Under the pieces are notes generated by a model. It saw only the letters and a list, made by a program, of their open reading frames with translations. It searched no databases and was not told where the DNA came from. Positions 1-64,000 of a stretch of 64,000 nucleotides of DNA are shown piece after piece (within the stretch, counting starts at the first letter, position 1; every line of letters begins with the position of its first letter). This DNA is from Chamaesiphon sp. (GTDB lineage Bacteria > Cyanobacteriota > Cyanobacteriia > Cyanobacteriales > Chamaesiphonaceae). A program made the position numbers and the translations under genes. The DNA is taken from contig CBDFFH010000009.1 in NCBI GenBank assembly GCA_965246715.1, positions 95,239 to 159,238 of the forward strand. The letters are read 5' to 3'.

Positions 1-185
1 TTAGCCGGATCGACTTTAAATGCACTACGATACTTCTCGATCGCATCTGCTGAAACCTCGATTACTTCTGGACTCATGGTGAAATAGTGAGGATTTTCAG
101 ATTTAGGATGTTCGTTAATTTCTTTGGTAAAAGCTACTTTTAATGACGAACTCCCGTAATCTATAACGGCATACAGATATTCCAT
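1..185 (-). CDS. ParM/StbA-like actin-family ATPase, N-terminus (runs off window)
   Basis: Not in ORF track. Manual translation from ATG at 185 gives MEYLYAVIDYGSSSLKVAFTKEINEHPK..., open to the window edge; IDYGSSSLK fits the actin phosphate-1 motif DxGxxxxK. Confidence 0.7.
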   Translation of the reverse strand, partial: MEYLYAVIDYGSSSLKVAFTKEINEHPKSENPHYFTMSPEVIEVSADAIEKYRSAFKVDPA

Positions 186-189
186 CGGT

Positions 190-606
190 CTAATCCTCTA
201 ACTTCATAATTCTCTCGATCGTTACGAATGGTGGCTCATCATCGAATACATCCTCCTCTAACTCATCGCGATCGTCAAATCGCTCGGTGTTTGCTCGATT
301 ACCCTGCTGTCGATCGATGCTTGGTTGTAGTTGTCCCTCAACGCTAGTAGTCACATTTGCATCCACACCCCTTCCTGCATCGAGCGACATGATTCTTACT
401 CTCGATCGGAGAATATCGATCGACCTTTGATATGCTTTCTGAATTTCTAAAGGTGAAGCATTGATGTGTTCGAGAGCGTAGGGCAAATAGAATGCCTCTA
501 ATGCTTGCGTTACTTTGTCTTTCATCCGACTAAGGCTTTTCAAGTATTGGTAGAGTCTCACATCTAACTCATTGCTATCGTAAATCGTCCACGACCACTT
601 AGGCAT
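190..606 (-). CDS. Hypothetical protein, putative ParR-like partition adaptor
   Basis: 138 aa with acidic tail, ending 4 bp before the ParM-like start; the functional call rests on position. Confidence 0.45.
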   Translation of the reverse strand: MPKWSWTIYDSNELDVRLYQYLKSLSRMKDKVTQALEAFYLPYALEHINASPLEIQKAYQRSIDILRSRVRIMSLDAGRGVDANVTTSVEGQLQPSIDRQQGNRANTERFDDRDELEEDVFDDEPPFVTIERIMKLED

Positions 607-953
607 GATATTAATCTCAATTTACTACTGTTTTCGGGTGTCTAATAACCACCTAGTCGTAGGGTTAGCAGTTAGTTATTAACTGCTTATCAACCGCCTA
701 ATAGTTAGTTATTGGGTGACTATACTATCATCGATACTCAAAACAAGAATTTTATCGGGTGGTTGTCGAACGGTTATTAGGTGCTTATTAAAAGCTCAGA
801 ATCCGATCCCCTTTAGCGCGCACAGTACGCATTTACTACAATAACTGTAAATTGGTCGATAATAGAAGGCATGAGGGAAATTAATGCTCAAAATAGTTTT
901 CAGATCGACTTGAGAGTAGTGGAAATAAAATTAATAATGTTACAGCGAGATAG

Positions 954-2243
954 ATGCTGACAGCAAAAAATTGTCAAGCTAGTACGGCGGTGCAGTATTT
1001 CACTGACGATTACGATCGAGGGCAGACGCGATGGTTTGGGAAAGGTGCTGCCAAACTGGGATTAGTCGGTGAAATCGATTGCGCTGGGCGCAGGCTTCGC
1101 CAACGAGAATCATTCGAGCATATTTGCTACGGTCGATCGCCAGATGGGACTAAATATCTGGGTACTAAAGGCGACCCTGACAAACGCCGTGCGGGAACGG
1201 ATTTTACATTTTCCGCCCCGAAATCTGTGAGTCTAACTGCATTAGTCGGCGGGGATACCCGCTTAGAAGTCGCCCATCGCATCGCCGTCGAGAAAACTCT
1301 GGCACTAATCGAATCACGCTACGCACAAACCCGTATTACCAAAGATAAGAAAGTAGCAGAAGTCAAAACTGGAAGCCTCGTCGTAGCTCAGTTCGACCAT
1401 ATTGAGAGTCGCGAACTCGATCCGCACCTGCATACTCACGCCCTGGTTTTGAACCTAACTCAAGCAGAGAGCGGTAAATGGTATGCCAACGACAACGATC
1501 TAATTTTTCAGAACAAGAAACACTTGGGTACGATTTATCAGGCTTACCTAGCAGCCGAAGTCGATCGACTGGGTTATGAGATCGAGCCTCGTCCCCACGG
1601 GATGTTTGAGATTAAAGGTTACAAGCGGGAGAATTTAGTCGAGTTTAGCAAACGCCGGATGCAGATTCTCGCTCAGTGTCCAAGTAATAGCACTTGGCAG
1701 ACGCGGGAGGATAGTTGGGAACGCACTCGCAAGCATAAAGAACGCATCCCCTCAACTGAGTTAAAAGCACGATGGCAGCGGGAAGCTAGCGATTTAGGCA
1801 TTGAAATCGTCAAAGCTGGAGTGCTGCCAGTTGCCCAGTCGATTCGGCAGAGCCGACGCTTCGCGAACGATTCAGAAAAAACGGAACGGTTCATCAACGA
1901 TGCGATCGCTCATTGCTCCGAGCGGAGCGTTGACTTTAGAGTTGAAGACATTGAGAAATTCATAATCGCCCAACGATTGCCGCTCGATATTGCTGAGATT
2001 AAATCTCTGTGCGACACTCGATCGGATTTAATTAAGATCGATCGGCACTACACCACTTTGAAGGCACCAATACAAGATGAAGTTGACGACCGGATACAGG
2101 TTGAGCCGTTGCTAGATAATGTACATGAAAGCGAAGCTGAATTAGCTCGGCAAGAAGGTGTCAAGGTGCCTACTCATGGTGGCGGTGTGAGGGTTCCAGT
2201 ATCTAGGGAAGATAAGCTTGACACTACTCTCGTTCGATCATAA
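954..2243 (+). CDS. MobF (TrwC-type) relaxase lacking the C-terminal helicase
   Basis: N-terminal Tyr residues and WFGKGA, DFTFSAPKSVS, HUH motif DPHLHTH, FSKRR; no helicase Walker A. Confidence 0.88.
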   Translation: MLTAKNCQASTAVQYFTDDYDRGQTRWFGKGAAKLGLVGEIDCAGRRLRQRESFEHICYGRSPDGTKYLGTKGDPDKRRAGTDFTFSAPKSVSLTALVGGDTRLEVAHRIAVEKTLALIESRYAQTRITKDKKVAEVKTGSLVVAQFDHIESRELDPHLHTHALVLNLTQAESGKWYANDNDLIFQNKKHLGTIYQAYLAAEVDRLGYEIEPRPHGMFEIKGYKRENLVEFSKRRMQILAQCPSNSTWQTREDSWERTRKHKERIPSTELKARWQREASDLGIEIVKAGVLPVAQSIRQSRRFANDSEKTERFINDAIAHCSERSVDFRVEDIEKFIIAQRLPLDIAEIKSLCDTRSDLIKIDRHYTTLKAPIQDEVDDRIQVEPLLDNVHESEAELARQEGVKVPTHGGGVRVPVSREDKLDTTLVRS

Positions 2244-2387
2244 CCGAGCTAGCGAATTTGCTACTTCATTGAGTGAGCTTGCAATTGATATCTGGTATCG
2301 GTCGATCGAAGTCGATCGATCGAAATGATTGAGGAAATTTGAGAGATCTAGAACGAGGGGGAGAAGATCGTGCATCGGATGAAATAG

Positions 2388-2975
2388 TTACCCCTCCTCT
2401 AAATACCTCAGAGCGGCGACCTTCACCCAGTCAGACCAACTACCATCATCTAGCTCGACTATTGCCTTTGTGCGACCTCGATGCCACTGCCCTAATCTGC
2501 CCCGCTCGCCCGTAGCGACAATTTCGACCCGTTGGCCTAGCCTCAGCTTTGCTGAATCGCCGAGCCTTAACTCTCTTGTAGTTAATGGTGGTGGCAGTGG
2601 TCTAATACTGCCGAGCGTATCCAGATCCTCAAACCTAATCCAGCTAGTCACCCGTCCGTCAGTTTTGAGACAAGCATAGCCATCGCCGTACTTGGAGATC
2701 TCCCAGATTTCTAGTACTCCTGCATATTGCCGCTGGAGGTTGGGATTTGTGCCGATGTACGTGACGCGATTGCCTAGCTGGAATTGGGCGATTCCGCCAA
2801 GCGGAGGCTTCGCCAACGGCTTGGGTGGTTCGACACTCAGAACCCGATCTATAGAAGTTTTTCTTTGACCGCTGGGGGTTTCGATGGTAATGGTATCACC
2901 ATCGATCGCTAGCACTTTGCACCCTACCCCAGCCAACCCGTAAACAACCGATCCGAGCGTTACCTTAGAATTCAT
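2388..2975 (-). CDS. Hypothetical protein with repeated small beta-rich (KOW/SH3-like) modules
   Basis: 195-aa ORF overlapping the Rep stop; three LGxxV-type modules. Confidence 0.55.
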   Translation of the reverse strand: MNSKVTLGSVVYGLAGVGCKVLAIDGDTITIETPSGQRKTSIDRVLSVEPPKPLAKPPLGGIAQFQLGNRVTYIGTNPNLQRQYAGVLEIWEISKYGDGYACLKTDGRVTSWIRFEDLDTLGSIRPLPPPLTTRELRLGDSAKLRLGQRVEIVATGERGRLGQWHRGRTKAIVELDDGSWSDWVKVAALRYLEEG

Positions 2976-5700
2976 CTTCGGTAGCCTCTGGGATGTCGTC
3001 TAAATTAGAAACTTTTTCTGGCTGCTTAGACAATGGCAATTTTTTATCGTCTGTATCGTCTGTATCGTCTGCCGAATCCTGAAACCTTTGTTGTAACTGG
3101 CTTTGATGGCAGACGATATCGTCTTTGGGTATCGTCTGCTTATCGTCTGCCTTTATAATACCGTCCGCTATATCGTCTGTATTATCGGCTGCTTTTACAG
3201 GTATCGTCTGCTGATCGTCTGCCTTAAAACCTTTATCCTGAAAAGGTTCTGGTGTCATGGCAGACGATGCAGACGATACAGACGATATTTTTACGACTTT
3301 CTCTATGCAGATAAGTCGCGTACATTCTTTTCCTGCTCGGAAATACCCAACTTCGATCCCTAATGCCTTGAGATCGGGAGCCAATCGAGTTAGTTGACGG
3401 CTGAGGCTGTTGGAAGCCTTTGGGAAATATCGCGATCGATAGGTGGCTTCGTCGGTATGCTGTTCTAATTCATTCAGCAGTTGCGAAGCTGTGCCCTTCC
3501 AAACTAGGGGGGTGTTCTCCATCAGTTGGATAATTGCCTCACCTACAGGCGACGACTCGATTACCACCTGGCGAGATTCTTCGCGGCTCTGGCTGAAGGC
3601 TTCCATAAACTCACCCTTTCTCAATCCCAAGGCTTTCTCACTGGCAATCGCAAACTTGGCATAGTCAGCCATCCGAGGCAGTTTATCTGGCTTGATATCG
3701 GGTAACGCTGCTAAGGTTTGACTCAATGCCGTCAACAGTGCCCCTAGGATACGCGGACGCGCCGCTTCAACTTTGGCCGTTAATTCGGCTTGGGGTAGTC
3801 GTTTTTCTTCAGTTATTTCACCCAGTTGTACCATCAGGACTCGATCGGCTAAGTCATCGCGAGTCACTAAAGAATCGATCGCCGTGATAATCTGGGGACG
3901 AGCAAACTCAAAGGTAGTTTCTTCGTCAGTGCTAAATAAAGTGCGGGTACTGTAGCCGAATCCCGTTGCAATCCGACACAGATCGTCCGATTGGTCGGCA
4001 CTAATATGTCCTACATTATCGTAAACCATCAATAGCCGACGGGAAGCCGCAACCGCGAGCTTATGGGTATCCCCTTGCAGCTTAATGAGTGGTGCTTTCC
4101 CAGGATCGATCAGACCTTTGAGCATTTCTGCGGCAACGGTTTTGCCGCTCCCTCTGTGCGCCGATAGTACTAATACTGGATAGGTCTTATTCGGACAGAA
4201 GCAGAATAATAGGAATGTGATAGTGAGAACCCATGCCGAGTCATTGACATTTAGCAAGTCTCTCAATTCTGTTAAGCTTCCCCCTACAACGGGATCGGGG
4301 AGCGGACGCAGTGAATCCGGTCGCCAAAATCGCACGGGTGGATCTACGATCGTCCGCCAGCCAGTAGGATCGATCTCGATCGCTTTCCAGTCTGGAGTAC
4401 CCAAGTCGAGATAAATTTTCTCTTGGTGTTGGGCGATACGGAGATGAACTTCGCGAGTCTGTGAATCCTGCCCGTACAGAGCGATAGCTTCGAGGGTTGA
4501 AAGCGTATCTTGCATCGTTTGAGAACCAATTCCTTTCCCCTCGACATTAAAATACATCCCAGCCAGCCACATCCTAAAAGCTCTGGAGCGGACGGCATAA
4601 GTGTGACAGTTGCCAGCAATCGTGATATCGGCATAAGCAATGCGATCGGGTGTTTGGAAGTAAGTAGCCGTTCTACCGATCTCCAGCAACCGCTCTGCAA
4701 CTGACTTGAGTGGCTTTTTTCCACTAGAGGCTTCATCATCTATTGCCGCTGTCTCAAACGGTTTTGCACTATCGATAACTTGATGGAATGCTTCGACTCC
4801 ACAGTTAAAGATTAAGTCGTCGATACCTTTACCTCGATTGCTACTCCAATCGGTCAAATACACTTGAGAATCTGCTGCCATTAATAAACCAGCAAATCTT
4901 TTAATGGCAGCACGAACCATATTTATCGTTTTAGGTTTGCTGTCCTTGTCAAATGCAATAGTTATCCTTCTGTTAGGGGTAGAAATTAACTGTAAATCGT
5001 TAATTAACGTATAGTCTTTTTCGCCTTTATTTAGTTCGGGACAGCCATTCCAAACCCCAGTTAACGAGATACAAATTTCCCCAGTACTAATCCCGCTTAA
5101 TGCTTTTTTTGCTCCTTCAGTGATGGTTACAGGGATTCTTGAATCTTCCCCAATCCATTTTAAAAACTCTAGGCTGAGTCGTTGGCATTCATTTCGCCAT
5201 TCATCCGAGCCGATATCTGCTAATTGCCATTGCCTAGTAACTAAATCGGTGGGTAAATCTACTCTTACACGCACTGATATCGCTTGCCATGTTTCCAGAT
5301 CGATTATCGGCAGGAATGCCTTGCAAGGCTTTTTCGTTGGATGCTCGTATTTAATCGCTTTGCCTTCTTTGTCTAGTCGCGGTTGGAGCGGTTTGAAACT
5401 AGTACAGCTAGCAATACGTTGGCGGAGCCTATCGGAACGATAATCGCGTTCGATATCGATGCCAGTATAGGATGTACCACCATGCTCGACGATCGAGGCG
5501 TATGTATCCCGATATCCCTTCTTTAACGTCCCGTTGTTATTATGGATTTTCACTTCCCCTAATAGTTCGCTAATTGCTTTATCACCGTTGAGAAACTCAG
5601 CATTGAGCAAACACAATCGGGGATCGATCGCACTAGCGTAGAATTCTTCAATGACACTTTCGGGGAAGTATTCGGTCAGAATAGAGTAGTCATAATTCAT
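2965..5700 (-). CDS. Replication protein: DUF3854 (TOPRIM-like primase) plus P-loop ATPase/helicase
   Basis: KYEHP, ITEGAKKA, GVWN, IAFDKD, KGIDD motifs of DUF3854 proteins; Walker A-like HRGSGKT and YDNV. Confidence 0.8.
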   Translation of the reverse strand: MNYDYSILTEYFPESVIEEFYASAIDPRLCLLNAEFLNGDKAISELLGEVKIHNNNGTLKKGYRDTYASIVEHGGTSYTGIDIERDYRSDRLRQRIASCTSFKPLQPRLDKEGKAIKYEHPTKKPCKAFLPIIDLETWQAISVRVRVDLPTDLVTRQWQLADIGSDEWRNECQRLSLEFLKWIGEDSRIPVTITEGAKKALSGISTGEICISLTGVWNGCPELNKGEKDYTLINDLQLISTPNRRITIAFDKDSKPKTINMVRAAIKRFAGLLMAADSQVYLTDWSSNRGKGIDDLIFNCGVEAFHQVIDSAKPFETAAIDDEASSGKKPLKSVAERLLEIGRTATYFQTPDRIAYADITIAGNCHTYAVRSRAFRMWLAGMYFNVEGKGIGSQTMQDTLSTLEAIALYGQDSQTREVHLRIAQHQEKIYLDLGTPDWKAIEIDPTGWRTIVDPPVRFWRPDSLRPLPDPVVGGSLTELRDLLNVNDSAWVLTITFLLFCFCPNKTYPVLVLSAHRGSGKTVAAEMLKGLIDPGKAPLIKLQGDTHKLAVAASRRLLMVYDNVGHISADQSDDLCRIATGFGYSTRTLFSTDEETTFEFARPQIITAIDSLVTRDDLADRVLMVQLGEITEEKRLPQAELTAKVEAARPRILGALLTALSQTLAALPDIKPDKLPRMADYAKFAIASEKALGLRKGEFMEAFSQSREESRQVVIESSPVGEAIIQLMENTPLVWKGTASQLLNELEQHTDEATYRSRYFPKASNSLSRQLTRLAPDLKALGIEVGYFRAGKECTRLICIEKVVKISSVSSASSAMTPEPFQDKGFKADDQQTIPVKAADNTDDIADGIIKADDKQTIPKDDIVCHQSQLQQRFQDSADDTDDTDDKKLPLSKQPEKVSNLDDIPEATEDEF
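3045..3287. repeat. Iteron-like cluster of 9-mer TATCGTCTG/CAGACGATA, putative replication origin inside rep
   Basis: About 14 exact or near-exact copies in both orientations; triple tandem at 3045-3071 and inverted triple at 3261-3287. Confidence 0.7.
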
Positions 5701-5974
5701 GAGATCTTCTCTTTGATAATGTCAAGCTTTATTTTTATTAAATTTTCAAGCGGCGCGTAAATAGTTGTCATTTATCCAATACTTGTTGTTTTCTCACAAC
5801 AAAATAACCATCCGACTATCTCTTCAGAATGTCGGTGACAAAGCAAGATTACACAAATCCTATTAGAGTTTCATAAGTTTAAAAACACTAGTTTCGGATT
5901 TGTAGACGCGAATTTATCGGGACAAAAAAGCCTACCCCACTAGTAGATTTTCAACCTACTAATGGGGTATTGTC

Positions 5975-6241
5975 TTAGCTCACTGATGGCAACGTTGCCA
6001 GGTACTCTTCAACTAAGATTTGATGTTCTGGTCGATCGCCAGAAGTTAAGTAATCGATTAACAATATTAGGTTCCAGAGGATCTTGCCCCTCTCTACTGG
6101 CTGAATCCAGTAGATCCCCTTGGGTAACTTGGATCTTAACTGCGCTGATTGCCAAGTAGAGATATCGAAACGCTCTTCTCTGATTGCCGCCTCTGACAGA
6201 AATTTGAAGCAGCGGGATTTGGCTTTGGTTGACGTTTTCAT
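5975..6241 (-). CDS. Small DNA-binding protein, excisionase-like
   Basis: 88 aa (LPKGIYWIQP...ILWNL) between integrase and rep, same strand; call from size and position. Confidence 0.55.
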   Translation of the reverse strand: MKTSTKAKSRCFKFLSEAAIREERFDISTWQSAQLRSKLPKGIYWIQPVERGKILWNLILLIDYLTSGDRPEHQILVEEYLATLPSVS

Positions 6242-6285
6242 AGCACTGACGAACGTGGGATAATAGTGGTGTTTTGTTTTTAGTC

Positions 6286-6324
6286 TTAATCGGAAGACAA
6301 AATTTAATTTTGTCTTTCGATTAA
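6286..6324. promoter_or_regulatory. 39-bp imperfect palindrome upstream of the xis-like gene (operator candidate)
   Basis: TTAATCGGAAGACAAAATT-T-AATTTTGTCTTTCGATTAA, one mismatch between arms. Confidence 0.4.
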
Positions 6325-6783
6325 TTCTTTTCTATTGCATAACTTGTCGAACGAACTGTTTAATCCAGTTAATTCACTGATGCAGTGGCGGAACCGCCAC
6401 GGTTTTTTAAGGTCTAAACTTTGACTAGCGACAATTAGCGGCAATCATCACTATCGGCTTTGGCTGTTTTACTTGCGGGAAGGGTTAGTAACAAATAAGC
6501 TTAGCAAGGCTGATAATTGTAGTTTAGTACAGATCTACTATTGTGGCAACAGCTATTTATTTTCTTTCCCGTTTTGGCAAAAAAATGATTAAATTGTATC
6601 GAAAAGACTTGACAATTACAGTTGCTATCGATCGACATAATTGCGATCGTTTATACTCACAAATATGCCCACGCGCTCGACTGCGTGGGCGTATATCGTT
6701 CTAGCCTTGCCATGACCTTTAGGGTGATACGTTGTTATGAAGGGGATTTATGCCCCCGTCACAACAACAAACTTCTGACTTCG

Positions 6784-7914
6784 TTAAGTAATTTCGATTG
6801 CCCCAATATCTACAAACAAACATTCACTGCCGATCGCATGAGCATAGGTAGACAGTAGAACGCGCTTATCATGTCCTGTCTGTTCTGCCAACGCGATCGG
6901 GTTAGCTCCTTGAGCTAAGGCATGGGAAGTGGCTGAATGTCTCAAGTTGTAGGGCTTTCGGTATTCGATCTGGCAACTGACTAAAATAGTTTTCCAAGCT
7001 CGATTACAAAAATTGTGGTCATCGATCGCGACACCCTTGGGACTAGGAAAGACTAGATCGTCTGGTTGAGGTTTAATCCGTTCGTACCGATTTACCAACA
7101 TGCTTTTAATTACTGGGTTTAGCTGAATAGTTCTTGCCTTACCCGTTTTCGTGTCTTTCTGATTCCTGCGGCTGATAGATTCACCGATCCAAGCGGTCGT
7201 ATAATCCGCTCCTAAATGCTTCCATCTCAAGCCAACAGCCTCACCAATTCTGCAAGCTGTGTTCGTCAGGAAGATTACAAACTCAGTGTAATGAGAGTAT
7301 TGGGGATGGCTGCCAAATCCACTAATAATTGCTTGAAGTTCGGCAATAGTGAATGGTTTAGGATGTTGCTGGGGATAGACTTTAACCCGATCGATACAGT
7401 TTTCCCACGGGTTAGAGCCTTCTGCTAAGTGGTATTTACCCTTTGCCCATTCCCAGCAAGCCCGAATCAGGAATAAATAGGTTTTAACTGTTTGTCCTGA
7501 GAGGCTCCCTCCCATCATCGCTACAGCATTTTTCGCAATCGACTCGGAGACTTGGTGAGCGGGTTTATCCATTAGACATTCTCGCAGCTTGGACGCGATC
7601 GCTTTATATCGGTGCATCGATCCAGGGGCTAACCCCTTATCCTTGATGATGAACGCTGTGTACTTTTCAAATAGTTCTACAGCGGTTAATTCAGTGGGAT
7701 TAGCCCCAAGCTTGCGCGATCGGTACTTTAGCCGTGTAGGGTCGTAATGACCAGAGATCAGATCCATTGAGATCTCTGACATCTTTTTAGCTGCGAAAGC
7801 CCTGCCAACGGGAGTATCGGTAACTCCTAGAGATAAACCTTGCTTTTTACCTTCGTAGTTCCATCTCAGTCTGAGGGTATTGCCTGTCTTCTCAATCCAA
7901 ATTTTTTCGTTCAT
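6784..7914 (-). CDS. Tyrosine recombinase/integrase with N-terminal arm-binding domain
   Basis: Catalytic motifs TACRIGE, KTGK, YNLRH, TGH, STYAH; N-terminal LRLRW...LSLG; adjacent to tRNA 3' end. Confidence 0.93.
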   Translation of the reverse strand: MNEKIWIEKTGNTLRLRWNYEGKKQGLSLGVTDTPVGRAFAAKKMSEISMDLISGHYDPTRLKYRSRKLGANPTELTAVELFEKYTAFIIKDKGLAPGSMHRYKAIASKLRECLMDKPAHQVSESIAKNAVAMMGGSLSGQTVKTYLFLIRACWEWAKGKYHLAEGSNPWENCIDRVKVYPQQHPKPFTIAELQAIISGFGSHPQYSHYTEFVIFLTNTACRIGEAVGLRWKHLGADYTTAWIGESISRRNQKDTKTGKARTIQLNPVIKSMLVNRYERIKPQPDDLVFPSPKGVAIDDHNFCNRAWKTILVSCQIEYRKPYNLRHSATSHALAQGANPIALAEQTGHDKRVLLSTYAHAIGSECLFVDIGAIEIT

Positions 7915-7917
7915 TTT

Positions 7918-7939
7918 TCTGGTCTTAGATCTGGTCTTA
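7918..7939. repeat. Direct repeat TCTGGTCTTA x2, probable integrase arm-type sites
   Basis: Two exact 10-mers with 12-bp period between the att/tRNA end and the integrase start. Confidence 0.5.
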
Positions 7940-8056
7940 TATAACCCACAAACCAGTCATAACAGCCCATATCTTACTATTGACAGACAGCAAAAAACGA
8001 CTCTCAGGACATAGTTTGTCTTCTGAAAGCCTTACTCTGCTTATGCTTCTAACCCA

Positions 8057-8128
8057 AGCCTGTGATGAGGATTGAACTCATGACCTCTTCATTACCAATG
8101 AAGTGCTCTACCACTGAGCTACACGGGC
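8057..8128 (-). tRNA. tRNA-Thr(GGT)
   Basis: GCCCGTGTAGCTCAGTGGTAGAGCA CTTCA-TTGGTAA-TGAAG AGGTC ATGAG-TTCAATC-CTCAT CACAGGCT; 72 nt. Confidence 0.95.
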
Positions 8129-8139
8129 GATTGTGAAAG

Positions 8140-8220
8140 TGGGCCGAGCTGGATTTGAACCAGCGTAGCTCTCGCAGCAGATTTACAGTCTGCCTCCATT
8201 AACCACTCGGACATCGACCC
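8140..8220 (-). tRNA. tRNA-Tyr(GTA)
   Basis: GGGTCGA...GCAGA-CTGTAAA-TCTGC, long variable arm, GCTGG-TTCAAAT-CCAGC, TCGGCCCA. Confidence 0.95.
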
Positions 8221-8275
8221 ATTTGTCCCACGATTACTAATCATAGCATGGATGCCTCGAATGTCCAAGCAATTT

Positions 8276-8758
8276 CTAAATATTTTTTGCTGGGGCTGAT
8301 TCTAAGTGTGAGAGCAGTCCACCACAGGCATCGGTGAGGAGATCGATAACATAGTCAAAGCCATCAGCACCACCATAATAGGGGTCGGGAACCTCTTTGT
8401 CAGCGTGATGGGTAGCAAAGTCGCACATGAGCTTAACTTTGTCGCGATATTGCCCTTGGGGGTCGAGGGTGAGGATCTGGTGATAGTTTTCGCGATCCAT
8501 TGCTAAAATCAGGTCGAAGGCGAGGAAATCAGCTTTGGTAAATTGTCGAGCGCGACCAGTCATCGGAATATTGCGGCTGGCGGCGGCGGCTTGCATCCGC
8601 CGATCGGGTGGATTGCCTGTATGATAACTGGCAGTGCCAGCAGAGTCACATTCAATCTGGTTGGCGAGATCGGCTCGCGCGGCCAGATGATTCATAATAT
8701 TTTCTGCTGCTGGAGAACGACAGATATTGCCGAGACAGACAAATAACAATTTGGTCAT
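8276..8758 (-). CDS. Low-molecular-weight protein-tyrosine phosphatase
   Basis: VCLGNICRS active-site loop and DPYYG motif. Confidence 0.95.
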   Translation of the reverse strand: MTKLLFVCLGNICRSPAAENIMNHLAARADLANQIECDSAGTASYHTGNPPDRRMQAAAASRNIPMTGRARQFTKADFLAFDLILAMDRENYHQILTLDPQGQYRDKVKLMCDFATHHADKEVPDPYYGGADGFDYVIDLLTDACGGLLSHLESAPAKNI

Positions 8759-8803
8759 AAATTTTTTTGAATTACTGACGAGTCGATAAGTTGCTGCCAG
8801 CGG

Positions 8804-9736
8804 CTATTTCACTTGTGCTCGAATGAACGAACCAGGCAAACACCATAACTTCTTCGGGGTGCTGACATACGCGCGCCGATTGAACACATCATAGTCATTG
8901 CGCTCGATCGAGTCTAAAATCTGTTGGTAAAGCAATAAAGCTGCCCAAACAGGCCAGCGGACATCGGGACTGAGCCGACCGATCCCTCTTTCTGCTTGTT
9001 TGTAATATTTGCGGGCGCGTTGAATCTGAAACCGCATCAATTCTCGCCAGTTGTCATTGACAACTTTATTGATTAAATCTTGTTCGCTGTAGTTAAATAA
9101 GGCTAATTCATCTAGCGGTAAATAAATCCGTCCGCGCTCGGAATCCTCGCCGACATCGCGCAGAATATTAGTTAACTGTTTGGCAATGCCTAAGGCTACT
9201 GCTTCCTCGGTCGGAATCTGGATATTATTGCAGTTCCAGGGGGCGGTAAATTGACTGAGATCGACACCAACGATCGCATTGGACATTTGCCCGACTGTGC
9301 CCGCAACGCGATAGCAATAGAGCGATAATTCTTCAAAGCTCTCGTACCGATTCTTGAATAAATCCATTCTTTGTCCGGCAACCATATCTCGAAATGGTTG
9401 AATCTGCAAATCTGGAAATCTAGCGATCGTATCTACTAGCGCTACATCAAAGTTATCCGTTGGTTTACCCCTAAACATCGCTTCTAGTCGGCTTTCCCAA
9501 AGATCGAGTGTTGCGGGGGTCGTCCCCACTGCTTCGGCTCCATCTACCAACTCATCGATGTTCCGACACCAGGCATAGATTGCCCAAATCGCCCGCCGCT
9601 TGGGGACTGACATCAGTAGTGTCGCCAAATAAAAGGTTTTGCCGTATTCAGCAGTTATTTGACGACAGAGTTCGTATGATTCCTCGGTCGATGTTAGCAT
9701 TGTCACGATCGGTAGGGACTTTTCCAGTTGCAGCAT
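8804..9736 (-). CDS. crtB: Phytoene synthase
   Basis: YAWCRNIDELVD, YCYRVAGTVG, QLTNILRDVGED, GRIYLP; downstream of pds. Confidence 0.96.
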   Translation of the reverse strand: MLQLEKSLPIVTMLTSTEESYELCRQITAEYGKTFYLATLLMSVPKRRAIWAIYAWCRNIDELVDGAEAVGTTPATLDLWESRLEAMFRGKPTDNFDVALVDTIARFPDLQIQPFRDMVAGQRMDLFKNRYESFEELSLYCYRVAGTVGQMSNAIVGVDLSQFTAPWNCNNIQIPTEEAVALGIAKQLTNILRDVGEDSERGRIYLPLDELALFNYSEQDLINKVVNDNWRELMRFQIQRARKYYKQAERGIGRLSPDVRWPVWAALLLYQQILDSIERNDYDVFNRRAYVSTPKKLWCLPGSFIRAQVK

Positions 9737-9740
9737 TTAC

Positions 9741-9793
9741 GGGGGATAGGGATTAGGGGATAGGGATTAGGGGGTAGGGATTAGGGGGTAGGG
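9741..9793. repeat. STRR-type G-rich short tandem repeat (GGGATTA/GGGGATA units)
   Basis: ggggatagggattaggggatagggattagggggtagggattagggggtaggg; complementary C-rich units at about 9868-9893. Confidence 0.75.
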
Positions 9794-9892
9794 TGTTATT
9801 GGAACGTACAGCGCACGGCCAAAATCTACGCAACAGCTACGATTGATGGATTTATCTATTGTTACTATCCCCGATCCTCGATTCCCTATTCC

Positions 9893-11299
<1,407 letters not shown>

Positions 11300-11446
11300 T
11301 TATTAGTACTACCTCTATACAATCGATTTAGTGATTAATCCTTGTATATTATTTTAAGCATATTTGCATTTCTTTACAATTGAAATTTTTTGGCGGTAAT
11401 CGGGCATCAGTGGAGATAGCTTCTTTCGCACAGGAAAACATCATCA

Positions 11447-12019
11447 ATGGCATCATTTATCGGACATAGCTTGGCAGGATTGACCGCACATGCGATCGGC
11501 CAAAAATTACAGCCAAATAGCCAGGAGCGGATCTCTTGGCAGGCTCGGTTGTGGTTGATGAGGTTGGTAACGATCGCTTCGATTCCAGATCTCGATTATC
11601 TAATTCCGGCATTGAAGTTGCAACATGCAGGTCAAACATTGCGGATTACACATTCATTTTTGGGAGTGCTGTTACTCCCGATCGGTACGATTTTATCGCT
11701 CAGATTGACAGGTAGTTGGGGGAAATCTTTCGCTCTGAAGAGTTATCAATTAGTTGGAGTTGGACTAACGCATTTGTGCTTCGATTTGCTGACGGGAGTA
11801 TTTCCAGAACCGTTGTTTTATCCATTTAGCGAGCAAACTTTCAGACTGCCGTTTGAACTACTGCCGAGTGCTGGGAAAATTCAGCTAACTAACTATTTAT
11901 TTTATCGTAACCTGCTCATCGAGATGGGCGTAATGCTGCCACTGGCGCTGTGTTTATTTCTAAGTGTGAGTAATTCAGTAAAATCGAGCGCCGAGCGAGT
12001 ATTGCGATCGGAATATTAG
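11447..12019 (+). CDS. Membrane metal-dependent hydrolase (YdjM-like), C-terminus possibly frameshifted
   Basis: GHS, PDLD, THS and HLCFD motifs with hydrophobic segments. Confidence 0.7.
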   Translation: MASFIGHSLAGLTAHAIGQKLQPNSQERISWQARLWLMRLVTIASIPDLDYLIPALKLQHAGQTLRITHSFLGVLLLPIGTILSLRLTGSWGKSFALKSYQLVGVGLTHLCFDLLTGVFPEPLFYPFSEQTFRLPFELLPSAGKIQLTNYLFYRNLLIEMGVMLPLALCLFLSVSNSVKSSAERVLRSEY

Positions 12020-12211
12020 TTTCTAGTTGCTTGATGCTGTGGGCGGCTAGTTTGAGCCGATAGTCATCTAGTGCTGGTAGTTGAGAGATAATTTTTACCC
12101 TAAAGTTAAGATTTTATACTCGATCGGGAGCCTTATCAAAATTTAACCGGAATTTAGCTGAAATCTGATGTATATATAATTGAGAACATCTTTACATATC
12201 GAACTAACTAT

Positions 12212-13168
12212 ATGCGTACATCCGATCGTTTAGCAGCAATGTTGACAGGAACGGCGGTGGTCAGTGCCATTGTCATAACTATGCCCAGTTCTGCTAGCGC
12301 CCTTTCTGGTACACAAGTAAATGATATTGCGCGTGAAGTGACCGTACTCATTCGTGGGGAACAGGGGCATGGTTCCGGGGTAATTATTCAAAAAAGTGGG
12401 AACACTTACTATGTTTTGACGGCGGAACACGTAGTTAGAAAAAAAGACGATTTTAAACTCGTCACCGCAGATAAACAAGCCTATGCGGTAGATTACAGTC
12501 AGATTCAGAAGATAAATGGAGTCGATTTGGCGATCGTTAAATTTACGAGCGACAAAAATTATCAAGTTGCCAAAATGGGTACCGCCAAAACTAATGAGGG
12601 ACAAGATGTCTATGTATCGGGTTGGCCTTCTAATGGCGCAATCGGCGCTGCTGCGGGTGGTGAATTAATCAGACAGTTTACCAGCGGCAGTATTTCTGGT
12701 TTTCTGCCCAAACCGCTCAATGGCTACAGTATGATTTATACCAACGTCACTCGATCGGGGATGAGCGGTTGCCCGGTATTGGATACTGCGGGTAGATTAG
12801 TCGGGATTCACGGGATGGGAGACAAGGAAGATGCCCGTCAATTGATCGAATCTGGCTTGAGCCAGGAAGCAGCGATCGGGTTGGCTGCTAAAATCAAACC
12901 TGGGTTTAACTACGCGATCCCAATTAGCGTATTCCTCCAAAAATCTCAATCTGTCGGGATCGGTGCCAATTCACTCGCGATCGATAAATCCGCAGCCCCC
13001 GAAGCTGGTGCGCCATATGTTGCGAGCGCTCAAGTTGATTCCCGCGATAAAATCGATGATATCCGCGCGACACTCGGCACTGTCAAGAATGTAACTAATA
13101 CCGTCCGCGAAACTCGCGACACGATTCAAGATTTCCGGAATGTCATCAAGAATCCCTTCGGTTTCTAG
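12212..13168 (+). CDS. Secreted trypsin-like serine protease
   Basis: Signal peptide; triad motifs TAEH, DLA, GMSGCPV. Confidence 0.9.
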   Translation: MRTSDRLAAMLTGTAVVSAIVITMPSSASALSGTQVNDIAREVTVLIRGEQGHGSGVIIQKSGNTYYVLTAEHVVRKKDDFKLVTADKQAYAVDYSQIQKINGVDLAIVKFTSDKNYQVAKMGTAKTNEGQDVYVSGWPSNGAIGAAAGGELIRQFTSGSISGFLPKPLNGYSMIYTNVTRSGMSGCPVLDTAGRLVGIHGMGDKEDARQLIESGLSQEAAIGLAAKIKPGFNYAIPISVFLQKSQSVGIGANSLAIDKSAAPEAGAPYVASAQVDSRDKIDDIRATLGTVKNVTNTVRETRDTIQDFRNVIKNPFGF

Positions 13169-13187
13169 TTAAGAGTTAAATAACGAT

Positions 13188-13222
13188 GTGACCGCTCGGA
13201 GATTGCGATCTGCGAGCGGTTA
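13188..13222 (+). terminator. Hairpin after the protease gene (terminator candidate)
   Basis: ACCGCTCG...CGAGCGGT stem followed by a T-rich tract. Confidence 0.5.
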
Positions 13223-13281
13223 TTGTTTTATACTCGATCGAGGACAACTGCTCTGGGCTAGCGGGATTTAGTAGCATTAAC

Positions 13282-13557
13282 ATGAAAAACTTGGTTTTCT
13301 TCACCCTCATCATCATTCCAGGTTCGATCGGCGCGATACTTTCTGGCTATTGGGGATATGCTGATTGGATTAGACTCGCCGAAGCCGAACGCAATTTCCA
13401 ACAATTAGTGATTAGCAAAGCCAACCAACGAGAGTTATTTATTGCCGCTCATCGCGAAAATATCCATCGCCTCAATGTTGCTGCCGAAGGCGTTTGGATC
13501 GGGTTGGGACTAATTACAACTGGAATAGGATTAATCGGGATAATCGATAGAGAGTAG
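13282..13557 (+). CDS. Small two-TM hypothetical protein
   Basis: 91 aa with hydrophobic N- and C-terminal segments. Confidence 0.6.
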   Translation: MKNLVFFTLIIIPGSIGAILSGYWGYADWIRLAEAERNFQQLVISKANQRELFIAAHRENIHRLNVAAEGVWIGLGLITTGIGLIGIIDRE

Positions 13558-13652
13558 GGCAAGTTCTATGTCTTGATTCAGAGTTATTAGTTAGTAATTT
13601 ATATCCCCAAATAATCGCTATTCGCTAACCACTATTCACTAATTACTATCCT

Positions 13653-14231
13653 GTGCCGCAAGTTTCTTTAAATCAGTTAATTAATGCAGCTCAAGCTGGC
13701 GAGCTAATTAGTTTTCCTACCGATACAGTTCCGGCATTGGCGACACTTCCAGACCGCGCTGAATTAATCTTTCAAGCCAAACAGCGCAGTCAAGATAAGC
13801 CGTTGATTTTAATGGTAGGGGAAGTAGCAGACATATGGCAATTTACCAATGGAACCGATCGCGAGTTGGCGATTTGGCGCACGATTGCCGATCGATATTT
13901 ACCAGGTGCGCTGACATTAGTTTTACCAGCATCCGATCTCATTCCTGCTGTTATGAATCCACTGGAAAATAACACGATCGGTTTGCGAGTTCCGGCACAC
14001 GATTTGGCTCGATCGATCCTGCGGGAAACTGGTGCTTTAGCAACTACCAGTGCTAATTTATCTGGGCAGCCACCATTATTGACGATGGCAGAGATCGGTC
14101 GGTATTTTCCGCAAGTTGTTGTTTTAGATAACGATGGCGAGGCGCTCGATCGCGGACAACCTTCGACAGTTATAAAATGGCATGAATCTGGATGGCAATT
14201 ATTACGCCAAGGCGCGGTTGTATTTACATAA
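13653..14231 (+). CDS. tsaC: L-threonylcarbamoyladenylate synthase (YrdC/Sua5)
   Basis: FPTDTV, KQR..KPL, PGALT, TTSANLSG, LRQGA. Confidence 0.92.
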   Translation: MPQVSLNQLINAAQAGELISFPTDTVPALATLPDRAELIFQAKQRSQDKPLILMVGEVADIWQFTNGTDRELAIWRTIADRYLPGALTLVLPASDLIPAVMNPLENNTIGLRVPAHDLARSILRETGALATTSANLSGQPPLLTMAEIGRYFPQVVVLDNDGEALDRGQPSTVIKWHESGWQLLRQGAVVFT

Positions 14232-14241
14232 TTGTAAAATT

Positions 14242-14423
14242 GTAGGGTGGGCACTGCCCACAGCATCGATTTTGGTTATGCAAATAAATGTAATCTGCTC
14301 GTTAATATGGAGATGGATATTATCTCGATCGAGATAATAAATTCTATTCACTTATTGTTTGAAAACGGTTTAAATTCTGCTGCTGGGTATCGCGATTGAC
14401 GCTGTGGGCACTGCCCACCCTAC
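14242..14423. repeat. REPIN-like element, family A, copy 1 (inverted GTAG-REP doublet)
   Basis: GTAGGGTGGGCACTGCCCAC ... GTGGGCACTGCCCACCCTAC; 182 bp. Confidence 0.85.
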
Positions 14424-14810
14424 GGAATGAAATGACTTATCCATAAACCTGAAGCTGACCGAAAATATTTAGTCAAAACTGACAATACAAAACGTCAGGC
14501 TGATATAAATTCAATTATAACTGTTGGTAAAGTCGCACTCTTTTTTAAATTTGATTGGGGATTTCTCGCTCCATTAATTTCTCAATACATCAGGATAAAT
14601 CACCATAAAATTGACTATTATATTCGTGGTCTGGATTTCTACGATCGATATCTAGCTAAAAGTTGAGGAATGCTTGTCACCCCTTCAGCTTAGATTCTAC
14701 TGGTGGATATCGCGATTGACTGCTGCTCTAAAAAATAATATCATCAATATCAATTATATTTTCTTGATTGTTATTACTCTCAATATCTCAAAGATAAGAA
14801 TAGTAAAATT

Positions 14811-14992
14811 GTAGGGTGGGCACTGCCCACAGCATCGATTTTGGCTGTACAAATAAATGTAATTCGATCGTTAATATGGAGATGAATATTGTCTCGATCG
14901 AGGCAATAAATTCTATTCAACAATTATTTTAAAACGGTTTAAATTCTGCTGTTGGGTATCATGATTGATGCCGTGGGCAGTGCCCACCCTAC
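14811..14992. repeat. REPIN-like element, family A, copy 2
   Basis: Same ends and 182-bp length; spacer clearly homologous to copy 1. Confidence 0.85.
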
Positions 14993-15018
14993 AGAATAAA
15001 ATAACTGGATAATTTGGC

Positions 15019-15067
15019 AGTTCTCTAAAGAGAACTTTAGCTATTAGCCCCAAATTCATTTGAGGGC
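15019..15067. repeat. Solo half of REP family B
   Basis: AGTTCTCTAAAGAGAACT...AGCCCCAAATTCATTTGAGGGC, matching the units around the tnpA at 20556. Confidence 0.7.
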
Positions 15068-15335
15068 GGTGCAGAAACGAAGCTAGGAGTCATTAAGCAA
15101 AAATCCTTAACACCAACCAAATAATGCCATATGACCGATCGCTCATGTATAATTTCAGACAAATTGCCGATTGTGACAACCCATTACACTGCGCTAGGAT
15201 AGGCAGCATCGGACTGGCAACTGTAGTTAGTTTCTCGATACCAGTAAATTCTCAGTTCCGTAGATGAGCCGAAATTAGCTACAATGGGAGGCTGTGTCGT
15301 AAATCCACGATCGGTATTCAATTAGGAGGTATTTT

Positions 15336-15572
15336 ATGTCTCGCGTATGTCAACTGACAGGTAAAAGAGCCAACAACGCTATGGCTGTGTCTCACGCCCA
15401 CAACCGTACCAAAAAACTGCAACAAGTTAACTTGCAGTGGAAACGCGTCTGGTGGGCTGAGGGCAATCGCTTCGTCCGTCTGCGTCTATCTACCAAGGCA
15501 ATCAAAACCATCGAACTCAAAGGTTTAGTTGCAATGGCAAAGGCAGCAGGTGTCAACCTCAACAAATGCTAG
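15336..15572 (+). CDS. rpmB: 50S ribosomal protein L28
   Basis: [10 protein letters not shown]...[17 protein letters not shown] upstream. Confidence 0.97.
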
Positions 15573-15620
15573 ATAACTAGATCCCCCGCTGGGGGTATCT
15601 GGCTGTCAGTTTCCGCCTTT

Positions 15621-16211
15621 ATGCTCCAGCCCCAGCGACTTCAATTATTGTCCGACGCTCCCAGAACCAAACGATATGTCATCAGCCGTTATCTGACCGC
15701 TGAAGCTGGCTTTACCATGTCCGAGGTGATTTTAGCCATTTTACTCGTTACTACCTTTGTTGCAGTTACTTTACAGGGGATGGCGATCGCAATGTTGCTC
15801 AAGTCGAAAACCTTGCAGCTAGCTGAAGCCAGTCGGTGGGTGCAAATGGATATCGAGAGCATTCGATCGAGCATCACTAGCAGCCACTTACCATTTGGCG
15901 CGAATCAGAACTTATGTCATCCGCACACAGCGGATTTAGGATTCGCCGATCTGATTAGAGATAATTTAGCTGGGGGAAATGTTACAGGGACTGCTGACTA
16001 TGATTTAGTGCCGTTGGTAACCACCAGTGTCACGAGCAAGACGTTTCAAATTGCTCGGAAGCTGAGTATCCCCACAACTCCAGAAAATGCTGATGCCAAA
16101 ATTATCGGCATTGAATATACCGTTAGCCCCAGTAATGGCGCTAATCTAGAGCAGCCAATTTTCCACTTTTATACTGAGGTAATGCCCGATGCTGCACTCC
16201 AATGTCAGTAA
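15621..16211 (+). CDS. Type IV minor pilin/pseudopilin (PilV-like)
   Basis: Prepilin site AG/FTMSEVILA plus hydrophobic helix. Confidence 0.8.
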   Translation: MLQPQRLQLLSDAPRTKRYVISRYLTAEAGFTMSEVILAILLVTTFVAVTLQGMAIAMLLKSKTLQLAEASRWVQMDIESIRSSITSSHLPFGANQNLCHPHTADLGFADLIRDNLAGGNVTGTADYDLVPLVTTSVTSKTFQIARKLSIPTTPENADAKIIGIEYTVSPSNGANLEQPIFHFYTEVMPDAALQCQ

Positions 16212-16680
16212 AGATCGTGGCTTTACTTTAATGGAATCATTAATCGTACTCGCGATCGTCGGGATTTTATTGGCGATGGGGATTCCGAGCCTACTCGCCG
16301 CTCAAAATCGGGCTAAGTTGGCACAATCCACAGATATGGTAGTAGCCAGTCTGCAAGAATCGCAGCGCGAAGCCATTCGTCGCAATAAAAGTTGCATTCT
16401 CACTTTAGATAAAGTTAATAACAAAATTGTCGGCGATGATGGCTGTTTATTAACTGGAAATCGTCAGTTACCAGATGCGATCGATCTCGACTATACAGGT
16501 GCCGATGGTAATATTCGCTATGGAATTCGGGGTAATACGACCAATAATAAGTCTGTAATTTTAAAGGTTAAAGATAGTCCAACTAATTCACGCTGTTTGA
16601 CTGTTTCGGCACCGTTGGGAATTATTCGCTTGGGTAGTTACGATGCAGGGACTAATGCATGTCGGAAGCTGAGTAATTAA
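16189..16680 (+). CDS. Type IV minor pilin (FimT/FimU-like)
   Basis: RG/FTLMESLIVLAIVGIL. Confidence 0.85.
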   Translation: MLHSNVSKDRGFTLMESLIVLAIVGILLAMGIPSLLAAQNRAKLAQSTDMVVASLQESQREAIRRNKSCILTLDKVNNKIVGDDGCLLTGNRQLPDAIDLDYTGADGNIRYGIRGNTTNNKSVILKVKDSPTNSRCLTVSAPLGIIRLGSYDAGTNACRKLSN

Positions 16681-16806
16681 TGAGATCGTGTCAATAGCCA
16701 TTTGACATAATTATACATCATCGATCGATCGATTAATTCAGATAAATTACAATTTCTACAAATATTATATAAACGTATAATATTTAGAAATCTAGTAAAT
16801 ATTGAG

Positions 16807-18162
16807 ATGAATATCGGCAGAGCGGGGTCGAAGTTGCGATCGAAATACGATCTAGCAGTCGTTAGAATTCGCCATAATTTGCGCGGTTCGCATCAGTCAC
16901 AAGCTGGCTTCACCATGCCTTTGGCACTGGGGATGGGATTGATGATGATAATTGTCGCAGCTAGCATCATCGGACGCTCGCAAAGCGATCGAACGACCAC
17001 TAATTTCCAAAAAGAAAGTCATCGAGCATTAAATGTCTCTGAAGCTGGCATCGTCAGAGTCCAATCGTTTCTCGATCGCCACAAATTTTTAGCAACTAAA
17101 AATTTAAATACTTGGGTAAATACACTCGATCTATTACCATCTACTCAGGCAGGATGTGGATCGATTAATTTTACACAGGCAAGACAACAAGCACAATTAT
17201 TTGAAAATGGTAACTGGCTCGATCTCGATGCTACCAATCCTAAGAAAGGCCGTTATAAAATAATCGATTATCAATATCAAAATGGCAGCGCTAAATTAAC
17301 TATTGCCAGCGAGATCGCTCCTTATAATAGTACTCAAAATAGTTCTGGTAGTAGACTGCTCGTAGAAATTCCGATCGGGAGTGAGTCCGCGAATATTTCA
17401 CCACCAGCATTATGGGCGAATACATTCAATCTCAGCTCGGCTCAAAAAATTACTGGACAAATTAGAGCGGTGACTTGTCCGTTACCACCACTGAGCGATC
17501 CTGATGGTGTGGTAGGAGTAGACCAAAGTAATCTTAACCTCATTAGTGGATTACCGATTGGCAAGATTATCGCCGATCCATTTACTGCAATTCCGCTGCC
17601 TAAAGTTGCACCCACTACAGCAATTTTAATCCCGGCAATTACCAGTTCGATTCAATTTCCGCGAATTGGATTTACCGATTTGCCCGATGCGAATAATGAA
17701 TATCATTATTTAGTAGATATCGATAGTCTGAGTTCTGGATATTCGATTAAATTGCAGGATATCGATACGCTCAAAATTAATGTGTTACCCAACCATAAAG
17801 TCAATCTTTATCTCAAGGGTAATATCGCGCTAGCTGGCAGTCAGACGATCGGTGTCGATCCGACTCATCCTAATCTCCGCATCTATGGTAGCAGCCAAAC
17901 GACCAAATTAACGATTAAAAATAATGCAGCGATTACGGCATTTATCCATGCACCGCTAGCCGATGCTCAAAGTCTTAGTGCCACTCCCAGCCTCGGTAGT
18001 GGGATCAGAGGGGCAATCTGGGTCAAAAGTTGGGACTCGGTTACAAGTGCGAACGATCTGCCGATTATTCAAACAGGCACTTGGGCAGATTTGGGCTTGA
18101 AAAAAGTAGAACAACCACCCCAACTCAGTCCGATTAGTTATTGGCATCGATTAGAAAATTAA
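16807..18162 (+). CDS. Large minor pilin (PilX-like)
   Basis: AG/FTMPLAL without Glu5, typical of PilX/GspK-type subunits; ALNVSEAGI. Confidence 0.75.
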   Translation: MNIGRAGSKLRSKYDLAVVRIRHNLRGSHQSQAGFTMPLALGMGLMMIIVAASIIGRSQSDRTTTNFQKESHRALNVSEAGIVRVQSFLDRHKFLATKNLNTWVNTLDLLPSTQAGCGSINFTQARQQAQLFENGNWLDLDATNPKKGRYKIIDYQYQNGSAKLTIASEIAPYNSTQNSSGSRLLVEIPIGSESANISPPALWANTFNLSSAQKITGQIRAVTCPLPPLSDPDGVVGVDQSNLNLISGLPIGKIIADPFTAIPLPKVAPTTAILIPAITSSIQFPRIGFTDLPDANNEYHYLVDIDSLSSGYSIKLQDIDTLKINVLPNHKVNLYLKGNIALAGSQTIGVDPTHPNLRIYGSSQTTKLTIKNNAAITAFIHAPLADAQSLSATPSLGSGIRGAIWVKSWDSVTSANDLPIIQTGTWADLGLKKVEQPPQLSPISYWHRLEN

Positions 18163-18935
18163 TAGTTACTAGCAACTTAACACTCGAACTAAAGTTATTG
18201 ATATGTATGCAGTTATTTAATATGAAGAAGTGCCAGCACGATCGAGGATTTACCTTAGTTGAATTGTTAGCAGCATTAACAATTACGGGATTGGTGCTTA
18301 GCTTGGCTGGCAGCGGTTTATATAACCTAATGAAAGCGAACGAACGCAATCAAGCAGAGATAACAGAGCGATTGGAACTCGAACAAGCATTAGCTTTTAT
18401 GACGGATGAGATCGGCATGTCGCAACAAGTTGCCACTAATATTCCGACTCCACCAGCGAATATCACTGGTTTTCAAGCAGCATCCGGTGCCAGTAACATC
18501 CAACCTATTTTAGTCCTGAGTCCCCCTGCAACTAGTAGACTAGACAAACCGATCGTGTATTATTTAGCCGATCCGCCCAATAGTAGTGTCTGGCTGGGGC
18601 CGAGAGTTATTTATCGTTGGGGGCCGACACTGCTCCAAAATGGTAATTATAGCGATGGTAATGGGGTGGAAGCGGCGACACTGGCACCGGGTTCGCCAGT
18701 ATCATATTATAACGAGGTAGTAGTCGATCGGATGAGCGATGTCGCTCCAGCTTCAGCCAATATTCCCTGTGAGACTAGTTATAGTTATGCTACACCTGTG
18801 TTGACTAATCGTTTGGGTTTTTATGCTTGTGTCGCACCCGATCGCAAGTCGGTGAAGTTATGGATGTATAAACAGCCAAATTCATCCGGTCGAACTCAAT
18901 CTATTAATGCTTTAGTATTAACTCGCAGTAATTAA
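18141..18935 (+). CDS. Type IV minor pilin (PilW-like); true start probably downstream
   Basis: RG/FTLVELLAAL. Confidence 0.8.
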   Translation: MASIRKLIVTSNLTLELKLLICMQLFNMKKCQHDRGFTLVELLAALTITGLVLSLAGSGLYNLMKANERNQAEITERLELEQALAFMTDEIGMSQQVATNIPTPPANITGFQAASGASNIQPILVLSPPATSRLDKPIVYYLADPPNSSVWLGPRVIYRWGPTLLQNGNYSDGNGVEAATLAPGSPVSYYNEVVVDRMSDVAPASANIPCETSYSYATPVLTNRLGFYACVAPDRKSVKLWMYKQPNSSGRTQSINALVLTRSN

Positions 18936-19078
18936 TCGGGAGTATACCACTCGATCGAATCCAGCAGGAGAATTGTGATTTTGGAACAGCGTCTCGCTCT
19001 CGATTGACTTAGATTGCTGTTGTAGATAGCAAGCTATTAGGGAACACTCATTGTATCCGCCAATTTCTCAGTTTTACC

Positions 19079-20071
19079 ATGTTGCAACCCAAGCCTAGTG
19101 AAGATGATGCCATTTTAGGTGGACAAACTCCACCACCTATAGATGCTGCTGTTTTAGGTGGTGGTATTGTTGGAGCAAAATTACAAATAGCAAATGAATG
19201 GGGAATGAGTTATGAATTAGTAAATAGATTGAGCCAGACTCATCAAATATTTAGCTTTGAAACAGTAAAGGTTAGTGAGTTTGGAGAGATTGTTCAACGC
19301 ACAAAAAAATCTGCATTTTATTACACAGAAAATATCGGAAATGAGATCGCATTAGATATGGTATACGTTCCGTCGGGAAGCTATATAATGGGTTCGCCAG
19401 CAAGGAAGAGTGATGATGACGATAACAACGAGATAATTAGCTATCGAGAAACCCCTCAGAGGTTAGTTAATATCCCCGCTTTTTACATGGCAAAGCATCT
19501 AACTACTCAAGAACAATATCAAGCTATAATGGCAGAGAATCCATCTAAATTTAGAGGTAATAAACGTCCCGTAGAACAAGTTGATTGGTCTAAAGCAAGA
19601 CAATATTGTAATAACTTAAAACAAAGGACTAACAAAAAATATGTTCTACCTAGTGAAAGTCAGTGGGAATATGCCTGTAGAGCTGGAACGGATACATTGT
19701 TTTATTGTGGTGATATAATAACTAACGATTTAGCTAATTACAATAGCAAATTCAGTTGTAACAATCAACAACTAGGAGTGAATATACCACAAACAACCGA
19801 CGTAGATAAGTTTCCGCCTAACAGCTTTGGTTTGTATGATGTACATGGAAATGTATCAGAATGGTGTGCAGATTTACGGAGTACAACTTATCAAAATGCG
19901 CCGACAGAGGTACATGAAGATAGTTGGTGGTCTGTGTGGAATAGAGGCGATCGTATGTTACGAGGTGGTTCTTGGTTTAGTGGGTTAGATGATTGTCGTT
20001 CAGCCTCTCGAACTAGTGGGTTTCAAATTCCTAGCCATGTAGGATTTCGAGTTGCGTGTCTTTTAGAATGA
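19079..20071 (+). CDS. FGE-sulfatase (SUMF1) domain protein
   Basis: LPSESQWEYACRAG, NSFGLYDVHGNVSEW, RGGSW, GFRV. Confidence 0.9.
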   Translation: MLQPKPSEDDAILGGQTPPPIDAAVLGGGIVGAKLQIANEWGMSYELVNRLSQTHQIFSFETVKVSEFGEIVQRTKKSAFYYTENIGNEIALDMVYVPSGSYIMGSPARKSDDDDNNEIISYRETPQRLVNIPAFYMAKHLTTQEQYQAIMAENPSKFRGNKRPVEQVDWSKARQYCNNLKQRTNKKYVLPSESQWEYACRAGTDTLFYCGDIITNDLANYNSKFSCNNQQLGVNIPQTTDVDKFPPNSFGLYDVHGNVSEWCADLRSTTYQNAPTEVHEDSWWSVWNRGDRMLRGGSWFSGLDDCRSASRTSGFQIPSHVGFRVACLLE

Positions 20072-20162
20072 ACAAATTAGACAGATAGAACAATCGTGAT
20101 ACTGTTTCCTTGACGATCGGGCACAATAAAATAACCGAAGCAATCCCAAATCTCAAATCCCC

Positions 20163-20276
20163 ATGCTTCCCCCCAGCAATCAAGAAATCGTCGATCGACT
20201 AGACCTCATGCTGCGGGCGCGGTATCTGTTGATTTATATCGTCGGTGCCGAAGAAGAACCGATCTATTTTCCCTAG
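20163..20276 (+). pseudogene. Orphan copy of the first about 34 codons of the Ycf46-like ATPase
   Basis: MLPPSNQEIVDRLDLMLRARYLLIYIVGAEEEPI-YFP* versus MSFPPSHQEIVEKIDLMLRARYPLIYIVGAEEEPI at 21400. Confidence 0.85.
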
Positions 20277-20286
20277 CACGATCGAT

Positions 20287-20425
20287 ATCCGCGCTGAAAT
20301 GGAATTTCGCGCTCATAGCTAAAGTTATCTGAAGATAACTACACAGATCTCTAGAGTTCGTGTCAACGAACTTATGCTCTCAGCCCCAAATTCATTTGAG
20401 GGCTTGGATCTATGCTAAATTCTAG
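20287..20425. repeat. REPIN-like unit, family B (upstream of tnpA)
   Basis: Four hairpins: GCGCTGAAATGGAATTTCGCGC, AGTTATCTGAAGATAACT, AGTTCGTGTCAACGAACT, GCCCCAAATTCATTTGAGGGC. Confidence 0.85.
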
Positions 20426-20555
20426 CAGTTATTAGCGAGATCGACTGCAATGGGACATGCCCACGATCGCCTTATCCAAATCCAATTTCAAATAATTTGT
20501 TAACATTCGATCGAATCTTGGGCATATTAACAAACGAAATGCCAATATTTTATAC

Positions 20556-20969
20556 ATGCCGCTTTGGAGATTATTCTATCATCTGGCTTGGGCGACTAAA
20601 GATCGACAACCACTAATTAGCCCACACCACGAACGAATCCTCTATCCACATATTCAAGGAAAAGCTGATTTTCTCGAATGTCAATTACATGCGATCGGTG
20701 GTATCGAAGACCATATTCATCTCATTGTTTCAATCCCACCTAAGCTATCTATTTCAGATTTTGCCAAACGGATTAAAGGTAGTAGTTGCCGTTATTTAAA
20801 CCAAGAGATTGCAGAAGATAGCTATGTATTTGCATGGCAACATGAATATGCGGTGTTTTCGTTGGGCGAACAAAGATTAGAATGGGCGATCGCATATGTT
20901 GAAAATCAAAAACAACATCATGCAGCCGAAAAGCTAGTCAAAGTACTAGAACAAACAGAGCCAAGTTGA
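20556..20969 (+). CDS. tnpA: IS200/IS605-family HUH (Y1) transposase, REP-associated (RAYT-like)
   Basis: YHLAWATK, DHIH (HUH), KGSS, WQ, YVENQKQHH; flanked by palindromic repeats; no tnpB. Confidence 0.88.
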   Translation: MPLWRLFYHLAWATKDRQPLISPHHERILYPHIQGKADFLECQLHAIGGIEDHIHLIVSIPPKLSISDFAKRIKGSSCRYLNQEIAEDSYVFAWQHEYAVFSLGEQRLEWAIAYVENQKQHHAAEKLVKVLEQTEPS

Positions 20970-20973
20970 GGGG

Positions 20974-21291
20974 TATTAGTGGGATGCGACATCCGCGCTG
21001 AAATGGAATTTCGCGCTCACAGCCAAAGTCATCTGAAGATAACTACGCAGATCTCTTAGTTCGTTTCAACGAACTTACGCTCTTAGCCCCGAATTCATTC
21101 GAGGGCTTAGATCTCCACTAAATTCTATCGGCTATTAGTGGGATGCGACATCCGCGCTGAAATGGAATTTCGCGCTCATAGCCAAAGTTATCTGAAGATA
21201 ACTACACAGATCTCTTAGTTCGTGTCAACGAACTTACGCTCTCAGCCCCAAATTCATTTGAGGGCTTGGATCTCCACTAAATTCTAGAGAC
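20974..21291. repeat. Two tandem 159-bp REPIN-like units, family B
   Basis: Near-identical units start at 20974 and 21133. Confidence 0.9.
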
Positions 21292-21399
21292 TATTGGCGC
21301 GATCGCCAACCAATTCGATAGCATTTCGCCCCCAACAGGGCAGAATAACTCCAGCATCTAAAATAATAATTAGGCTCAATCCAAAATCCAACATCCAAA

Positions 21400-22995
21400 A
21401 TGTCCTTCCCCCCCAGCCATCAAGAAATCGTCGAAAAAATAGACCTAATGCTGCGGGCGCGGTATCCCCTGATTTATATCGTCGGTGCCGAAGAAGAACC
21501 GATCGAAACCGTACTCATCCAAGTAGCTGACAAATCCCAACCAGCGCGAGAACTCCGATTTTGGGATATCGTCAGAGGTTGGAGCGACAATGGAGCCGAT
21601 AAAGGTTCGGCAATTGCCGCATTAGGGCGAGTTGCTAAAGCTCCCGCCGATAAACCCGCGATCTTTGTCTTGCAAGACTTGCATCCCGTCTTGAAATCTC
21701 CCCTCCAGCCGCCCCACGTTCCGATCGTGCGGGAGATCAAGAACCTCACCCGCGAACTCAAACGCAGCCGAAAAACGCTGATTTTAACCAGCTATTCCCT
21801 CGACGTACCGCCAGAATTTATTGAAGAGACAACCACGATCGATTTTCCGCTCCCCGATGCTAGTGAAATCGATTATCTGATCTCCCAATTAGTCGTCCCC
21901 GATCGACTCAAACTCTCCCCGCTCGGGAGAGAGCAATTAGTCAAAGCCTGTCAGGGATTGAGTCGGGCGCGGATTCAACGCGTCTTAGCTGCCGCCCTCG
22001 CCGCCAAACAGCAGGTGACGGAACAAGATATCGATCGAGTGTTGGAAGCCAAGCAACAAGCCATTCGCCAAACCGGAATCCTCGAATTTTTTACCACACA
22101 AGAATCGCTCAAGAGCGTCGGCGGCTTGGATAACCTCAAACAATGGGTGCGGATGCGTCAGGATGCCTTTACAGAGGAAGCTAGGCGCTATGGAATACCC
22201 AATCCCAAGGGGGTGCTACTCGCAGGAATCCAGGGTACAGGGAAATCCCTCTCAGCAAAAACGATCGCGCATGAGTGGCGATTGCCCCTATTGCGGTTGG
22301 ATGCGGGGCGGTTATTTGGCGGGTTGGTGGGGGAGAGTGAGAGCAAAGTCCGTCAGATGATTCGGATTGTCGAAGCTGTCGCGCCTTGCGTGTTGTGGAT
22401 GGATGAAATCGACAAGGCGTTTGGGAATATCAATGGGGGGTTCGATGGCGATTCGGGGACGAGTCGGCGGGTATTTGGCAGTTTGATTACCTGGATGCAG
22501 GAAAAAACCAGTCCGGTATTTATCGTCGCGACGGCGAATAACGTTCAAATTTTACCTGCGGAATTGTTACGCAAAGGACGATTCGATGAGATCTTTTTCT
22601 TGAATCTACCGACAGAAACCGAGCGGTTAGAAATCTTTCGCGTACATCTTCAAAAACTCCGCCCCAGTAGATTGCGCGAATTTAACCTCGAATTATTAGC
22701 CCGACATTCGCTAGATTATAGTGGTGCCGAAATCGAACAAGCGATCGTCGAAGGAATGCAACAGGCGTTTAGTCGCGGCACGATTGGCAATCGATCGGAT
22801 TTCAATACCGAAGATATCATCCGCGCCTTAGAAGAAACTGTACCATTAGCCTCGATCGCGCGTCCACAAATCGACGCACTCAAACAATGGGCAGCTACCG
22901 CTGGCGCACGTCCAGCTTCGATCGATCGGAAGTTAGCTGAAGAGCTACGGCAAGTTAGCAAAAGGCGGGGCATCGATCCTCTGGAAGTCGATTGA
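21400..22995 (+). CDS. Ycf46-like AAA+ ATPase
   Basis: GIQGTGKS, LWMDEIDK, ELLRKGRFDE; upstream of a DUF1257 gene. Confidence 0.9.
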   Translation: MSFPPSHQEIVEKIDLMLRARYPLIYIVGAEEEPIETVLIQVADKSQPARELRFWDIVRGWSDNGADKGSAIAALGRVAKAPADKPAIFVLQDLHPVLKSPLQPPHVPIVREIKNLTRELKRSRKTLILTSYSLDVPPEFIEETTTIDFPLPDASEIDYLISQLVVPDRLKLSPLGREQLVKACQGLSRARIQRVLAAALAAKQQVTEQDIDRVLEAKQQAIRQTGILEFFTTQESLKSVGGLDNLKQWVRMRQDAFTEEARRYGIPNPKGVLLAGIQGTGKSLSAKTIAHEWRLPLLRLDAGRLFGGLVGESESKVRQMIRIVEAVAPCVLWMDEIDKAFGNINGGFDGDSGTSRRVFGSLITWMQEKTSPVFIVATANNVQILPAELLRKGRFDEIFFLNLPTETERLEIFRVHLQKLRPSRLREFNLELLARHSLDYSGAEIEQAIVEGMQQAFSRGTIGNRSDFNTEDIIRALEETVPLASIARPQIDALKQWAATAGARPASIDRKLAEELRQVSKRRGIDPLEVD

Positions 22996-23028
22996 TTGGG
23001 GATTGGGGATTGGGGATTGTGGATTGGG
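22994..23028. repeat. STRR heptamer repeat (GATTGGG)n
   Basis: gattggg gattggg gattggg gattgtg gattggg. Confidence 0.8.
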
Positions 23029-23060
23029 CATTTTACGTTTAGATGTCAAGATTTGGGTTT

Positions 23061-23447
23061 ATGAATCAGCAGGAGTTTAAGAATAGGACTAAACAGTTGG
23101 CGATAAGAACAATTAAGATGGTTGAATCATTGCCTCAAACTACCACAGCACAAGTTATTGGTAAACAGGTCTTGAGATCGTCTACATCTGTTGGTGCCAA
23201 TTACAGAGCAGCGTGTAGAGCAAAGTCTACACCAGATATGCTTTATAAACTTGCCATCGTTGAAGAAGAGGCCGACGAAACCTCATATTGGTTAGAATTA
23301 TTAGTAGAAGCACAAATCGTCCCCACAGCCCGGCTTAAAAACCTGATGTCCGAAGTTGATGAAATCACCGCCATGATTGTCTCCTCCATCAAAACCCTCC
23401 GCCAAAAGTCAAAAGTATCTAACCCCAAATCAAATAATCTTCGTTAA
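23061..23447 (+). CDS. Four-helix-bundle protein (23S rRNA-IVP/TIGR02436-like)
   Basis: KQVLRSSTSVGANYRAA, EEEADETSYWLELL. Confidence 0.88.
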   Translation: MNQQEFKNRTKQLAIRTIKMVESLPQTTTAQVIGKQVLRSSTSVGANYRAACRAKSTPDMLYKLAIVEEEADETSYWLELLVEAQIVPTARLKNLMSEVDEITAMIVSSIKTLRQKSKVSNPKSNNLR

Positions 23448-23488
23448 AACTCACTCTTTCAATCTGCAATCCCAAATCCGAAATTCCT

Positions 23489-23872
23489 ATGTCTCATTTT
23501 ACAACCATTAAAGTCCAAATCAAAAACGGTGAAGTGCTAGCTGATGTTCTTAACGAATTAGGTCATAAAGTAGAAACAAATACACAAGTACGTGGTTATC
23601 AAGGCGATCGAATTCAGGCTGAATACGTCATCCGCCGTCAAAATGGTTATGACATCGGCTTTCGCAAAGAAAAAGATGATGACGATAACTATGAAATCAT
23701 TGCTGATTTCTGGGGTACGCAGCTAAATCAAACCCAATTTGTCAACGAAATCCAACAAAAATACGCTCACAAAATGCTGCTAACTACAGCGGCAAATCAG
23801 GGCTATACGATCGAAGCAGAAGATGTATTAGCAGATGGTACGGTGCGGGTTGTGGTTGGACGATGGATTTAA
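23489..23872 (+). CDS. DUF1257 (Ycf35-like) protein
   Basis: MSHFTTIK, VRGYQG, YDIGF, ADFW, QKYA. Confidence 0.88.
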   Translation: MSHFTTIKVQIKNGEVLADVLNELGHKVETNTQVRGYQGDRIQAEYVIRRQNGYDIGFRKEKDDDDNYEIIADFWGTQLNQTQFVNEIQQKYAHKMLLTTAANQGYTIEAEDVLADGTVRVVVGRWI

Positions 23873-23899
23873 AGCGTAATTTCTTGGGGGGTGAGCCTC

Positions 23900-24150
23900 G
23901 GATAATTGATAAATCTCTAATTAATATGTGACTAGTTTGATGAACTGTATCTGTGTAACTTTGACAATTAGGGCAGTTAATACCCTCGTTAGTTAGCTGT
24001 AAATGGAGAAATATAAATCCAGCTTCTTTATCGCAAGTGAAAACGGTGGTATTCGGTAAATTTAATAAAGAGTTTAGGTGAAAGTCCATATTGAGGAGAG
24101 GTGTAAAATGTAGCTTTCGCTACATTTTACACTATTTAGCGGAGAGATCC
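23900..24150 (-). pseudogene. ISL3-family transposase 5' remnant with left end
   Basis: LLNLPN...CPNC...HQ...IRDLSI zinc-finger N-terminus, then homology stops; candidate end GGATCTCTCCGC at 24150; hairpin at about 24101-24132. Confidence 0.75.
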
Positions 24151-24190
24151 CTAACTGGAATTGTCAGACCGAGGAAGGCATAGGTTTCAC

Positions 24191-24784
24191 CTATTTATAA
24201 AGATTGAAGTATTGTCCACAAACCAAGTATGCCGTACCTTTCACCTTAAAGTTTTTAGTGTATTGTTTTGCCTTTACATATATCTTTTCAAATGATGAAT
24301 ATTTCAACAACATATCTTCGCCACCGAAGTAAAGAACTACGATATCCTTAAATCCATTTGTTCGATCGGAAGTAACAATAAATCTACTAAAAGATAAGAA
24401 AGAGTCGATTAGTGAATATTGACTGCCGTTATGTTTTAAAATCTCAATCGGACAACCACCCATATCACATAAAAATGGAGAGGGAGATGAAAAGATTCTA
24501 AGTAATATCTCAGGTTGGCCATCTCCATCAAGATCGACTTTGTTATACGAGTATAAAACAGAACCTTTAGAATATAATATTCCTGAATGCTCTGTTCGGA
24601 TATATTGCTCGATTTTATTATCTCTAGAAGAAAAATTCTTAGCAACTTTTACTTCGCTGACATCAATCCCAGATCGAGTTGAAAGAGAGCATTCATCTTC
24701 ACTCCGAACAGAAGTGGTGGCAATAATCAAACAAATGATTGTTGATAGGATAGCTAACTTTTTTGCAACTTTAGGATATATCAT
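24191..24784 (-). CDS. Secreted hypothetical protein with DxDGDG motif
   Basis: Signal peptide; DLDGDGQPE, CDMGGC, TNGFKDI; AT-rich. Confidence 0.65.
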   Translation of the reverse strand: MIYPKVAKKLAILSTIICLIIATTSVRSEDECSLSTRSGIDVSEVKVAKNFSSRDNKIEQYIRTEHSGILYSKGSVLYSYNKVDLDGDGQPEILLRIFSSPSPFLCDMGGCPIEILKHNGSQYSLIDSFLSFSRFIVTSDRTNGFKDIVVLYFGGEDMLLKYSSFEKIYVKAKQYTKNFKVKGTAYLVCGQYFNLYK

Positions 24785-24848
24785 AATTTTCGATTACAGA
24801 CTGGATAAGATGGCTGCACTAGCATATAGCAGCCAAAGCGACTTGAGA

Positions 24849-25784
24849 TCATGCAGTAAACTTGCGGACTATTTCTGACTCTCCCAGCCCTAATTCCACA
24901 GTGAATTCTTCACCAAGTTCTGCGGTAAAATTTAGCTGATTCCAATTGTCACCTGGTTTAGAAGTGACGGCGATCGATTCTCCCGATCGATCTGTGAGGG
25001 TTAACTTTACGCCAACGGGTAACTCTGTCTGTCCGACTGGATAAACTTGGATGAGAATATCTAACTCCAAGGGATTTTCGGTCGAGCAGAGATCGACAAC
25101 CAAAATTAGCGAGTTAACGCCTACTTGGAGCGCGAAATCAAACTTTTGACCCCGCTTGATACTGAGTCCGCTCCGACACAATCTCAGTTGCTCTGGACTT
25201 AATAAGCGATCGAGTGTTTCCCAGCCACTGTCGATCTGTCGCTCCAACCATTGCCCTAACTGGACGATGGGCGGACGTTCTAGGTTAGTTAAATATTCGA
25301 TCGAACTCTCTAGATCGACCAATTTAGTAAGTTCGATCGATCCAGTCTGTTGGCGACTAAAACCCAAGATCGTTGCTTCAGTTTCCGTCTCATTCAATCG
25401 CACGGGAAGATAGCCGATGCGCTCGCGTTCGGATTCGGGGGGAATAGTGCAGGTGGTAAGATTTGGAGCTACTGGAATACATTCTAATTTACCGATGCCT
25501 TCAACGATCAAGTCAGCAACATTGGTGAGTTTGACGAGTAATGGGTTGCGACTGTCGCTGTGCGGCCAATCCGTGGCAAATCCCAAACAGCGGAGGTAAT
25601 AATCGACAGCATACACGGCTAAAGCGTTGCGATAGACGAGATCGAATTTAGATCGATCGGTTATCCCTTGCGCCGATGTTTGGGCGAGTGCGTGGGCATC
25701 TTGGGGTAAGGTAACTGTAAAGGTAAGTAATTTACTATCGAGATCGTGCATTGCGAGAGCCTCTTGAAATAATCTGTTCGACAT
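24849..25784 (-). CDS. DUF1822 family protein (putative anti-sigma/protease substrate)
   Basis: YRNALAVYAVDYYL, ADL...GKLECIPV, RIGYLPV, EATILGF, LGQWL...GW; directly downstream of the sigma-like gene. Confidence 0.85.
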   Translation of the reverse strand: MSNRLFQEALAMHDLDSKLLTFTVTLPQDAHALAQTSAQGITDRSKFDLVYRNALAVYAVDYYLRCLGFATDWPHSDSRNPLLVKLTNVADLIVEGIGKLECIPVAPNLTTCTIPPESERERIGYLPVRLNETETEATILGFSRQQTGSIELTKLVDLESSIEYLTNLERPPIVQLGQWLERQIDSGWETLDRLLSPEQLRLCRSGLSIKRGQKFDFALQVGVNSLILVVDLCSTENPLELDILIQVYPVGQTELPVGVKLTLTDRSGESIAVTSKPGDNWNQLNFTAELGEEFTVELGLGESEIVRKFTA

Positions 25785-26324
25785 TCGAGCGATATTTAAT
25801 AATTTTAATCAGAGTTATTGACGCTCTAATCGGCTAGTAGTAAGTATAAATAATGAAAATAACCGCTACTGTAAATGATTCTGGAGATAGGGTAGATAAT
25901 TACGCAAATTGCGCTGATAAAAGCTCGATGCTGTCGGGATCGATGTGTTGAGGGCAGTAGCGATTTCTTGCCAACTTTTCCCGCCGCAGACCATTAATAG
26001 AATCGCTTGAAATGTAGCATCTGGTAGAGTTTGAATGTGCTCCTTGGCAAGTAATCCATCGGGGTCGTCGGTGATAAAATCGACTAGTAATTTGAGATCG
26101 TTATCCCCAGCCTCTGGTTGAGGGATCTCGCGCGTGCTAGTCGTCGCATCGTGGGAATTAACCGTTCGATCGGTTTCCTGCCATTGAATGCGGGCTTGCC
26201 TGGGGAGATTGGTGATGCCTCTTTTTTGATACTTTTGATAGACATCTTGAAACCGAAAATTAAAGATATTATTTACCCAGGCCATTACCGAATATTGGGG
26301 GTTGTAAGTAGCGATTTTGCGACA

Positions 26325-27812
26325 CAGGGTGAACGCATCAAAACAGGATTTATTTCGATCGAGAGCCACTAAAATAGGCGATTAATGATATTCGATTGCT
26401 TAACTACAATTACGACAATATCAATAAAATCGAAACCAAAGACGAGGTTAAATTAACTCAATTTAGTCCGGCAAAAGTGCGGCTAAAGATATTTAGCCAA
26501 ATTCATACTCTGGGGTTAGTTAAATTTAGGCTAAAATAGCCTCTAGAAGTTCGCGCGAATATTCTTCATCAAGGCTCGCAAGAAATCGCTTCTTCCTAAC
26601 ACTTAGTTTTCGACTCTTGTTCTGACTCATTATATTAACTGCTATATGTCTTAAAACAGCAAAATTAGCTGGAGCATTATCTTTTCTAATTCGACTAATG
26701 TCTTCTTTGAAAATAACATCAAGTACCCAATGGAGTGAATTTTCTATCGACCAATGACCTCTGATTGCTTCTGCTAGTTTTTCAACATTATCTTCTAAGC
26801 TACTGATGAAATAACGAGCTTCTACGCTGGTTTTTTCATTGACAACTCGAACTGATTCTACCATGCAAATACTAGTCAGATTTTGCCATTTTAGCAATGG
26901 ATCTATTGATGTTGCAATGTCTGATATCATTAGGTAATTACGAGTTTCCTCTCTACCTCTATTCATCTCTCTACTGCTGAAGCTATGCGTTTTCAGACTT
27001 TCACCACGAGTTTTAATCGCCTGTTTGAATAGCTGTTCTACCCTTTCATATAAACTTGGTTGATTCTTTTTGACAGCAATTACATAATCTGCTTCTTTTT
27101 TGACAATTTTCTTGACTATTTCTCGCTGACATCCCATTGCATCAATTGTCACTATACATCCAGCTAGATCTAAGGCATTAATCAACTCAGGCAATGCAGT
27201 AATTTCATTTGATTTACTCTCGACTTTTGTTTGTCCTAATACTAATCTATTACTTGCTGCCCAAGCACTGACCGTATTAATTACTCCTTTACCATTTTTT
27301 TCGTCTCTTGAATTTCGAGATTGTTTTCCATCAAATGCGATTATCTCTCCTGCTGTTATTTTACTTATTCCTTTAATCCAATGCAGGAAAGATTTATTGA
27401 ATTCTTCAGGATTAATTTGTGAAAATACCCGTGCAAATGTATCGTGAGATGGTATCCCATTCGGTAATTCTAGAAATTCCTCCAGCCATTTTTTTCTGGT
27501 GATGCCATACAGCTCTATGTCTTCCCATCCATCTGCTCCACATACTACTGCACAAATCGAGATCGTGATAATATCGATTAGTTTGTGTTTTTTCCCCCGT
27601 TCAATTCTAATGTCTTTTATGTCACCAAAGTGTTCTGCGATACTATGCCTTGGCTTTAGCTTCATTTGACGCGATCTGAATTTCCAATAAATATAACATA
27701 ATTAACTGGCTATACTTGTTTACCATTAAAGCTTTCATACTTTTCGTAATTCAAATCTGCAACTGATTTGCGAGGATTTTAAATAGTAGGAAATTTAAGT
27801 GCGTTCACCCTG
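26325..27812 (-). mobile_element. ISAs1-family insertion sequence
   Basis: TIR CAGGGTGAACGCA at both ends; 10-bp TSD TTTTGCGACA (26315-26324, 27813-27822). Confidence 0.95.
26526..27665 (-). CDS. ISAs1 transposase
   Basis: GIPSHDTF, DGK, KSNEITA, TIDAMGCQ, HWSIENSLHWVLDV. Confidence 0.96.
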   Translation of the reverse strand: MKLKPRHSIAEHFGDIKDIRIERGKKHKLIDIITISICAVVCGADGWEDIELYGITRKKWLEEFLELPNGIPSHDTFARVFSQINPEEFNKSFLHWIKGISKITAGEIIAFDGKQSRNSRDEKNGKGVINTVSAWAASNRLVLGQTKVESKSNEITALPELINALDLAGCIVTIDAMGCQREIVKKIVKKEADYVIAVKKNQPSLYERVEQLFKQAIKTRGESLKTHSFSSREMNRGREETRNYLMISDIATSIDPLLKWQNLTSICMVESVRVVNEKTSVEARYFISSLEDNVEKLAEAIRGHWSIENSLHWVLDVIFKEDISRIRKDNAPANFAVLRHIAVNIMSQNKSRKLSVRKKRFLASLDEEYSRELLEAILA

Positions 27813-28019
27813 TTTTGCGACAGATTTCCAGCAGCGTCTCGTTGAGAGCTTCATCATAAATATCTTGAAAATTGGGAATGTTCGACCAGTTACGTTGTCT
27901 GGCGATACTGTCAGATTGACGAATGGCACTCATTAATTTTGATAAAGCAATCCGCCGTTGCGAACTGCGATCGGGAGCTGTTTGGGCTTGTGCTACTAGT
28001 TGGCGTAATTCATCCATAT

Positions 28020-28487
28020 TTAACATCTCGCGCTTAACTGATGTAACATCGGGCCGACTTGTTGCATCGAGCCACTAGTAGCGTAATTTCTGCCTAAAAT
28101 CGCCATGTTGGGGGTGGAGTCAAAGGCTTGTTTGAGTTTAAAAATCTCTGTGGTGGTATAGATTGTCTCATCGGTCGCGATCGAGTATGCACCATAAGTA
28201 AGTTCGATTTTCCAGCGATCGTAACCTTGATGTCGATATCCCAAGCCGATCGTCCGCTCGATCGGAATCGATAACGCTCGAAAGTTCTGGAGTTGTTTTT
28301 GTTCGATCTTCGGGATCCGTTCGGCTACTACTTGTTGCAACTTTGGGGAGATAACGACCTTGCCAGTTTGAATCTCGATCGTTTTAGTCTGTGCGGGTTG
28401 TTGGACGTAGGCAACAATTGCTAAATCGGGGCGGGTCAATCGATTGCAGAAGGTAAAATGCTCGATCGGTAAGATGGTTGCTAACAT
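28020..28487 (-). CDS. Hypothetical protein, first gene of the sigma-DUF1822 operon
   Basis: 155 aa; stop overlaps the sigma start region. Confidence 0.55.
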   Translation of the reverse strand: MLATILPIEHFTFCNRLTRPDLAIVAYVQQPAQTKTIEIQTGKVVISPKLQQVVAERIPKIEQKQLQNFRALSIPIERTIGLGYRHQGYDRWKIELTYGAYSIATDETIYTTTEIFKLKQAFDSTPNMAILGRNYATSGSMQQVGPMLHQLSARC

Positions 28488-28517
28488 AAATTTTCAATAC
28501 AGCAGTCGATATTACTA

Positions 28518-28545
28518 ATTCATGTCAGACTCAAGCTTTTTATGC
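28518..28545 (-). promoter_or_regulatory. Putative alternative-sigma promoter GCATAAAA-N16-GAAT (sigma operon)
   Basis: GCATAAAA AGCTTGAGTCTGACAT GAAT, 30 bp upstream of the ATG at 28487. Confidence 0.7.
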
Positions 28546-28685
28546 GTCAGCAGCTCGAAAATCTCGATCGATCTCATTATTCATAGCTTTGTAACAAGGG
28601 TTATTTATATTAAAGGGTACGAGGAAAACGAGTCATACAAATAGCAACTTGGAATATCGATTTGGTAGTTAGCGATCGATCGAAT

Positions 28686-29498
28686 CTAGAATTCACATAC
28701 AGATGCTTTAACTGGATAAACTTTCGCACTAATTTGATTTGAATCGAGAGTGAGATCTGTCAATTTAGTCAACCCAGACAATGGCTTGACATCACCGATC
28801 TGATTTGATATGAGGATGAGAGCTTTCAAGTTAGTCAACTTAGCTAATGGCTTAACATCACTAATTTTATTTGAATCGAGGAAGAGAGCTTTCAAGTTAG
28901 TCAACCCAGCTAATGACTTGACATCACTAATTTTATTTGAACTGAGGTGGAGATAGACTAAGTTAGTCAACCCAGCTAATGGCTTGATATCACCGATTTG
29001 ATTTGAACTGAGGGCGAGTTCGGTCAAGTTGGTCAAACTAGCTAATAGCTTGCTATCACTGATTCGATTCTCGCTGAGGTCGAGATAGGTTAACTTAGTC
29101 AACCCAGCTAATGGCTTGACATCACCGATTTGATTTGAACTGAGGTCGAGTTCGGTCAAGTTGGTCAACCTAGCTAATAGCTTGATATCACCGATTCGAT
29201 TCTCGCTGAGGTCGAGATAGGTTAACTTAGTCAATCCAGCTAATGGCTTGATATGACTGATTTGATTCGATCTGAGGTCGAGTTTGTTAAGACTTCTAAG
29301 TTTAGAGTCGGCTGCTTGACAATTGTTAGTACCAGCTTTTTTCAATAAAACATCGATCGTGTGTCTGGTTGCCGCAGGGACAGATGATTTCTGTTGACAC
29401 CACTGAGCAAAGCTTTTCGTTTGTGCGGAAGCTGTTGAGACAAGTGTAGCTTGGACTAGAAGTGTTAATCCGATCGCAAGGAAGAAGAGTTTTTTCAT
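28686..29498 (-). CDS. Secreted internalin-like leucine-rich repeat protein
   Basis: Signal peptide MKKLFFLAIG; FAQWC cap; 22-aa repeats LxxLxLSSNQIGDVKPLAGLTN. Confidence 0.92.
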   Translation of the reverse strand: MKKLFFLAIGLTLLVQATLVSTASAQTKSFAQWCQQKSSVPAATRHTIDVLLKKAGTNNCQAADSKLRSLNKLDLRSNQISHIKPLAGLTKLTYLDLSENRIGDIKLLARLTNLTELDLSSNQIGDVKPLAGLTKLTYLDLSENRISDSKLLASLTNLTELALSSNQIGDIKPLAGLTNLVYLHLSSNKISDVKSLAGLTNLKALFLDSNKISDVKPLAKLTNLKALILISNQIGDVKPLSGLTKLTDLTLDSNQISAKVYPVKASVCEF

Positions 29499-29550
29499 GA
29501 GTTGGGGAATTGGATAAATTAGCAATATTTGGTGGTTCAAAAAAAGCCAG

Positions 29551-29584
29551 GGCATAATTCGGTGATTTCCGCCGAATTATGCCC
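29551..29584. terminator. Hairpin between the Cys-rich gene and the LRR gene
   Basis: GGGCATAATTCGG...CCGAATTATGCCC; T-run shortly after it on the minus strand. Confidence 0.55.
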
Positions 29585-29642
29585 TCAAGACATTAGATTT
29601 AGCTTCAGAACCAGCTATTTTTAATTACACTATCAATGACTG

Positions 29643-30158
29643 CTATTGAGGCGGGGGCATCTTATATTCCGACTTTGGCGTGTAATAACTCATATTGCAG
29701 AACCACTTGCCAAAAGTATCTTGCACGCAGACACCAACGCTCTCAGGTACGCGCGAAACCGTGCAGTTGCCTCCTGCTGGATGTACGCCGCTAATGGTAT
29801 AACAGAGGTAGTGAACTACACTACCTTGGAGATCGTATGCAGGCTTGGCTGTATCGATATTGTTAAAAATTCGGAAATCATTGCTACGAACCTGGCGCGG
29901 TTTGGAAACTTGCAAGTTGAGGATGTCCATGAATTGTGTTGAGTAATTGCGTTGGTATCCACCACTTTCTCGATCGCAAGCAGCATAGATCGCTGCTTGT
30001 CTAGCACCGATCGCACCGCTTGTTGGTGCCATTCTCGATCCACAAGCCCGAGACTGGCGGTTGGTACCGATATTACGAGATTGAGCGGTGACGAGGCAGG
30101 GACTTAGTAGTGTCAGCAGCGCACAGCCGACGATCGCGAGCGTGATTCTTGATTTCAT
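29643..30158 (-). CDS. Secreted Cys-rich hypothetical protein, paralog 2
   Basis: Signal peptide; six conserved Cys in the mature part; close paralog of 30304-30822. Confidence 0.8.
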   Translation of the reverse strand: MKSRITLAIVGCALLTLLSPCLVTAQSRNIGTNRQSRACGSRMAPTSGAIGARQAAIYAACDRESGGYQRNYSTQFMDILNLQVSKPRQVRSNDFRIFNNIDTAKPAYDLQGSVVHYLCYTISGVHPAGGNCTVSRVPESVGVCVQDTFGKWFCNMSYYTPKSEYKMPPPQ

Positions 30159-30303
30159 ATTGAGTTTAGATGTGGATTGGACGAGAGTAGATTAGGCTTC
30201 GTAACCTAAATGAACTTTTACAGATTTTTAGATAGTCGGATCTTAAAATCGGCTATTTTTACTAAAAACTAGAGTTGGCTAAATTATCCGTAATCTATGA
30301 TTG

Positions 30304-30822
30304 CTATTGAGGCGGTGGCATGTGATAGTCCGGCGTTGATGATAACGTGCTCATAGCGCAGAACCATTTGCCAAAAGTATCTTGCACGCACGTACCAATG
30401 CTTTCAGGTACGCGCGAAATCGTGCAGTTCTGTCCTGCTTTATGCACATTGTCATCAATGTTATAACAGCGGTATTGAACTACGCTGCCTTGGAGATCGT
30501 ATACAGGCTTGGTTGTATCGATATTGGTGAAACTTCGGAAATCGTTACTATTAACCTGACGCGGTTTTGCAACTTGCAGACTGAGGATATCAATAAAGAG
30601 TGTTTCGTAATTTGCGTGGTATCCATCACTTTCTGTATGACAAGCAGCATAAATTGCGGCCTGTCTAGCACTTATGGCACCTCGTGTTGGTGCCGTTCTC
30701 GATGGACAAGTCCGAGGTTGGCGGTTGGTACCAATGTTGCGAGCTTGAGCGGTGAGGATGTAGGGATTTAGTAGTGTCAGCAGTGCACAGCCGACGATCG
30801 CGAGCGTGAGTCTTAATTTCAT
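30304..30822 (-). CDS. Secreted Cys-rich hypothetical protein, paralog 1
   Basis: Shares MK.R.TLAIVGCALL, YDLQGSVV and CVQDTFGKWFC with its neighbour. Confidence 0.8.
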   Translation of the reverse strand: MKLRLTLAIVGCALLTLLNPYILTAQARNIGTNRQPRTCPSRTAPTRGAISARQAAIYAACHTESDGYHANYETLFIDILSLQVAKPRQVNSNDFRSFTNIDTTKPVYDLQGSVVQYRCYNIDDNVHKAGQNCTISRVPESIGTCVQDTFGKWFCAMSTLSSTPDYHMPPPQ

Positions 30823-30942
30823 ATCTTGGATGCTTTATAGAGTTTGCGTAAATGCCAAACAGTGGCAATGGAATCAACGATACTAAGATCGATCGTTGGT
30901 AGAGATGCTTAAAATAAGCGATCGATTATCTCTATACGATCG

Positions 30943-30970
30943 ATTCATGCAAGCGTATTGCTGTTTATGC
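30943..30970 (-). promoter_or_regulatory. Putative alternative-sigma promoter GCATAAAC-N16-GAAT
   Basis: GCATAAAC AGCAATACGCTTGCAT GAAT upstream of 30822. Confidence 0.65.
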
Positions 30971-31012
30971 GATGGGTGAAGATTATTAATATTTCTTAAT
31001 AGTTATTGGAAT

Positions 31013-33823
31013 TTAGGGATTATTATTTCTGATTACTAATGCTTTAATTTTGGGATCGTTCATTAACTTTTGAGTATCAGCGAGCAATCGATCGCCCCAA
31101 TTTTGTTCTTTGAGCGATTGAATATTTATATCACGAGAGACTGAGAGCGCACGCTCGGCATTAGCATAAGCTTGAGTTTTTTTTCCTTGGGCGAATAGCG
31201 CAACAGCAAGGGCTAATAGCTCTGAATTTCTGAGCACCTCGTTGCCCCACACGATCGACTGTTGCCAATCTTTTATGGCTTTATCGCGATCGCCCATTTC
31301 ATAGTAAATATGCCCCCGATTGATATAAGCCTCGTCAAATCGGTCTTGAAGTGCGATCGCCTTTGTATAGTCAATTAGGGCTTGCGAGTACTGTTTTTGG
31401 AGGCGGTAGATATTTCCCCTATCGAAGTAATGACTGGCAGTTTTGGGGTCGAGTCGGATTACTTTTGTATAGTCAATTTGTGTTTGTGAGTATTGTTTTT
31501 GCAGGCTATAGAAATAGCCTCGACTATGGTAGGCATCGACATTTTGGGGATCGAGTTGAAGTGCTTTGGCATAGTCAGCTAATACTTGTGAATCTTGTTG
31601 GTTATTTTTGGTATAGCTAGAGCCAAGTTGCCGTTGCTGTAATTCTATATGCATACGGTAAAAATTACCTCGATTGATGTATGTATCTGCATTTTGAGGT
31701 TCGAGTTCGATCGCTTTGTTGAGGTCAGCTAATGCTTGCGGAAATTGTTGTTGGTTGCGATAGATATTGCCCCGATTGATATAGGCATCTGCATTTTGGG
31801 GATCGACTTGGATCGCTTTGTTAAAGTCGGCTAGTGCTTCTGGGTATTGATTATAACGATCTCGGTAGAAAATCCCCCGCTGGATGTAGGCATCGGCGTT
31901 TTGAGGATCGATTTGAATAGCTTTCTTGAGATCGTCAATATCGCCAAGAAATAACGCACGACTGATGTAAGCATCGGCATTTTGGGGATCGATTTGAATC
32001 GCTTTATCAAAGTCAGCTCGTGCTTGCAAGTATTTGTTTTGTAAGCTATGGATATTCCCGCGATTTATATAAGCATATGTATCTTGAGAATCGATTTGGA
32101 TCGCTTTATTAAAATCGGTTAGTGCTCGTGAATATTGTTTTTGTAATTGGTACAGTTGACCACGATTGATATAAGCACGTGTATTTTGAGGATCGAGTTG
32201 AATTGCTTTATTAAAATCGGTTAGTGCTTGTGGATATTTTTTTTGTAGGCGATAGAGATTTCCTCGCTGATTGTAGGCAGAGATATTTTGCAGATCGAGT
32301 TGGATTGCTTTATTAAAGTCTGCTAATGCTTGTGGATAGTACTTTTGTAAACTGTATAATTCGCCGCGATTGATGTAAACAGATATATCTTGAGGATCGA
32401 GTTGGATTACTTTATTAAAGTCTGCTAGTGCTTGTGGATATTGTTTTTGTAGGCCGTAGATATGCCCTCGCTGGTTGTAAGCAATAGTATTGTTAGGTCT
32501 ATCTTTAATAAATCGATCGGTTGCGACGATCGCTTCTGAATACCGTTTGAGATGTTGTAAAATTATCCCTTTTATCATGTACAGCGAGCTATTATTCGGC
32601 TTTAACTCGATCGCTACTTCTATCGCCTTCAAGGCCTCAATATTTCGGTTTAAGCCTCCTAGATACCCAGCTAGACTACGCCATGCAGGCATAAATGTAT
32701 GATCGACCTTAGTAGCTTGTTGAAAGGCAATCACAGCTAGCTGCTCTTGTTTAGATTGCCTATACCCAAGCACTAACCCCCGACCATAATAGGCAAGTTT
32801 GAGTTGGTCTCGATCGGGTGTAGGGGTAGATTTTAATAATCCGATCGCGCGATCGAATGCGGCAACTGATTCCTGAGTTTTATCACTCCGCCATAAGAGA
32901 TTGCCATAATCTAACCATTCCCTAGCCGTCGCAGTTCGACTCGGAGAAGATAGCGTTGCTAATAGATTCTGTTTGATTTCCGCTGTCTGTGCTGAAGTTA
33001 TTGCTAGTGTTGGAGTTAAATCGCTTGGCAATGACGGTAGTTCTGTTTTCACCACTCTCAGTAGAGTAGAAATCGGCACGCCTAGAGCATGACCAGAATT
33101 AATTTCCGTGTATCGACCTCCATCGATTATTTCAGCTTCATTTTCTGCCGCAGTATTAATCCCTACCAGCCTTCCCTGTGTATCCAGTACAGCACCACCA
33201 CTCATCCCTGGCAATGAGAGATTCGTATATAACAAATCGTATCCTCGATCGAGATTTGAGCTAAAGATAGCTCTGAAGTCATTCAAGTTGCGATCTGCGA
33301 AGGTACGACCGATGCTCAAATACCTTGTTTTACTGGGATCTCGTCCCGGAAATCCACTCACGAATACCCATTTATCCCGATTAAATCGATCGTTACCAAT
33401 TTTAGCGACTCGATAATTTTGGTGGGATTTAAATTTAACGATCGCTACATCCGTCCCTGGTTCGGGGACGATAATCTGCTTGACGGCAACTCGTTCTCTA
33501 GTTGGCGTAACGATCGAATACCCTTTTCCTGTAACTACATGCGCCGCAGTCGCCACGTAGTAAGTATTTCCCGTTCTGGCGATGATGACTCCCGAACCAT
33601 TGCCCTGACTATTTTCGATTCTCACCGTGATCTGTTGGGCGATATCATCTACCCGTTTGACAACTCCGGTGTAGTTATTTTTTCGCGCTAATTGCGGCGG
33701 AAAGGATCGCGATCGCGCATCGATTCGAGCTGGAGCTGTTGTGAGTAGGGCAAGTGACAAAGTTGGGTGATAGCCGATCGACAATAGCGATAAAAATGAG
33801 ATGAGAGCTAAATATTTTTTCAC
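31013..33823 (-). CDS. Secreted trypsin-like protease plus TPR array
   Basis: Start reassigned to GTG at 33823 (VKKYLALISF signal peptide); TAAH, DVA, GMSGG; many 34-aa TPRs. Confidence 0.88.
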   Translation of the reverse strand: MKKYLALISFLSLLSIGYHPTLSLALLTTAPARIDARSRSFPPQLARKNNYTGVVKRVDDIAQQITVRIENSQGNGSGVIIARTGNTYYVATAAHVVTGKGYSIVTPTRERVAVKQIIVPEPGTDVAIVKFKSHQNYRVAKIGNDRFNRDKWVFVSGFPGRDPSKTRYLSIGRTFADRNLNDFRAIFSSNLDRGYDLLYTNLSLPGMSGGAVLDTQGRLVGINTAAENEAEIIDGGRYTEINSGHALGVPISTLLRVVKTELPSLPSDLTPTLAITSAQTAEIKQNLLATLSSPSRTATAREWLDYGNLLWRSDKTQESVAAFDRAIGLLKSTPTPDRDQLKLAYYGRGLVLGYRQSKQEQLAVIAFQQATKVDHTFMPAWRSLAGYLGGLNRNIEALKAIEVAIELKPNNSSLYMIKGIILQHLKRYSEAIVATDRFIKDRPNNTIAYNQRGHIYGLQKQYPQALADFNKVIQLDPQDISVYINRGELYSLQKYYPQALADFNKAIQLDLQNISAYNQRGNLYRLQKKYPQALTDFNKAIQLDPQNTRAYINRGQLYQLQKQYSRALTDFNKAIQIDSQDTYAYINRGNIHSLQNKYLQARADFDKAIQIDPQNADAYISRALFLGDIDDLKKAIQIDPQNADAYIQRGIFYRDRYNQYPEALADFNKAIQVDPQNADAYINRGNIYRNQQQFPQALADLNKAIELEPQNADTYINRGNFYRMHIELQQRQLGSSYTKNNQQDSQVLADYAKALQLDPQNVDAYHSRGYFYSLQKQYSQTQIDYTKVIRLDPKTASHYFDRGNIYRLQKQYSQALIDYTKAIALQDRFDEAYINRGHIYYEMGDRDKAIKDWQQSIVWGNEVLRNSELLALAVALFAQGKKTQAYANAERALSVSRDINIQSLKEQNWGDRLLADTQKLMNDPKIKALVIRNNNP

Positions 33824-33856
33824 GATCGATGGAGCTAATTTTATTTGAGTAATATA

Positions 33857-34107
33857 ACGTGAGTTCGGGATAAGGATCTTTGCTTCGTTCCAGCACCGCC
33901 TCCGATTGAAATCGGGGCTAGCATTACAAAGTCCGGTTGTTGCCGCGAGCGGCAAAAGCCTGCCTTCGCGGACTAAGATATCAGTCCGCGAAGCGAAAAG
34001 TGCGGTCTTGGGGTTTCCCCAAGTAGAGCACCTTTTCAAGACAGGCGGACTTTGCATCATGAGCCGAGACTTCTAGTCTCTAGGCAATTATTATCCCGAA
34101 CTGACGT
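33857..34107. mobile_element. MITE with IS982-type ends carrying a family-C REPIN
   Basis: TIRs ACGTGAGTTCGGGATAA / TTATCCCGAACTGACGT; 7-bp TSD TAATATA (33850-33856, 34108-34114). Confidence 0.85.
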
Positions 34108-34189
34108 TAATATAGAAATACGGCGATCGATTGGTTAAGCATTACTAAGAATCGATCGATCGATAAGTACGATCTATTTCCAATAAAAT

Positions 34190-37100
34190 TTAGCGATTAC
34201 TTCTACTCATAAATGCCTTCATGTTTGGAGTAGCCATCAACTTCTGAGTATCGGCAAGCAGTTTTTCGCCCCAATTTTGTTCTTTAAGATATTCAATTTT
34301 GGCAAAATTCCGATCTAACCCAATCGCGCCTTCAGCAGCAACATATGCCTGAGCCTGTTGACCTTGAGTGAATAAAGCAACGGCAAGAGCTAACTTTGAT
34401 TCGGCAAATTTAGAGTCGATTGAGATCGACTGCTGCCAATCTTGGATTGCTTTATTTGGTTCGCCCATCTCATAATATATGAGTCCCCGATTATTGTGTG
34501 CGAATAAATTTTGACGATCGAGTTGAATTGCCTTATTGTAGTCAGCTAATGCTTGGGGATATTGTTTTTGGCTTTGATAGACGATTCCTCGATTGCTGTA
34601 AGCATTTGCATTTTGAGGGCTAATTTGAATGACTTTGCTGTAATCGGCTAGTGCCTGGGGATATTGTTTTTGGATAGCATAGATATCGCCCCTGCTGTTG
34701 TAAGCATCTACATTTTGAGGGTTAATTTGAATGACTTTGCTAAAATCAGCTAGTGCCTGGGGATATTGTTTTTGGATAAAGTAGGTAAGTCCTCGAAGAG
34801 AGTAGATTTCTGCATTTTGAGGGTCGAGTTGAATTACCTTGCTAAAATCAGCTAGTGCTTGAGGATATTGTTTTTGCATACTGTAGAAAGTTCCACGAGT
34901 GATGTAGGCTTTTACAGACTTAGGATCGACTTGGATCGCTTTGCTAAAATCGGCTACTGCTTGAGGATATCGTTCTTGCTGAAAATACGTATCTCCCCGA
35001 TAGATGTAAACATTCATATTTTGAGGATCGAGCTGAATCACTTTATTAAAATCCGCTTGTGCCTGTGGATACTGTTTTTGTTCGCGGTACAGATTTCCCC
35101 GATCGCTATAGGCTTTTACAGACTTAGGATTGACTTGGATCGCTTTGTTAAAGTCAGCTAGTGCCTGTGAATACTGTTTTTGGGCAGCATACATACGTCC
35201 CCGATAAATGTATGCACTTACGTTTTGAGGGTCGAGTTGGATCGCTTTGCTATAGTCCGATCGTGCCTGTACATACTGTTTTTGTTCGCTGTACACACTT
35301 CCCCGATCGATGTAAGCCAGTACAGACTTAGGATCGAGTTGGATCGCTTTGTTAAAGTCAGCTAGTGCCTGTGAATACTGTTTTTGGGCAGCATATGTAT
35401 CTCCTCGATCGATATATGCACTTACCTTTTGAGGATCGAGTTGAATCACTTTGCTATAATCCGATCGTGCCTGTACATACTGTTTTTGGGTAGCATACAT
35501 ATCTCCTCGATTGTTATAAGCCTGCACATACTTAGGGTCGAGTTGAATCGCTCTACCATATTCAACTAACGCTTGGGGGTATTGTTTTTGGTTCTGATAG
35601 ACTAAGCCGCGATTATTGTAGGCAAATGCAAATTGAGGGTTAATTTGAATTGCTTTGTTATAGTCAGCTAGTGCCTGGGGATATTGTTCTTGGTCTAGGT
35701 ATACATTTCCCCGATCGTTATAGTTATTTTCGTTTTGAGGGTCGAGTTGAATCGCTTTACCATAATCAACTAACGCTTGGGGGTATTGTTGTTGGTTGCG
35801 GTAGGCAAGCCCCCGATTATAGTAAGCAAGTGCGAGTTGAGGGTCGAGTTGAATCGCTTTGTTAAAATCAGCTAACGCCTGGGGGTATTGTTTTTGGTTG
35901 CGGTAGATGACTCCCCGCGCGAGGTAGCCATATGGATTATTTGGTACGATCGCGATCCCACGATCGATCCAAGTCATCGCTTCGGAATAACGTTTAAGCT
36001 CTAAGAGCGTATATCCTTGCAGTAGGTATAAGGAGGCACTTGGAGGTTTTTTCAACTTAGACTGTAACTCGATCGCTTGCTGGAAGGCACTGACTGCCTC
36101 CGCTTTTCGATCTAGACTCGATAGAGTGAGGGCTAGATCTCGCCATGCAGGTATCGAGTCAGGAGAGATCTTCGTAGCTTGCTCCAGTGCGGTCAGTGCT
36201 AACTTAGTTTGTTTGCTGCCGCGTAAAGCCAATGACCGCCCATAATAGGCAAACCCTAACTGTTGTCGATTTGGGGTGGCATTGTCCTTGAGTAATTTGG
36301 CTGCGCGATCGAATGCGGCAATCGATTCATCACTCTTCCCGCTCCGCCATAACAGATTGCCATAGTCCAACCAGTCCTTAGCACTACTTTTTTGACTGGG
36401 AGTAGCTAGTGCTGCTAATTGGATGCGGCTAATTTCTGCCTCTTCGAGCGTAGTCAGTGTAGGAGTCTGGACTAAATCCTCTTGCCATGATGGTAGTTGC
36501 GGTTTGAGGACTCGTCGCACTGTGGCAATCGGTACCCCAATCGCCAATCCCGTATTAATTTCTACTTGCTCTCCCTGTTCGCTAACATCACTGTCATTAT
36601 CGGCTCTGCCAGCAATCCCCACCAGTCTGCCTTGTGAATCCAGCACTGCACCGCCGCTCATCCCTGGCAATGACAGATTCGTGTATAACATCTCATATCC
36701 GCTGCTGAGAATTTCACGCTCTTTAACTACCACTTCGTTAAGATTTTTGTCGAGATTAGCCAGATTACCGATACTCAAATATCGTTGCTTGCTAGCATCT
36801 TTAGCTGGAAATCCACTCACGAATAACCGAATCCTAACACCTGCCCTGGATGGATCTTTCCCGATTTTGGCAAGCTGATAGTTTTGAGAGGATTGAAATT
36901 TAACGATCGCCACGTCCGTCTCTTTTTCGGGAATGATAATCTGTTGAGCGGTAACTCGTTCTTGCGTTGGCGTGATAATTGAATATCCTTGTCCATTCAC
37001 CACATGCGCCGCCGTTGCGACATAGTAAGTATTTCCCTGTCTGGCAATAATCACCCCCGAACCATTGCCTTGACTATTTTCGATTCTTACCGTTATCTGT

Positions 37101-37963
37101 TGGGCGATATCGTCAACTCTTTTGACAACACCTGTATAGTTAGTTTTTTTAGCAACCGTCGTTGGCGATGACGGGCTAGATTCGGCTGAAGATTTGGGTA
37201 AAAAAGCTTGATATTGTGAATTAATCTGCGCTAGTGTCGCGATCGGAATGGCAAAACTCGACTTTCGCAGTTGTTGGATGAGGGCTGCTTCTGGGCGACT
37301 ACCGTCTTGATATTGGTAAACTTGGTTGCGAATCGGTTCGGAGCCAAACCCGATAATCCCCAGTAGTTGTCCTTGAGTATTCAATAATGGCCCACCACTC
37401 ATCCCTTGCGCGGTACTAATCCCAAAGCCAATCCGATATCCCCCTTGGAGTGGTTTGGCTGTCAGTAGGGAAATCGTCGATCGATCGATTTTCAGTTGTT
37501 GCTGCTCGAAGGGGAAACCCGCACTATACATCTGCTCGCCTGGTTGGAGTCGATCGCTATCGCCCCATTGGGGAATGGTGTAGCTCTGAGGGGCGGTAAA
37601 TTCTAATAACGCTAGATCGCGGTCTTTACTACCACAAGTGCCTTGAGTCAGCGTTTGGGCGCATTTGGCAGTATGAGTGCGTCCGTCGCTGGTGACGATG
37701 CGGTAGGTATTTGATTTATTGGCAACGTGAGCGTTAGTTAAGACTGTATATTTTTGACCCCGTTTGGCGATGAGTGTCCCCGAACCGCGCCGATCTCCAG
37801 CATAGACTTTAACGGTAATTTGACGCGCGATCGTCGCGGCTGAATCGGATTGTTTGGCGAAGGCTGGGGCTGATGAGGTGCCTAGCAGGGCGAGTGAAAT
37901 AGCTGTAGTTGTGATGCTGCCGATCGAGCATAAACACAGCAATAGAGTTAAAGATTTTTTCAT
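34190..37963 (-). CDS. Secreted tandem trypsin-like protease (two domains) plus TPR array
   Basis: Signal peptide; TNAH/DLA/GMSGGP and TAAH/DVA/GMSGGA; long TPR array. Confidence 0.92.
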   Translation of the reverse strand: MKKSLTLLLCLCSIGSITTTAISLALLGTSSAPAFAKQSDSAATIARQITVKVYAGDRRGSGTLIAKRGQKYTVLTNAHVANKSNTYRIVTSDGRTHTAKCAQTLTQGTCGSKDRDLALLEFTAPQSYTIPQWGDSDRLQPGEQMYSAGFPFEQQQLKIDRSTISLLTAKPLQGGYRIGFGISTAQGMSGGPLLNTQGQLLGIIGFGSEPIRNQVYQYQDGSRPEAALIQQLRKSSFAIPIATLAQINSQYQAFLPKSSAESSPSSPTTVAKKTNYTGVVKRVDDIAQQITVRIENSQGNGSGVIIARQGNTYYVATAAHVVNGQGYSIITPTQERVTAQQIIIPEKETDVAIVKFQSSQNYQLAKIGKDPSRAGVRIRLFVSGFPAKDASKQRYLSIGNLANLDKNLNEVVVKEREILSSGYEMLYTNLSLPGMSGGAVLDSQGRLVGIAGRADNDSDVSEQGEQVEINTGLAIGVPIATVRRVLKPQLPSWQEDLVQTPTLTTLEEAEISRIQLAALATPSQKSSAKDWLDYGNLLWRSGKSDESIAAFDRAAKLLKDNATPNRQQLGFAYYGRSLALRGSKQTKLALTALEQATKISPDSIPAWRDLALTLSSLDRKAEAVSAFQQAIELQSKLKKPPSASLYLLQGYTLLELKRYSEAMTWIDRGIAIVPNNPYGYLARGVIYRNQKQYPQALADFNKAIQLDPQLALAYYNRGLAYRNQQQYPQALVDYGKAIQLDPQNENNYNDRGNVYLDQEQYPQALADYNKAIQINPQFAFAYNNRGLVYQNQKQYPQALVEYGRAIQLDPKYVQAYNNRGDMYATQKQYVQARSDYSKVIQLDPQKVSAYIDRGDTYAAQKQYSQALADFNKAIQLDPKSVLAYIDRGSVYSEQKQYVQARSDYSKAIQLDPQNVSAYIYRGRMYAAQKQYSQALADFNKAIQVNPKSVKAYSDRGNLYREQKQYPQAQADFNKVIQLDPQNMNVYIYRGDTYFQQERYPQAVADFSKAIQVDPKSVKAYITRGTFYSMQKQYPQALADFSKVIQLDPQNAEIYSLRGLTYFIQKQYPQALADFSKVIQINPQNVDAYNSRGDIYAIQKQYPQALADYSKVIQISPQNANAYSNRGIVYQSQKQYPQALADYNKAIQLDRQNLFAHNNRGLIYYEMGEPNKAIQDWQQSISIDSKFAESKLALAVALFTQGQQAQAYVAAEGAIGLDRNFAKIEYLKEQNWGEKLLADTQKLMATPNMKAFMSRSNR

Positions 37964-38083
37964 AAATAGAAATTAGTTTTGAGAGGGAAAAGGGGGAAGG
38001 AAAAAACTAACCTTTCCCCTAAAATCGTTATTTGCTAAATAAATGCTATGCGGACAAATGAATGATAGGTAAGCGATGTAAGT

Positions 38084-38656
38084 TTATTTAGTTTGAGGAG
38101 CAGTCTTTAAAATTGCCGCCATATCTATTTCTACATATACTTGTTGTTCTAAAGAACTATGCTGGATAGGACCAGTAATATAGTTTCCATTCAATGTATC
38201 TTTGAAATCTTGGAGAAATAATAATGGCTTATCACTAGATCGCAACGTCATCAATAGCTGTTTACAAGCACCATTAACTCGATCGGTCGCACAAATTACA
38301 TTGCTTCCGCTCATTTTGCCATTAGTAAGAAATAAGCGATCGGGATTTGCGGCATAAACTGATTGGATGCGCCCAGAAAATTCTTCACATCGTCGTTGTG
38401 GAGTCCAATTTTGATTGATTTGCTTAGTCCATTGAATTATGGCTTTTTTATCTGTACTCGTCCAATAGATGGTCGTTGGGACTCTTTTCTTTAACTGTTC
38501 GTTAAAGCTAGTACCGCAAGTAAATTTTCCAGCCTCAGCTTGAGCGAGAGCGGGTGAATTACTCGTGACTAGCAAGCCACCACTTAAAACAGTAGCAGCT
38601 AAAAATGCGCCATTAACTAGATACATAGAACGAACTAGCAGTGAGTTATTTTTCAC
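38084..38656 (-). CDS. COP23 domain protein
   Basis: FTC...VPTT, WTPQRRCEEFSGR, LTNG...VICA...C..LLMTL. Confidence 0.88.
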   Translation of the reverse strand: MKNNSLLVRSMYLVNGAFLAATVLSGGLLVTSNSPALAQAEAGKFTCGTSFNEQLKKRVPTTIYWTSTDKKAIIQWTKQINQNWTPQRRCEEFSGRIQSVYAANPDRLFLTNGKMSGSNVICATDRVNGACKQLLMTLRSSDKPLLFLQDFKDTLNGNYITGPIQHSSLEQQVYVEIDMAAILKTAPQTK

Positions 38657-38739
38657 GATATTTGAGTTTGTAGTAAATTGGATAACTTTAGTTGTAGCTT
38701 TGAGAGAATGCGATCGAAAAGATGCAGTCGATCGAGATC

Positions 38740-39936
38740 CTACTTGACCGTGGCAACAATCCGGTAGCGTCCGGTTTCCCCAGGTTGAAAGGTTTTGACG
38801 CGAACCATGTAGACTCCATTGCCAGGGAGCGATAGTGAAAGTTTAGCCGTATTATTACGACCGCGCACGCCTTTATTTTCACCAATTTTTTCAGGACTGG
38901 TATCTTCATTGGGGATATAATATAATTCCAAAGAAGGGTCGAGTTTTTCACCAACTATTTCAATATTTAATTTTTGATTGGCTCTTCCTTCAAAAAAGTA
39001 TTGCCGATAGTGGATATTTTTATCATCTACCCGATCGCCTGCCTGGAATACTCCAGAGATCGGTTTACCATTTATTTGCAATAATGTTATCTGTTCCGAT
39101 TTATTGGCATTATCGACGCTAGCAAAATCTGGCGATTTACGCTGATAAGCGGTTAAAAACGAGCGCAGGCGATCTCCAGAAATTGCAATACTGATACTCG
39201 TATTTGTCGGGCCGCCTTCAGTATTTCTGGCATAAATTGCCGTGTTAATACCGATGACTTGTCCTTGGGAATTAATTAGCGGGCCACCTGAGTTACCACT
39301 GTTAATGCGGGCATCATGATAGAGTAAACTTTGCGCTCGATCGATTTTATTGAGTACACCAGCAGTAAAAATATTATCGATGCCAAATGGCGAACCGATC
39401 GCGTAGACGCTTTGCCCGACTTTGAGAGAGTTTTGAGGGGCGAGAGCTAAGTATTTTAAGTTGCTTTGATTGGGGATTTTTATGAGGGCTAAATCTTCAT
39501 TTTGCGAAGCACCCAGGACATTAGCCTTGAGACTCGTACCGTCGGCGAGGGTGATTTGGACGGATGCAACCACTTTGTTGCGCTCATCGTGGACGACATG
39601 CTTATTGGTAACGATTAAGCCATCCTTGCTAATGATAAAGCCACTGCCGATCGTACTCCCCGAAACAATCTTGACTACGGCATCTTTACTGCGATCGAAC
39701 AGTTTGACGCGTACGGTTTCGTCAGTAGTTGTCGAGTTGACAGCGACAGTTCTCAGATCGGCGCGTTCTAGGTTGACTTTGCTAGCTACTGGGATTTTTT
39801 GCAGATCTAAGGTAGTTTGAATCGATCGATCTGCACGAATGCAGCTACAGGCAAGTTGCGTAAATCCAAATGCAGTAAATCCGACTAAAGGAAAGCCGAT
39901 CGCACAGATAATTTTAAGATTATTTTTTAGAGACAT
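38740..39936 (-). CDS. S1C trypsin-like protease with C-terminal PPC-like domain
   Basis: GSGFII, TNKH, DLA, AIGSPFG, GNSGGPL; C-terminal LDPSLEL...GRY. Confidence 0.9.
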   Translation of the reverse strand: MSLKNNLKIICAIGFPLVGFTAFGFTQLACSCIRADRSIQTTLDLQKIPVASKVNLERADLRTVAVNSTTTDETVRVKLFDRSKDAVVKIVSGSTIGSGFIISKDGLIVTNKHVVHDERNKVVASVQITLADGTSLKANVLGASQNEDLALIKIPNQSNLKYLALAPQNSLKVGQSVYAIGSPFGIDNIFTAGVLNKIDRAQSLLYHDARINSGNSGGPLINSQGQVIGINTAIYARNTEGGPTNTSISIAISGDRLRSFLTAYQRKSPDFASVDNANKSEQITLLQINGKPISGVFQAGDRVDDKNIHYRQYFFEGRANQKLNIEIVGEKLDPSLELYYIPNEDTSPEKIGENKGVRGRNNTAKLSLSLPGNGVYMVRVKTFQPGETGRYRIVATVK

Positions 39937-39994
39937 ATCGTTATCTTCATCTGAGTTTGGTTTATCGCTCGGATCGAGTGGTTGGCTGTAATTG

Positions 39995-40022
39995 ATTCTT
40001 ATTACACTAGGGTTTTTTATGC
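39995..40022 (-). promoter_or_regulatory. Putative alternative-sigma promoter GCATAAAA-N16-GAAT (protease/COP23 operon)
   Basis: GCATAAAA AACCCTAGTGTAATAA GAAT upstream of 39936. Confidence 0.7.
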
Positions 40023-40142
40023 AGCTCTAGAAAAAATTTACATTTAGTTACAGGGGAGGAGAAGGGGGAAAGGGGAAAGGGGAAAGGGGGATAATTGGAC
40101 TACACTCGAAGAGGATGCCAGCAGCAGGTATCCGTCCTAGCT

Positions 40143-40170
40143 GCATAAAATCGCCGACTAGCGACCGAAT
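40143..40170 (+). promoter_or_regulatory. Putative alternative-sigma promoter GCATAAAA-N16-GAAT (CHAT-STAND operon)
   Basis: GCATAAAA TCGCCGACTAGCGACC GAAT, 32 bp upstream of the GTG at 40203. Confidence 0.7.
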
Positions 40171-40202
40171 CAACTAGTAAGAACGCGCGGCAATACCCGA
40201 TC

Positions 40203-43200
40203 GTGAAGCAGCTACTCGTACTGAATTTAGATGGAGACTTTACCCGTGGATTTAGCGTCCACTGGGAAATCGGTAGCGAGGATCGAGCCGTTTGTCGCGA
40301 TGGTTATAGTAAATTGCGCCCGATGCCAGATTTAGACTTGGCATTTCGAGCGTGGGATCGGACTTATCGGAGTTTGGATGGCATCAATCGCATCAAAATC
40401 AAGCCCAACCAAATTACGAATGTCCGCTATTCGTCATTGCAGTTGGAGTGCGGACGACAAGCCAAAAACTTAGCTAGGGCGATCGATGATTGGTTCGAGC
40501 GATCGGATTTGAGCCGAGTCATTCGCGAACAGTTAATCCCTACCCCTGGCGACGAGTACCGGGCGATCGTCCGCACTACCGATTTCCAAGCACGACAACT
40601 CCCGTGGCATCTCTGGTCGGGATGGCGCGCGATCGATCGGCTAGAAATCGCTCTCAGCACGCCACAAGGCCTACGGCGAGACCGAATTTACCAGCAACAG
40701 GTACGGGTACTAGTCGTGCTCGGCAACAGTGAGGGCATCGACATCGAGGCCGATCGCCAACTTTTGGCAGATTATTGTCTGGGTGCCGATCTCACCGTAT
40801 TATCCGAGCCAACTCGATCGCAGTTGAGCGAGCGATTACTCGATAAACGCGGTTGGGATATCCTGTTTTTCTCAGGACACAGCAGCACCGAAGGGAATGG
40901 TACCAGGGGTAGAATTTGGCTCAATCGTACCGATAGTTTCACGATGGTCGAACTGAGACGAGAATTGCAAACCGCGATCGCTGGGGGATTGCAACTGGCC
41001 GTATTTAATTCATGCGACGGCTTGGGTGCCGCTGCGGAACTAGAGACGCTCTATATTCCCCACGCGATCTTCATGCGCCAACCAGTACCCGATCGCGTAG
41101 CTCAAACGTTCCTCAAAGATTTTTTAGCGGCATTTACTGGGGGGGCATCGCTAGCTCGATCGGTAAATATCGCCCGCGATCGACTTCAAGAATTAGAAAC
41201 AGAGTTTCCCTGTGCGAGTTGGCTGCCCGTACTCATCCAAAATCGGCTCGCTATCCCCCCAACTTGGCAAAGCTTGGGAGCGATCGCCAACTGTCCGTAT
41301 CGCGGTTTGGCAGCATTTGCCGAGGAGGATAAAGACTATTTTTATGGACGCGAAGAGTTTGTCGCTAGTTTGGTTGAAGACCTCAAAACCCGATCGCTAG
41401 TCCCGCTGATCGGTGCATCGGGAAGTGGTAAATCTTCGCTGGTATTTGCTGGGTTGATTCCCCAGTTGCGCCAAGACGATCTCCACTGGCAGATCGTTTG
41501 CTTGCGTCCGGGGACAGAGCCGATCGTGGCACTAGCAACTGCGGTGACATCGCTAGCAGCATCTCCCGCTCTGGCATTAGAGTTAGCACGATCGATCGCC
41601 ATCGACGAGCTGGCGGTAGTTAACTTCATGAGCGAATCTGGGCTGAATGGCAATTTAATCGAGTTGCACTCACCCAACGATCGCTTACTCTTAGTTATCG
41701 ATCGATTTGAGGAACTCTATACCCTAGCACCAGATAGAGCGGAACGTCGCCAATTTCTCGCTAATATTCTCAACTTGCTCGACCGATCGCCTGAAGTAAA
41801 GTTACTATTCGCCTTACGCGCTGATTTTTACGATCGCCTGCTGGAGGATTATCCACTGGTAATCGCCCTAGAACGGACGCAGAGCAGACATTTAACGCCA
41901 ATGACGCGCGCGGAACTAACTCAAGCGATCGTCATGCCAGCGCAGAAATTAAACGTCCGGTTTGAAGATGGCTTAGTCGAACGGATTGTGGATGCTACCC
42001 TGGGCGAGCGACATATCTTACCGCTGCTCGAATTTACCCTCACCCAATTATGGACGAAACAACGGGATGGCAATCTCACTCATCGCGGTTATGAGGAGAT
42101 CGGCGGGATCGATCGGGCGGTAGTCGATCGGGCGGAAGCAATTTATGCCCAGTTAACAGCTAGCGAGCAAACCCAGGCGCGCTCTATTTTCGGGCAACTG
42201 GTGCAAGTCGGCGAACAGACACTAGCTACCCGCCGGATGACTAAACGAGCGGAACTCGACCCCGACAGTTGGAGTTTAGTCGAGCATTTAGCCGCAGTAC
42301 GGCTAGTGACGATCGATCGCGCCGAAATTGCAGGTGATGAAACCGTCGAACTGATTCACGAGGCATTGATTGGCTACTGGGACAGACTGAAATTATGGAT
42401 CGAGATCGATGGCGATTTTCGACACTGGCAAGAACGATTGCGGGCGACGATCGATCGGTGGGATAAAAACGGGCGGGATGAGAGTGAGTTAATCCGAGGG
42501 AGAACGTTGGATACAGCTTTAGATTGGACGATAAAACAGCCCGATCGATTGCGGCGATCGGAAGCAGAATTTATCCAACTGAGTGCCACTCATCAGCAAC
42601 AGGAAATAACCGCCAAACAACGGCTCCAGCAGCGTATTATCGGTGGATTAGTCGCTGGATTGACGATCGCGACTACTTTGGCGAGTATCGCCCTGTGGCA
42701 ATGGCACCAAGCAAGCTTACAAAGACGCTCGGCTATTAGCAATCGCGTCGAATCGTTAGCCAGTAACGCGCGCTTATTATTCGAGTCTGGCAATCAATTG
42801 GCAGCTTTACAACAAGCTCGACTAGCTGCTGCGGAGATCGCGCGCGAACCTGAACTCACTAGTGAATTTAAGCTTCCCGCGCTCGCGACGCTCTCGGATA
42901 TCCTCGATCGCATTCAAGAACAGCGCGTGCTAGCGCGACATACCAATTCAGTCGCCAGCATTGCTTACAGTCGCGATGGTAAGTTCATAGTTTCGGCTGG
43001 CTGGGATAATCGAATTCATATTTGGACTGCTAACGGTCGATCGATCCAAACATTAGTTGGCGATAACGAACGGTTTTTCAAAGTCATCGTTCATCCCAAC
43101 AGTCACGAAATTATTACTGCTAGTTTCGAGCGCGGGGTTAAAATCTGGCATCGCCATCGGCAAACGGGACTCTGGATCGATCGATCTCAAGGCATCTTCG

Positions 43201-44705
43201 ATCGACCCGTCACCGCGCTCGCCTTGAGTCGCGATGGTCGAAAATTAGCGATCGCGACTAAAGCTGCGAGCATCCAATTTTATCCAGATTTTAGCAATGC
43301 ACCGCTTAAATATCGCTCTTTGCCGATCTCCAGTCTAATTAACGACCTCAGTTTTAGTGCCGAAAGTCGCGAGATCGTGGCGGCAAATAATGATGGTACG
43401 CTGAAAATTTGGACGATCGAGGGAAAATTATCGCGCACGATTGCTGGAGGACATGGCCAAGTTTTAACGGTTGCAGTTAGTCCCGATGGTAAAACGATTG
43501 CTGCTGGAACTAGCGATGGGACGATCTCACTTTGGAATGCTCAAGGGCAGTTATTACTCTATATTAAAGGACAACCGCGAGCGATCCTCGATCTTAATTT
43601 TAGTCCCAACGGTAAAATACTGGCGGCGGCTAGTGAAGATCGTCAAATTAAACTTTGGAACGCGACGACGGGGAAGTTAGTCGATACGCTTCAGGGACAT
43701 CAAGATAGCGTCAATGAAGTCAGTTTCAGCCCCGACGGTCGCACCCTCGGCTCGGCAAGTGCCGATCGCACCGTGAGATTGTGGCAGATCGATCGACCGC
43801 CAGCAACGAGCGACCGAGCGACTAGTTTTGGTTATAACCCACTGCACGATATTTTAATCCTCGGGGGTACGCCTACAGGCACGATAACGATCTTAAATCG
43901 CGATCGACAGGTCGTCCGCCAGTTTACCGCTCATCAAGCTGAAGTAATCGGGATCGGATTGAGTACAGACGGGGAATATCTCGCCACCACCGACAGTCAA
44001 TATCAACTCGCTAACAAGATCGGGTTTAAAAACTCTCAAGTAAAACTCTGGACGAAAACGGGCAGACTAATTGCAACCTTGCCAGGATATCGAGTTAGTT
44101 TCAGTCCCACTCGATCGGTATTGGCGATCGCCACTAGCGATGGTAAAGTAAATATCTACGATCCTAGCGGTCGGGCTGTTGCTAGTTGGCAAACCCAACA
44201 GTCGAGTCTCAATACTCTAAATTTTAGTCCCGATGGTCGCACACTCGTTACCGGAGATAAGGCGATAAAAATCTGGGATTTAAATGGTAAGTTATTAGAC
44301 GATCGTTCAATCGAAACAGGGAGAATTTTAAATGTTAGTTATAGTTCAAATTCTGATACGTTAGCGATCGCTAGCGATTCCCGTCCACCACTGCTGTACT
44401 CGCTCCAATCTCGATCGATTCGCACTTTAGGTAATAACGTCGGCACGACCGCCACCAGTTTTAGTAACGATGGAACTGTCGTGCTAACTGGAGATACAGC
44501 AGGTAATATCCAACTCTGGAGTCGAACGGGTCGGTTATTAATGACTATTTTTACCCCCATTCATCGAGGTTATTCAATTTCACAAGTCGGATTTGGTACT
44601 AGCGATAGCGAAATTTTGGCGATCGATATTAATGGTCACATAAGTCGCCACAATCTCGATTTGGATCGATTATTGATGCTAGCAGATCGGTGGCAAGCTA
44701 AATGA
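40203..44705 (+). CDS. CHAT (caspase-like) protease - STAND NTPase (nSTAND1-like) - TM - WD40 protein
   Basis: His/Cys dyad FFSGHS and FNSCDG; CPYRGLAAF, GASGSGKSS, VIDRFEE, LPLLEFTL, HEALI; TM IIGGLVAGLTIATTLASIALW; WD40 repeats. Confidence 0.92.
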   Translation: MKQLLVLNLDGDFTRGFSVHWEIGSEDRAVCRDGYSKLRPMPDLDLAFRAWDRTYRSLDGINRIKIKPNQITNVRYSSLQLECGRQAKNLARAIDDWFERSDLSRVIREQLIPTPGDEYRAIVRTTDFQARQLPWHLWSGWRAIDRLEIALSTPQGLRRDRIYQQQVRVLVVLGNSEGIDIEADRQLLADYCLGADLTVLSEPTRSQLSERLLDKRGWDILFFSGHSSTEGNGTRGRIWLNRTDSFTMVELRRELQTAIAGGLQLAVFNSCDGLGAAAELETLYIPHAIFMRQPVPDRVAQTFLKDFLAAFTGGASLARSVNIARDRLQELETEFPCASWLPVLIQNRLAIPPTWQSLGAIANCPYRGLAAFAEEDKDYFYGREEFVASLVEDLKTRSLVPLIGASGSGKSSLVFAGLIPQLRQDDLHWQIVCLRPGTEPIVALATAVTSLAASPALALELARSIAIDELAVVNFMSESGLNGNLIELHSPNDRLLLVIDRFEELYTLAPDRAERRQFLANILNLLDRSPEVKLLFALRADFYDRLLEDYPLVIALERTQSRHLTPMTRAELTQAIVMPAQKLNVRFEDGLVERIVDATLGERHILPLLEFTLTQLWTKQRDGNLTHRGYEEIGGIDRAVVDRAEAIYAQLTASEQTQARSIFGQLVQVGEQTLATRRMTKRAELDPDSWSLVEHLAAVRLVTIDRAEIAGDETVELIHEALIGYWDRLKLWIEIDGDFRHWQERLRATIDRWDKNGRDESELIRGRTLDTALDWTIKQPDRLRRSEAEFIQLSATHQQQEITAKQRLQQRIIGGLVAGLTIATTLASIALWQWHQASLQRRSAISNRVESLASNARLLFESGNQLAALQQARLAAAEIAREPELTSEFKLPALATLSDILDRIQEQRVLARHTNSVASIAYSRDGKFIVSAGWDNRIHIWTANGRSIQTLVGDNERFFKVIVHPNSHEIITASFERGVKIWHRHRQTGLWIDRSQGIFDRPVTALALSRDGRKLAIATKAASIQFYPDFSNAPLKYRSLPISSLINDLSFSAESREIVAANNDGTLKIWTIEGKLSRTIAGGHGQVLTVAVSPDGKTIAAGTSDGTISLWNAQGQLLLYIKGQPRAILDLNFSPNGKILAAASEDRQIKLWNATTGKLVDTLQGHQDSVNEVSFSPDGRTLGSASADRTVRLWQIDRPPATSDRATSFGYNPLHDILILGGTPTGTITILNRDRQVVRQFTAHQAEVIGIGLSTDGEYLATTDSQYQLANKIGFKNSQVKLWTKTGRLIATLPGYRVSFSPTRSVLAIATSDGKVNIYDPSGRAVASWQTQQSSLNTLNFSPDGRTLVTGDKAIKIWDLNGKLLDDRSIETGRILNVSYSSNSDTLAIASDSRPPLLYSLQSRSIRTLGNNVGTTATSFSNDGTVVLTGDTAGNIQLWSRTGRLLMTIFTPIHRGYSISQVGFGTSDSEILAIDINGHISRHNLDLDRLLMLADRWQAK

Positions 44706-45628
44706 AAATTAGTAAATATGTGGAATTCTTGGGAATAACTGGAGCGACGATAATTAGTGTCGCGATTCAGTGTAACGTGCGAGCGAGCTGTCATGACAGC
44801 AGCTCGCTGGCGAGGAGTTATCCAATCGCCTTAATGGAGCCAGAGCAAGTAGAGAGTTACTTGAGTAAAGGGATCGCTGACTTCGAGCGAGGTCGGTATC
44901 CAACAGCGATCGGTAATTTTTACCAAGCTTTGAAAATCAACCCTAAATCTGCACTAGCATTCTACTATCTCGGAGCGATTTATACCGAGCGGTATCAAAA
45001 TGCCATCTCGATCGATAATTCCAGTCTGTTGATGCAATGCTCGATCCACAGAACTAACGAGCTGCAAGTTTTTTGTCGTCGGTTGATTTTATCTGAGTGG
45101 CAACAACAGCAACAATCCCTAGCAATTAAGAACTTTACTAAAGCGATCGAACTGCAACCTCAATACCCCGAAGCATATCATGCTAGAGGTATCGTTCAGT
45201 TACCCAATACAGGTGCTGCCGTGAGTGATTGGCAGCAGGCGCTCGAAATCTGGCAGCAGGATTTGGAGCGAGATCGCACTTCCGCTCGCGCGAGCGGACA
45301 AACTCGCGATCTGACCAAGCTCTCGATCCAAGTAGACAGAATTTTAAAGATCTCCCGCAATATCGATCTACTCAAAGATGAAATCTCCAGTCAAAAAAAT
45401 CCCGGCTCTGCTTCTGGCTACTCTTCGTTAGATAAATCTTTGCGTAAAAAAGTTCGAGATTTATATATCGAAGCCAATCGGCTATTAAAACAAGGTAATA
45501 TCCAAGCTGCTAAAAATAAATATCAGGAAGCTAAATTAATTTTATTGCATCACGATCGATCTCAAGAATATCGAGAAGTAGAACAGACAATCGCGCAACT
45601 CGATCGTCTATTGCCTACAAACCCGTAA
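44702..45628 (+). CDS. TPR protein with N-terminal signal/TM segment
   Basis: Overlaps the upstream stop; ALKINPKSALAFYYLG and AIELQPQYPEAYHARG. Confidence 0.8.
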   Translation: MKISKYVEFLGITGATIISVAIQCNVRASCHDSSSLARSYPIALMEPEQVESYLSKGIADFERGRYPTAIGNFYQALKINPKSALAFYYLGAIYTERYQNAISIDNSSLLMQCSIHRTNELQVFCRRLILSEWQQQQQSLAIKNFTKAIELQPQYPEAYHARGIVQLPNTGAAVSDWQQALEIWQQDLERDRTSARASGQTRDLTKLSIQVDRILKISRNIDLLKDEISSQKNPGSASGYSSLDKSLRKKVRDLYIEANRLLKQGNIQAAKNKYQEAKLILLHHDRSQEYREVEQTIAQLDRLLPTNP

Positions 45629-45647
45629 CTGTTAAAGAAGCACACTT

Positions 45648-46115
45648 CTAAATTGGAAGGCTGGCAACCGCTGCAATTCGATCGATTAAAATTCTTCCCC
45701 GCCCCGCTATCTGCTCGGCATTCGAGAGAAAAGACGGCACGATCGTCTTGAGATTTTGTTGCTCCGCTCGCATCCAATCGATAATATACGATCGCACCTC
45801 AGCATCAGCAGTAGCAATCTCAGCCAGAAAATTGGGCGCACCATTGAACAACGCCACTAAATCCTCAAAGTCCTTACTAAAGTAATGTTGACCTCTGCCT
45901 CGACTCCCAAACAAAGGCAATTTTCGCCGCGATCACATAAGGCAATGAGAAGATCCGAATCAGCCGACTGCTGGGTAATCGACAACTAATCGCCCCAGCT
46001 ACCCCAGGCAAATACCACTGATTCCCAAACCCCAACACCTTCTCATCGATCGGCATCATATCCAACTTAATTCCCCGATACAACCACCGACATAACGGTG
46101 CGCCAGGAGTAGATC
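45648..46115 (-). pseudogene. Truncated, frameshifted nucleotidyltransferase-like (AbiEii-type) gene
   Basis: PGAPLCRWLYRGIKLDMMP...GFGNQWY...AAKI in one frame and GSRG...SKDFEDL in another; N-terminus missing. Confidence 0.55.
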
Positions 46116-46328
46116 GTGACTATTGGATGTTAGGAATCGTCCCACTCCTAAGCCACTCAACCATTACTTCCGCTCGGTCAAATTGACAGCAGCAGCAAGA
46201 AAATCGTCTTCTGTTACTAAAGGTTCGAGGTATTCGATATTCATGTCGGCGATTACTCGATCGTGTGCAGCTCGATAGCGAGCAGCTACAACCATCCGCA
46301 CAATGTTATCTATCAATGCTTTCATTTG

Positions 46329-46721
46329 CTAATCATTCCAGAGAACTTCCACCTTATAAAGCTCGAACAGCCGATCGGATGTAACGATCGTCATCCCCTC
46401 CACTTGTGCTTGAGCGATTAACATTCGGTCGAACGGATCTCGATGATGTAACGGCAATCCCCCAGCTTGCAGCGCGTGGTCTGCCCTAATTTCCACCGCT
46501 CGCGCACCTAATTGTTGCATCCGACTGGCAAGATAACGATCGAGCGGTTCGGGCAAAGGTAATTTACCCAAGCCTACCTTAATCCCCAGCTCCCAAACGC
46601 TAGCCACCGAAAACCAAATCTCATTACTCTCATCGCTAATTTGAGCGATCGTTTCCTCCTGTAATCGATCGGGTTCGGCAAACCACCACAACCAGCACTG
46701 AGTATCGATTAACAGCTTCAT
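46329..46721 (-). CDS. vapC: PIN-domain toxin
   Basis: LLIDTQ, SVWE, HRDPFDRMLIAQA, TSD. Confidence 0.93.
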   Translation of the reverse strand: MKLLIDTQCWLWWFAEPDRLQEETIAQISDESNEIWFSVASVWELGIKVGLGKLPLPEPLDRYLASRMQQLGARAVEIRADHALQAGGLPLHHRDPFDRMLIAQAQVEGMTIVTSDRLFELYKVEVLWND

Positions 46722-46969
46722 TCGGCTTCACCTTCAAAAGCTGCCAATAAATCCTCTGGTAACTCGTTAAAGCCTGCTGGGACGGTAAATAAACCGCGAT
46801 CGCAACCCAAACTTTGACGGCGAGAAGTTGGTCGAGCGAGCGGAACTAACTTAGCAACTGGAACACCGCGATTGGAGATGATAATTTCTTCCCCCAGTTC
46901 CACCCGCGATAACAGGCGGGATAGCTGGGTTTTGGCTTCATGGATATTAACGGTTTCCATAATCTGCAA
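46718..46969 (-). CDS. Phd/YefM-family antitoxin
   Basis: VNIHEAKTQLSRLL...GEEIII...PVAKLVP; overlaps the toxin start. Confidence 0.92.
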   Translation of the reverse strand: MQIMETVNIHEAKTQLSRLLSRVELGEEIIISNRGVPVAKLVPLARPTSRRQSLGCDRGLFTVPAGFNELPEDLLAAFEGEAE

Positions 46970-47010
46970 GTAAACTAAGTCTTTAAACTAAGTTTAATAT
47001 AATTAAATTA

Positions 47011-47251
47011 ACGTCAGTTCGGGTTAAGCAGCAGGGAGTAAAACCCACTCAAACCCAAGAGAGGGCTTCTTGGGTTGATGGCCATAGGCAATCAATCCAC
47101 ACAAAACGTTAGTACAAAAGTTTACGGGACTACGATGGCGAGAATGTTCGATTTGGGAAATATTTTTAAGCTGGTCGATTATTGTCTCAATAATCGACCG
47201 TTTACGAGAAAGAAGCTTATCATTTAACCGCATCAGTTTATTTTTCATATT
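47011..47251 (-). pseudogene. IS982 3' fragment with right TIR
   Basis: TIR ACGTCAGTTCGGGTTAAG; protein nearly identical to the C-terminus of 62311-63189. Confidence 0.9.
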
Positions 47252-47372
47252 GCGCTAGCTGCTCTAATTGTGCTGCTACCACCTCATCTTCCATCATCGG
47301 ACGTTGGTGTCGCTTCGCATGGTCACGATTTGTTGTCCGCTGTCTTGTCGCACTTGTATGGGCGGGAAACCC

Positions 47373-48855
47373 GATTCGTGACAAGTTAAGAAAAACCGAG
47401 GGTTGTCAAGGGGAGAAAGAAAAAATGTCAAACTGTTACTAGCAAAGAGTTAGAACCAAATTTGACACATGCCTAAAAAGCGGACAACAAATCGCGACCA
47501 CGCCAAGCGACAACAACGTCCGATGATGGAAGAGGAGGTGATAGCAGCACAATTAGAACAGCTAGTCACGCCAGCAGTACTAGCACAAGAAAAGTACTAT
47601 CGCCAACTCGGAATGAGGGATAGAATACTGAATCTGCCGCTGATGGTAGCAGCAGTGCTGACACTAATTTGGCGAGACGTAGCTGGAGTCAGAGAACTCA
47701 GCAGAATACTCGCCAGAGAAGGATTTCTCTGGTGCGAACCAACACAAGTCAGCCAACAAGCATTATCACAGAGATTTTTGACATTTCCCGCTGAAATATT
47801 TGAGCGAATATTTAGAGAATTACTGCCAGAATTCGAGCGAAAATGGCACAGTCGCAACAAAAGACAACTACCCTCCAGTATTCAATTTGCCCGAACTAAA
47901 TTTGCTAGAGTTTGGGCTAGTGACGGTTCAACATTAGAAGCAATCTTCAAGAAATTAGAAAGTCTGACAGATGTGCCAAAAAATCAATTAGCTGGAAAAA
48001 TAGGAGTAGTCATCGATCTAGTAACCCGACTACCAGTAGAAATTTGGTTTGAGTCGAATGCCAAAGCTAGTGACATGAAGTTTGAGGCAGATATCCTAAA
48101 GCTAGTCAAGCCCCAGACATTAATTTTACTAGATCGAGGATTTTGTCATTATCTGTTTTGGCAACAACTAATCGAAAGGAATGTTCATGTAATTACCCGC
48201 CTAAACAACAAAGCATCATTTACCGTCGAGAGCGCATTCACGAATAGTTACAGCATCCGCGACCGAATAGTAACAATGGGTGCTGGTAATAAAACAACTC
48301 CATGTATCACGATGAGATTAGTGGAAATCAAAATGGGTAAAGCTTGGTACTCTTATCTAACTAGCGTGCTTGACCCATTAATTTTACCACCCTACGTAGT
48401 TGCCGATTTGTATGGTAGAAGATGGCGAATAGAAGAGGCATTTAATATTGTCAAACGATTGTTAGGATTGAGTTATATCTGGACAGGCTCACTTAATGGT
48501 ATTAAGTTGCAACTCTGGGGGACTTGGCTATTTTATATTGTATTAGTCGATCTTGGCGATGCGATTGCTGATGAGCTATCTCTTCCTTTTGACCGCATTT
48601 CTTTAGAGATGATTTATCGTGGTCTTTACCATTTTTATGTTGCCCATCACAAAGGTTTAGCTACCGACCCCATTAAATATTTTGCAGCTCCTGAAAATAG
48701 AGATTTAGGTATTATTAAATCTATCCGAAAGCCATTCAAGAAATTAATGATTGACCCCTTTCCCGACCAAGCGAGCAGGGAAGGCTCATTCTTTTTTGAG
48801 CCTTCCGCTCAACCCGGCTTGACAACTGCGCTCGCTCCTTAACTTGTCACGAATC
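47373..48855 (+). mobile_element. IS4-family insertion sequence, complete
   Basis: 18-bp TIR GATTCGTGACAAGTTAAG; flanked by duplicated GGGAAACCC (TIR/TSD boundary uncertain by 1-3 bp). Confidence 0.92.
47469..48842 (+). CDS. IS4-family DDE transposase
   Basis: DGST, LDRGF, YGRRWRIEEAF (YREK). Confidence 0.93.
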   Translation: MPKKRTTNRDHAKRQQRPMMEEEVIAAQLEQLVTPAVLAQEKYYRQLGMRDRILNLPLMVAAVLTLIWRDVAGVRELSRILAREGFLWCEPTQVSQQALSQRFLTFPAEIFERIFRELLPEFERKWHSRNKRQLPSSIQFARTKFARVWASDGSTLEAIFKKLESLTDVPKNQLAGKIGVVIDLVTRLPVEIWFESNAKASDMKFEADILKLVKPQTLILLDRGFCHYLFWQQLIERNVHVITRLNNKASFTVESAFTNSYSIRDRIVTMGAGNKTTPCITMRLVEIKMGKAWYSYLTSVLDPLILPPYVVADLYGRRWRIEEAFNIVKRLLGLSYIWTGSLNGIKLQLWGTWLFYIVLVDLGDAIADELSLPFDRISLEMIYRGLYHFYVAHHKGLATDPIKYFAAPENRDLGIIKSIRKPFKKLMIDPFPDQASREGSFFFEPSAQPGLTTALAP

Positions 48856-49080
48856 GGGAAACCCGCCCATACAAGTGCGCCGCTTTTTGGGCATGGTTCA
48901 CACAGTAGACTCTAACTCTCTGCTAGTAAAAGTTTGACATCTTTTCTTTCCCCTCTTGACAACGCTCTAATTCTCCTAACTTGTCACGAATCGGGAAACC
49001 CGACGTAAAAAGCGAGACAAGACATTGCCCCTACCAAAGGAGGAATTGTAAGTTATTTAATTCTTATTCCTTAACTCGAT

Positions 49081-50646
49081 CTATTCACTTGCATACAGCC
49101 GCGTTAATGTCGCATCGGCAACAATTAGCGGCAATTTGAGTTGATAACCGCGACCATTTGCCAGCAGTTCAATTTTACCGCCATGCGCGCTCGCCAGCGT
49201 CTGACTCAGCGACAAACCCAGCCGAATCCTTAGTTCTTGGCCGATATTGGCTTCGAGCGCACGATCGCGATCGTCTGGTAGCAAGACTACTCGATCGGCT
49301 GTTGCGCTCCGATCGAGTGGCTGTAAATCTGTAAGTACGACTAGCTCGTCACTGGTAACGAGCTGAATTTGCAATCCATCTGTCAGATTGACGATCCGAA
49401 TCGAGATGTGATGGTGGTGCGCGGTAGTGTGAATTAAGCTCAAGCTGAGATAGTAAATAATTTGGCGCACCTTATCTTTATCCAATACCCAAATCCGCTC
49501 GCTAGCATAATCGCTGGGAATCTCACCGCCAACTAGATCGAGGACGATCTGGTGGTGTTTTTTCTGGATTAATGGCTCTAGGCTCTGAAGTGCCAATCGA
49601 CATAACATTTCTAGATCTACCGATCTCAGCGTGAGTTTGTGCTGCTGAAGGTCGAATCCACCTAATTCAGAGATTTCATTGACGATCGTGACCAATTGTT
49701 CGCCACTATGATGAATGATCCCCAAGTAGTCTTTTTGCTTGCCACTTAACGAGCCGTAAATTTCTTGTTGTAGGACACTTGCCATCCCAAGTACCGCTGT
49801 TAATGGGGTTCGTAGTTCTTGTGCTAGATGTGTCAATAATTTAAATTGAAGTTCGCTCTGCAGCTGAGGATAGTCCGAATAATTCTCGGCTGGTAGATCG
49901 ATGAAGATCGATCGGTCTTCACATCCATCGCGATCCGTTTCCGCCACTACTGACAGACGATTTGATGCAGCGAGATCGTGTTCGGTAACTGCTGCGCAGT
50001 CGTCAAATCCACGAACTGCTAAATCCGCAGACCGCAGATCCCCAACCCAGCGATTTAGCTGCGCTTGACTTAGGATCTTCCGCTCGAATTCACTGGTAAC
50101 TAACCGAGCGATCGTCTGTAATGAATCAATATCGCGATCGCTAAACTGACGCTGACTAAAATCTAAAATTGAGAGTGTACCTAGCAAATCTCTCGCCGCC
50201 GTAACTAGGGGAATACCGAAATAGGCTGTAATCTCATGTTTGCAGTACAGTGCTGACGAAGCTAAATACAGATCCGTTTGTAGGTCGGTAACTAAAAACT
50301 TGTCGCTACTACTACCGATCGTCTGGGCGTAACAATATTCTAGCCCTGCTAATTCGACATGTAAGTCAGCAGCGATCGGTAAATGCGTCAATCGCTCCAG
50401 TCCAGAGATCGAGCCGATCGCATATCCCGCTCCAGTACTCGTGCTCAGGATCGCGATCGGTGAATCGGTCAATCGGATTGCTAGTGCGGTTGCTTCGGCA
50501 AATATCGGCATCGCGCTCGATCGCTGGAAACATTGCTGTGACAGAGAATCGCTACTTAGTTCAGTAGCGATTCGGCAATTTTTGGGCGCTGTAGACCTAG
50601 CTACCGGACGGGAATTAGGCTCTAGGTCGAGGTCGGAATTGAGCAT
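49081..50646 (-). CDS. GAF-domain histidine-kinase-like protein (degenerate)
   Basis: GAF (YFGIPL...GTLSILD), HisKA-like QELRTPL, eroded HATPase (LGLSLS...HGG); start reassigned to ATG 50646. Confidence 0.82.
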   Translation of the reverse strand: MLNSDLDLEPNSRPVARSTAPKNCRIATELSSDSLSQQCFQRSSAMPIFAEATALAIRLTDSPIAILSTSTGAGYAIGSISGLERLTHLPIAADLHVELAGLEYCYAQTIGSSSDKFLVTDLQTDLYLASSALYCKHEITAYFGIPLVTAARDLLGTLSILDFSQRQFSDRDIDSLQTIARLVTSEFERKILSQAQLNRWVGDLRSADLAVRGFDDCAAVTEHDLAASNRLSVVAETDRDGCEDRSIFIDLPAENYSDYPQLQSELQFKLLTHLAQELRTPLTAVLGMASVLQQEIYGSLSGKQKDYLGIIHHSGEQLVTIVNEISELGGFDLQQHKLTLRSVDLEMLCRLALQSLEPLIQKKHHQIVLDLVGGEIPSDYASERIWVLDKDKVRQIIYYLSLSLIHTTAHHHHISIRIVNLTDGLQIQLVTSDELVVLTDLQPLDRSATADRVVLLPDDRDRALEANIGQELRIRLGLSLSQTLASAHGGKIELLANGRGYQLKLPLIVADATLTRLYASE

Positions 50647-50855
50647 GGGACGGTTGCCCGGAGTGGGATAGCTAAATGTCTGCGGATGTGAGATCGAAAA
50701 GATACATCTAGATCTAAAATTCCCACTCAACCGCACTGGAGCAACATTTTCGCCCAATGTATTAATTGACGCTTGTTGGCCGACAGCAAACTACAAACAG
50801 CCATGTCTATTCGATCGAGCGAGTCAGCTGCCACGATCGCCACCCTAATTTACCG

Positions 50856-52151
50856 CTAAATACTCAATCGTTGATACACTTCATCTAAGTGCTTGAGATG
50901 TTGAGTCGGATCGAAACACCGATCGATCTCCGCAGGAGTCAAATGCGCGGTCACGCGGGGGTCACTAGAGACTAATTTGCGGAAGTCGCCATCGGTAGTA
51001 TTCCACACCGCCATCGCATCCGATTGGACGATCGCATATGCTTCTTCCCGATTGAGTCCTTTACCTACAAGTGCGAGTAATACGCCTTGACTGAAGACCA
51101 CACCACCGTAACAGTTGAGGTTACGCGCCATGTTTTCGGGATAAACCAGCAGATTTTTGATGAGGTTGGTAGTTTCGACCAACATGAAGTGCGTAAGGAT
51201 GCAGGAATCGGGCAGACAAATGCGTTCTACCGAACTGTGAGAAATATCTCGTTCGTGCCAGAGTGCGACATTTTCTAGAGCTGCAACAGCGTTACCGCGC
51301 AGAATCCGGGCCATCCCTGTCAACCGTTCCGATCGAATCGGATTGCGTTTGTGGGGCATGGCAGAGGAGCCTTTTTGCCCTTTGGAGAAGAATTCTTCGA
51401 CTTCCAAGACATCAGTGCGTTGGAGGTTGCGGATTTCCACAGCAAATCGCTCGATCGAAGCACCCAGCAACGCTAATACTTGCGCGAACTCGGCATGAAT
51501 ATCGCGAGAAATAACTTGCGTAGAAGCTGTATCGGGAGTCAGTCCTAGCTTCTGACAAGCGATCGCTTCCGCACGCGGTTCGATATTGGCATAAGTACCG
51601 ACAGCCCCAGAGATCTTGCCTACCGCAATACTGCGACGCACTGCTACCAGTCGATCTCGATTTCGCAGCATTTCCGCCAACCAGCCAGCCAATTTAAACC
51701 CAAACGTAATCGGCTCGGCATGAATCCCATGCGAACGCCCGATCGTGACTGTATTACGATGTTTTTGGGCTTGATACCGAATTGCTTGAATCGTCTCTTC
51801 CAACCGCGTCAGGATAATATCGGTACTCGCCACCATTTGCAGCGCCAATGCTGTATCCAAGACATCCGAGCTAGTCATTCCTAAATGGATATATCGCCCT
51901 GCCGCTCCGACGTGTTCGTTGACATTAGTTAAAAAGGCGATCACATCGTGACGGACTTCAGCCTCGATTTCTAAGATCCGATCGACATCAAACTTTGCTT
52001 TAGCCTTAATTTCATCAACAGCTGCTTGGGGAATATGCCCCAATTCAGCTTGGGCTTCGCAGACAGCGATTTCTACTTGCAGCCAAGTTTGAAACTTATA
52101 AGCATCTGTCCAAATTTCACCCATTTCGGGCAACGTATAACGCTCTATCAT
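50856..52151 (-). CDS. purB: Adenylosuccinate lyase
   Basis: MIERY, RHDVIAF, GRSHGIHAEP, GSSAMPHKRNP. Confidence 0.97.
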   Translation of the reverse strand: MIERYTLPEMGEIWTDAYKFQTWLQVEIAVCEAQAELGHIPQAAVDEIKAKAKFDVDRILEIEAEVRHDVIAFLTNVNEHVGAAGRYIHLGMTSSDVLDTALALQMVASTDIILTRLEETIQAIRYQAQKHRNTVTIGRSHGIHAEPITFGFKLAGWLAEMLRNRDRLVAVRRSIAVGKISGAVGTYANIEPRAEAIACQKLGLTPDTASTQVISRDIHAEFAQVLALLGASIERFAVEIRNLQRTDVLEVEEFFSKGQKGSSAMPHKRNPIRSERLTGMARILRGNAVAALENVALWHERDISHSSVERICLPDSCILTHFMLVETTNLIKNLLVYPENMARNLNCYGGVVFSQGVLLALVGKGLNREEAYAIVQSDAMAVWNTTDGDFRKLVSSDPRVTAHLTPAEIDRCFDPTQHLKHLDEVYQRLSI

Positions 52152-52750
52152 TCGATCGCTGTTCCGGCACTATCAATACTCACATAGTATAGCGTTGGTT
52201 GGCACAGCTGCTCTAGAACAGAATCTTCTGTCGGTCTCGCTCGCTCTCTTAAGATACATTAAACTACATTAATAGACATGAAAAAGCACAGAAAAAATCA
52301 TTGAATTGGTTCTAAAGTTAGTTAGAACAAAAACAAACACTCTTAAATTAAACCACTCTGTATGAAGATCGTAAATTGCGATCTCGACCCCAATGTGGAC
52401 TCGCTCTGCATCTAAAACTTTAGCCGATATCTCTTCTAGAGAGGATTTGCTAAAGTCAACGATCGAGCCACATTCCTTGCTACAATCTTCTGCCGTTACT
52501 AGCCGCGCGCATAGCGATCGCAGTTAAGATTGTAGACCGAGCGGGGTAATTACACTCCAGATTTTTGAGAACCGAATTACTAATGAACTTGCCAGAGATC
52601 GGCGGATATATTTTAGAAGCACGTAACTAGTGAAGTCCGATCGAGATTGCGTTTTGATAGCAGCGATCTCTGACTAGGTAACGCCTCATGGCATTTACCC
52701 TGTAGAAGTGCGAAAATCAAAGCAAGGAAGTATCGAAATATTTACATAGC

Positions 52751-53659
52751 ATGAAGATTGCGATCGCAGGAGCGACTGGATTTGTGGGCACTCGGTTAGT
52801 CGAACAACTCCTAGCACAAGGGGATCGAGTGACGATTTTGACTCGCACTCCGGGGAAGGCTATCGCGCGCTTTCCCAAGGCAGAGGTCATCGGCTACAAT
52901 CCGATCGAATCGGGAGCATGGCAACAGTCCATTTCTGGCTGCGATGCCGTCGTCAATCTCGCTGGAGAACCGATTGCGGAAAAACGCTGGACACCGACGC
53001 AAAAGCGAATAATCTTGGAAAGTCGGCAACTGGGCACCCAAAAAATTGTTGAAGCGATCGATCGAGCCGAAGTCAAACCACCAGTGTTAGTAAGTGCCTC
53101 GGCGATCGGCTACTATGGCACCAGCGAGACAGCTAAATTTGATGAAACTAGTTCTGCTGGAACAGATTTCCTGGCTGAAGTATGTACGGCTTGGGAAACA
53201 GCCGCACAAGCAGTCACAGCTAGCGGTACCCGGTTAGTCATCCTCCGGTTAGGTATTGTCTTAGGTGAAAATGGCGGTGCATTAGGCAAGATGCTAGCAC
53301 CGTTTGGTGCTTTTGTCGGTGGGCCGATCGGGAGTGGCAAGCAATGGTTCTCGTGGATTCACCGTGACGATGTAGTTAAATTAATTATTTCAGCGATCGT
53401 CAATCCCAAGATTCAAGGTGTTTACAATGCTACCGCACCCAATCCCGTAACGATGCAAGATTTTGCCCAGACACTCGGCGCTGTCATGAGTCGTCCTTCC
53501 TGGCTCCCCGTACCAGATTTTGCGCTCGAAGCGCTCTTGGGTGAAGGCGCGATCGTCGTGTTACAAGGACAACAAGTAATCCCAGCAAAAACTCTAGCTG
53601 AAGGCTTTAACTTTACCTATCCGACGCTTAAACCAGCTCTAGCATCGATTTTAGGCTGA
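52751..53659 (+). CDS. TIGR01777-family NAD-dependent epimerase (ThyD/YfcH-like)
   Basis: GATGFVG, NLAGEPI, SAIGYYG, WIHRDD. Confidence 0.92.
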   Translation: MKIAIAGATGFVGTRLVEQLLAQGDRVTILTRTPGKAIARFPKAEVIGYNPIESGAWQQSISGCDAVVNLAGEPIAEKRWTPTQKRIILESRQLGTQKIVEAIDRAEVKPPVLVSASAIGYYGTSETAKFDETSSAGTDFLAEVCTAWETAAQAVTASGTRLVILRLGIVLGENGGALGKMLAPFGAFVGGPIGSGKQWFSWIHRDDVVKLIISAIVNPKIQGVYNATAPNPVTMQDFAQTLGAVMSRPSWLPVPDFALEALLGEGAIVVLQGQQVIPAKTLAEGFNFTYPTLKPALASILG

Positions 53660-53872
53660 TAACTTCGATCGTTCTTTAATGACGATCGCTTCTACACGAG
53701 CGATATTCGTCTCGCGATCGACTGTTGTAATCGCCCACCGCAGGGGTTCGCCCCACTTCTGGAGTGCTGTCTCAATTACATGATTGAGGTTGCCGATCGC
53801 ATTGTTGATGTCAATTTCTATTTCGATGGGTTCGATCGTCATTTTCAAAAAATCTATTTGCTTTGGATCCAT
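53651..53872 (-). CDS. Small hypothetical protein
   Basis: IETALQKWGEPLRWAIT...VEAIV resembles a conserved small cyanobacterial protein (recalled, not searched). Confidence 0.65.
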   Translation of the reverse strand: MDPKQIDFLKMTIEPIEIEIDINNAIGNLNHVIETALQKWGEPLRWAITTVDRETNIARVEAIVIKERSKLSA

Positions 53873-53887
53873 AGCTAAGAAAATACG

Positions 53888-54427
53888 ATGGTTAATATTA
53901 AAACAATATTTATGTTCAAAAATAGTGTAGCTCTAGTGACTAATTGGCTTGCTCGGCTCTTGATTCTGACTTGTGTTTGGTTAGTGTTGGGCGTAAATAG
54001 CCCAGTCTTAGCAGTCATCAGCCAGACTAATTATAGTCGCATCGATCTTCAAGGACGGGATTTTTCTGGCAAGGATCTGACTGGGGGCGTATTTGTGTCA
54101 TCGGAAATGCGTGGAGTGAATTTTAGCGGCGCTAATTTAACCAATGCACTCTTGACAATGGGGGTACTCCTCAAGACAAATTTATCTGGAGCCAATCTTA
54201 CCGGAGCATTGGCCGATCGCGCGACATTCGATGAAGCAGATTTGACCAATGCGATCCTCACTGAGGCGACACTCACCCGATCGAGATTTTATGGTGCTAA
54301 AATTACGGGAGCGGATTTTACGGATGCATTGATCGATCGCGCTCAAGCGAAATTGTTATGCGAGCGAGCTGACGGCACCAATCCAGTTACTGGAGTAGCC
54401 ACCCGCGATAGTCTCGGTTGTCCGTAA
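53888..54427 (+). CDS. Pentapeptide repeat protein (exported/lumenal type)
   Basis: Signal peptide; ANLTN repeats; C-terminal LC...GTNPVTG..TRDSLGC. Confidence 0.92.
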   Translation: MVNIKTIFMFKNSVALVTNWLARLLILTCVWLVLGVNSPVLAVISQTNYSRIDLQGRDFSGKDLTGGVFVSSEMRGVNFSGANLTNALLTMGVLLKTNLSGANLTGALADRATFDEADLTNAILTEATLTRSRFYGAKITGADFTDALIDRAQAKLLCERADGTNPVTGVATRDSLGCP

Positions 54428-54504
54428 AAATTCCCATTAGACTATTTTGGCTGTAAATGCTAAAATAGTAAGTTGCAAAATTTATCTAAAACTTCCGAAT
54501 AGTT

Positions 54505-54783
54505 ATGACCCTAACGCAAGAGCGTAAGCAAGAAATCATGAGCAAACATCAGTTGCACGCAACTGACACTGGCTCCTCCGATCTGCAAGTCGCGATGTTA
54601 ACCGAACGCATCAATCGCCTCAGCGAGCACCTCAAAACCAACAAGAGCGATCACTCTTCCCGCCGGGGCTTGTTAAAAATGATCGGACAGCGCAAACGCC
54701 TGCTCGCTTTCATCCAAAGTGAAAACGTTCAACGCTACCAAACTCTGGCTGATACCCTCGGTATCCGTCGCGTCAAAGATTAG
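54505..54783 (+). CDS. rpsO: 30S ribosomal protein S15
   Basis: DTGSSDLQVAMLT, DHSSRRGLLKM. Confidence 0.97.
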   Translation: MTLTQERKQEIMSKHQLHATDTGSSDLQVAMLTERINRLSEHLKTNKSDHSSRRGLLKMIGQRKRLLAFIQSENVQRYQTLADTLGIRRVKD

Positions 54784-55005
54784 TAAGCAGTAGACAGTTG
54801 ACAGCGTTCCGCGTTGCTCCTGTCAGAGCGGCTACGCCAACGTCGTTCTTGGAGGAAACCTCCAAGGGGAACCTACGGAAAAAGCGGAACCAGAGAGTTG
54901 ACACTTAGCCTGCCGAAAACGTGCGATTTATCGCCATCCGATCTAGCTAATCACCGAGAACGATCGACTGTCCACTATCGACTATTCAATATCCACTGTA
55001 AAATC

Positions 55006-55482
55006 ATGCCTGCTGAGGAATCACGTAAGTCCATCCCTTTTGAACCTCCTAGCAATAAACAGCGTAAACCAGCAGGGAAGAAGAAGGGTACACCAATTAT
55101 CAAGCCACAAACTCCAGCTCCAGCAATGGATGAGCGGGGATCTGGCCACATTCCCGAAATAGTCAGCAACCGGATGATTCGGCGTGCGCTGGTATTTTGC
55201 GGTACTCCCATGTTGATGGGGATGTCAATCTTCATCCTTGGCTATTTTGCAATCATCAAGCACTGGTTCCCTGTCTCGAATACTGTCGTGCTGCTAACTA
55301 GCATGGCTTGCTTGGGTTTGAGTGTATTGGGACTTAGCTATGGGATTCTATCTGCTTGTTGGGAAGAAGATAGCACTAGTAAAGGTAGTCTCTTGGGTTG
55401 GGTAGAATGCAAAACCAATTTTGGACGCATGGCTGCTGCCTATCGTGCCAACAAACGGATGCGAGCGGATCTCGATCGATAA
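55006..55482 (+). CDS. PAM68 family protein
   Basis: PFEP, IPEIVSNRMIRR, GLSYGILSACW, GSLLGW; follows rpsO; start reassigned to ATG 55006. Confidence 0.9.
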   Translation: MPAEESRKSIPFEPPSNKQRKPAGKKKGTPIIKPQTPAPAMDERGSGHIPEIVSNRMIRRALVFCGTPMLMGMSIFILGYFAIIKHWFPVSNTVVLLTSMACLGLSVLGLSYGILSACWEEDSTSKGSLLGWVECKTNFGRMAAAYRANKRMRADLDR

Positions 55483-55623
55483 TGACGGCGCACCTGTAGC
55501 TACTTCACCGATTTATCCAAGCAAGTTCTTGCGACTGTAAGGTTGGAGGTAAGGGAACATCGGAGCGAGAAGACGATCCTGATCGGGTATAATATTCGCT
55601 GGAATACGCTCTACTCTTAATTC

Positions 55624-56421
55624 ATGCAGATCCATCACACATCAGCGATCGAACCTGGTGCCAAAATCGGTAATAATGTCTCGATCGGGCCTTTTTGCTA
55701 CATTCGACATGATGTGGAGATCGGAGACAATTGTATTTTAGATGCTCATGTGACGTTGCTGCCCTACACTTCGATCGGCAAAAATTGTCATCTGCATAGC
55801 AATGTCGTAATCGGCGACTTACCTCAAGATGTCGCCTTCAAAGATGAGCCAAGTTATGTCAAAATCGGCGATAATTGCACCGTTAGAGAGGGCGTAACGA
55901 TTCATCGCGGCACCAAAGCTGGAACGACTACTACTGTCGGCGATAATTGTTTATTAATGGCATACAGCCATCTCGCCCATAATGTCCAACTAGGGAACCA
56001 CGTAATTGTCGCTAACGGCGCGTTGTTAGCTGGTTATGTTGAAGTGGGAGATCGCGCATTTATCAGTGGCAATTGTTTGGTACATCAATTTGCGCGAGTC
56101 GGGCGATTGGTAATGCTAGCGGGCGGTTGTGCGATTCATAAAGATGTGCCGCCCTTTTGCATGACGCGCAGCACTACCCTGAATAAAATTATGGGTTTAA
56201 ATACGGTTGGATTGCGCCGTGCGGGATTTACTTCAGAACAGAGATTGACAGTCAAACGCGCTTTTAAAATCCTCTATCAATCCAATTTATTAGTTCCAGA
56301 AGCTTTAGCTAAATTAGAAGCTGAGTTCGATTCGGAGCTAGTTACAGAGATGTGTGAATTTATCAAAAAGTCTCAGCGTGGAATTGCTGGATATGTCCGC
56401 CAACGTCACAGCGAGGATTGA
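55624..56421 (+). CDS. lpxA: Acyl-ACP--UDP-N-acetylglucosamine O-acyltransferase
   Basis: Hexapeptide repeats; PQD, REGVTIHRGT, HLAHN, HQF, GLNTVGLRR. Confidence 0.9.
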   Translation: MQIHHTSAIEPGAKIGNNVSIGPFCYIRHDVEIGDNCILDAHVTLLPYTSIGKNCHLHSNVVIGDLPQDVAFKDEPSYVKIGDNCTVREGVTIHRGTKAGTTTTVGDNCLLMAYSHLAHNVQLGNHVIVANGALLAGYVEVGDRAFISGNCLVHQFARVGRLVMLAGGCAIHKDVPPFCMTRSTTLNKIMGLNTVGLRRAGFTSEQRLTVKRAFKILYQSNLLVPEALAKLEAEFDSELVTEMCEFIKKSQRGIAGYVRQRHSED

Positions 56422-56749
56422 ATTATCTTCGATTTGGAACGTAAGAATGGTGGAGCGAGCAACAAAATAGCTAACGGGATCTCACGGTGATTAACCCTCT
56501 TCTGTCATGTCAATCGATCGAACGCATTTATGTGGCTGAATCTATTTTTACTGAATTTGTATCTAAATTAGTCGCCAAAGCCGAACGCTTAAAATTCTGG
56601 TTTAGGTAGTTCGCGGATGGGTGCGGCTGGGTCGATACTGTTGCCGATCCGTGGTGCTTCGATCTTCAATCGGTAAGTCGAGAATCTCGTGCGGATTGAC
56701 TTTTACTAGTAAATAATAGTACAGGTCTATTCAATAAATTCGATCGATC

Positions 56750-56982
56750 CCCCACTCAATTTGGGCACATTTTCACTTGCAGATTTTGTCAAACAGGTGA
56801 AGGGGAGTTCTTCACATTTTATCAACCATGAGATTCGACCAGATTTCTTGTTCAAGTGGCAGGGTAGTTATGGTGCTTTGACGGTGAGTAAGGATGATGT
56901 GGATGATTTGTGTGAATATATCGATGGGCAGGAAGAACATCATCGGCGGAAGTCTTTGATTCCCGATTGGGAGCCGATTTAG
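56750..56982 (+). pseudogene. C-terminal fragment of an IS200-like/RAYT transposase
   Basis: FVKQVKGSSSH...FKWQGSYGALTVS...YIDGQEEHH; HUH half missing. Confidence 0.8.
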
Positions 56983-57011
56983 ATGGTGAAATGGGGACGC
57001 ACGATTTTAAC

Positions 57012-57120
57012 CGCACGATTGAAATCGTCGCTGGTGTTGCGAAGTCCGCCTTCGCGGACTGGGATTTTTTAACCCGCGAAGGCGGGTTTTGCAACATGAG
57101 CGGCGGTTTCAACCGCTGAC
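57012..57120. repeat. REPIN-like unit, family C, copy 1
   Basis: CGCACGATTGAAATCGTCGC..AGTCCGCCTTCGCGGACT..AACCCGCGAAGGCGGGTT..GCGGTTTCAACCGC. Confidence 0.85.
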
Positions 57121-57127
57121 GAATCTT

Positions 57128-57604
57128 TTAATATTGTTCCACCGAGGATATAATTTTGTCTTCTTCGAGAATGCTAATAATTCGTTCGAGTTCCTCTCTT
57201 TGTGATAAGTGAGCCGTAAATCGAATCTTTTTCCTCTTCATACTTAAATGAACTCGTAAATACTTGCCCAACCATTTAATTGTCCGTAATTGACCTTCTG
57301 ACAAGTTAGATATATAACCACAACTAAATACAAATGTTTGGATGGGCGGATATGCGGGTAGTGATTGTTCTACTCCACCCATTATAGTTATAAGTTGTGA
57401 ATTGGGTTGGCTAATTGTCACAGCAAAGCATTCTTCGCCTAGATCTAACTTTTTAAGATCTAGACGATCGACGATGGAATGAACATGATAGTTGCATTCG
57501 CTACAAAATCGCACATCATCATTCTCTGTTGTTTGTAGATCTTTCCATTTCTTTTGACAACGGAATGTGAATTTAATATCTGTGAGATCGAGATTGTCTT
57601 TCAT
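57128..57604 (-). CDS. Hypothetical protein with Cys-rich N-terminus
   Basis: C...W..L......RFC..C...V motif; AT-rich. Confidence 0.65.
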   Translation of the reverse strand: MKDNLDLTDIKFTFRCQKKWKDLQTTENDDVRFCSECNYHVHSIVDRLDLKKLDLGEECFAVTISQPNSQLITIMGGVEQSLPAYPPIQTFVFSCGYISNLSEGQLRTIKWLGKYLRVHLSMKRKKIRFTAHLSQREELERIISILEEDKIISSVEQY

Positions 57605-57623
57605 ATTTCATATGTTTAATAAT

Positions 57624-57731
57624 CGCACGATTGAAATCGTCGCTCATGCTGCAAAGTCCGCCTTCGCGGACTAAAATCCCCAACCCGCGAAGGCGGGTTT
57701 TGCATCACAAGCAGCGGTTTCAACCGCTGAC
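57624..57731. repeat. REPIN-like unit, family C, copy 2
   Basis: Direct repeat of 57012-57120. Confidence 0.85.
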
Positions 57732-57739
57732 TAACCGAA

Positions 57740-60376
57740 CTAACCCAAACCACCCTCCAACTCCGCCTTAGCAACCCCCAAAGCCTCCTTCACCTTACTC
57801 GCATCCCGTCCCCCAGCCTGAGCCAAATTCGGTCGCCCACCGCCGCCACCACCGCAGATCTTCGCAATATTACCGATAAACTTCCCAGCCTGCAAACCCT
57901 TGGCATTTACCCCCTTACTAAAAGCCGCCACCAAACTCACCTTATCCGGTTCGGGAATTGAGGCCAGCACGATCGCGCCTTCACCGAGTTTATTTAATAA
58001 CCGTTCCGCCGCAGTTTGGAGCGCATTAGGATCGACATCACCGAGTTCGGCGATGATGATTTTAAACTCACCGATCGATATCGCTTGCGATAGTAATTGT
58101 TCGGATTTAGCGATCGCAAGTTCGCCCTTCACACTCTCCAATTGCTTCTGATTAGCTTTGAGTTCAGTTTGCATTGTCGAGATTCGATCGAGGATTTCTT
58201 CGGGTTTAGCTTTGAACCTGTCGCTCAATTCCTTGACTATTCGATCGCGCACATTTAGATAGTCTAAAATTGCATTGCCCGCTACCGCTTCGATCCGCCG
58301 CACACCAGCCGCAACACCAGCTTCAGAGATGATTTTAAACGCCCCAATTTCGGCAGTATTACTAACGTGAATCCCGCCGCATAATTCCATCGATACGCCA
58401 GGGAAATCGATGACGCGGACTTCGGCACCGTATTTTTCACCAAACATCGCTATGGCACCTTTAGCCTTAGCTGATGCGATCGGCATTACTTCAATTTCTG
58501 CTTTATGAGCCTCACCAATCCAGGTATTTACCAAATCTTCTACCTGTTGAACTTCCTCAGATGTGAGAGCGTGGGAACAGTTGAAATCGAATCGCAATCG
58601 ATCGAATGAGACTAATGAACCTGCTTGAGAAATTTCAGGATCGACAAATATTTTCAATGCGGCTTGTAATAGATGAGTCGCTGTATGGTTAGCTTGAGCG
58701 CGACGACGATAATCAATACTGATTCCAGTGTTAACTATATCGCCAACTCTTAAACTTCCACGTTCAATTGTTCCAAAGTGAACAAAGAAAGCAGACTCCT
58801 TTTTCACATCATTAATAAGGACTAATAAATTATCCGCCACTATGTGACCGCGATCTCCAACTTGTCCGCCAGATTCCGCATAAAAGGGAGTCTTATCTAA
58901 AACAATTTGCACAGTCGTTCCGGCATCCGCTTCAGACACCGACGTACCTGCAACTAATAACGCAACTACTTCAGCCTGACTAGTAAACTGAGTATAGCCG
59001 AGAAATTCAGTCGCCTGAATCGTGTTTGCGAGGGTATCTAAGGAACCTTGAACCGTGAGATCGATCGATTCTACCGCACCACGCGATCGATCTTTCTGAA
59101 TTTGCATTTCCACTTCAAACCCATCTGCATCAACAGTTAAACCCTGTTCCTCGGCGACTTCTTGCGTCAATTCCAACGGGAAACCATGAGTATCAAATAG
59201 CGTAAACGCATCCTTCCCCGAAATCTCCTTCACTCCCTGACTGAGCGCATCCGCAATAATATTCGCCAGTAACTTCTCGCCATTCCCCAGGGTTTTTAGA
59301 AACTGAACTTCCTCCCGCTGAAGTTCCGCCTTAATTTTGTCAGCCTTCTCCCGCACATTGGGATAAGCAACTTCCGACATTGCGATCGCACTTTCAGCTA
59401 CCTTAGTCGTAAATTCAGCATCAATGCCAATCAACCTGCCATGACGCACTACCCGCCGAATTAACCGCCGTAAAATATAACCCCGCCCAGTATTTTCAGC
59501 GCGAATTCCATCGGCGATCATATGCACAACCGCCCGAACATGATCGCCGATTACCTTCAGCGAAGTCTTAGTTTTTTCATCACTACTAAAATAATCAATT
59601 CCGGCAATATCTGCCGCAGTTTGAACGATCGGAAAAATCAGATCCGTCTCATAATTATTCGGTACATCTTGCAGGATTTGTGCCATCCGCTCCAAACCCA
59701 TCCCCGTATCGATGTTCTTATTCGCTAACGGTGTGAGATTGCCATCAACATCGCGGTTGTACTGCATGAACACCAGATTATAAAACTCAATAAATCTGCT
59801 GTCATCCTCCAAATCGATCTCATCATTCCCCAATTCGGGATGGAAATCATAATAAAGCTCAGAGCATGGCCCACAAGGCCCTGTCGGCCCCGATACCCAA
59901 AAATTATCATCAGCACCCAACCGCTTAATTCGCAGGGGATTCACGCCAATCTTGTCCCGCCAGATCGCAAAAGCCTCATCGTCATCCTCAAACACGCTGA
60001 CCACCAACCGCTCCGGCGGCAGCTTAAACACCTGCGTCGAGATTTCCCAACCCCAGTGGATCGCTTGCTCCTTAAAATAGTCCCCAAAGCTAAAATTGCC
60101 CAACATCTCAAAAAACGTGTGATGCCGCGCCGTCCGCCCCACATTCTCGATATCATTGGTACGGATACATTTCTGGGAAGTCGTCGCACGGGGAAAATCG
60201 GGCTGGCGTTGACCCAAGAAAATCGGCTTAAATGGTAACATCCCCGCGATCGTCAATAACACCGTCGGATCTTCCGGCACCAACGAACCGCTCGGCAACG
60301 GCTGATGTCCCCGCTGGCTATAAAAATCGAGGAAAGCTTGACGGATCTTGGCACCACTGAGTTTGAGAGCAGACAT
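57740..60376 (-). CDS. alaS: Alanine--tRNA ligase
   Basis: [50 protein letters not shown]. Confidence 0.98.
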
Positions 60377-60551
60377 AGAATTTTAAATAGGGATGGCAGT
60401 ATAGTCTCGGGTAGGTAGGGGGCATTGCTACCCCTTTCCCCCCGATAAACCGTGCTTAGGTTGAGTCGAGGGCAGGTATTAACCTGCGCCCCTCTCAGTT
60501 AGAACCGTGCGTAATACTTTCGCATTACACGGCTCCCGAATTACTAGGCGA

Positions 60552-62057
60552 TTAAGCCTTGCTCATGTGGATGTAGTCGTGGCAGGATTCATGTATTGCT
60601 ACAAGATTATTCTGCTTCCAATTATTATGATTCTTGTCTACATGATGTAGATGAATCTTTTCATCCCCTACGAATTTTAGTCCGCAGGATGCACATGAAT
60701 GGTTTTGCCGCACGAGGGCTTTAGAGGTTTTGCCTTCATAGAGTTTTGATTTTCTCTCGCTCCAGTAGGTTACATCGCCATCATAAGGTGATTTCTCTCC
60801 TTTGACATTGATATATTTGTTTTCGGAGTAAGGAACCGATGGAAATGCTTTATCCAATAATGCTTTGGATGTATCGCGATTCTGTTTGGTTTCCTTGTTG
60901 AATAACTTGTAGGCTCTGTATTGGATGTGATACAAGGAGTTCCTTGAACCATCCATTTTACAAAACCGATGGTAATTCCTCCAGCCTCTTACGATTGGTG
61001 CCAGCTTTTCGGCTTTTACTATCGCTCCATAGTTCGAGTTGTTGACGATGACTTTTACTTTCTTACGGAATGCTCGATGATTATCCGTTGAAGGAACACA
61101 TCGAAACTTTCCGCTTGATTGCACTTTAAAGTGCCATCCGAGGAAATCAAATCCATCTCTCGTAGCAGTAACTTTGGTCTTTCTTTCGCTGACCTTCATT
61201 CCCCTGGCGGATAGGAACGCGCTAATTTCTTCAAGTATTAATTCCGCGTCTTCGCTAGGTTTCAATATTATCACCATGTCGTCTGCATAGCGAACTGACT
61301 GGTGAATATTCTCGATTTCATTAAGTGCGATGTTGGCTAGAAGTGGGCTAACCACGCCACCTTGCGGTGTTCCTTGGTCTGGAAATCCTACGTTTGTACC
61401 AGCTTTTAGACATCGGAAAATACCGAGTTTCAGTCCTGCTGGTGCAATAAGATTATCCATAATTGCAGAGTGATTAATCCGGTCGAAACATGCCTCAATA
61501 TCAAGTTCGATAACTCGTTTATTGATTCCGTTGCTTTGTGAGCGCAGATTATGAAACAGGTATTTCTGTGCGTCATGAGCACTTCTTCCCGTCCGAAATC
61601 CGTAGCTCCTTGCATGGAAGGTTGCTTCGTGCGCTGGTTCTAGAGCGTATTTGGCTAAACATTGCCAAGCTCTGTCTGAGATAGTCGGCACTTTTAGCAT
61701 TCGTGTTGTCCCGTCTTTTTTAGGGATTGGGATTTCTCTTAGCTTTTGGTGCTTCCAGTCGGTATGATTGAGACTAATATGATTCTCTAGGGCAAAGCGT
61801 TCTTCAAAGGTGAGGGACGCTTTCCCATCAATACCTGCTGTTTTCTTTCCAGCATTGAGTTGTGTTACTTGTCGAATAGCGAGCATTCTCGCGCCTTTAG
61901 ACTTCAGAATCAATTTCTGTAGTTTCCGTGCGTTACGCTTGTCTAATCTCTGAACTGCTTTGTAAACGCGTTTTTGTAACCGAAAGAGCCTTTTGGAAGC
62001 TTTCTTCCAATTGAAGCTCTTCCACGACTCGCTAGCCGTTAGGCTGCTCTTAATCAT
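60552..62057 (-). CDS. Group II intron reverse transcriptase/maturase with HNH
   Basis: TAGIDG, SYGFR, GTPQGGVVSPLLAN, RYADD, FDFLG, GWRNY, CxxC/HH/HxxCH. Confidence 0.95.
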   Translation of the reverse strand: MIKSSLTASESWKSFNWKKASKRLFRLQKRVYKAVQRLDKRNARKLQKLILKSKGARMLAIRQVTQLNAGKKTAGIDGKASLTFEERFALENHISLNHTDWKHQKLREIPIPKKDGTTRMLKVPTISDRAWQCLAKYALEPAHEATFHARSYGFRTGRSAHDAQKYLFHNLRSQSNGINKRVIELDIEACFDRINHSAIMDNLIAPAGLKLGIFRCLKAGTNVGFPDQGTPQGGVVSPLLANIALNEIENIHQSVRYADDMVIILKPSEDAELILEEISAFLSARGMKVSERKTKVTATRDGFDFLGWHFKVQSSGKFRCVPSTDNHRAFRKKVKVIVNNSNYGAIVKAEKLAPIVRGWRNYHRFCKMDGSRNSLYHIQYRAYKLFNKETKQNRDTSKALLDKAFPSVPYSENKYINVKGEKSPYDGDVTYWSERKSKLYEGKTSKALVRQNHSCASCGLKFVGDEKIHLHHVDKNHNNWKQNNLVAIHESCHDYIHMSKA

Positions 62058-62297
62058 GATTTACTCCAATCTGTTTAATCTGTAATCCTCAAGGCAATTA
62101 TGCCTTGTCCTACCCGCGTTTGAGGGATTAATCGCTTCGTCCCGTCTACCATAAGCTCGACAGCTCATAGACCTCAAACACGTTTTTATTCGTTCCATCC
62201 ATTCGATTGATTGTTCCCTTAGACGCTTCCATTTCAACTATCGGAACCCCATACTCTTGCAGCTATTAACTTGACGATGCTGCGGGATACTAATCTC

Positions 62298-63265
62298 ACG
62301 TCAGTTCGGGTTAAGCCGAAGGCGGTAACACCCACTCAAATCCAAGAGAGGGCTTCTTCGGCTGATGGCAATAGGCAATTAAACCACACAAAACATTCAC
62401 ACAAAAGTTGACGGGGCTACGATGACGAGAATGTTCGACTTGGGAAATATTTTTGAGCTGGTCAATAATCGTTTCAATAATTGAACGTTTTCTGCTCAAA
62501 AATTTGTCATTTAAACGCATTAATTTGTTCTTCATATTTCGCTTCGGTTTAGCGAAAAATTCTATTCCCTCATCTTCAAATAACTGTGTTGCTAATGATT
62601 GAGACACATAGCCCTTGTCAGCAAAAATCTTACCAAACAGAGATGAAACTAAGTTTAGGACTGGCTTGCGATCGTCAATATTACCAGGGGTCAGCATGAT
62701 ATTTAGAAGTTCACCGTTTTCATTAGCTACTAGATGTAACTTAAAGCCAAAGAACCAATCCACAGAGGTTTTGCCGCGAGCCGCCAGATTTTTAAAAACT
62801 TTATGTCCAGATATCCGTCGATTATGGCAGACTTTTAAACAAGTGGAATCAATAAAACTAATCCCTGTGCAAGCACCAAAGCACTGCTTGAGATAAACAC
62901 ATAAGGGCATCAGTGTCTGAGGTATCCATTCTACAAACCGTTGATAGCTGGGCAATAGGGGAAAAGCATCTGCCCAATAAACACTTACATGGTCGATGTA
63001 ATAATGCTTGAAATTTCGGTAATGGTGCTGATGAAATGTTATCAAAATCGTCATGATTTCACTCAAACAGAGGCTTTTGGCTCGGCGACGGGTTTTGCTC
63101 CCATCGGAAATGAGCTGTAAGTGCCAGCTCGGTTCAAACTTTTGGCAGAAATTGTCGATATCACAGAATAATGCATCTAAACTATTCATAGGAGGGTGTG
63201 CTAAATCGTTGATAGTAATACCTTTTAGCTTAACGCCCCCTCCTTTTCTTAACCCGAACTGACGT
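62298..63265 (-). mobile_element. IS982-family insertion sequence
   Basis: 18-bp TIR ACGTCAGTTCGGGTTAAG; 7-bp TSD TAATCTC (62291-62297, 63266-63272). Confidence 0.95.
62311..63189 (-). CDS. IS982 transposase
   Basis: IDST, WFFGFKLHL, ADKGY, RSIIET. Confidence 0.95.
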   Translation of the reverse strand: MNSLDALFCDIDNFCQKFEPSWHLQLISDGSKTRRRAKSLCLSEIMTILITFHQHHYRNFKHYYIDHVSVYWADAFPLLPSYQRFVEWIPQTLMPLCVYLKQCFGACTGISFIDSTCLKVCHNRRISGHKVFKNLAARGKTSVDWFFGFKLHLVANENGELLNIMLTPGNIDDRKPVLNLVSSLFGKIFADKGYVSQSLATQLFEDEGIEFFAKPKRNMKNKLMRLNDKFLSRKRSIIETIIDQLKNISQVEHSRHRSPVNFCVNVLCGLIAYCHQPKKPSLGFEWVLPPSA

Positions 63266-63630
63266 TAATCTCCGATGAAGTCATGGTTTTCGGTTGTTAC
63301 CCATGCTTCTTGGTAAGTTGCTTTTGAAGGAAGTTCGTTAATCTCGTCATAGGAACTCGCTATTAGCAGCAGTGTCAGCTATAACTCGCTGTCTGATTCC
63401 GCCCTGATCCCGGCTTCGCTCTATAAGATTCCGAACTTACTCGGCGCGGGCAGGTAAGCAGTCACTCCTGAGTTTGGAGGGAAGGACTTGCACCTTCATC
63501 AATTGGATAGTTCAAGCCTTGAGGTGCTACATGTCTAGTAGCCAGCTTGGATTAGTTATTTACGGACTGGGTACCGCGATTGACTAATCAACGAATCGCA
63601 CCAAGTTTCCAAGTACACGGCTTGAGCAAT

Positions 63631-64000
63631 TCACTTTTGATGGTGGATTTTGTGGTGACAGTATTGATGAACCCAGATTAAATTTCTGATTTCATCTTTG
63701 CCATCTTGAATTTTGGGGATGACGTGGTGCAAGTCTATCGGTTCGTCATTAAAGAGCGATTCCCCGCAGACAGTACATTTATATCCTTGGTTATTGGCTA
63801 CTTTTTCTTTGGTTTTATTATATCTAGTGGCTTCACTCTTAGCTTTAGTTTTCCATCTTTTCTCCCAGTACTCCTTGCGTTTACGGTCATCTGGGGAGGC
63901 AGTTTTAGTTACCATTGCATACCTCTCGATATTAAACTAAGCGAATCTGAGCATGTATGCCCCTATCTTTTTATCGCCACAGTCCCATTTGGAATTCCTC
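63631..64000 (-). pseudogene. C-terminus (DNA-binding/HNH region) of the outer intron RT with a premature stop
   Basis: ...GAYMLRFA*FNIERYAMVTKTASPDD...CTVC...HH...HQYCH; TAG at 63937-63939. Confidence 0.8.

Follow-up and report, generated by a model that had tools for sequence, protein, structure and literature searches.

A predicted CHAT-STAND receptor, DUF1822 and ECF-type sigma factor switch beside exported trypsin and COP23 genes in a Chamaesiphon genome

The window analyzed here is a 64-kb stretch of a Chamaesiphon sp. contig (CBDFFH010000009.1). On its forward strand lies a receptor gene (40203..44705) encoding 1,500 residues. The protein has a constant, EACC2-like N-terminal region (residues 1 to 115), a CHAT protease domain (116 to 333; Pfam, 1.5e-11), an nSTAND1 NTPase (365 to 760; Pfam, 4.3e-113), a single TM helix (812 to 830), and a WD40 array that is also matched by Pfam (about 900 to 1500). 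The catalytic dyad, His226 and Cys271, is kept in 9 of 9 aligned homologues, and the TM helix has the same position in 3 of 3 full-length homologues. A TPR gene (44702..45628, forward strand; 308 amino acids [aa]; Pfam) follows, and the ATGA overlap at the receptor stop indicates that it is translationally coupled to the receptor. Both the domain architecture with its intact dyad and the cotranscribed TPR gene agree with the original prediction for this DNA.

The TPR protein is probably exported. Homologues with clear signal peptides (27 to 30% identity, E 1e-19 to 1e-23) are encoded directly 3′ of CHAT-nSTAND1 genes in 6 of 80 related loci and in L060, a locus from another family of the same order. 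K/R-rich residues lie on the N-terminal side of the TM helix in four of four receptors, and sister receptors carry CHASE2 or a periplasmic-binding domain C-terminal to it. We infer an N-in/C-out topology, in which the WD40 array and the exported TPR partner would be outside the cytoplasm. The receptor is 40.9% identical to its L060 orthologue across 1,500 aa. Its identity to 12 full-length receptors is 54% in CHAT, 45% in nSTAND1, and 24 to 31% in WD40. Within its own genome, residues 1 to 360 are homologous, over their full length, to proteins encoded directly 3′ of DUF1822 at six paralogous loci.

Upstream of the receptor, on the reverse strand, is a row of genes for exported proteins; export was judged by inspection of N-terminal signal-peptide-like segments together with a hydropathy scan. 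The first encodes an HtrA-like trypsin protease with a C-terminal PPC domain (38740..39936; 398 aa; Pfam and NCBIfam) that begins with a hydrophobic segment and has orthologues in L060 and in Calothrix sp. HK-06 (L088). It is followed by a COP23-family protein with a signal-like N terminus (38084..38656; 190 aa; Pfam, 4.3e-28) and by an exported protein of 1,257 aa that combines two trypsin domains with a long array of TPRs (34190..37963; Pfam). The true start of the next gene, for a trypsin-TPR protein (31013..34060; Pfam), is probably a GTG at 33823, which gives 936 aa and opens a signal-peptide-like segment. Then come two tandem exported Cys-rich paralogues of 171 and 172 aa (29643..30158 and 30304..30822) that are 72% identical to each other; they belong to no family, the rest of the genome has no paralogue of them, and the Atlas gave no usable match. 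Last is an exported LRR protein (28686..29555; Pfam) with a signal peptide after Met20, and locus L057 likewise has two LRR genes close to its sigma/DUF1822 pair. The three trypsin-domain proteins, COP23, LRR, Cys-rich pair, and DUF1822 that had been listed for the locus are all in place. The module of COP23, small trypsin, and trypsin-TPR genes adjoins sigma/DUF1822/CHAT genes in the window, in L060, in L088, and in three paralogous cassettes of the genome.

The operon beyond the LRR gene, also on the reverse strand, opens with an ORF of 155 aa (28020..28487) that belongs to no known family and is without a paralogue in the genome. This ORF and the sigma frame share 7 nt, with the ORF stop falling 4 nt downstream of the sigma ATG. 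The sigma-like gene does stand directly before DUF1822, as originally proposed, but in the assembly it is broken by an insertion sequence (IS). The 5′ part (27813..28026, codons 1 to 71) is of ECF type and aligns to residues 12 to 75 of the intact L060 orthologue with 53% identity. The 3′ part (25866..26324; end of region 2, linker, and region 4) aligns to residues 72 to 217 with 40% identity and gives weak matches to Sigma70_r4_2 (Pfam) and TIGR02937 (NCBIfam). Between them is an ISAs1-family element of 1,488 bp (26325..27812, reverse strand; NCBIfam, 7.8e-127) with a transposase gene at 26526-27665, perfect 13-bp inverted ends, and a 10-bp target duplication, TTTTGCGACA. The genome carries 20 full-length copies at 99.9 to 100% identity (query, 1,480 bp). 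Without the element, the sigma frame has 220 codons and zero internal stops. Contigs from X1, X2, and the RNA library X17 (three runs) connect 26314 to 27813 without the IS, and environmental relatives with an IS-free sigma are about 96% identical.

Profile and model comparisons indicate that this sigma is of ECF nature. The L060 orthologue scores 45.7 against a TIGR02937 cutoff of 42.9, and 9 of 20 aligned members match that model. A profile search of the PDB returned SigK as the top match (E 2.2e-5). In a Foldseek search with the AF2 model (pLDDT 86.4), ranks 1 to 14 were all ECF sigmas, yet the best E value was only 1.3e-2. Unlike standard ECF sigmas, the short sigmas begin with a conserved extension of two helices, about 55 residues long.

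DUF1822 (24849..25784, reverse strand; Pfam, 1.9e-48) is a short-form protein of 311 aa, one of 11 matches to this family in the genome. Its AF2 model (pLDDT 88.9) joins an alpha/beta N-domain through a helical linker to a C-terminal beta-sandwich. A fold search with this model gave zero matches at E 1e-3 or better, and therefore nothing marks DUF1822 as an anti-sigma domain. There is no convincing TM segment; the one hydropathy peak (1.64; threshold, 1.6) falls within the region that AF2 folds as the beta-sandwich. The operon ends with an exported protein of 197 aa (24191..24784, reverse strand; hydropathy) that has no known family and no paralogue in the genome.

We then compared gene order in 80 related loci from named cyanobacterial genomes and in an order-level sample of 20 short-form and 20 long-form loci. 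Immediately upstream of DUF1822, 72 of the 80 have a short sigma (median gap, 26 nt), and 66 of the 80 have a CHAT module immediately downstream (median gap, 78 nt). In the order-level sample, CHAT is directly 3′ of DUF1822 in 18/20 short-form loci. The window's sigma fragments match the ORF directly 5′ of DUF1822 in 18/20 short-form loci (the C-fragment matches in 17, and in L044 only the N-fragment does), and a long sigma takes that place in 18/20 long-form loci. These counts show tight conservation of the sigma, DUF1822, and CHAT trio. COP23, which had been grouped with them, is not a general neighbor; outside the window's own genome it lies near DUF1822 in only 2/80 and 1/40 loci. In L060, trypsin, two COP23, trypsin-TPR, sigma, DUF1822, receptor, and TPR genes are colinear on one strand, and this recurrence of the gene set suggests that the association in the window is more than chance. 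In Calothrix sp. HK-06, the trypsin, COP23, and trypsin-TPR genes diverge from sigma-DUF1822-CHAT.

A candidate promoter motif is found at three operons of the window. We built a position weight matrix (PWM) from 13 sites, all in other genomes, and applied it to the 64-kb window. The top match, with a score of 16.1 that 1 of 30 shuffles reached, is the candidate promoter of the receptor operon (40139..40173, forward strand): TGCATAAAAT, 16 nt, and CGAATCA, ending 30 nt before the GTG start. The motif has the same place before CHAT genes in L081, L083, L090, and L103. The candidate promoter of the trypsin-PPC/COP23 operon (39992..40026, reverse strand) ranks fourth and also matches a strict pattern, itself derived from four of its seven matches. 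The candidate promoter has AGCTGCATAAAA and GAATCAA in common with the receptor promoter, at equal spacing. The 266-bp divergent spacer thus named holds motif copies in both directions. In L060, a copy scoring 18.2 lies 29 nt before the first trypsin gene. A candidate autoregulatory promoter of the 155-aa-sigma-DUF1822-197-aa operon (28515..28549, reverse strand; GCATAAAA, 16 nt, GAATTA) ranks sixth. The third-ranked site, before DUF1822, falls on conserved Leu-Arg-Asn/Lys codons within coding sequence and may be a coding artifact. The scores at ranks 3, 4, and 6 (10.9, 10.0, and 8.5) are within the range of shuffle maxima (7.5 to 16.3).

The core motif GCGTAAAA (at most one mismatch) lies upstream of 8 of 19 sigma genes, with common downstream boxes. 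The 80 loci hold 64 PWM matches scoring at least 15, among them 26 before sigma, 4 before DUF1822, 4 before CHAT genes, and 21 before other genes; the 20 long-form loci hold none. We infer that the motif promoters depend on the locus sigma. The original prediction had this sigma transcribing the whole locus. The motif at the receptor, trypsin-COP23, and sigma operons fits that proposal in part, but only weak or palindromic sites precede the LRR and Cys-rich genes, and the search gave no motif before the COP23 gene, either of the TPR-trypsin genes, or the Cys-rich gene Cys1.

We consider it rather probable that the receptor CHAT cuts DUF1822 and so frees a held ECF-type sigma. In this scenario, a ligand would oligomerize the STAND module of the membrane receptor, and the activated cytoplasmic CHAT domain would then cleave DUF1822, which would sequester the small sigma in an inactive state until cut. 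Targets of the freed sigma would be its own operon, that of the receptor, and the neighboring genes for exported trypsin/COP23 proteins. DUF1822 is thereby assigned a likely double role as anti-sigma and protease substrate. The sequenced strain would have a working switch only if the IS element excised.

The exported proteases may be co-sensors rather than effectors. A possible, though rather unlikely, account keeps the same switch and makes the double-trypsin-TPR protein, the TPR partner, and COP23 its extracytoplasmic sensing parts, a periplasmic protease complex by which a ligand or the WD40 ectodomain would be processed. DegS, which acts upstream of RseA in the sigma-E pathway, is a model for such sensing. 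The double-trypsin-TPR protein is 36 to 39% identical over about 1,000 aa to a gene inside the signaling operon, between DUF1822 and the CHAT-nSTAND1 receptor, in seven loci (L080-L085 and L093); such a gene accounts for 7 of the 14 loci that lack direct DUF1822-CHAT adjacency. Homologues of similar identity (36 to 39%) lie beside, not between, these genes in L088, L091, and L103. The exported double-trypsin-TPR protein is restricted to the nSTAND1-WD40 subtype (8/14 CHAT-nSTAND1-TM-WD40 loci versus 0/61 with other receptor types), and the coupling of the TPR partner to the receptor points the same way. However, a place in an autoregulated operon is equally compatible with an output, and the trypsin-COP23 genes own a motif copy in both L060 and the window. 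Elsewhere the motif precedes unrelated exported proteins (a subtilase-DUF4114 giant, a Calx-beta protein, and a C-terminal CHAT protein), and so the exported genes resemble variable outputs.

It is improbable that the locus is a counter-invader or programmed-death system, in which the STAND-caspase receptor would itself be the effector, processing itself and degrading many proteins, with sigma and DUF1822 in a side role. Kaur et al. (2021, PMC8195603) assign EACC2-caspase proteins to conflict systems in multicellular bacteria. The NLR-like STAND core, the multicopy family (11 DUF1822 matches) with its diverging sensors (WD40 identity, 24 to 31%), and the mobile elements nearby are consistent with such a role. 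However, PADLOC, run on nine proteins, returned just generic WD40 and trypsin domain matches and so lends no support to the anti-phage side of the defense response first envisaged. The sensor would also lie outside the cytoplasm, where phage components are not expected. The near-invariant sigma pairing and the common promoter motif argue for transcription as the output.

We give similarly little credence to DUF1822 as a positive adaptor (scaffold or coactivator), with the CHAT substrate being something else, such as the N-terminal extension of the sigma (about 55 residues). DUF1822 does lack resemblance to known anti-sigma domains, and the conserved extension of the short sigmas would offer another target. 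Against this, the order and tight spacing of sigma and DUF1822 are typical of sigma/anti-sigma pairs, and the only experimentally studied trio of CHAT protease, sigma, and partner works by inhibition and partner cleavage (PMC9457339, PMC13342950). Chance juxtaposition of unrelated genes in an IS-ridden region (20 full-length copies in the genome) is hardly credible, because synteny is conserved in L060 and L088 and motif copies face both ways in the divergent spacer, even though the receptor gene is inverted and 14 kb away from sigma-DUF1822 and the examined loci contain no relatives of the Cys-rich, 155-aa, and 197-aa genes.

The proposed CHAT-DUF1822-sigma switch resembles several known systems. 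In the DegS/RseP-RseA-sigma-E pathway, an envelope signal leads to anti-sigma proteolysis and release of an ECF sigma that controls an autoregulated operon, as proposed for the window. Unlike RseA, the candidate anti-sigma DUF1822 would be cytoplasmic and soluble, and in place of DegS and RseP the receptor itself carries a clan-CD cysteine protease as a fusion, with an NTPase switch in between. In the type III-E CRISPR Craspase, Csx29 (TPR-CHAT) cuts Csx30 bound to CASP-sigma/RpoE, and there too a regulator that is bound to an ECF-like sigma is set free by a CHAT protease. The type III-E sigma model gives weak matches to two long-form paralogue sigmas of the genome (E 9.9e-7 and 1.8e-4, both below the cutoff). 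However, the window has no CRISPR-Cas context, and the trigger would be a membrane STAND receptor rather than target RNA.

The originally proposed logic, a CHAT protease releasing a regulator, has experimental precedent in Anabaena sp. PCC 7120. There the HetF CHAT protease cleaves PatU3 after Arg117 (PMC9457339), and the ECF-type sigma-HetZ is inhibited by PatU3, described as a potential anti-sigma factor (PMC13342950). As predicted for the window receptor, HetF has its CHAT domain in the cytoplasm and its repeat domain in the periplasm, and it carries a TM helix. The ECF-type sigma gene likewise immediately precedes the inhibitor gene, CHAT cleavage removes the inhibitor, and the sigma activates its own circuit. 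However, HetF lacks a STAND NTPase, its gene is unlinked to hetZ, and the window receptor, which has nSTAND1, scores 24 bits against the HetF model (cutoff, 1,200). Sigma-HetZ has three insertion domains and recognizes TCCGGA-N16-17-TGNA, whereas the sigma of the window is of plain ECF type, 220 aa long, and has another motif. The HetZ signature residues are not carried by DUF1822-adjacent sigmas (1/15 and at most 5/15), and relatedness of DUF1822 to PatU3 was looked for and not established. The window switch likely works like HetF-PatU3-sigma-HetZ but is not orthologous to it.

By sequence, the core of the locus is a member of the EACC2-caspase neighborhoods with ECF sigma and DUF1822 that Kaur, Iyer, Burroughs, and Aravind (eLife 2021, PMC8195603) had already predicted in silico. 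Those systems likewise combine a constant N-terminal module and a caspase/CHAT domain with a variable C terminus that includes STAND NTPases and TM-anchored extracellular sensors. Their ECF sigma and DUF1822 neighbors, proposed proteolytic activation, and transcriptional output are also alike. The account there is purely computational and names no substrate; it describes DUF1822 as a TPR protein, whereas our AF2 model has an alpha/beta domain and a beta-sandwich. The main text of that paper has zero occurrences of COP23, no promoter motif, and no link between nSTAND1-WD40 and double-trypsin-TPR proteins, although its supplementary neighborhood tables may hold such loci. New here are the counted synteny of the trio, the link of the nSTAND1-WD40 receptor to the exported double-trypsin-TPR protein and TPR partner, and the promoter motif.

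The locus at 24191 to 45628 of the window spans 21 kb and consists of two divergent gene groups, one per strand. The plus strand encodes a 1500-residue receptor (40203 to 44705) and a 308-residue TPR protein, whose start overlaps the receptor stop by ATGA. The minus-strand group runs from 39936 down to 24191. It begins with a trypsin-PPC protease and COP23, followed by a 1257-residue protein that combines two trypsin domains with many TPRs and by a second trypsin-TPR protein. Two Cys-rich proteins (72% identical), an LRR protein, and a 155-residue ORF come next. The last three genes encode the sigma-like protein, DUF1822 (PF08852, Pfam E value 1.9e-48, 165.8 bits against a cutoff of 25), and a 197-residue protein. 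The gene list of the original prediction was confirmed. By inspection and a hydropathy scan, and thus without a dedicated predictor, signal-peptide-like N termini were assigned to the 197-residue, LRR (after Met20), Cys-rich, 1257-residue, COP23, and trypsin-PPC proteins. For the second trypsin-TPR protein, such a segment is present if translation starts at the GTG at 33823. The Atlas search gave no usable match for the Cys-rich protein. Between the two TPR-trypsin genes, at 33438 to 34104, the word depth was 20 to several hundred times that of the neighbors in all four metagenome runs, and many loose ends were seen at 33850 to 34064. This stretch looks like a short dispersed repeat, and the unusual 79 extra residues at the N terminus of the 31013 to 34060 ORF probably arose from it.

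The receptor is composed of a CHAT domain (residues 116 to 333; PF12770, Pfam E value 1.5e-11, 44.7 bits against a cutoff of 24), an nSTAND1 NTPase (residues 365 to 760; PF20703, E value 4.3e-113), a single hydrophobic helix (residues 812 to 830), and a WD40 array, recognized by Pfam, that runs to the C terminus. The P-loop GASGSGKSS is present in the translation. The catalytic dyad, His226 in SGHS and Cys271 in NSCDG, is kept in all nine of nine homologues. By its domain match and dyad, the receptor is a predicted CHAT, or caspase-fold, cysteine protease of clan CD. In each of the four receptors compared, three to five Lys or Arg residues lie ahead of the TM helix and WQWQ comes after it. In sister receptors, domains known as extracytoplasmic sit after the TM helix, and the TPR partners of the receptors carry predicted signal peptides. 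From these three features, we infer that the CHAT domain and the NTPase are cytoplasmic and that the WD40 array is outside. Compared with 12 full-length relatives, CHAT is the best-kept part of the receptor (54% mean identity) and the WD40 array the least kept (24 to 31%), as expected for a conserved signaling core with a diverging sensor.

The window sigma is of the ECF type. Its fragments alone score below the cutoffs (TIGR02937, 21.5 against 42.9; Pfam, 25.6 against 25.7). The sigma orthologue of L060, a colinear locus in another family of the same order, scores 45.7 against the TIGR02937 cutoff of 42.9, and 9 of 20 aligned members match this family. SigK ranked first in a PDB profile search (E value 2.2e-5). 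The AF2 model (pLDDT 86.4) has region-2 and region-4 helices and an extra N-terminal helix pair; its Foldseek ranks 1 to 14 were all ECF sigmas, none at an E value of 1e-3. In the AF2 model of DUF1822 (pLDDT 88.9), a helical linker joins an alpha/beta domain to a C-terminal beta-sandwich, and an exposed linker stretch at about residues 195 to 215 has a pLDDT of about 80. Foldseek found no PDB match to this model at 1e-3 or better. This predicted fold would rule out DUF1822 as a TPR protein.

The sigma gene is split by an ISAs1-family element at 26325 to 27812, with a transposase matching NF033564 (NCBIfam E value 7.8e-127, 422.8 bits against a cutoff of 70). The element has 13-bp perfect inverted ends and a 10-bp target duplication, TTTTGCGACA. 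Excising it in silico together with one duplicate yielded a stop-free sigma frame of 220 codons, and both fragments are colinear with intact orthologues of 208 to 257 residues. The genome holds 20 full-length copies with 99.9 to 100% identity to a 1480-bp query, plus three partial or rearranged ones; copies were found on contigs C2, C15, C21, C38, and C39, among others. Because the full-length copies are nearly identical, the insertion in the sigma gene is young, and the element is in an ongoing transposition burst in this genome. Contigs of three sequencing runs, X1 and X2 (type unrecorded) and X17 (a metatranscriptome library), join 26314 to 27813 exactly, with 10 letters shared. They come from relatives that are about 96% identical. 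Therefore, an intact sigma allele exists in nature. X17 contigs also cover DUF1822, the 155-residue ORF and sigma region, COP23 with trypsin-PPC, and parts of the receptor; we do not claim this as expression, because DNA can occur in such libraries. All runs are stored as contigs, and the highest share of sampled words in any run was 0.49.

Of 41 genomes sampled from the same order, 38 contain DUF1822. In a sample of 20 short-form loci, the CHAT module was directly downstream of DUF1822 in 18, and the ORF just upstream was matched by the window sigma fragments in 18 (17 by the C-fragment at an E value of 0.01 or better and L044 by the N-fragment only). In 20 long-form loci, a sigma of 390 to 430 residues was directly upstream of DUF1822 in 18. 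Eight of these long-form loci (L022, L024, L025, L026, L030, L035, L036, and L037) have, beside the sigma-DUF1822 pair, an nSTAND1 protein of 1260 to 1750 residues without the EACC2-CHAT module.

When the window DUF1822 was the only query, the search for related loci gave 73 pattern matches, none of them a relative. With a 4-sequence alignment, we found 80 loci in named genomes, including Calothrix, Microcoleus, Nostoc, and Scytonema. Sigma was within the locus in 76 and directly upstream of DUF1822 in 72, with a median gap of 26 nt; among the eight loci where sigma was not adjacent, the upstream sequence was shorter than 400 nt in four. The CHAT module, as detected by HMM, was within the locus in 75 and directly downstream of DUF1822 in 66 (median gap, 78 nt). 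The expected neighborhood of DUF1822 with sigma, CHAT, and COP23 therefore held for the first two but not for COP23, which was near DUF1822 in only 2 of the 80 loci, in 1 of the 40 order-sample loci, and in four cassettes of the window's genome.

The window's genome contains 11 DUF1822 matches (10 over the cutoff), 17 CHAT matches, and 15 COP23 genes, 11 of which are within about 15 kb of a DUF1822 gene. At six other loci of this genome, the gene right behind DUF1822 encodes a homologue of receptor residues 1 to 360; the alignment is full-length and takes in the first 115 residues ahead of CHAT. The C termini of these six paralogues differ, with CHASE2, a periplasmic-binding domain, or a TM-220 aa-TM arrangement.

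The closest DUF1822 in the order sample, with 41.8% identity, is that of L060. On one strand and in this order, L060 encodes trypsin (380 residues), two COP23 proteins, trypsin-TPR (1316 residues), sigma (217 residues), DUF1822 (318 residues), the receptor (1523 residues), and an exported TPR-like protein (297 residues). This receptor is also CHAT-nSTAND1-TM-WD40 and is 40.9% identical to the window receptor over 1500 residues. The gene set is the same as in the window, where the receptor-TPR pair is inverted and lies at the other end of the protease genes. CHAT-nSTAND1 receptors occur in 14 of the 80 named loci. A trypsin gene was within 10 kb in 10 of the 80 (eight of the nSTAND1 type and two cut by contig ends, with the type unreadable) and near other receptor types in 0 of 61; these counts are not independent, because several loci are from related genera. 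The trypsin proteins of related loci are 36 to 39% identical to the 1257-residue protein over about 1000 residues, and the trypsin gene sits between DUF1822 and the receptor gene in L080 to L085 and L093. Homologues of the exported TPR partner directly follow the receptor in six of the 80 loci. A conserved exported ORF of 142 residues lies between the trypsin-TPR and receptor genes in L082 of Calothrix sp. PCC 7103 (8448 to 8876) and L083 (14215 to 14643) and at the same position in L080, L081, L084, and L093; it has its own copy of the promoter motif described below in L081, L083, and L084. BLAST found no relation of this ORF to the 155- or 197-residue proteins of the window.

Three paralogous cassettes are present in the window's genome, on contigs C44 (L017, 2436 to 14357), C20 (L015, 296 to 19983), and C31 (L016, 4536 to 19627). 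They comprise a long sigma of about 460 residues, DUF1822, a CHAT receptor, a small trypsin, three tandem COP23 genes, and trypsin-TPR, except that on C20 the long sigma is absent from the fetched stretch and the small trypsin was not seen beside the COP23 triplet. The CHAT receptors are TM-220 aa-TM in C44 and C20, and no TM was predicted after CHAT in C31. These long-form cassettes showed no shared promoter, and a 9-mer count upstream gave only genome-wide GATCGATC-type repeats. On contig C37 (L014, 4446 to 17266), one strand carries a TPS exoprotein, a 390-residue sigma, DUF1822, CHAT-CHASE2, DUF928, a ShlB/POTRA transporter, and TPR-CHAT. By its gene content, this is the same putative switch beside a two-partner secretion set. 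Contig C49 (L012, 13755 to 19508; L013, 5773 to 12658) encodes a 491-residue protein, DUF1822, and a CHAT receptor with a periplasmic-binding-protein domain, after which come a second binding protein and three OprB porins. This set looks like a form of the switch that senses nutrients.

We found a motif ahead of the short sigma genes; it consists of TTGCGTAAAAC, about 15 nt, and then (C)GAGA. Its core, GCGTAAAA, was present with at most one mismatch in 8 of 19 upstream regions. On its own, the 11-mer TTGCGTAAAAC showed no enrichment in the window, with 17 matches where 21.6 were expected. A six-site weight matrix (PWM) was scanned over the 40 order-sample loci. Further copies scoring at least 15 occurred only in short-form loci, and the maximum in the 20 long-form loci was 14.2. 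In L060, the first trypsin gene has one such copy 29 nt ahead of it; others precede a 2184-residue DUF4114-subtilase (L059), a C-terminal CHAT protein (L057), and a Calx-beta protein (L061). The 80 named loci (1.33 Mb) contained 64 matches scoring at least 15: 26 before sigma, 4 before DUF1822, 4 before CHAT, 21 no more than 300 nt from the start of another gene, and 9 in other places. In Microcoleus, two to three tandem copies about 84 nt apart (L099, 7115 to 7316; L106, 6597 to 6799; L113, 1652 to 1770) precede ORFs of 2168 to 2340 residues (L099 and L106) or 519 residues (L113) next to the sigma/DUF1822 pair.

We scanned the window with a 13-site PWM that holds no window sequence. The top site (40139 to 40173, plus strand, score 16.1) lies 30 nt before the receptor GTG, and its score was reached in only 1 of 30 shuffles. 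The rank-4 site (40026 to 39992, minus strand, score 10.0) is before trypsin-PPC, and the rank-6 site (28549 to 28515, minus strand, score 8.5) is before the operon of the 155-residue ORF and sigma. The rank-3 site (25909 to 25875, minus strand, score 10.9) is before DUF1822 but inside the sigma coding end, and is possibly a coding artifact. The two sites in the 266-bp divergent spacer have AGCTGCATAAAA and GAATCAA in common with equal spacing. Between the two candidate promoters of the spacer, a G-rich run at 40047 to 40091 contains GGGGAAA three times; in read mapping, 40057 to 40091 was flagged as repetitive, with contigs breaking off there. The derived pattern GC[AG]TAA[AT][AT]-N14-18-GAAT[CT]A has 7 matches in 64 kb, all at 25.8 to 40.2 kb, against a shuffle average of 0.09; it was drawn from four of these 7, and two of the other three are both strands of one palindrome. 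This perfect-armed palindrome at 29552 to 29582 (TAATTCGG, 9 nt, CCGAATTA) covers part of the spacer ahead of the LRR gene and extends over its listed start codon (29555); instead of a promoter, it may form a hairpin or serve as an operator.

Scans for sigma-70 promoters and terminators found fewer sites than in shuffles and did not define transcription units. Taken together, the PWM sites in the window, the derived pattern, and the motif distribution in the 80 loci support an autoregulated sigma whose local regulon is small and would include the receptor. The original prediction had sigma transcribing the whole locus. Candidate sites before the receptor, trypsin-PPC, and the sigma operons agree with this in part; the support does not extend to every gene of the locus.

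The best-supported reading of the locus is a protease-gated sigma/anti-sigma switch. We observed its parts list, synteny, and motif; each step of the following chain is proposed. An outer WD40/TPR assembly, perhaps with trypsin-TPR, would sense a signal, and the STAND NTPase would then switch or oligomerize. CHAT would become active and cut DUF1822, which would set sigma free. Sigma would then transcribe its own and the receptor operon, along with the genes for the exported proteases and COP23. If this mechanism holds, it gives a function to DUF1822 and to a widespread class of bacterial caspase-like receptors, and it links these receptors to transcription via a defined promoter motif. COP23 and its trypsin-TPR neighbors would also gain their first candidate regulator, along with candidate partners.

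A broader proposal, which we make tentatively and at less than even confidence, is that DUF1822 is a large unrecognized family of cytoplasmic anti-sigmas, each destroyed by a dedicated receptor-caspase, and that the window subtype is an NLR-like transmembrane receptor that switches on a secreted protease/COP23 program. In this subtype, the WD40 sensor on the outer side of the membrane, together with an exported TPR/trypsin co-receptor, would make the STAND NTPase inside the cell oligomerize like an apoptosome. The oligomer would fire the caspase, and the secreted protease/COP23 program would remodel the cell envelope. If the anti-sigma reading of DUF1822 is true, this would be a third major transmembrane signaling class in cyanobacteria, beside two-component systems and classical ECF/anti-sigma pairs. 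An NLR-like architecture read across the membrane would also bear on how STAND/caspase signaling evolved. The sequenced strain offers a natural experiment, as a very recent IS knockout of sigma whose close environmental relatives have the intact allele.

We compared the locus with known systems. The proposal of a defense response gained no specific support: nine proteins searched against PADLOC-DB 2.0 matched no system-specific family, with only generic WD40 and trypsin-domain matches, and there were zero matches for DUF1822, sigma, COP23, TPR, and LRR. An experimental precedent is a regulatory circuit described in two reports. HetF (CHAT-TM-periplasmic TPR) cuts PatU3 after Arg117 (PMC9457339), and PatU3, termed a potential anti-sigma factor, inhibits the ECF-type sigma-HetZ (PMC13342950). 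By analogy, the window system would work like the HetF-PatU3-sigma-HetZ circuit, yet it departs from the features by which members of that circuit are recognized. Sigma-HetZ has three insertions, whereas the window sigma has 220 residues and no insertions. The promoter of the circuit is of the TCCGGA type, unlike the window motif, and no such promoter was found ahead of 18 long-form sigma genes. The receptor was rejected as a HetF orthologue (NF045509, 24.2 bits against a cutoff of 1200). Long-form sigmas beside DUF1822 matched the published HetZ DNA-contact residues at 1 of 15 and at most 5 of 15 positions, and a long-form sigma had no PDB match at an E value of 0.01 or better. A degenerate DNA pattern for the PatU3 cleavage-site peptide was found in 0 of 401 genomes. 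A protein search of four genomes of family f29, which we guess to be heterocyst formers, gave no further long-sigma paralogues. A full-text search for DUF1822 returned nothing on PatU and did not return the paper establishing sigma-HetZ/PatU3.

The nearest counterpart is the EACC2-caspase system of Kaur et al. 2021 (PMC8195603). That paper describes a constant N-terminal module with a variable sensor, mostly beside an ECF sigma and DUF1822, and contains no mention of COP23; in a full-text search for COP23, neither this paper nor the sigma-HetZ/PatU3 paper was among the matches listed. Compared by its published description, the window has the constant N-terminal module, the caspase fold, and the variable C terminus, and it shares the neighboring DUF1822 gene and the neighboring, here split, ECF sigma gene. 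The sigma-DUF1822-CHAT trio has thus already been published as a prediction. What the window adds is the natural sigma knockout, the subtype-specific trypsin-TPR and TPR partners, and concrete candidate promoter sites.

Follow-up and report, generated by a model that had tools for sequence, protein, structure and literature searches.

A two-box motif in a Chamaesiphon island as the probable promoter of a small ECF-like sigma factor whose gene is interrupted

Gene content of the island

The window, i.e. the whole stretch of 64,000 nucleotides analysed here (Chamaesiphon sp., GCA_965246715.1, CBDFFH010000009.1:95239-159238), contains an island in which an ECF-like sigma gene is followed by a DUF1822 gene, with a CHAT gene nearby. 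The sigma reading frame is not intact in this genome, as it is split by an ISAs1-type insertion sequence of 1488 bp (26325–27812, minus strand). This element has inverted repeats at its ends and a 10-bp duplication of its target, and encloses the ISAs1 transposase gene (26526–27665, minus). The 5′ piece of the sigma gene (27813–28026, minus) comprises about 71 codons, with a stop just inside the element, while the 3′ piece (25866–26324, minus) encodes the end of sigma2, the linker and sigma4 (Sigma70_r4_2, E 1e-5) and is 95% identical to the intact 220-aa ortholog of the related genome G011. A locus search using the 3′ piece alone found nothing. The element is missing from the sigma site in G011 and in contigs of three of the four sequencing runs, and the genome carries about 20 near-identical full-length copies of it (99.6–100% identical). 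Judging from these sequences, the insertion into the sigma gene is recent.

The AlphaFold model of the intact G011 ortholog (pLDDT 82) has a disordered linker at residues 115–140 and shows a protein consisting of sigma2 and sigma4 only, joined by a short linker, which corresponds to the group 4 architecture. When compared by VIA-align, the model gave Z scores of 8–9 against sigma2 domains (rmsd 2.0–3.8, 79–97 positions aligned) and of about 6 against sigma4, the top 20 matches all being sigma factors. The best sequence matches in the PDB are the ECF factors SigH, SigE and SigK (E 0.005–0.06), and the protein scores under the curated cut-offs of TIGR02937 (26.4 vs 42.9 bits) and PF08281 (20.9 vs 25.7). 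Foldseek searches with the sigma factor and with the DUF1822 protein returned nothing at E ≤ 0.001.

The sigma gene is surrounded by three others on the minus strand. ORF155 (28020–28487; 155 aa), which opens the sigma group in clade A (clades are defined below), gave no match in Pfam, NCBIfam, PADLOC or Atlas. The DUF1822 protein (24849–25784; 311 aa; PF08852, E 2e-48) is a candidate anti-sigma factor, whose gene comes after that of the sigma factor at 131 of 134 loci and whose model points to a restriction-nuclease-like N-domain and a beta-sandwich C-domain. The last gene of the group, ORF197 (24191–24784), encodes 197 aa with a hydrophobic N-terminus.

The CHAT receptor (40203–44705, plus strand; 1500 aa) combines a CHAT caspase-like domain, preceded by about 115 residues, with an nSTAND1 NTPase and WD40 propellers, and has one predicted membrane helix near 812–830. 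Its catalytic dyad is His226 and Cys271, with the corresponding motifs present in 84 and 83 of 86 relatives, respectively. A TPR protein gene (44702–45628, plus) overlaps its stop codon. The remaining genes lie on the minus strand and encode a trypsin-like (S1C) protease with a PPC domain and a hydrophobic N-terminus (38740–39936), a COP23-domain protein (38084–38656; PF14218, E 4e-28), a double trypsin-domain TPR protein with its catalytic motifs present (34190–37963), a trypsin-TPR protein (31013–34060, the start being more likely at 33823 according to the G011 ortholog), two paralogous proteins of 171 and 172 aa with hydrophobic N-termini and no Pfam family (29643–30822), and a leucine-rich-repeat protein (28686–29555). 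PADLOC gave generic protease and repeat matches only for the island. Assembled RNA contigs of run X18, from one study, cover the sigma group, the S1C-COP23 genes and the CHAT gene, and do not cover the bin 39988–40248, which is bridged by a DNA contig of run X6; this coverage is given no weight below. Run X21 contributed no reads.

Copies of the motif in the window and the genome

A preliminary description, made by eye and after the fact, had reported the strict pattern GCATAAA(A/C)-N16-GAAT in front of four transcription units, and all four copies were confirmed in position and strand. Copy 1 (28518–28545, minus) lies ahead of the ORF155-sigma-DUF1822-ORF197 group, copy 2 (30943–30970, minus) ahead of the two paralogous signal-peptide proteins and the leucine-rich-repeat gene, copy 3 (39995–40022, minus) ahead of the S1C protease, COP23 and two trypsin-TPR genes, and copy 4 (40143–40170, plus) ahead of the CHAT receptor gene. 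Each is intergenic and on the sense strand, at about 31, 121, 59 and 33 nt from the ORF starts at 28487, 30822, 39936 and 40203, respectively, in agreement with the 30–120 bp first given. Neither the spacers nor the flanks resemble one another among the four copies, as had been said of the spacers. The eighth base, first given as A or C, is A in three of the four copies and in 97% of the family promoters, so GCATAAA-N17-GAAT is the better description. Transcription would start 35–36 nt past the first G, which places the predicted +1 of copies 1 to 4 near 28510 (minus), 30935 (minus), 39987 (minus) and 40178 (plus).

The four exact copies in the window compare with a mean of 0.06 in 100 dinucleotide shuffles (largest 2). 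Genome-wide, the strict pattern has 10 matches, of which four fall within a stretch of 11.7 kb (binomial 3e-9, for a motif defined post hoc). Five further sites proved on inspection to be within coding sequence, antisense to it, or part of a repeat that occurs twice; a match at C15:296513 recurs across the genus but is antisense inside a coding gene, and was set aside. The looser N17 pattern has 32 matches, about 21 of which are one identical repeated element. With a relaxed pattern there is no clear excess at N17 (37 intergenic sense sites vs 21–34 at other spacings), and housekeeping genes therefore lack the motif, as the by-eye scan had suggested. The idea that the motif ties scattered genes into one regulon is qualified in that this predicted regulon is confined to the island. 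Two lookalikes were rejected: the supposed weaker variant near 38050, which is found at 38023–38051 (minus) with an altered -35 box and 18 nt between the boxes and was not counted, and GCATAAT-N15-GAAT at 29552–29582, a palindrome matching both strands.

Conservation of the motif alongside the sigma family

All four copies are kept in G011, where the boxes are unchanged over all 44 bases and the spacers differ at 6 of 68. The G006 locus, with a sigma factor 47% identical, has two exact copies and one GCGTAAA-N17-GAAA copy, and a paralogous sigma locus in G011 uses CCATAAA-N17-GAAT twice. The counterparts of copy 1 are kept beside both of these sigma genes, with unrelated spacers.

For a broader comparison, 188 sigma ORFs were collected, 6 short matches were dropped, and the remaining 182 were dereplicated to 146 at 95% identity. 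Enough upstream DNA was available for 143 of the 146; 119 of these have a -35 score of at least 9, and 99, with G at N17, entered the -10 tables. Clades A–E were taken from a quick tree. Upstream of the 143 operons, GC[AG]TAAA was found for 96 in sense and for 27 in antisense orientation (shuffle mean 7.9), and the two-box pattern [GC]C[AG]TAAA-N17-G[AT] precedes 87 of them, whereas no other spacer gives more than 35 and the antisense count is 15; these counts overstate the significance, since related loci are not independent. Among the 11 plasmid loci, five have a good -35 box no more than 330 nt away from the start of the operon's sigma gene (four of those with G at N17), and in five of the six misses another same-strand gene precedes the sigma gene.

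In clades A–C, the pattern also lies upstream of 35/78 cargo genes vs 5/333 other genes, or of 25/67 when cluster c10, which was added after the first cargo results, is left out. This applies to 5 of 6 S1C genes and 18 of 46 CHAT genes, while an own copy was seen for 1 of 12 trypsin-TPR genes. Clades D and E show no cargo enrichment (0/15 and 0/26 genes; other genes 20/364 sense vs 14 antisense).

Conservation is much stronger in the -35 box than in the -10 box, where GAAT is the local form of a looser family element. A conserved G and a conserved T lie at offsets 24 and 34 (0.82 and 0.81). The motif varies with the type of sigma factor, and scored loci have a -10 box characteristic of their clade, namely GATA in clade C (36/36), GTAN in clade B (20/20) and GAGA in E1 (15/16). 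Of 194 extra copies, 34 share the local -10, against 13.6 when permuted (maximum 26), and the cargo promoters of clade C carry GATA (12), GTAA (6), GAAA (4), GAAC (4) and GAAT (1). An analysis of mutual information that paired sigma residues with promoter bases was confounded by kinship; its top columns were scattered away from the helices expected to make contact, and it yielded no clean residue-to-base code. As for mapped start sites, two motif strings were absent from the supplements of PMC3610870 and PMC4143802, and no start-site-mapped strain was found among 16 plasmid records.

A candidate RpaB site next to the probable sigma promoters

An HLR1 (RpaB-type) direct repeat at 40037–40054 (plus), with 2 mismatches in 16 positions, ends 14 nt upstream of copy 3, at a distance and in an orientation which are conserved in the family: HLR1-like boxes occur 13–16 nt upstream, in a single orientation, of 61 of the 119 sigma promoters, compared with 0–9 for the remaining 5-nt windows and a maximum of 43 when the motifs were permuted. 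Among the copies in the window, a good box is found at one of the four. The 8+2+8 repeat fits the HLR1 consensus, (G/T)TTACA(T/A)(T/A)-N2 as a direct repeat (PMC6525291), and its predicted centre, near -59, falls in the range of -66 to -45 from which RpaB activates (Riediger 2019, PMC6525291). It differs from the RpaB/HLR1 regulon in that it accompanies a predicted alternative-sigma promoter and always has one orientation relative to it. The box is thus a predicted RpaB site, although another OmpR-type regulator is also conceivable.

Interpretation of the motif

We favor, with a probability of roughly 0.8, the reading in which GCATAAA and GAAT are the -35 and -10 elements of a promoter recognised by the small ECF-like sigma factor that belongs to the island itself, since the motif is real and recurs beside relatives of this sigma factor across the cyanobacteria. 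The preliminary description had already proposed an autoregulated ECF-type promoter, and ECF sigma factors usually autoregulate (PMC7826278). This proposal is supported by the comparative evidence, with the qualifications that the -10 box is looser across the family and that the sigma gene is interrupted here. The four copies would head four transcription units spanning the whole island, from which the sigma factor would drive its own gene and the genes of its DUF1822 partner, of the caspase-like membrane receptor and of several proteins that are probably exported. RpaB, bound at the HLR1 box, may contribute to the activation of copy 3 and of roughly one in two sigma promoters of the family. 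Since the ISAs1 element splits the sigma gene, the four intact copies are probably orphaned in this genome, and not read by the island sigma.

The persistence of four copies without decay, despite the broken sigma gene, could instead indicate that the promoter is read also, or only, by another sigma factor in trans, with the island possibly still active. The genome has at least seven other DUF1822 genes, each with a sigma-like or large uncharacterised gene upstream, and the large sigma-like proteins beside them (390–590 aa) would be candidates. Loci of these larger paralogs carry GCATAWW-N16-GA preceded by CC(C), in 5 copies in this genome and in 8 of 24 large-sigma loci of the genus, and the -35 part of this version resembles the box in the window. 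Its 16-nt spacer and CC(C)GA are however unlike the window copies, and BLASTP of one large protein gave no significant similarity to the small sigma factor; for a HetZ-like paralog of 390 aa, no PDB sequence match was found. As the insertion is recent, decay is not yet expected, and we regard a sigma factor acting in trans as improbable.

The strong conservation of the -35 box relative to the -10 box, together with the neighboring HLR1 box, a sign that global regulators have sites in these regions, might also be explained by an ordinary transcription-factor operator or by a housekeeping-sigma -10 element (TAAAAN) with conserved flanks. We consider this very unlikely: the final T of such a hexamer, which would be essential for sigma70, is random (A37, G29, C27, T26), and sigma70-type consensus sites show no excess in the region (20 vs 26 shuffled), with none listed for the four copies. 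In addition, the motif lacks symmetry, points in the sense direction and keeps its spacing of 17 nt, and the large gene clusters of the loci include no other regulator gene that recurs. Finally, the copies could be functionless relics of local duplication or of chance, given that the island is rich in duplicated genes and that the motif was picked out by eye. The unrelated spacers and flanks, the low strand and spacer controls and above all the persistence of the boxes beside divergent sigma factors in many genera largely refute this, and leave it hardly any credit.

How the sigma factor would be controlled is a separate matter. By analogy with HetF/PatU3/HetZ, a WD40 sensor outside the membrane would activate the CHAT protease inside, which would cut DUF1822 and free the sigma factor; we would give this cascade even odds. 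More doubtful, although conceivable, is a general promoter grammar for a widespread cyanobacterial family of caspase-gated sigma factors, in which a near-constant -35 element (GCRTAAAA) is combined with -10 boxes and spacers that differ and so insulate paralogous modules, while a phased RpaB site makes an AND gate of photosynthetic redox state and an extracytoplasmic signal perceived by the caspase-like receptor; this genome would then be a natural sigma-null with intact promoters.

Relation to known systems

The module of sigma factor, DUF1822 and membrane caspase-like receptor is known since the 2021 catalogue of EACC2-caspase neighborhoods. As there, the island encodes a caspase/CHAT protein whose C-terminal part is variable (here STAND, a membrane helix and WD40), adjacent to an ECF-like sigma factor and DUF1822, with a predicted transcriptional output. 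The available text of the 2021 description is without a promoter, a regulon or a link to RpaB, and presents DUF1822 as a TPR protein, in contrast to the domains suggested by our model. Our literature search found no experimental study of sigma-DUF1822-caspase modules.

The module also resembles HetF-PatU3-HetZ of Anabaena PCC 7120, in which a membrane CHAT protease is found with a divergent ECF-type sigma factor co-transcribed with its inhibitor (PMC9457339, PMC13342950). The proven HetZ promoter, TCCGGA-N16/17-TGNA-N7/9-T, is similarly made of two boxes with a 16–17 nt spacer, a key G in the -10 and a T 7–9 nt later, with a -35 box (TCCGGA) different from GCATAAA (PMC13342950). As described, HetZ has three domain insertions and hundreds of promoters, unlike the island sigma of 220 aa with its island-only regulon of probably exported proteins. 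DUF1822 is likened to PatU3 by its proposed role in the module.

CRISPR-linked CHAT protease/sigma cascades reportedly also encode a caspase-like protease together with a sigma factor and an inhibitor; the island shares this grouping, but has no annotated CRISPR effector, and its predicted input is an extracytoplasmic WD40 sensor. With the autoregulated ECF (group 4) sigma factors it shares the sigma2 and sigma4 domains, a promoter of its own before its operon and a co-encoded candidate regulator (PMC7826278, Casas-Pastor 2021), while it differs in scoring under the profile cut-offs and in the CHAT/caspase component, which does not occur in the passages of that survey used for the comparison (PMC7826278).

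A defined promoter opens these modules to reporter assays of what activates the receptor, of DUF1822 as an anti-sigma factor cut by CHAT, and of the co-activation of an alternative sigma factor by RpaB. This genome, with its broken sigma gene, and G011, where the gene is intact, form a strain pair for comparison, and sigma-DUF1822-caspase modules are present in 73 of the 401 genomes sampled across the phylum.

Distribution of the motif and organisation of the island

The four exact matches to GCATAAA(A/C)-N16-GAAT (better written GCATAAA-N17-GAAT) located in the preliminary description are present at 28518–28545(-), 30943–30970(-), 39995–40022(-) and 40143–40170(+), against a mean of 0.06 in shuffled sequence, and each is intergenic and directed at a gene 31–121 nt downstream. 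On the minus strand, copy 1 precedes ORF155, the sigma gene, DUF1822 (a candidate anti-sigma) and ORF197, copy 2 precedes two small paralogous proteins and an LRR gene, and copy 3 precedes the genes for an S1C-PPC protease and COP23, followed by two of the trypsin-TPR type. Copy 4, on the plus strand, lies before the gene for a CHAT-nSTAND1-WD40 protein of 1500 aa, which a TPR gene follows. If these groups form four operons, each gene of the island (24191–45628) lies downstream of one copy. A scan of the whole 6.1-Mb genome (G000) with the strict pattern gave 10 matches, four of them in the island; those inspected outside it fall in coding, antisense or repeated DNA, and at spacer N17 a relaxed pattern is not clearly in excess across the genome. 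The motif is real and confined to the island. The occurrence of GCATAAA-N17-GAAT in an identical repeated element (C2:216182 and about 20 other sites), 60 nt 5' of a 412-aa transposase-like ORF, is probably due to chance. A palindrome at 29552–29582, directly 5' of the LRR gene and retained in the related genome G011, may be a hairpin or operator.

Conservation beside related sigma genes

All four copies are retained in G011, where a second module has CCATAAA-N17-GAAT before ORF155 and S1C. In another relative, G006, whose sigma is 47% identical to that of the island, copies with unrelated spacers lie upstream of ORF155, a trypsin-TPR gene and COP23. Among 146 dereplicated relatives of the 220-aa sigma, 143 had sufficient upstream DNA, and GC[AG]TAAA lies upstream of the operon in sense orientation in 96 of them and in antisense orientation in 27; the two-box pattern occurs at spacer 17 in 87/143 and at any other spacer in at most 35, these loci being kin and hence not independent. 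The -10 box varies by clade of the sigma tree (GAAT in A, GTAN in B, GATA in C, GAGA in E1), with several different -10 boxes among clade C cargo promoters, and a code relating sigma residues to promoter bases was sought but not found. In clades A–C, 35 of 78 cargo genes have the pattern in front of them, compared with 5 among the 333 remaining genes of these loci. No cargo enrichment was seen in clades D/E, and the motif precedes none of the 26 DUF928, TPR-CHAT and filamentous-haemagglutinin-type genes which adjoin the sigma-DUF1822-CHAT module there (L039, L040, L042–L044 and others). A good -35 box lies near the sigma gene in only 5 of 11 plasmid loci examined (from 16 matches). Two Nostoc plasmids (L256:486-2145, L258:477-2136) carry tandem sigma-70-family genes with no adjoining DUF1822 annotated.

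Larger sigma-like genes of G000 serve as an internal control. They adjoin the same kinds of genes (DUF1822, CHAT, COP23 and trypsin-TPR); in paralogous modules they are 460–491 aa long (L220–L224, at C20:195368-216725, C31:4539-19627, C44:12438-24356 and C49:13755-19505). A sister motif accompanies the cargo of these larger sigmas: GCATAWW-N16-GA, with CC(C) before the GA. It has five copies in G000 and occurs in 8 of 24 loci of the large-sigma family; C20 and C31 cargo genes have GCATAWW-N13-CCCGA in common. The association of N17 with the small and N16 with the larger sigma argues for local, cognate recognition.

On this comparative basis, we place the probability that the motif is the promoter of the island's sigma at about 0.8. 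The earlier reading of an autoregulated ECF-type -35/-10 promoter uniting the locus in one regulon is supported, and the promoter is very probably sigma-specific.

A phased HLR1-like box

An 18-mer resembling the RpaB HLR1 consensus given in the available text of PMC6525291 (≤3 mismatches) lies 13–16 nt upstream of the -35 box, in a single orientation, in 61 of 119 sigma promoters, compared with 0–9 in other windows and at most 43 (mean 4.7) for permuted motifs. In two plasmid loci the box is perfect, at 16 nt. One such box is present in the window (40037–40054), with copy 3 lying 14 nt away. At offsets 34–36 of the sigma promoters, conserved T, A and G suggest a +1 at 35–36 nt after the first G of the -35 box, which would place that G at -35/-36 and the HLR1 centre near -59, within the RpaB activating range (-66 to -45) in the same source. 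RpaB is the presumed protein bound at these boxes.

The interrupted sigma gene and a possible mechanism

An ISAs1-type element of 1488 bp, flanked by a 10-bp target duplication, interrupts the sigma gene. G000 contains about 20 full-length copies of this element, and their identity of 99.6–100% indicates recent expansion. Assembled contigs from 3 of 4 sequencing runs bypass the element exactly, and an uninterrupted 220-aa ortholog is present in G011. The intact sigma model matches the sigma2 domains of SigW, SigC, sigmaE and CnrH (Z 8–9) and sigma4 domains (Z about 6); its scores do not reach curated profile cut-offs. The only other small-sigma family member found in G000 (C27:205899-209860) is truncated by the contig end and adjoins a frameshifted CHAT gene, so a second copy that is intact may or may not exist.

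RNA polymerase with this sigma would most likely read GCATAAA via region 4 and GAAT via region 2, transcribing the sigma's own gene, its partner, the receptor and proteases that are probably exported, and so closing a positive loop that is probably broken in G000. The CHAT receptor might cut DUF1822 and so release the sigma, as HetF cleaves PatU3, inhibitor of the ECF-type sigma HetZ, according to the available text of PMC9457339 and PMC13342950; from gene order and this analogy, we consider such gating about an even chance. The accessible part of PMC11119718 mentions neither HetZ nor Chamaesiphon. The CHAT protein retains His226 and Cys271, and a hydrophobic helix separates STAND from WD40, so that the WD40 propellers are predicted to face outward. 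The N-termini of most cargo proteins are hydrophobic.

The sigma/DUF1822/caspase neighbourhood was predicted by Kaur et al. 2021 (PMC8195603, available text). No promoter for the sigma-DUF1822-CHAT family was found in the literature searched, though subscription journals and supplements (e.g. PMC7826278) could contain one; the present window contributes a promoter geometry seen across the family, a spacing that differs between paralogs, the phased HLR1 box and a sigma-null allele of natural origin.

DUF1822 follows the sigma in 131 of 134 loci. The predicted structure for DUF1822 at 24849–25784 (from L029:14413-15348) is a confident fold (pLDDT 91) with, at middling Z values, an N-domain that resembles restriction nucleases (Z 8.8 to 2ost, rmsd 3.2, 112 aligned) and a C-domain forming a beta-sandwich, and no TPR repeats. 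Named relatives of the island are nearly all cyanobacterial, the top-scoring named locus being from a Chamaesiphon genome. Cargo evolves fast between G011 (L029–L030) and the window (28686–37963): LRR and TPR repeat numbers differ, G011 has a single 171/172-aa paralog compared with two, and the trypsin-TPR genes are about 70–76% identical, compared with about 95% for the flanks.

Follow-up and report, generated by a model that had tools for sequence, protein, structure and literature searches.

The first twintron to be described, that of psbF in Euglena gracilis (Copertino and Hallick 1991), consists of a group II intron inserted in domain V (DV) of another (PMC8393795); insertion in DV is the oldest known twintron layout. 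Twintrons described as bacterial are known from Thermosynechococcus elongatus, Methanosarcina and Trichodesmium (PMC4424553, PMC4649490), which agrees with the remark of an earlier note on this DNA that cyanobacteria have them. In T. elongatus, EBS divergence followed by retrohoming is a published route (PMC2882425). The introns M.a.I5, UA.I3, P.l.I2 and B.th.I3 target the RT genes of other introns, homing to their RYADD motif (PMC2504315). No DV-splitting bacterial twintron was found in the open literature, subscription papers and intron database pages being outside reach, and the accessible portions of PMC12584367, PMC4028801, PMC7049729 and PMC5572947 describe no bacterial DV insertion.

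The locus reported here lies in the window, that is, the whole analysed stretch of 64,000 nucleotides from a Chamaesiphon sp. genome. Whereas the Euglena psbF twintron sits in an essential chloroplast gene and its sequential splicing was reported, the present one is bacterial and intergenic, its inner intron encodes an RT and its outer intron is probably dead. It resembles TeI3/TeI4 of T. elongatus, which are cyanobacterial IIB introns that diversify their EBS and retrohome to new sites, some of them within introns (PMC2882425), but those belong to an ORF-less family with repeated insertion at one domain IV site, and here a single ORF-bearing copy is found in DV. The Tr.e.I7/Tr.e.I8 twintron of Trichodesmium is likewise cyanobacterial, and its host intron resembles our inner intron in starting with GUGCGAUUC, in carrying an insertion at the base of domain I and in encoding a short protein (449-472 aa); there, however, the insertion is in domain I, a gene is interrupted and splicing was shown in vivo (PMC4649490). 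The RYADD-homing introns, like the inner intron, target a conserved region of other group II introns, but they form a lineage with a common target, which the family of the inner intron does not have. Finally, the inner intron has the EBS1/EBS2/EBS2a/EBS3 code and the extra stem-loops at the base of domain I of cyanobacterial IIB2 introns, although its protein is 32% identical to that of N.sp.I4 and its IBS2a lies at -13 and not at the usual -14 (PMC8643678).

A group II intron inside domain V

The features of the locus are the following.

57740..60376, minus strand: alaS (alanyl-tRNA synthetase), the uninterrupted neighbour, starting 28 nt past the outer intron
60404..60446, minus strand: outer DVI, whose 3' end is atypical in having two additional bases ahead of the terminal AC or else no AY
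60447..60458, minus strand: 3' part of the outer DV, positions 23-34 (bulge, lower stem)
60459..63601, minus strand: inner group II intron of chloroplast-like IIB type, beginning with GTGCGATTC and ending with ACC; its length is 3143 nt, or 2168 nt when the IS is discounted
60459..60535, minus strand: inner DV (60535-60502) and DVI, with the branch A at 60466, 8 from the end
60552..62057, minus strand: open frame for the 501-aa protein of the inner intron, which has an RT with YADD, a maturase and an HNH
62110, minus strand: gamma (G) in J2/3, pairing with the last intron base, 60459
62232, minus strand: EBS3 (A), pairing with 60458, where the 3' exon begins
62268..62273, minus strand: EBS1, whose 6 nt lie within a loop of 15 nt and are the complement of exon -1 to -6
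62298..63265, minus strand: IS982-family element of 968 nt with 18-bp terminal inverted repeats and a 7-nt target duplication; its transposase gene spans 63189-62311
63309..63315, minus strand: EBS2a (63315) and EBS2 (63313-63309), identified by covariation with exon -13 and -8 to -12
63602..63623, minus strand: 5' part of the outer DV, positions 1-22 (AGC triad, GAAA loop), holding IBS2a (63614), IBS2 (63613-63609) and IBS1 (63607-63602)
63631..64000, minus strand: tail of the outer intron protein gene (HNH end), with TAG in frame at 63940-63938; the contig ends at 64000 and truncates the gene there

On the minus strand the inner intron opens with GTGCG at 63601 and closes at 60459, cutting the outer DV between positions 22 and 23. 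When 39 genomes of the family were searched with the 399 nt upstream of the junction, the outer intron was found in 4 of the 38 others, and in all four the left DV half runs straight into the right half with no C between them, so that base 60459 belongs to the inner intron. The rejoined DV matches that of intact relatives exactly; it has 34 nt, the AGC triad, a GAAA loop and a 2-nt bulge, together with two U-U mismatches in the upper stem. The three uninterrupted copies that were scanned all scored above the RF00029 cut-off (47-55 bits). The central proposal of the earlier note, an inner intron inside the outer DV whose rejoined halves give a 34-nt DV followed by DVI, is thereby confirmed. One intron is precisely inserted in another and the empty site exists, and the twintron layout is real and mapped to the base. 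By a stricter definition a complete outer intron is needed, and only its 3' part is present in the assembly, the gap at the contig end leaving some doubt.

Logan contigs of all four runs examined contain the joint that skips exactly 3143 bases. They also span both junctions of the occupied site with no differences: record 1 of run X1 corresponds to 60409-60708, and record 10 of run X2 to 63455-63631, reaching 30 letters past the 5' junction, one below the bridging rule; X1 and X2 may be the source sample itself. As the joined form is also present in the DNA runs X1-X3, its occurrence in RNA run X5 reflects empty alleles, not splicing. In RNA runs X5 and X7, relatives at 90-99% were seen and the window's locus was absent.

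The inner intron has the GUGYG start, the DV/DVI (RF00029 at 60460-60537, 58.5 bits) and the RT-maturase ORF of a group II intron, and its EBS1, EBS2 and EBS3, with EBS2a, pair with the exons as in subgroup IIB. In its protein RVT_N, RVT_1 and GIIM were recognized, HNH scored above the Pfam cut-off and TIGR04416 reached 282 bits, under its cut-off of 300; the closest solved IEP is 6ME0 (E 1e-66). One copy is present in the source genome. Its assignment to the CL class is presumptive. With the IIB2/CL2 type as characterized in PMC4649490 and PMC8643678 it shares the start and the extra stem-loops, the latter seen as two hairpins at intron positions ~12-90, but in its RT the FLG motif is not followed by the insert of about 16 residues noted for that type (PMC8643678, legend to Fig. 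S2).

The IS982 element lies in the inner domain I between EBS2 and EBS1, 17 nt before EBS1. The assignment is based on NF033520 (261 bits, cut-off 130), the inverted repeats and the target duplication, and the insertion is recent, since four further copies in the source genome are 99.9-100% identical. An IS-free allele was not seen among the joints listed in the Logan runs. The minimum-energy fold closes the IS on its own repeats and keeps the EBS1 hairpin; according to this model, inner splicing may survive the IS.

As the earlier note had deduced from its reconstruction, the inner intron ends with ACC and not with AY, a result borne out by the empty sites and by the covariation of EBS3 and gamma. 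In the 53 relatives for which both ends are available, the window included, the 3' end is ACC in 40, AAC in 10, ACT in 2 and ATC in 1. EBS3 makes 43 Watson-Crick and 7 G-U pairs, with 3 mismatches, to the base after that end, and gamma covaries with the last base (G with C in 51, A with T in 2). Another placement of the extra C, as IBS3 of an intron ending with AAC, was rejected: the C is absent from empty sites, EBS3 pairs with it in only 18/53, and the RT frame at L024/L025, read by eye, is restored only with the C in the intron. The ACC end is a family-wide trait and nothing special to this locus. The published IIB2 coordinates give ends of ATC, AAC and ATC for the three introns checked (PMC8643678 Table S3), and non-AY ends are already implicit in them. 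No statement of an ACC end was found in the literature, though the boundary consensus of PMC4028801 or the supplement of PMC4649490 may hold one. An abundant cyanobacterial family thus ends one base past the AY-rule or Rfam placement, and its exon junction calls change.

Target recognition and insertion sites of the family

The loops EBS1, EBS2 and EBS3 were located by covariation over 23 introns with the IS removed, each exon position giving 18-21 Watson-Crick matches of 23; EBS2a was set by the rule given in PMC8643678 and faces the A at -13, which is present in 22 of the 23 exons. The window intron pairs at 12/12 positions of the 5' exon and 1/1 at +1. The earlier note had asked for the pairing of EBS1 and EBS2 with the DV flank to be verified, and it is complete (13/13 with EBS2a and EBS3 included). 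Since a genome should contain only 0.22 perfect sites on average, this pairing shows that the insertion is site-specific. It does not show specialisation, because 46 of 64 family members pair at 10/12 or better with their own, different sites (12/12 in 10 of them).

To assess the targets of the family, 64 distinct 5' exons were collected, 60 of them from unselected protein searches; the window and three others chosen through the DV pattern were set aside. None of the 60 is DV-like, and the common EBS and target of a site-specialised lineage were found in 0/60. The EBS loops are hypervariable in this family, and even the nearest relative, L012 (89% amino acid identity, placed with a support of 1.0 in a FastTree tree of 65 proteins), differs in its EBS and in its target. 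The 3'-junction pattern gave 369 matches in 126 of the 401 genomes of the order; among the 150 matches listed, which were read by eye and include related families, only the window's has the DV 3' strand after the junction. The suggestion of the earlier note that targeting DV is a strategy finds no support in this family, given these homologs at unrelated targets (0/60 relatives, 0 of 149 other listed 3' junctions). That note had named failed EBS pairing together with unrelated targets among homologs as evidence against it: the homologs do have unrelated targets, but the pairing holds. We also observed that one 3.8-Mb genome (G054) has 75 matches to the family's 3'-end pattern, and that in L070 (4022, 6220) and L119 (38) the 5' end of a family member lies directly on the 3' end of another copy, in head-to-tail tandem, with poor EBS pairing at these junctions.

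A scan of 185,579 species genomes for the left DV half followed by such an intron start returned 72 stretches. One relative, 64% identical and present in Cyanothece sp. BG0011 (two contigs), occupies the same DV position, 22|23; its own EBS matches its site with 9 Watson-Crick and 2 G-U pairs of 12, and it branches outside all other proteins in the tree. One further stretch at 22|23 is a short fragment that belongs to a different family. A relative at 73% identity lies 2 nt beyond a DV. These two hits in the DV area by relatives (64% and 73%) exceed the expectation of blind chance: DV is reachable and has been reached more than once by family members. The 13-base target of the window intron occurs perfectly 70 times in 301 genomes. 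Contexts were read for 46 of these, including all 22 with A at -7, and 12, in 8 genomes, are DVs, all 12 among those with A at -7, so that DVs offer a ready supply of intron targets for this variant. The DV of the inner intron itself does not contain the motif.

A second copy of the variant was not found in genomes, viral contigs or plasmids. The scan of 185,579 genomes, from which the source genome or a very near one may be left out, showed no second junction with this target, and the pattern scan of viral contigs gave none. All 25 plasmid matches begin at or near the first base of the intron (query position 29 or later, the intron starting at 40), and the DV half is not included in any of them. 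In Logan runs, close relatives are preceded by other 5' exons.

The outer intron and the origin of the arrangement

The window is the last 64 kb of its contig, and upstream of the junction the outer intron is represented by 399 nt. This piece resembles an intact 2.38-kb intron (L199, 558-aa protein) at 91% over the 399 nt, and its protein tail is 89% identical over 122 aa to that intact protein; the closest solved protein to this type is again 6ME0 (E 2e-120). The 5' part was not found in the source assembly, which is 99.8% complete, and could lie in an assembly gap. Of 27 loci fetched, 24 alaS upstream regions were read and 22 have no outer intron. In the near-complete genome G026 (3 contigs) the same piece (98%) precedes alaS at this very position; it lacks the inner intron and is truncated at the 5' end, with no more than 531 nt left. 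Because the tail contains a TAG, the 3' end is altered and the 5' part is missing, also from the G026 copy, the outer intron is probably a relic, truncated at its 5' end and older than the inner insertion, an order deduced from this one relative. The claim of the earlier note that the outer ribozyme can work only after the inner one has spliced is then probably moot.

Upstream of alaS (window 60377-60404), the outer relic replaces a promoter-like stretch that most of the 22 other loci of the genus have conserved; no copy of this stretch was found at another place in the source genome. A promoter scan gave 15 weak sites against 6.8 expected, none of them near alaS. Downstream of alaS, two related palindromic repeats (57050-57116 and 57645-57733) flank a small ORF at 57604-57128.

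In our judgement the inner intron is quite probably an ordinary member of an EBS-variable family that retrohomed into a matching DV site of an intron relic, itself probably already dead, and the event was likely a one-off landing of a known kind and not the act of a dedicated intron parasite. Drift of the EBS would have given this copy a specificity coinciding with a DV stem-loop common to several other cyanobacterial introns; a lariat-protein particle would have reverse-spliced into the DNA site through EBS1/EBS2/EBS2a/EBS3 pairing, and the inserted intron would have been copied by target-primed reverse transcription, the established mechanism of the class. The intergenic relic would have been a harmless landing place, and IS982 would have arrived after the inner intron. 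Should the locus be transcribed, splicing of the inner intron would re-form the outer DV, but the outer intron itself would still be unlikely to splice. The single locus matters little in itself: it is a clean bacterial case of the oldest known twintron layout in which the outer intron is probably dead. It is unlikely that we are looking at a newly specialised parasite of DV, with an EBS set kept by selection and spreading among targets that are renewable, transcribed and harmless. The full pairing with the DV site, the share of DVs among the target matches (12 of 70, and 12/22 with A at -7), the absence of the motif from the intron's own DV, the distant relative at the same DV position and the other lineages of the source genome in or just after DV would all fit such specialisation, but the intron is single-copy in its genome, neither the 185,579 genomes nor the viral contigs yielded a second junction with the target, the close relatives in Logan have other 5' exons, and the enrichment of the motif in DV is partly due to construction. 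That DV is an evolutionary attractor at which unrelated lineages arrive by EBS drift, with this copy a DV parasite caught at birth, is an idea we entertain only tentatively. On that reading, an intron that splits the catalytic hairpin of its host would silence or hijack a competitor, and introns would be in conflict with one another.

A working twintron, with an outer intron complete beyond the contig end and both introns splicing in order, is very unlikely. The rejoined DV is indeed that of intact relatives, the inner ORF is open and the predicted fold with the IS retains the EBS1 hairpin; however, the outer protein has a stop and the outer 3' end is altered, no 5' part was found in a 99.8% complete assembly while the G026 copy is 5'-truncated, and in an intergenic element nothing needs it spliced. 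Least credible of all, and close to negligible, is a chimera of two repeats made during assembly, a possibility which the earlier note had raised. The position at the contig end of a genome rich in introns and IS, as well as the empty form in DNA runs X1-X3, are in keeping with it, but EBS loops 290 and 1330 nt away match the junction at 13/13 where 0.22 perfect sites per genome are expected, the cut is precise to the base and Logan contigs cross both junctions cleanly, so an artefact is unlikely.

Other introns associated with domain V

At least three lineages in the source genome land at DV positions, namely 20|21, 22|23 and 34|35, and the family of the inner intron has reached 22|23 at least twice. 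If selection and not chance brought several lineages to DV in one genome, this would be a testable case of intron competition through the catalytic core. A second intron family, encoding a 603-aa protein, is represented by five copies in the source genome:

C2:26006-28437, second family copy
C20:257365-259792, second family copy
C34:17478-19905, second family copy
C39:116140-118567, second family copy
C43:41063-43490, second family copy

The copies are more than 99.6% identical and all five lie in other introns at DV 20|21. The left halves at these sites are of 2 kinds and the right halves of 4; at C2 and C34 the two halves do not match each other, which suggests recombination. The 57%-identical relatives of this family (in G479) sit in RT genes, not in DV, and a simple search found no EBS1 complementary to the target. 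A five-copy family that is always in DV is a better lead than the window locus.

In 27 of the 72 scan stretches (Microcoleus, Nostoc and other cyanobacteria), an intron starting with GTGCGGTTCG directly adjoins the end of a complete DV. Such introns follow DV in the source genome too, at C43:36507 and C39:118582, and 6 nt further at C43:38797 and C32:34538. Cyanobacterial introns starting with GTGCGATTCG (L059, L066, L072, L095 and L110) lie inside DV at 20|21, 22|23 and 24|25, the right DV halves having been found for L059 and L095. In the source genome, the region C43:34300-43600 holds at least five group II intron starts within 9 kb, several of them at or beside DV.
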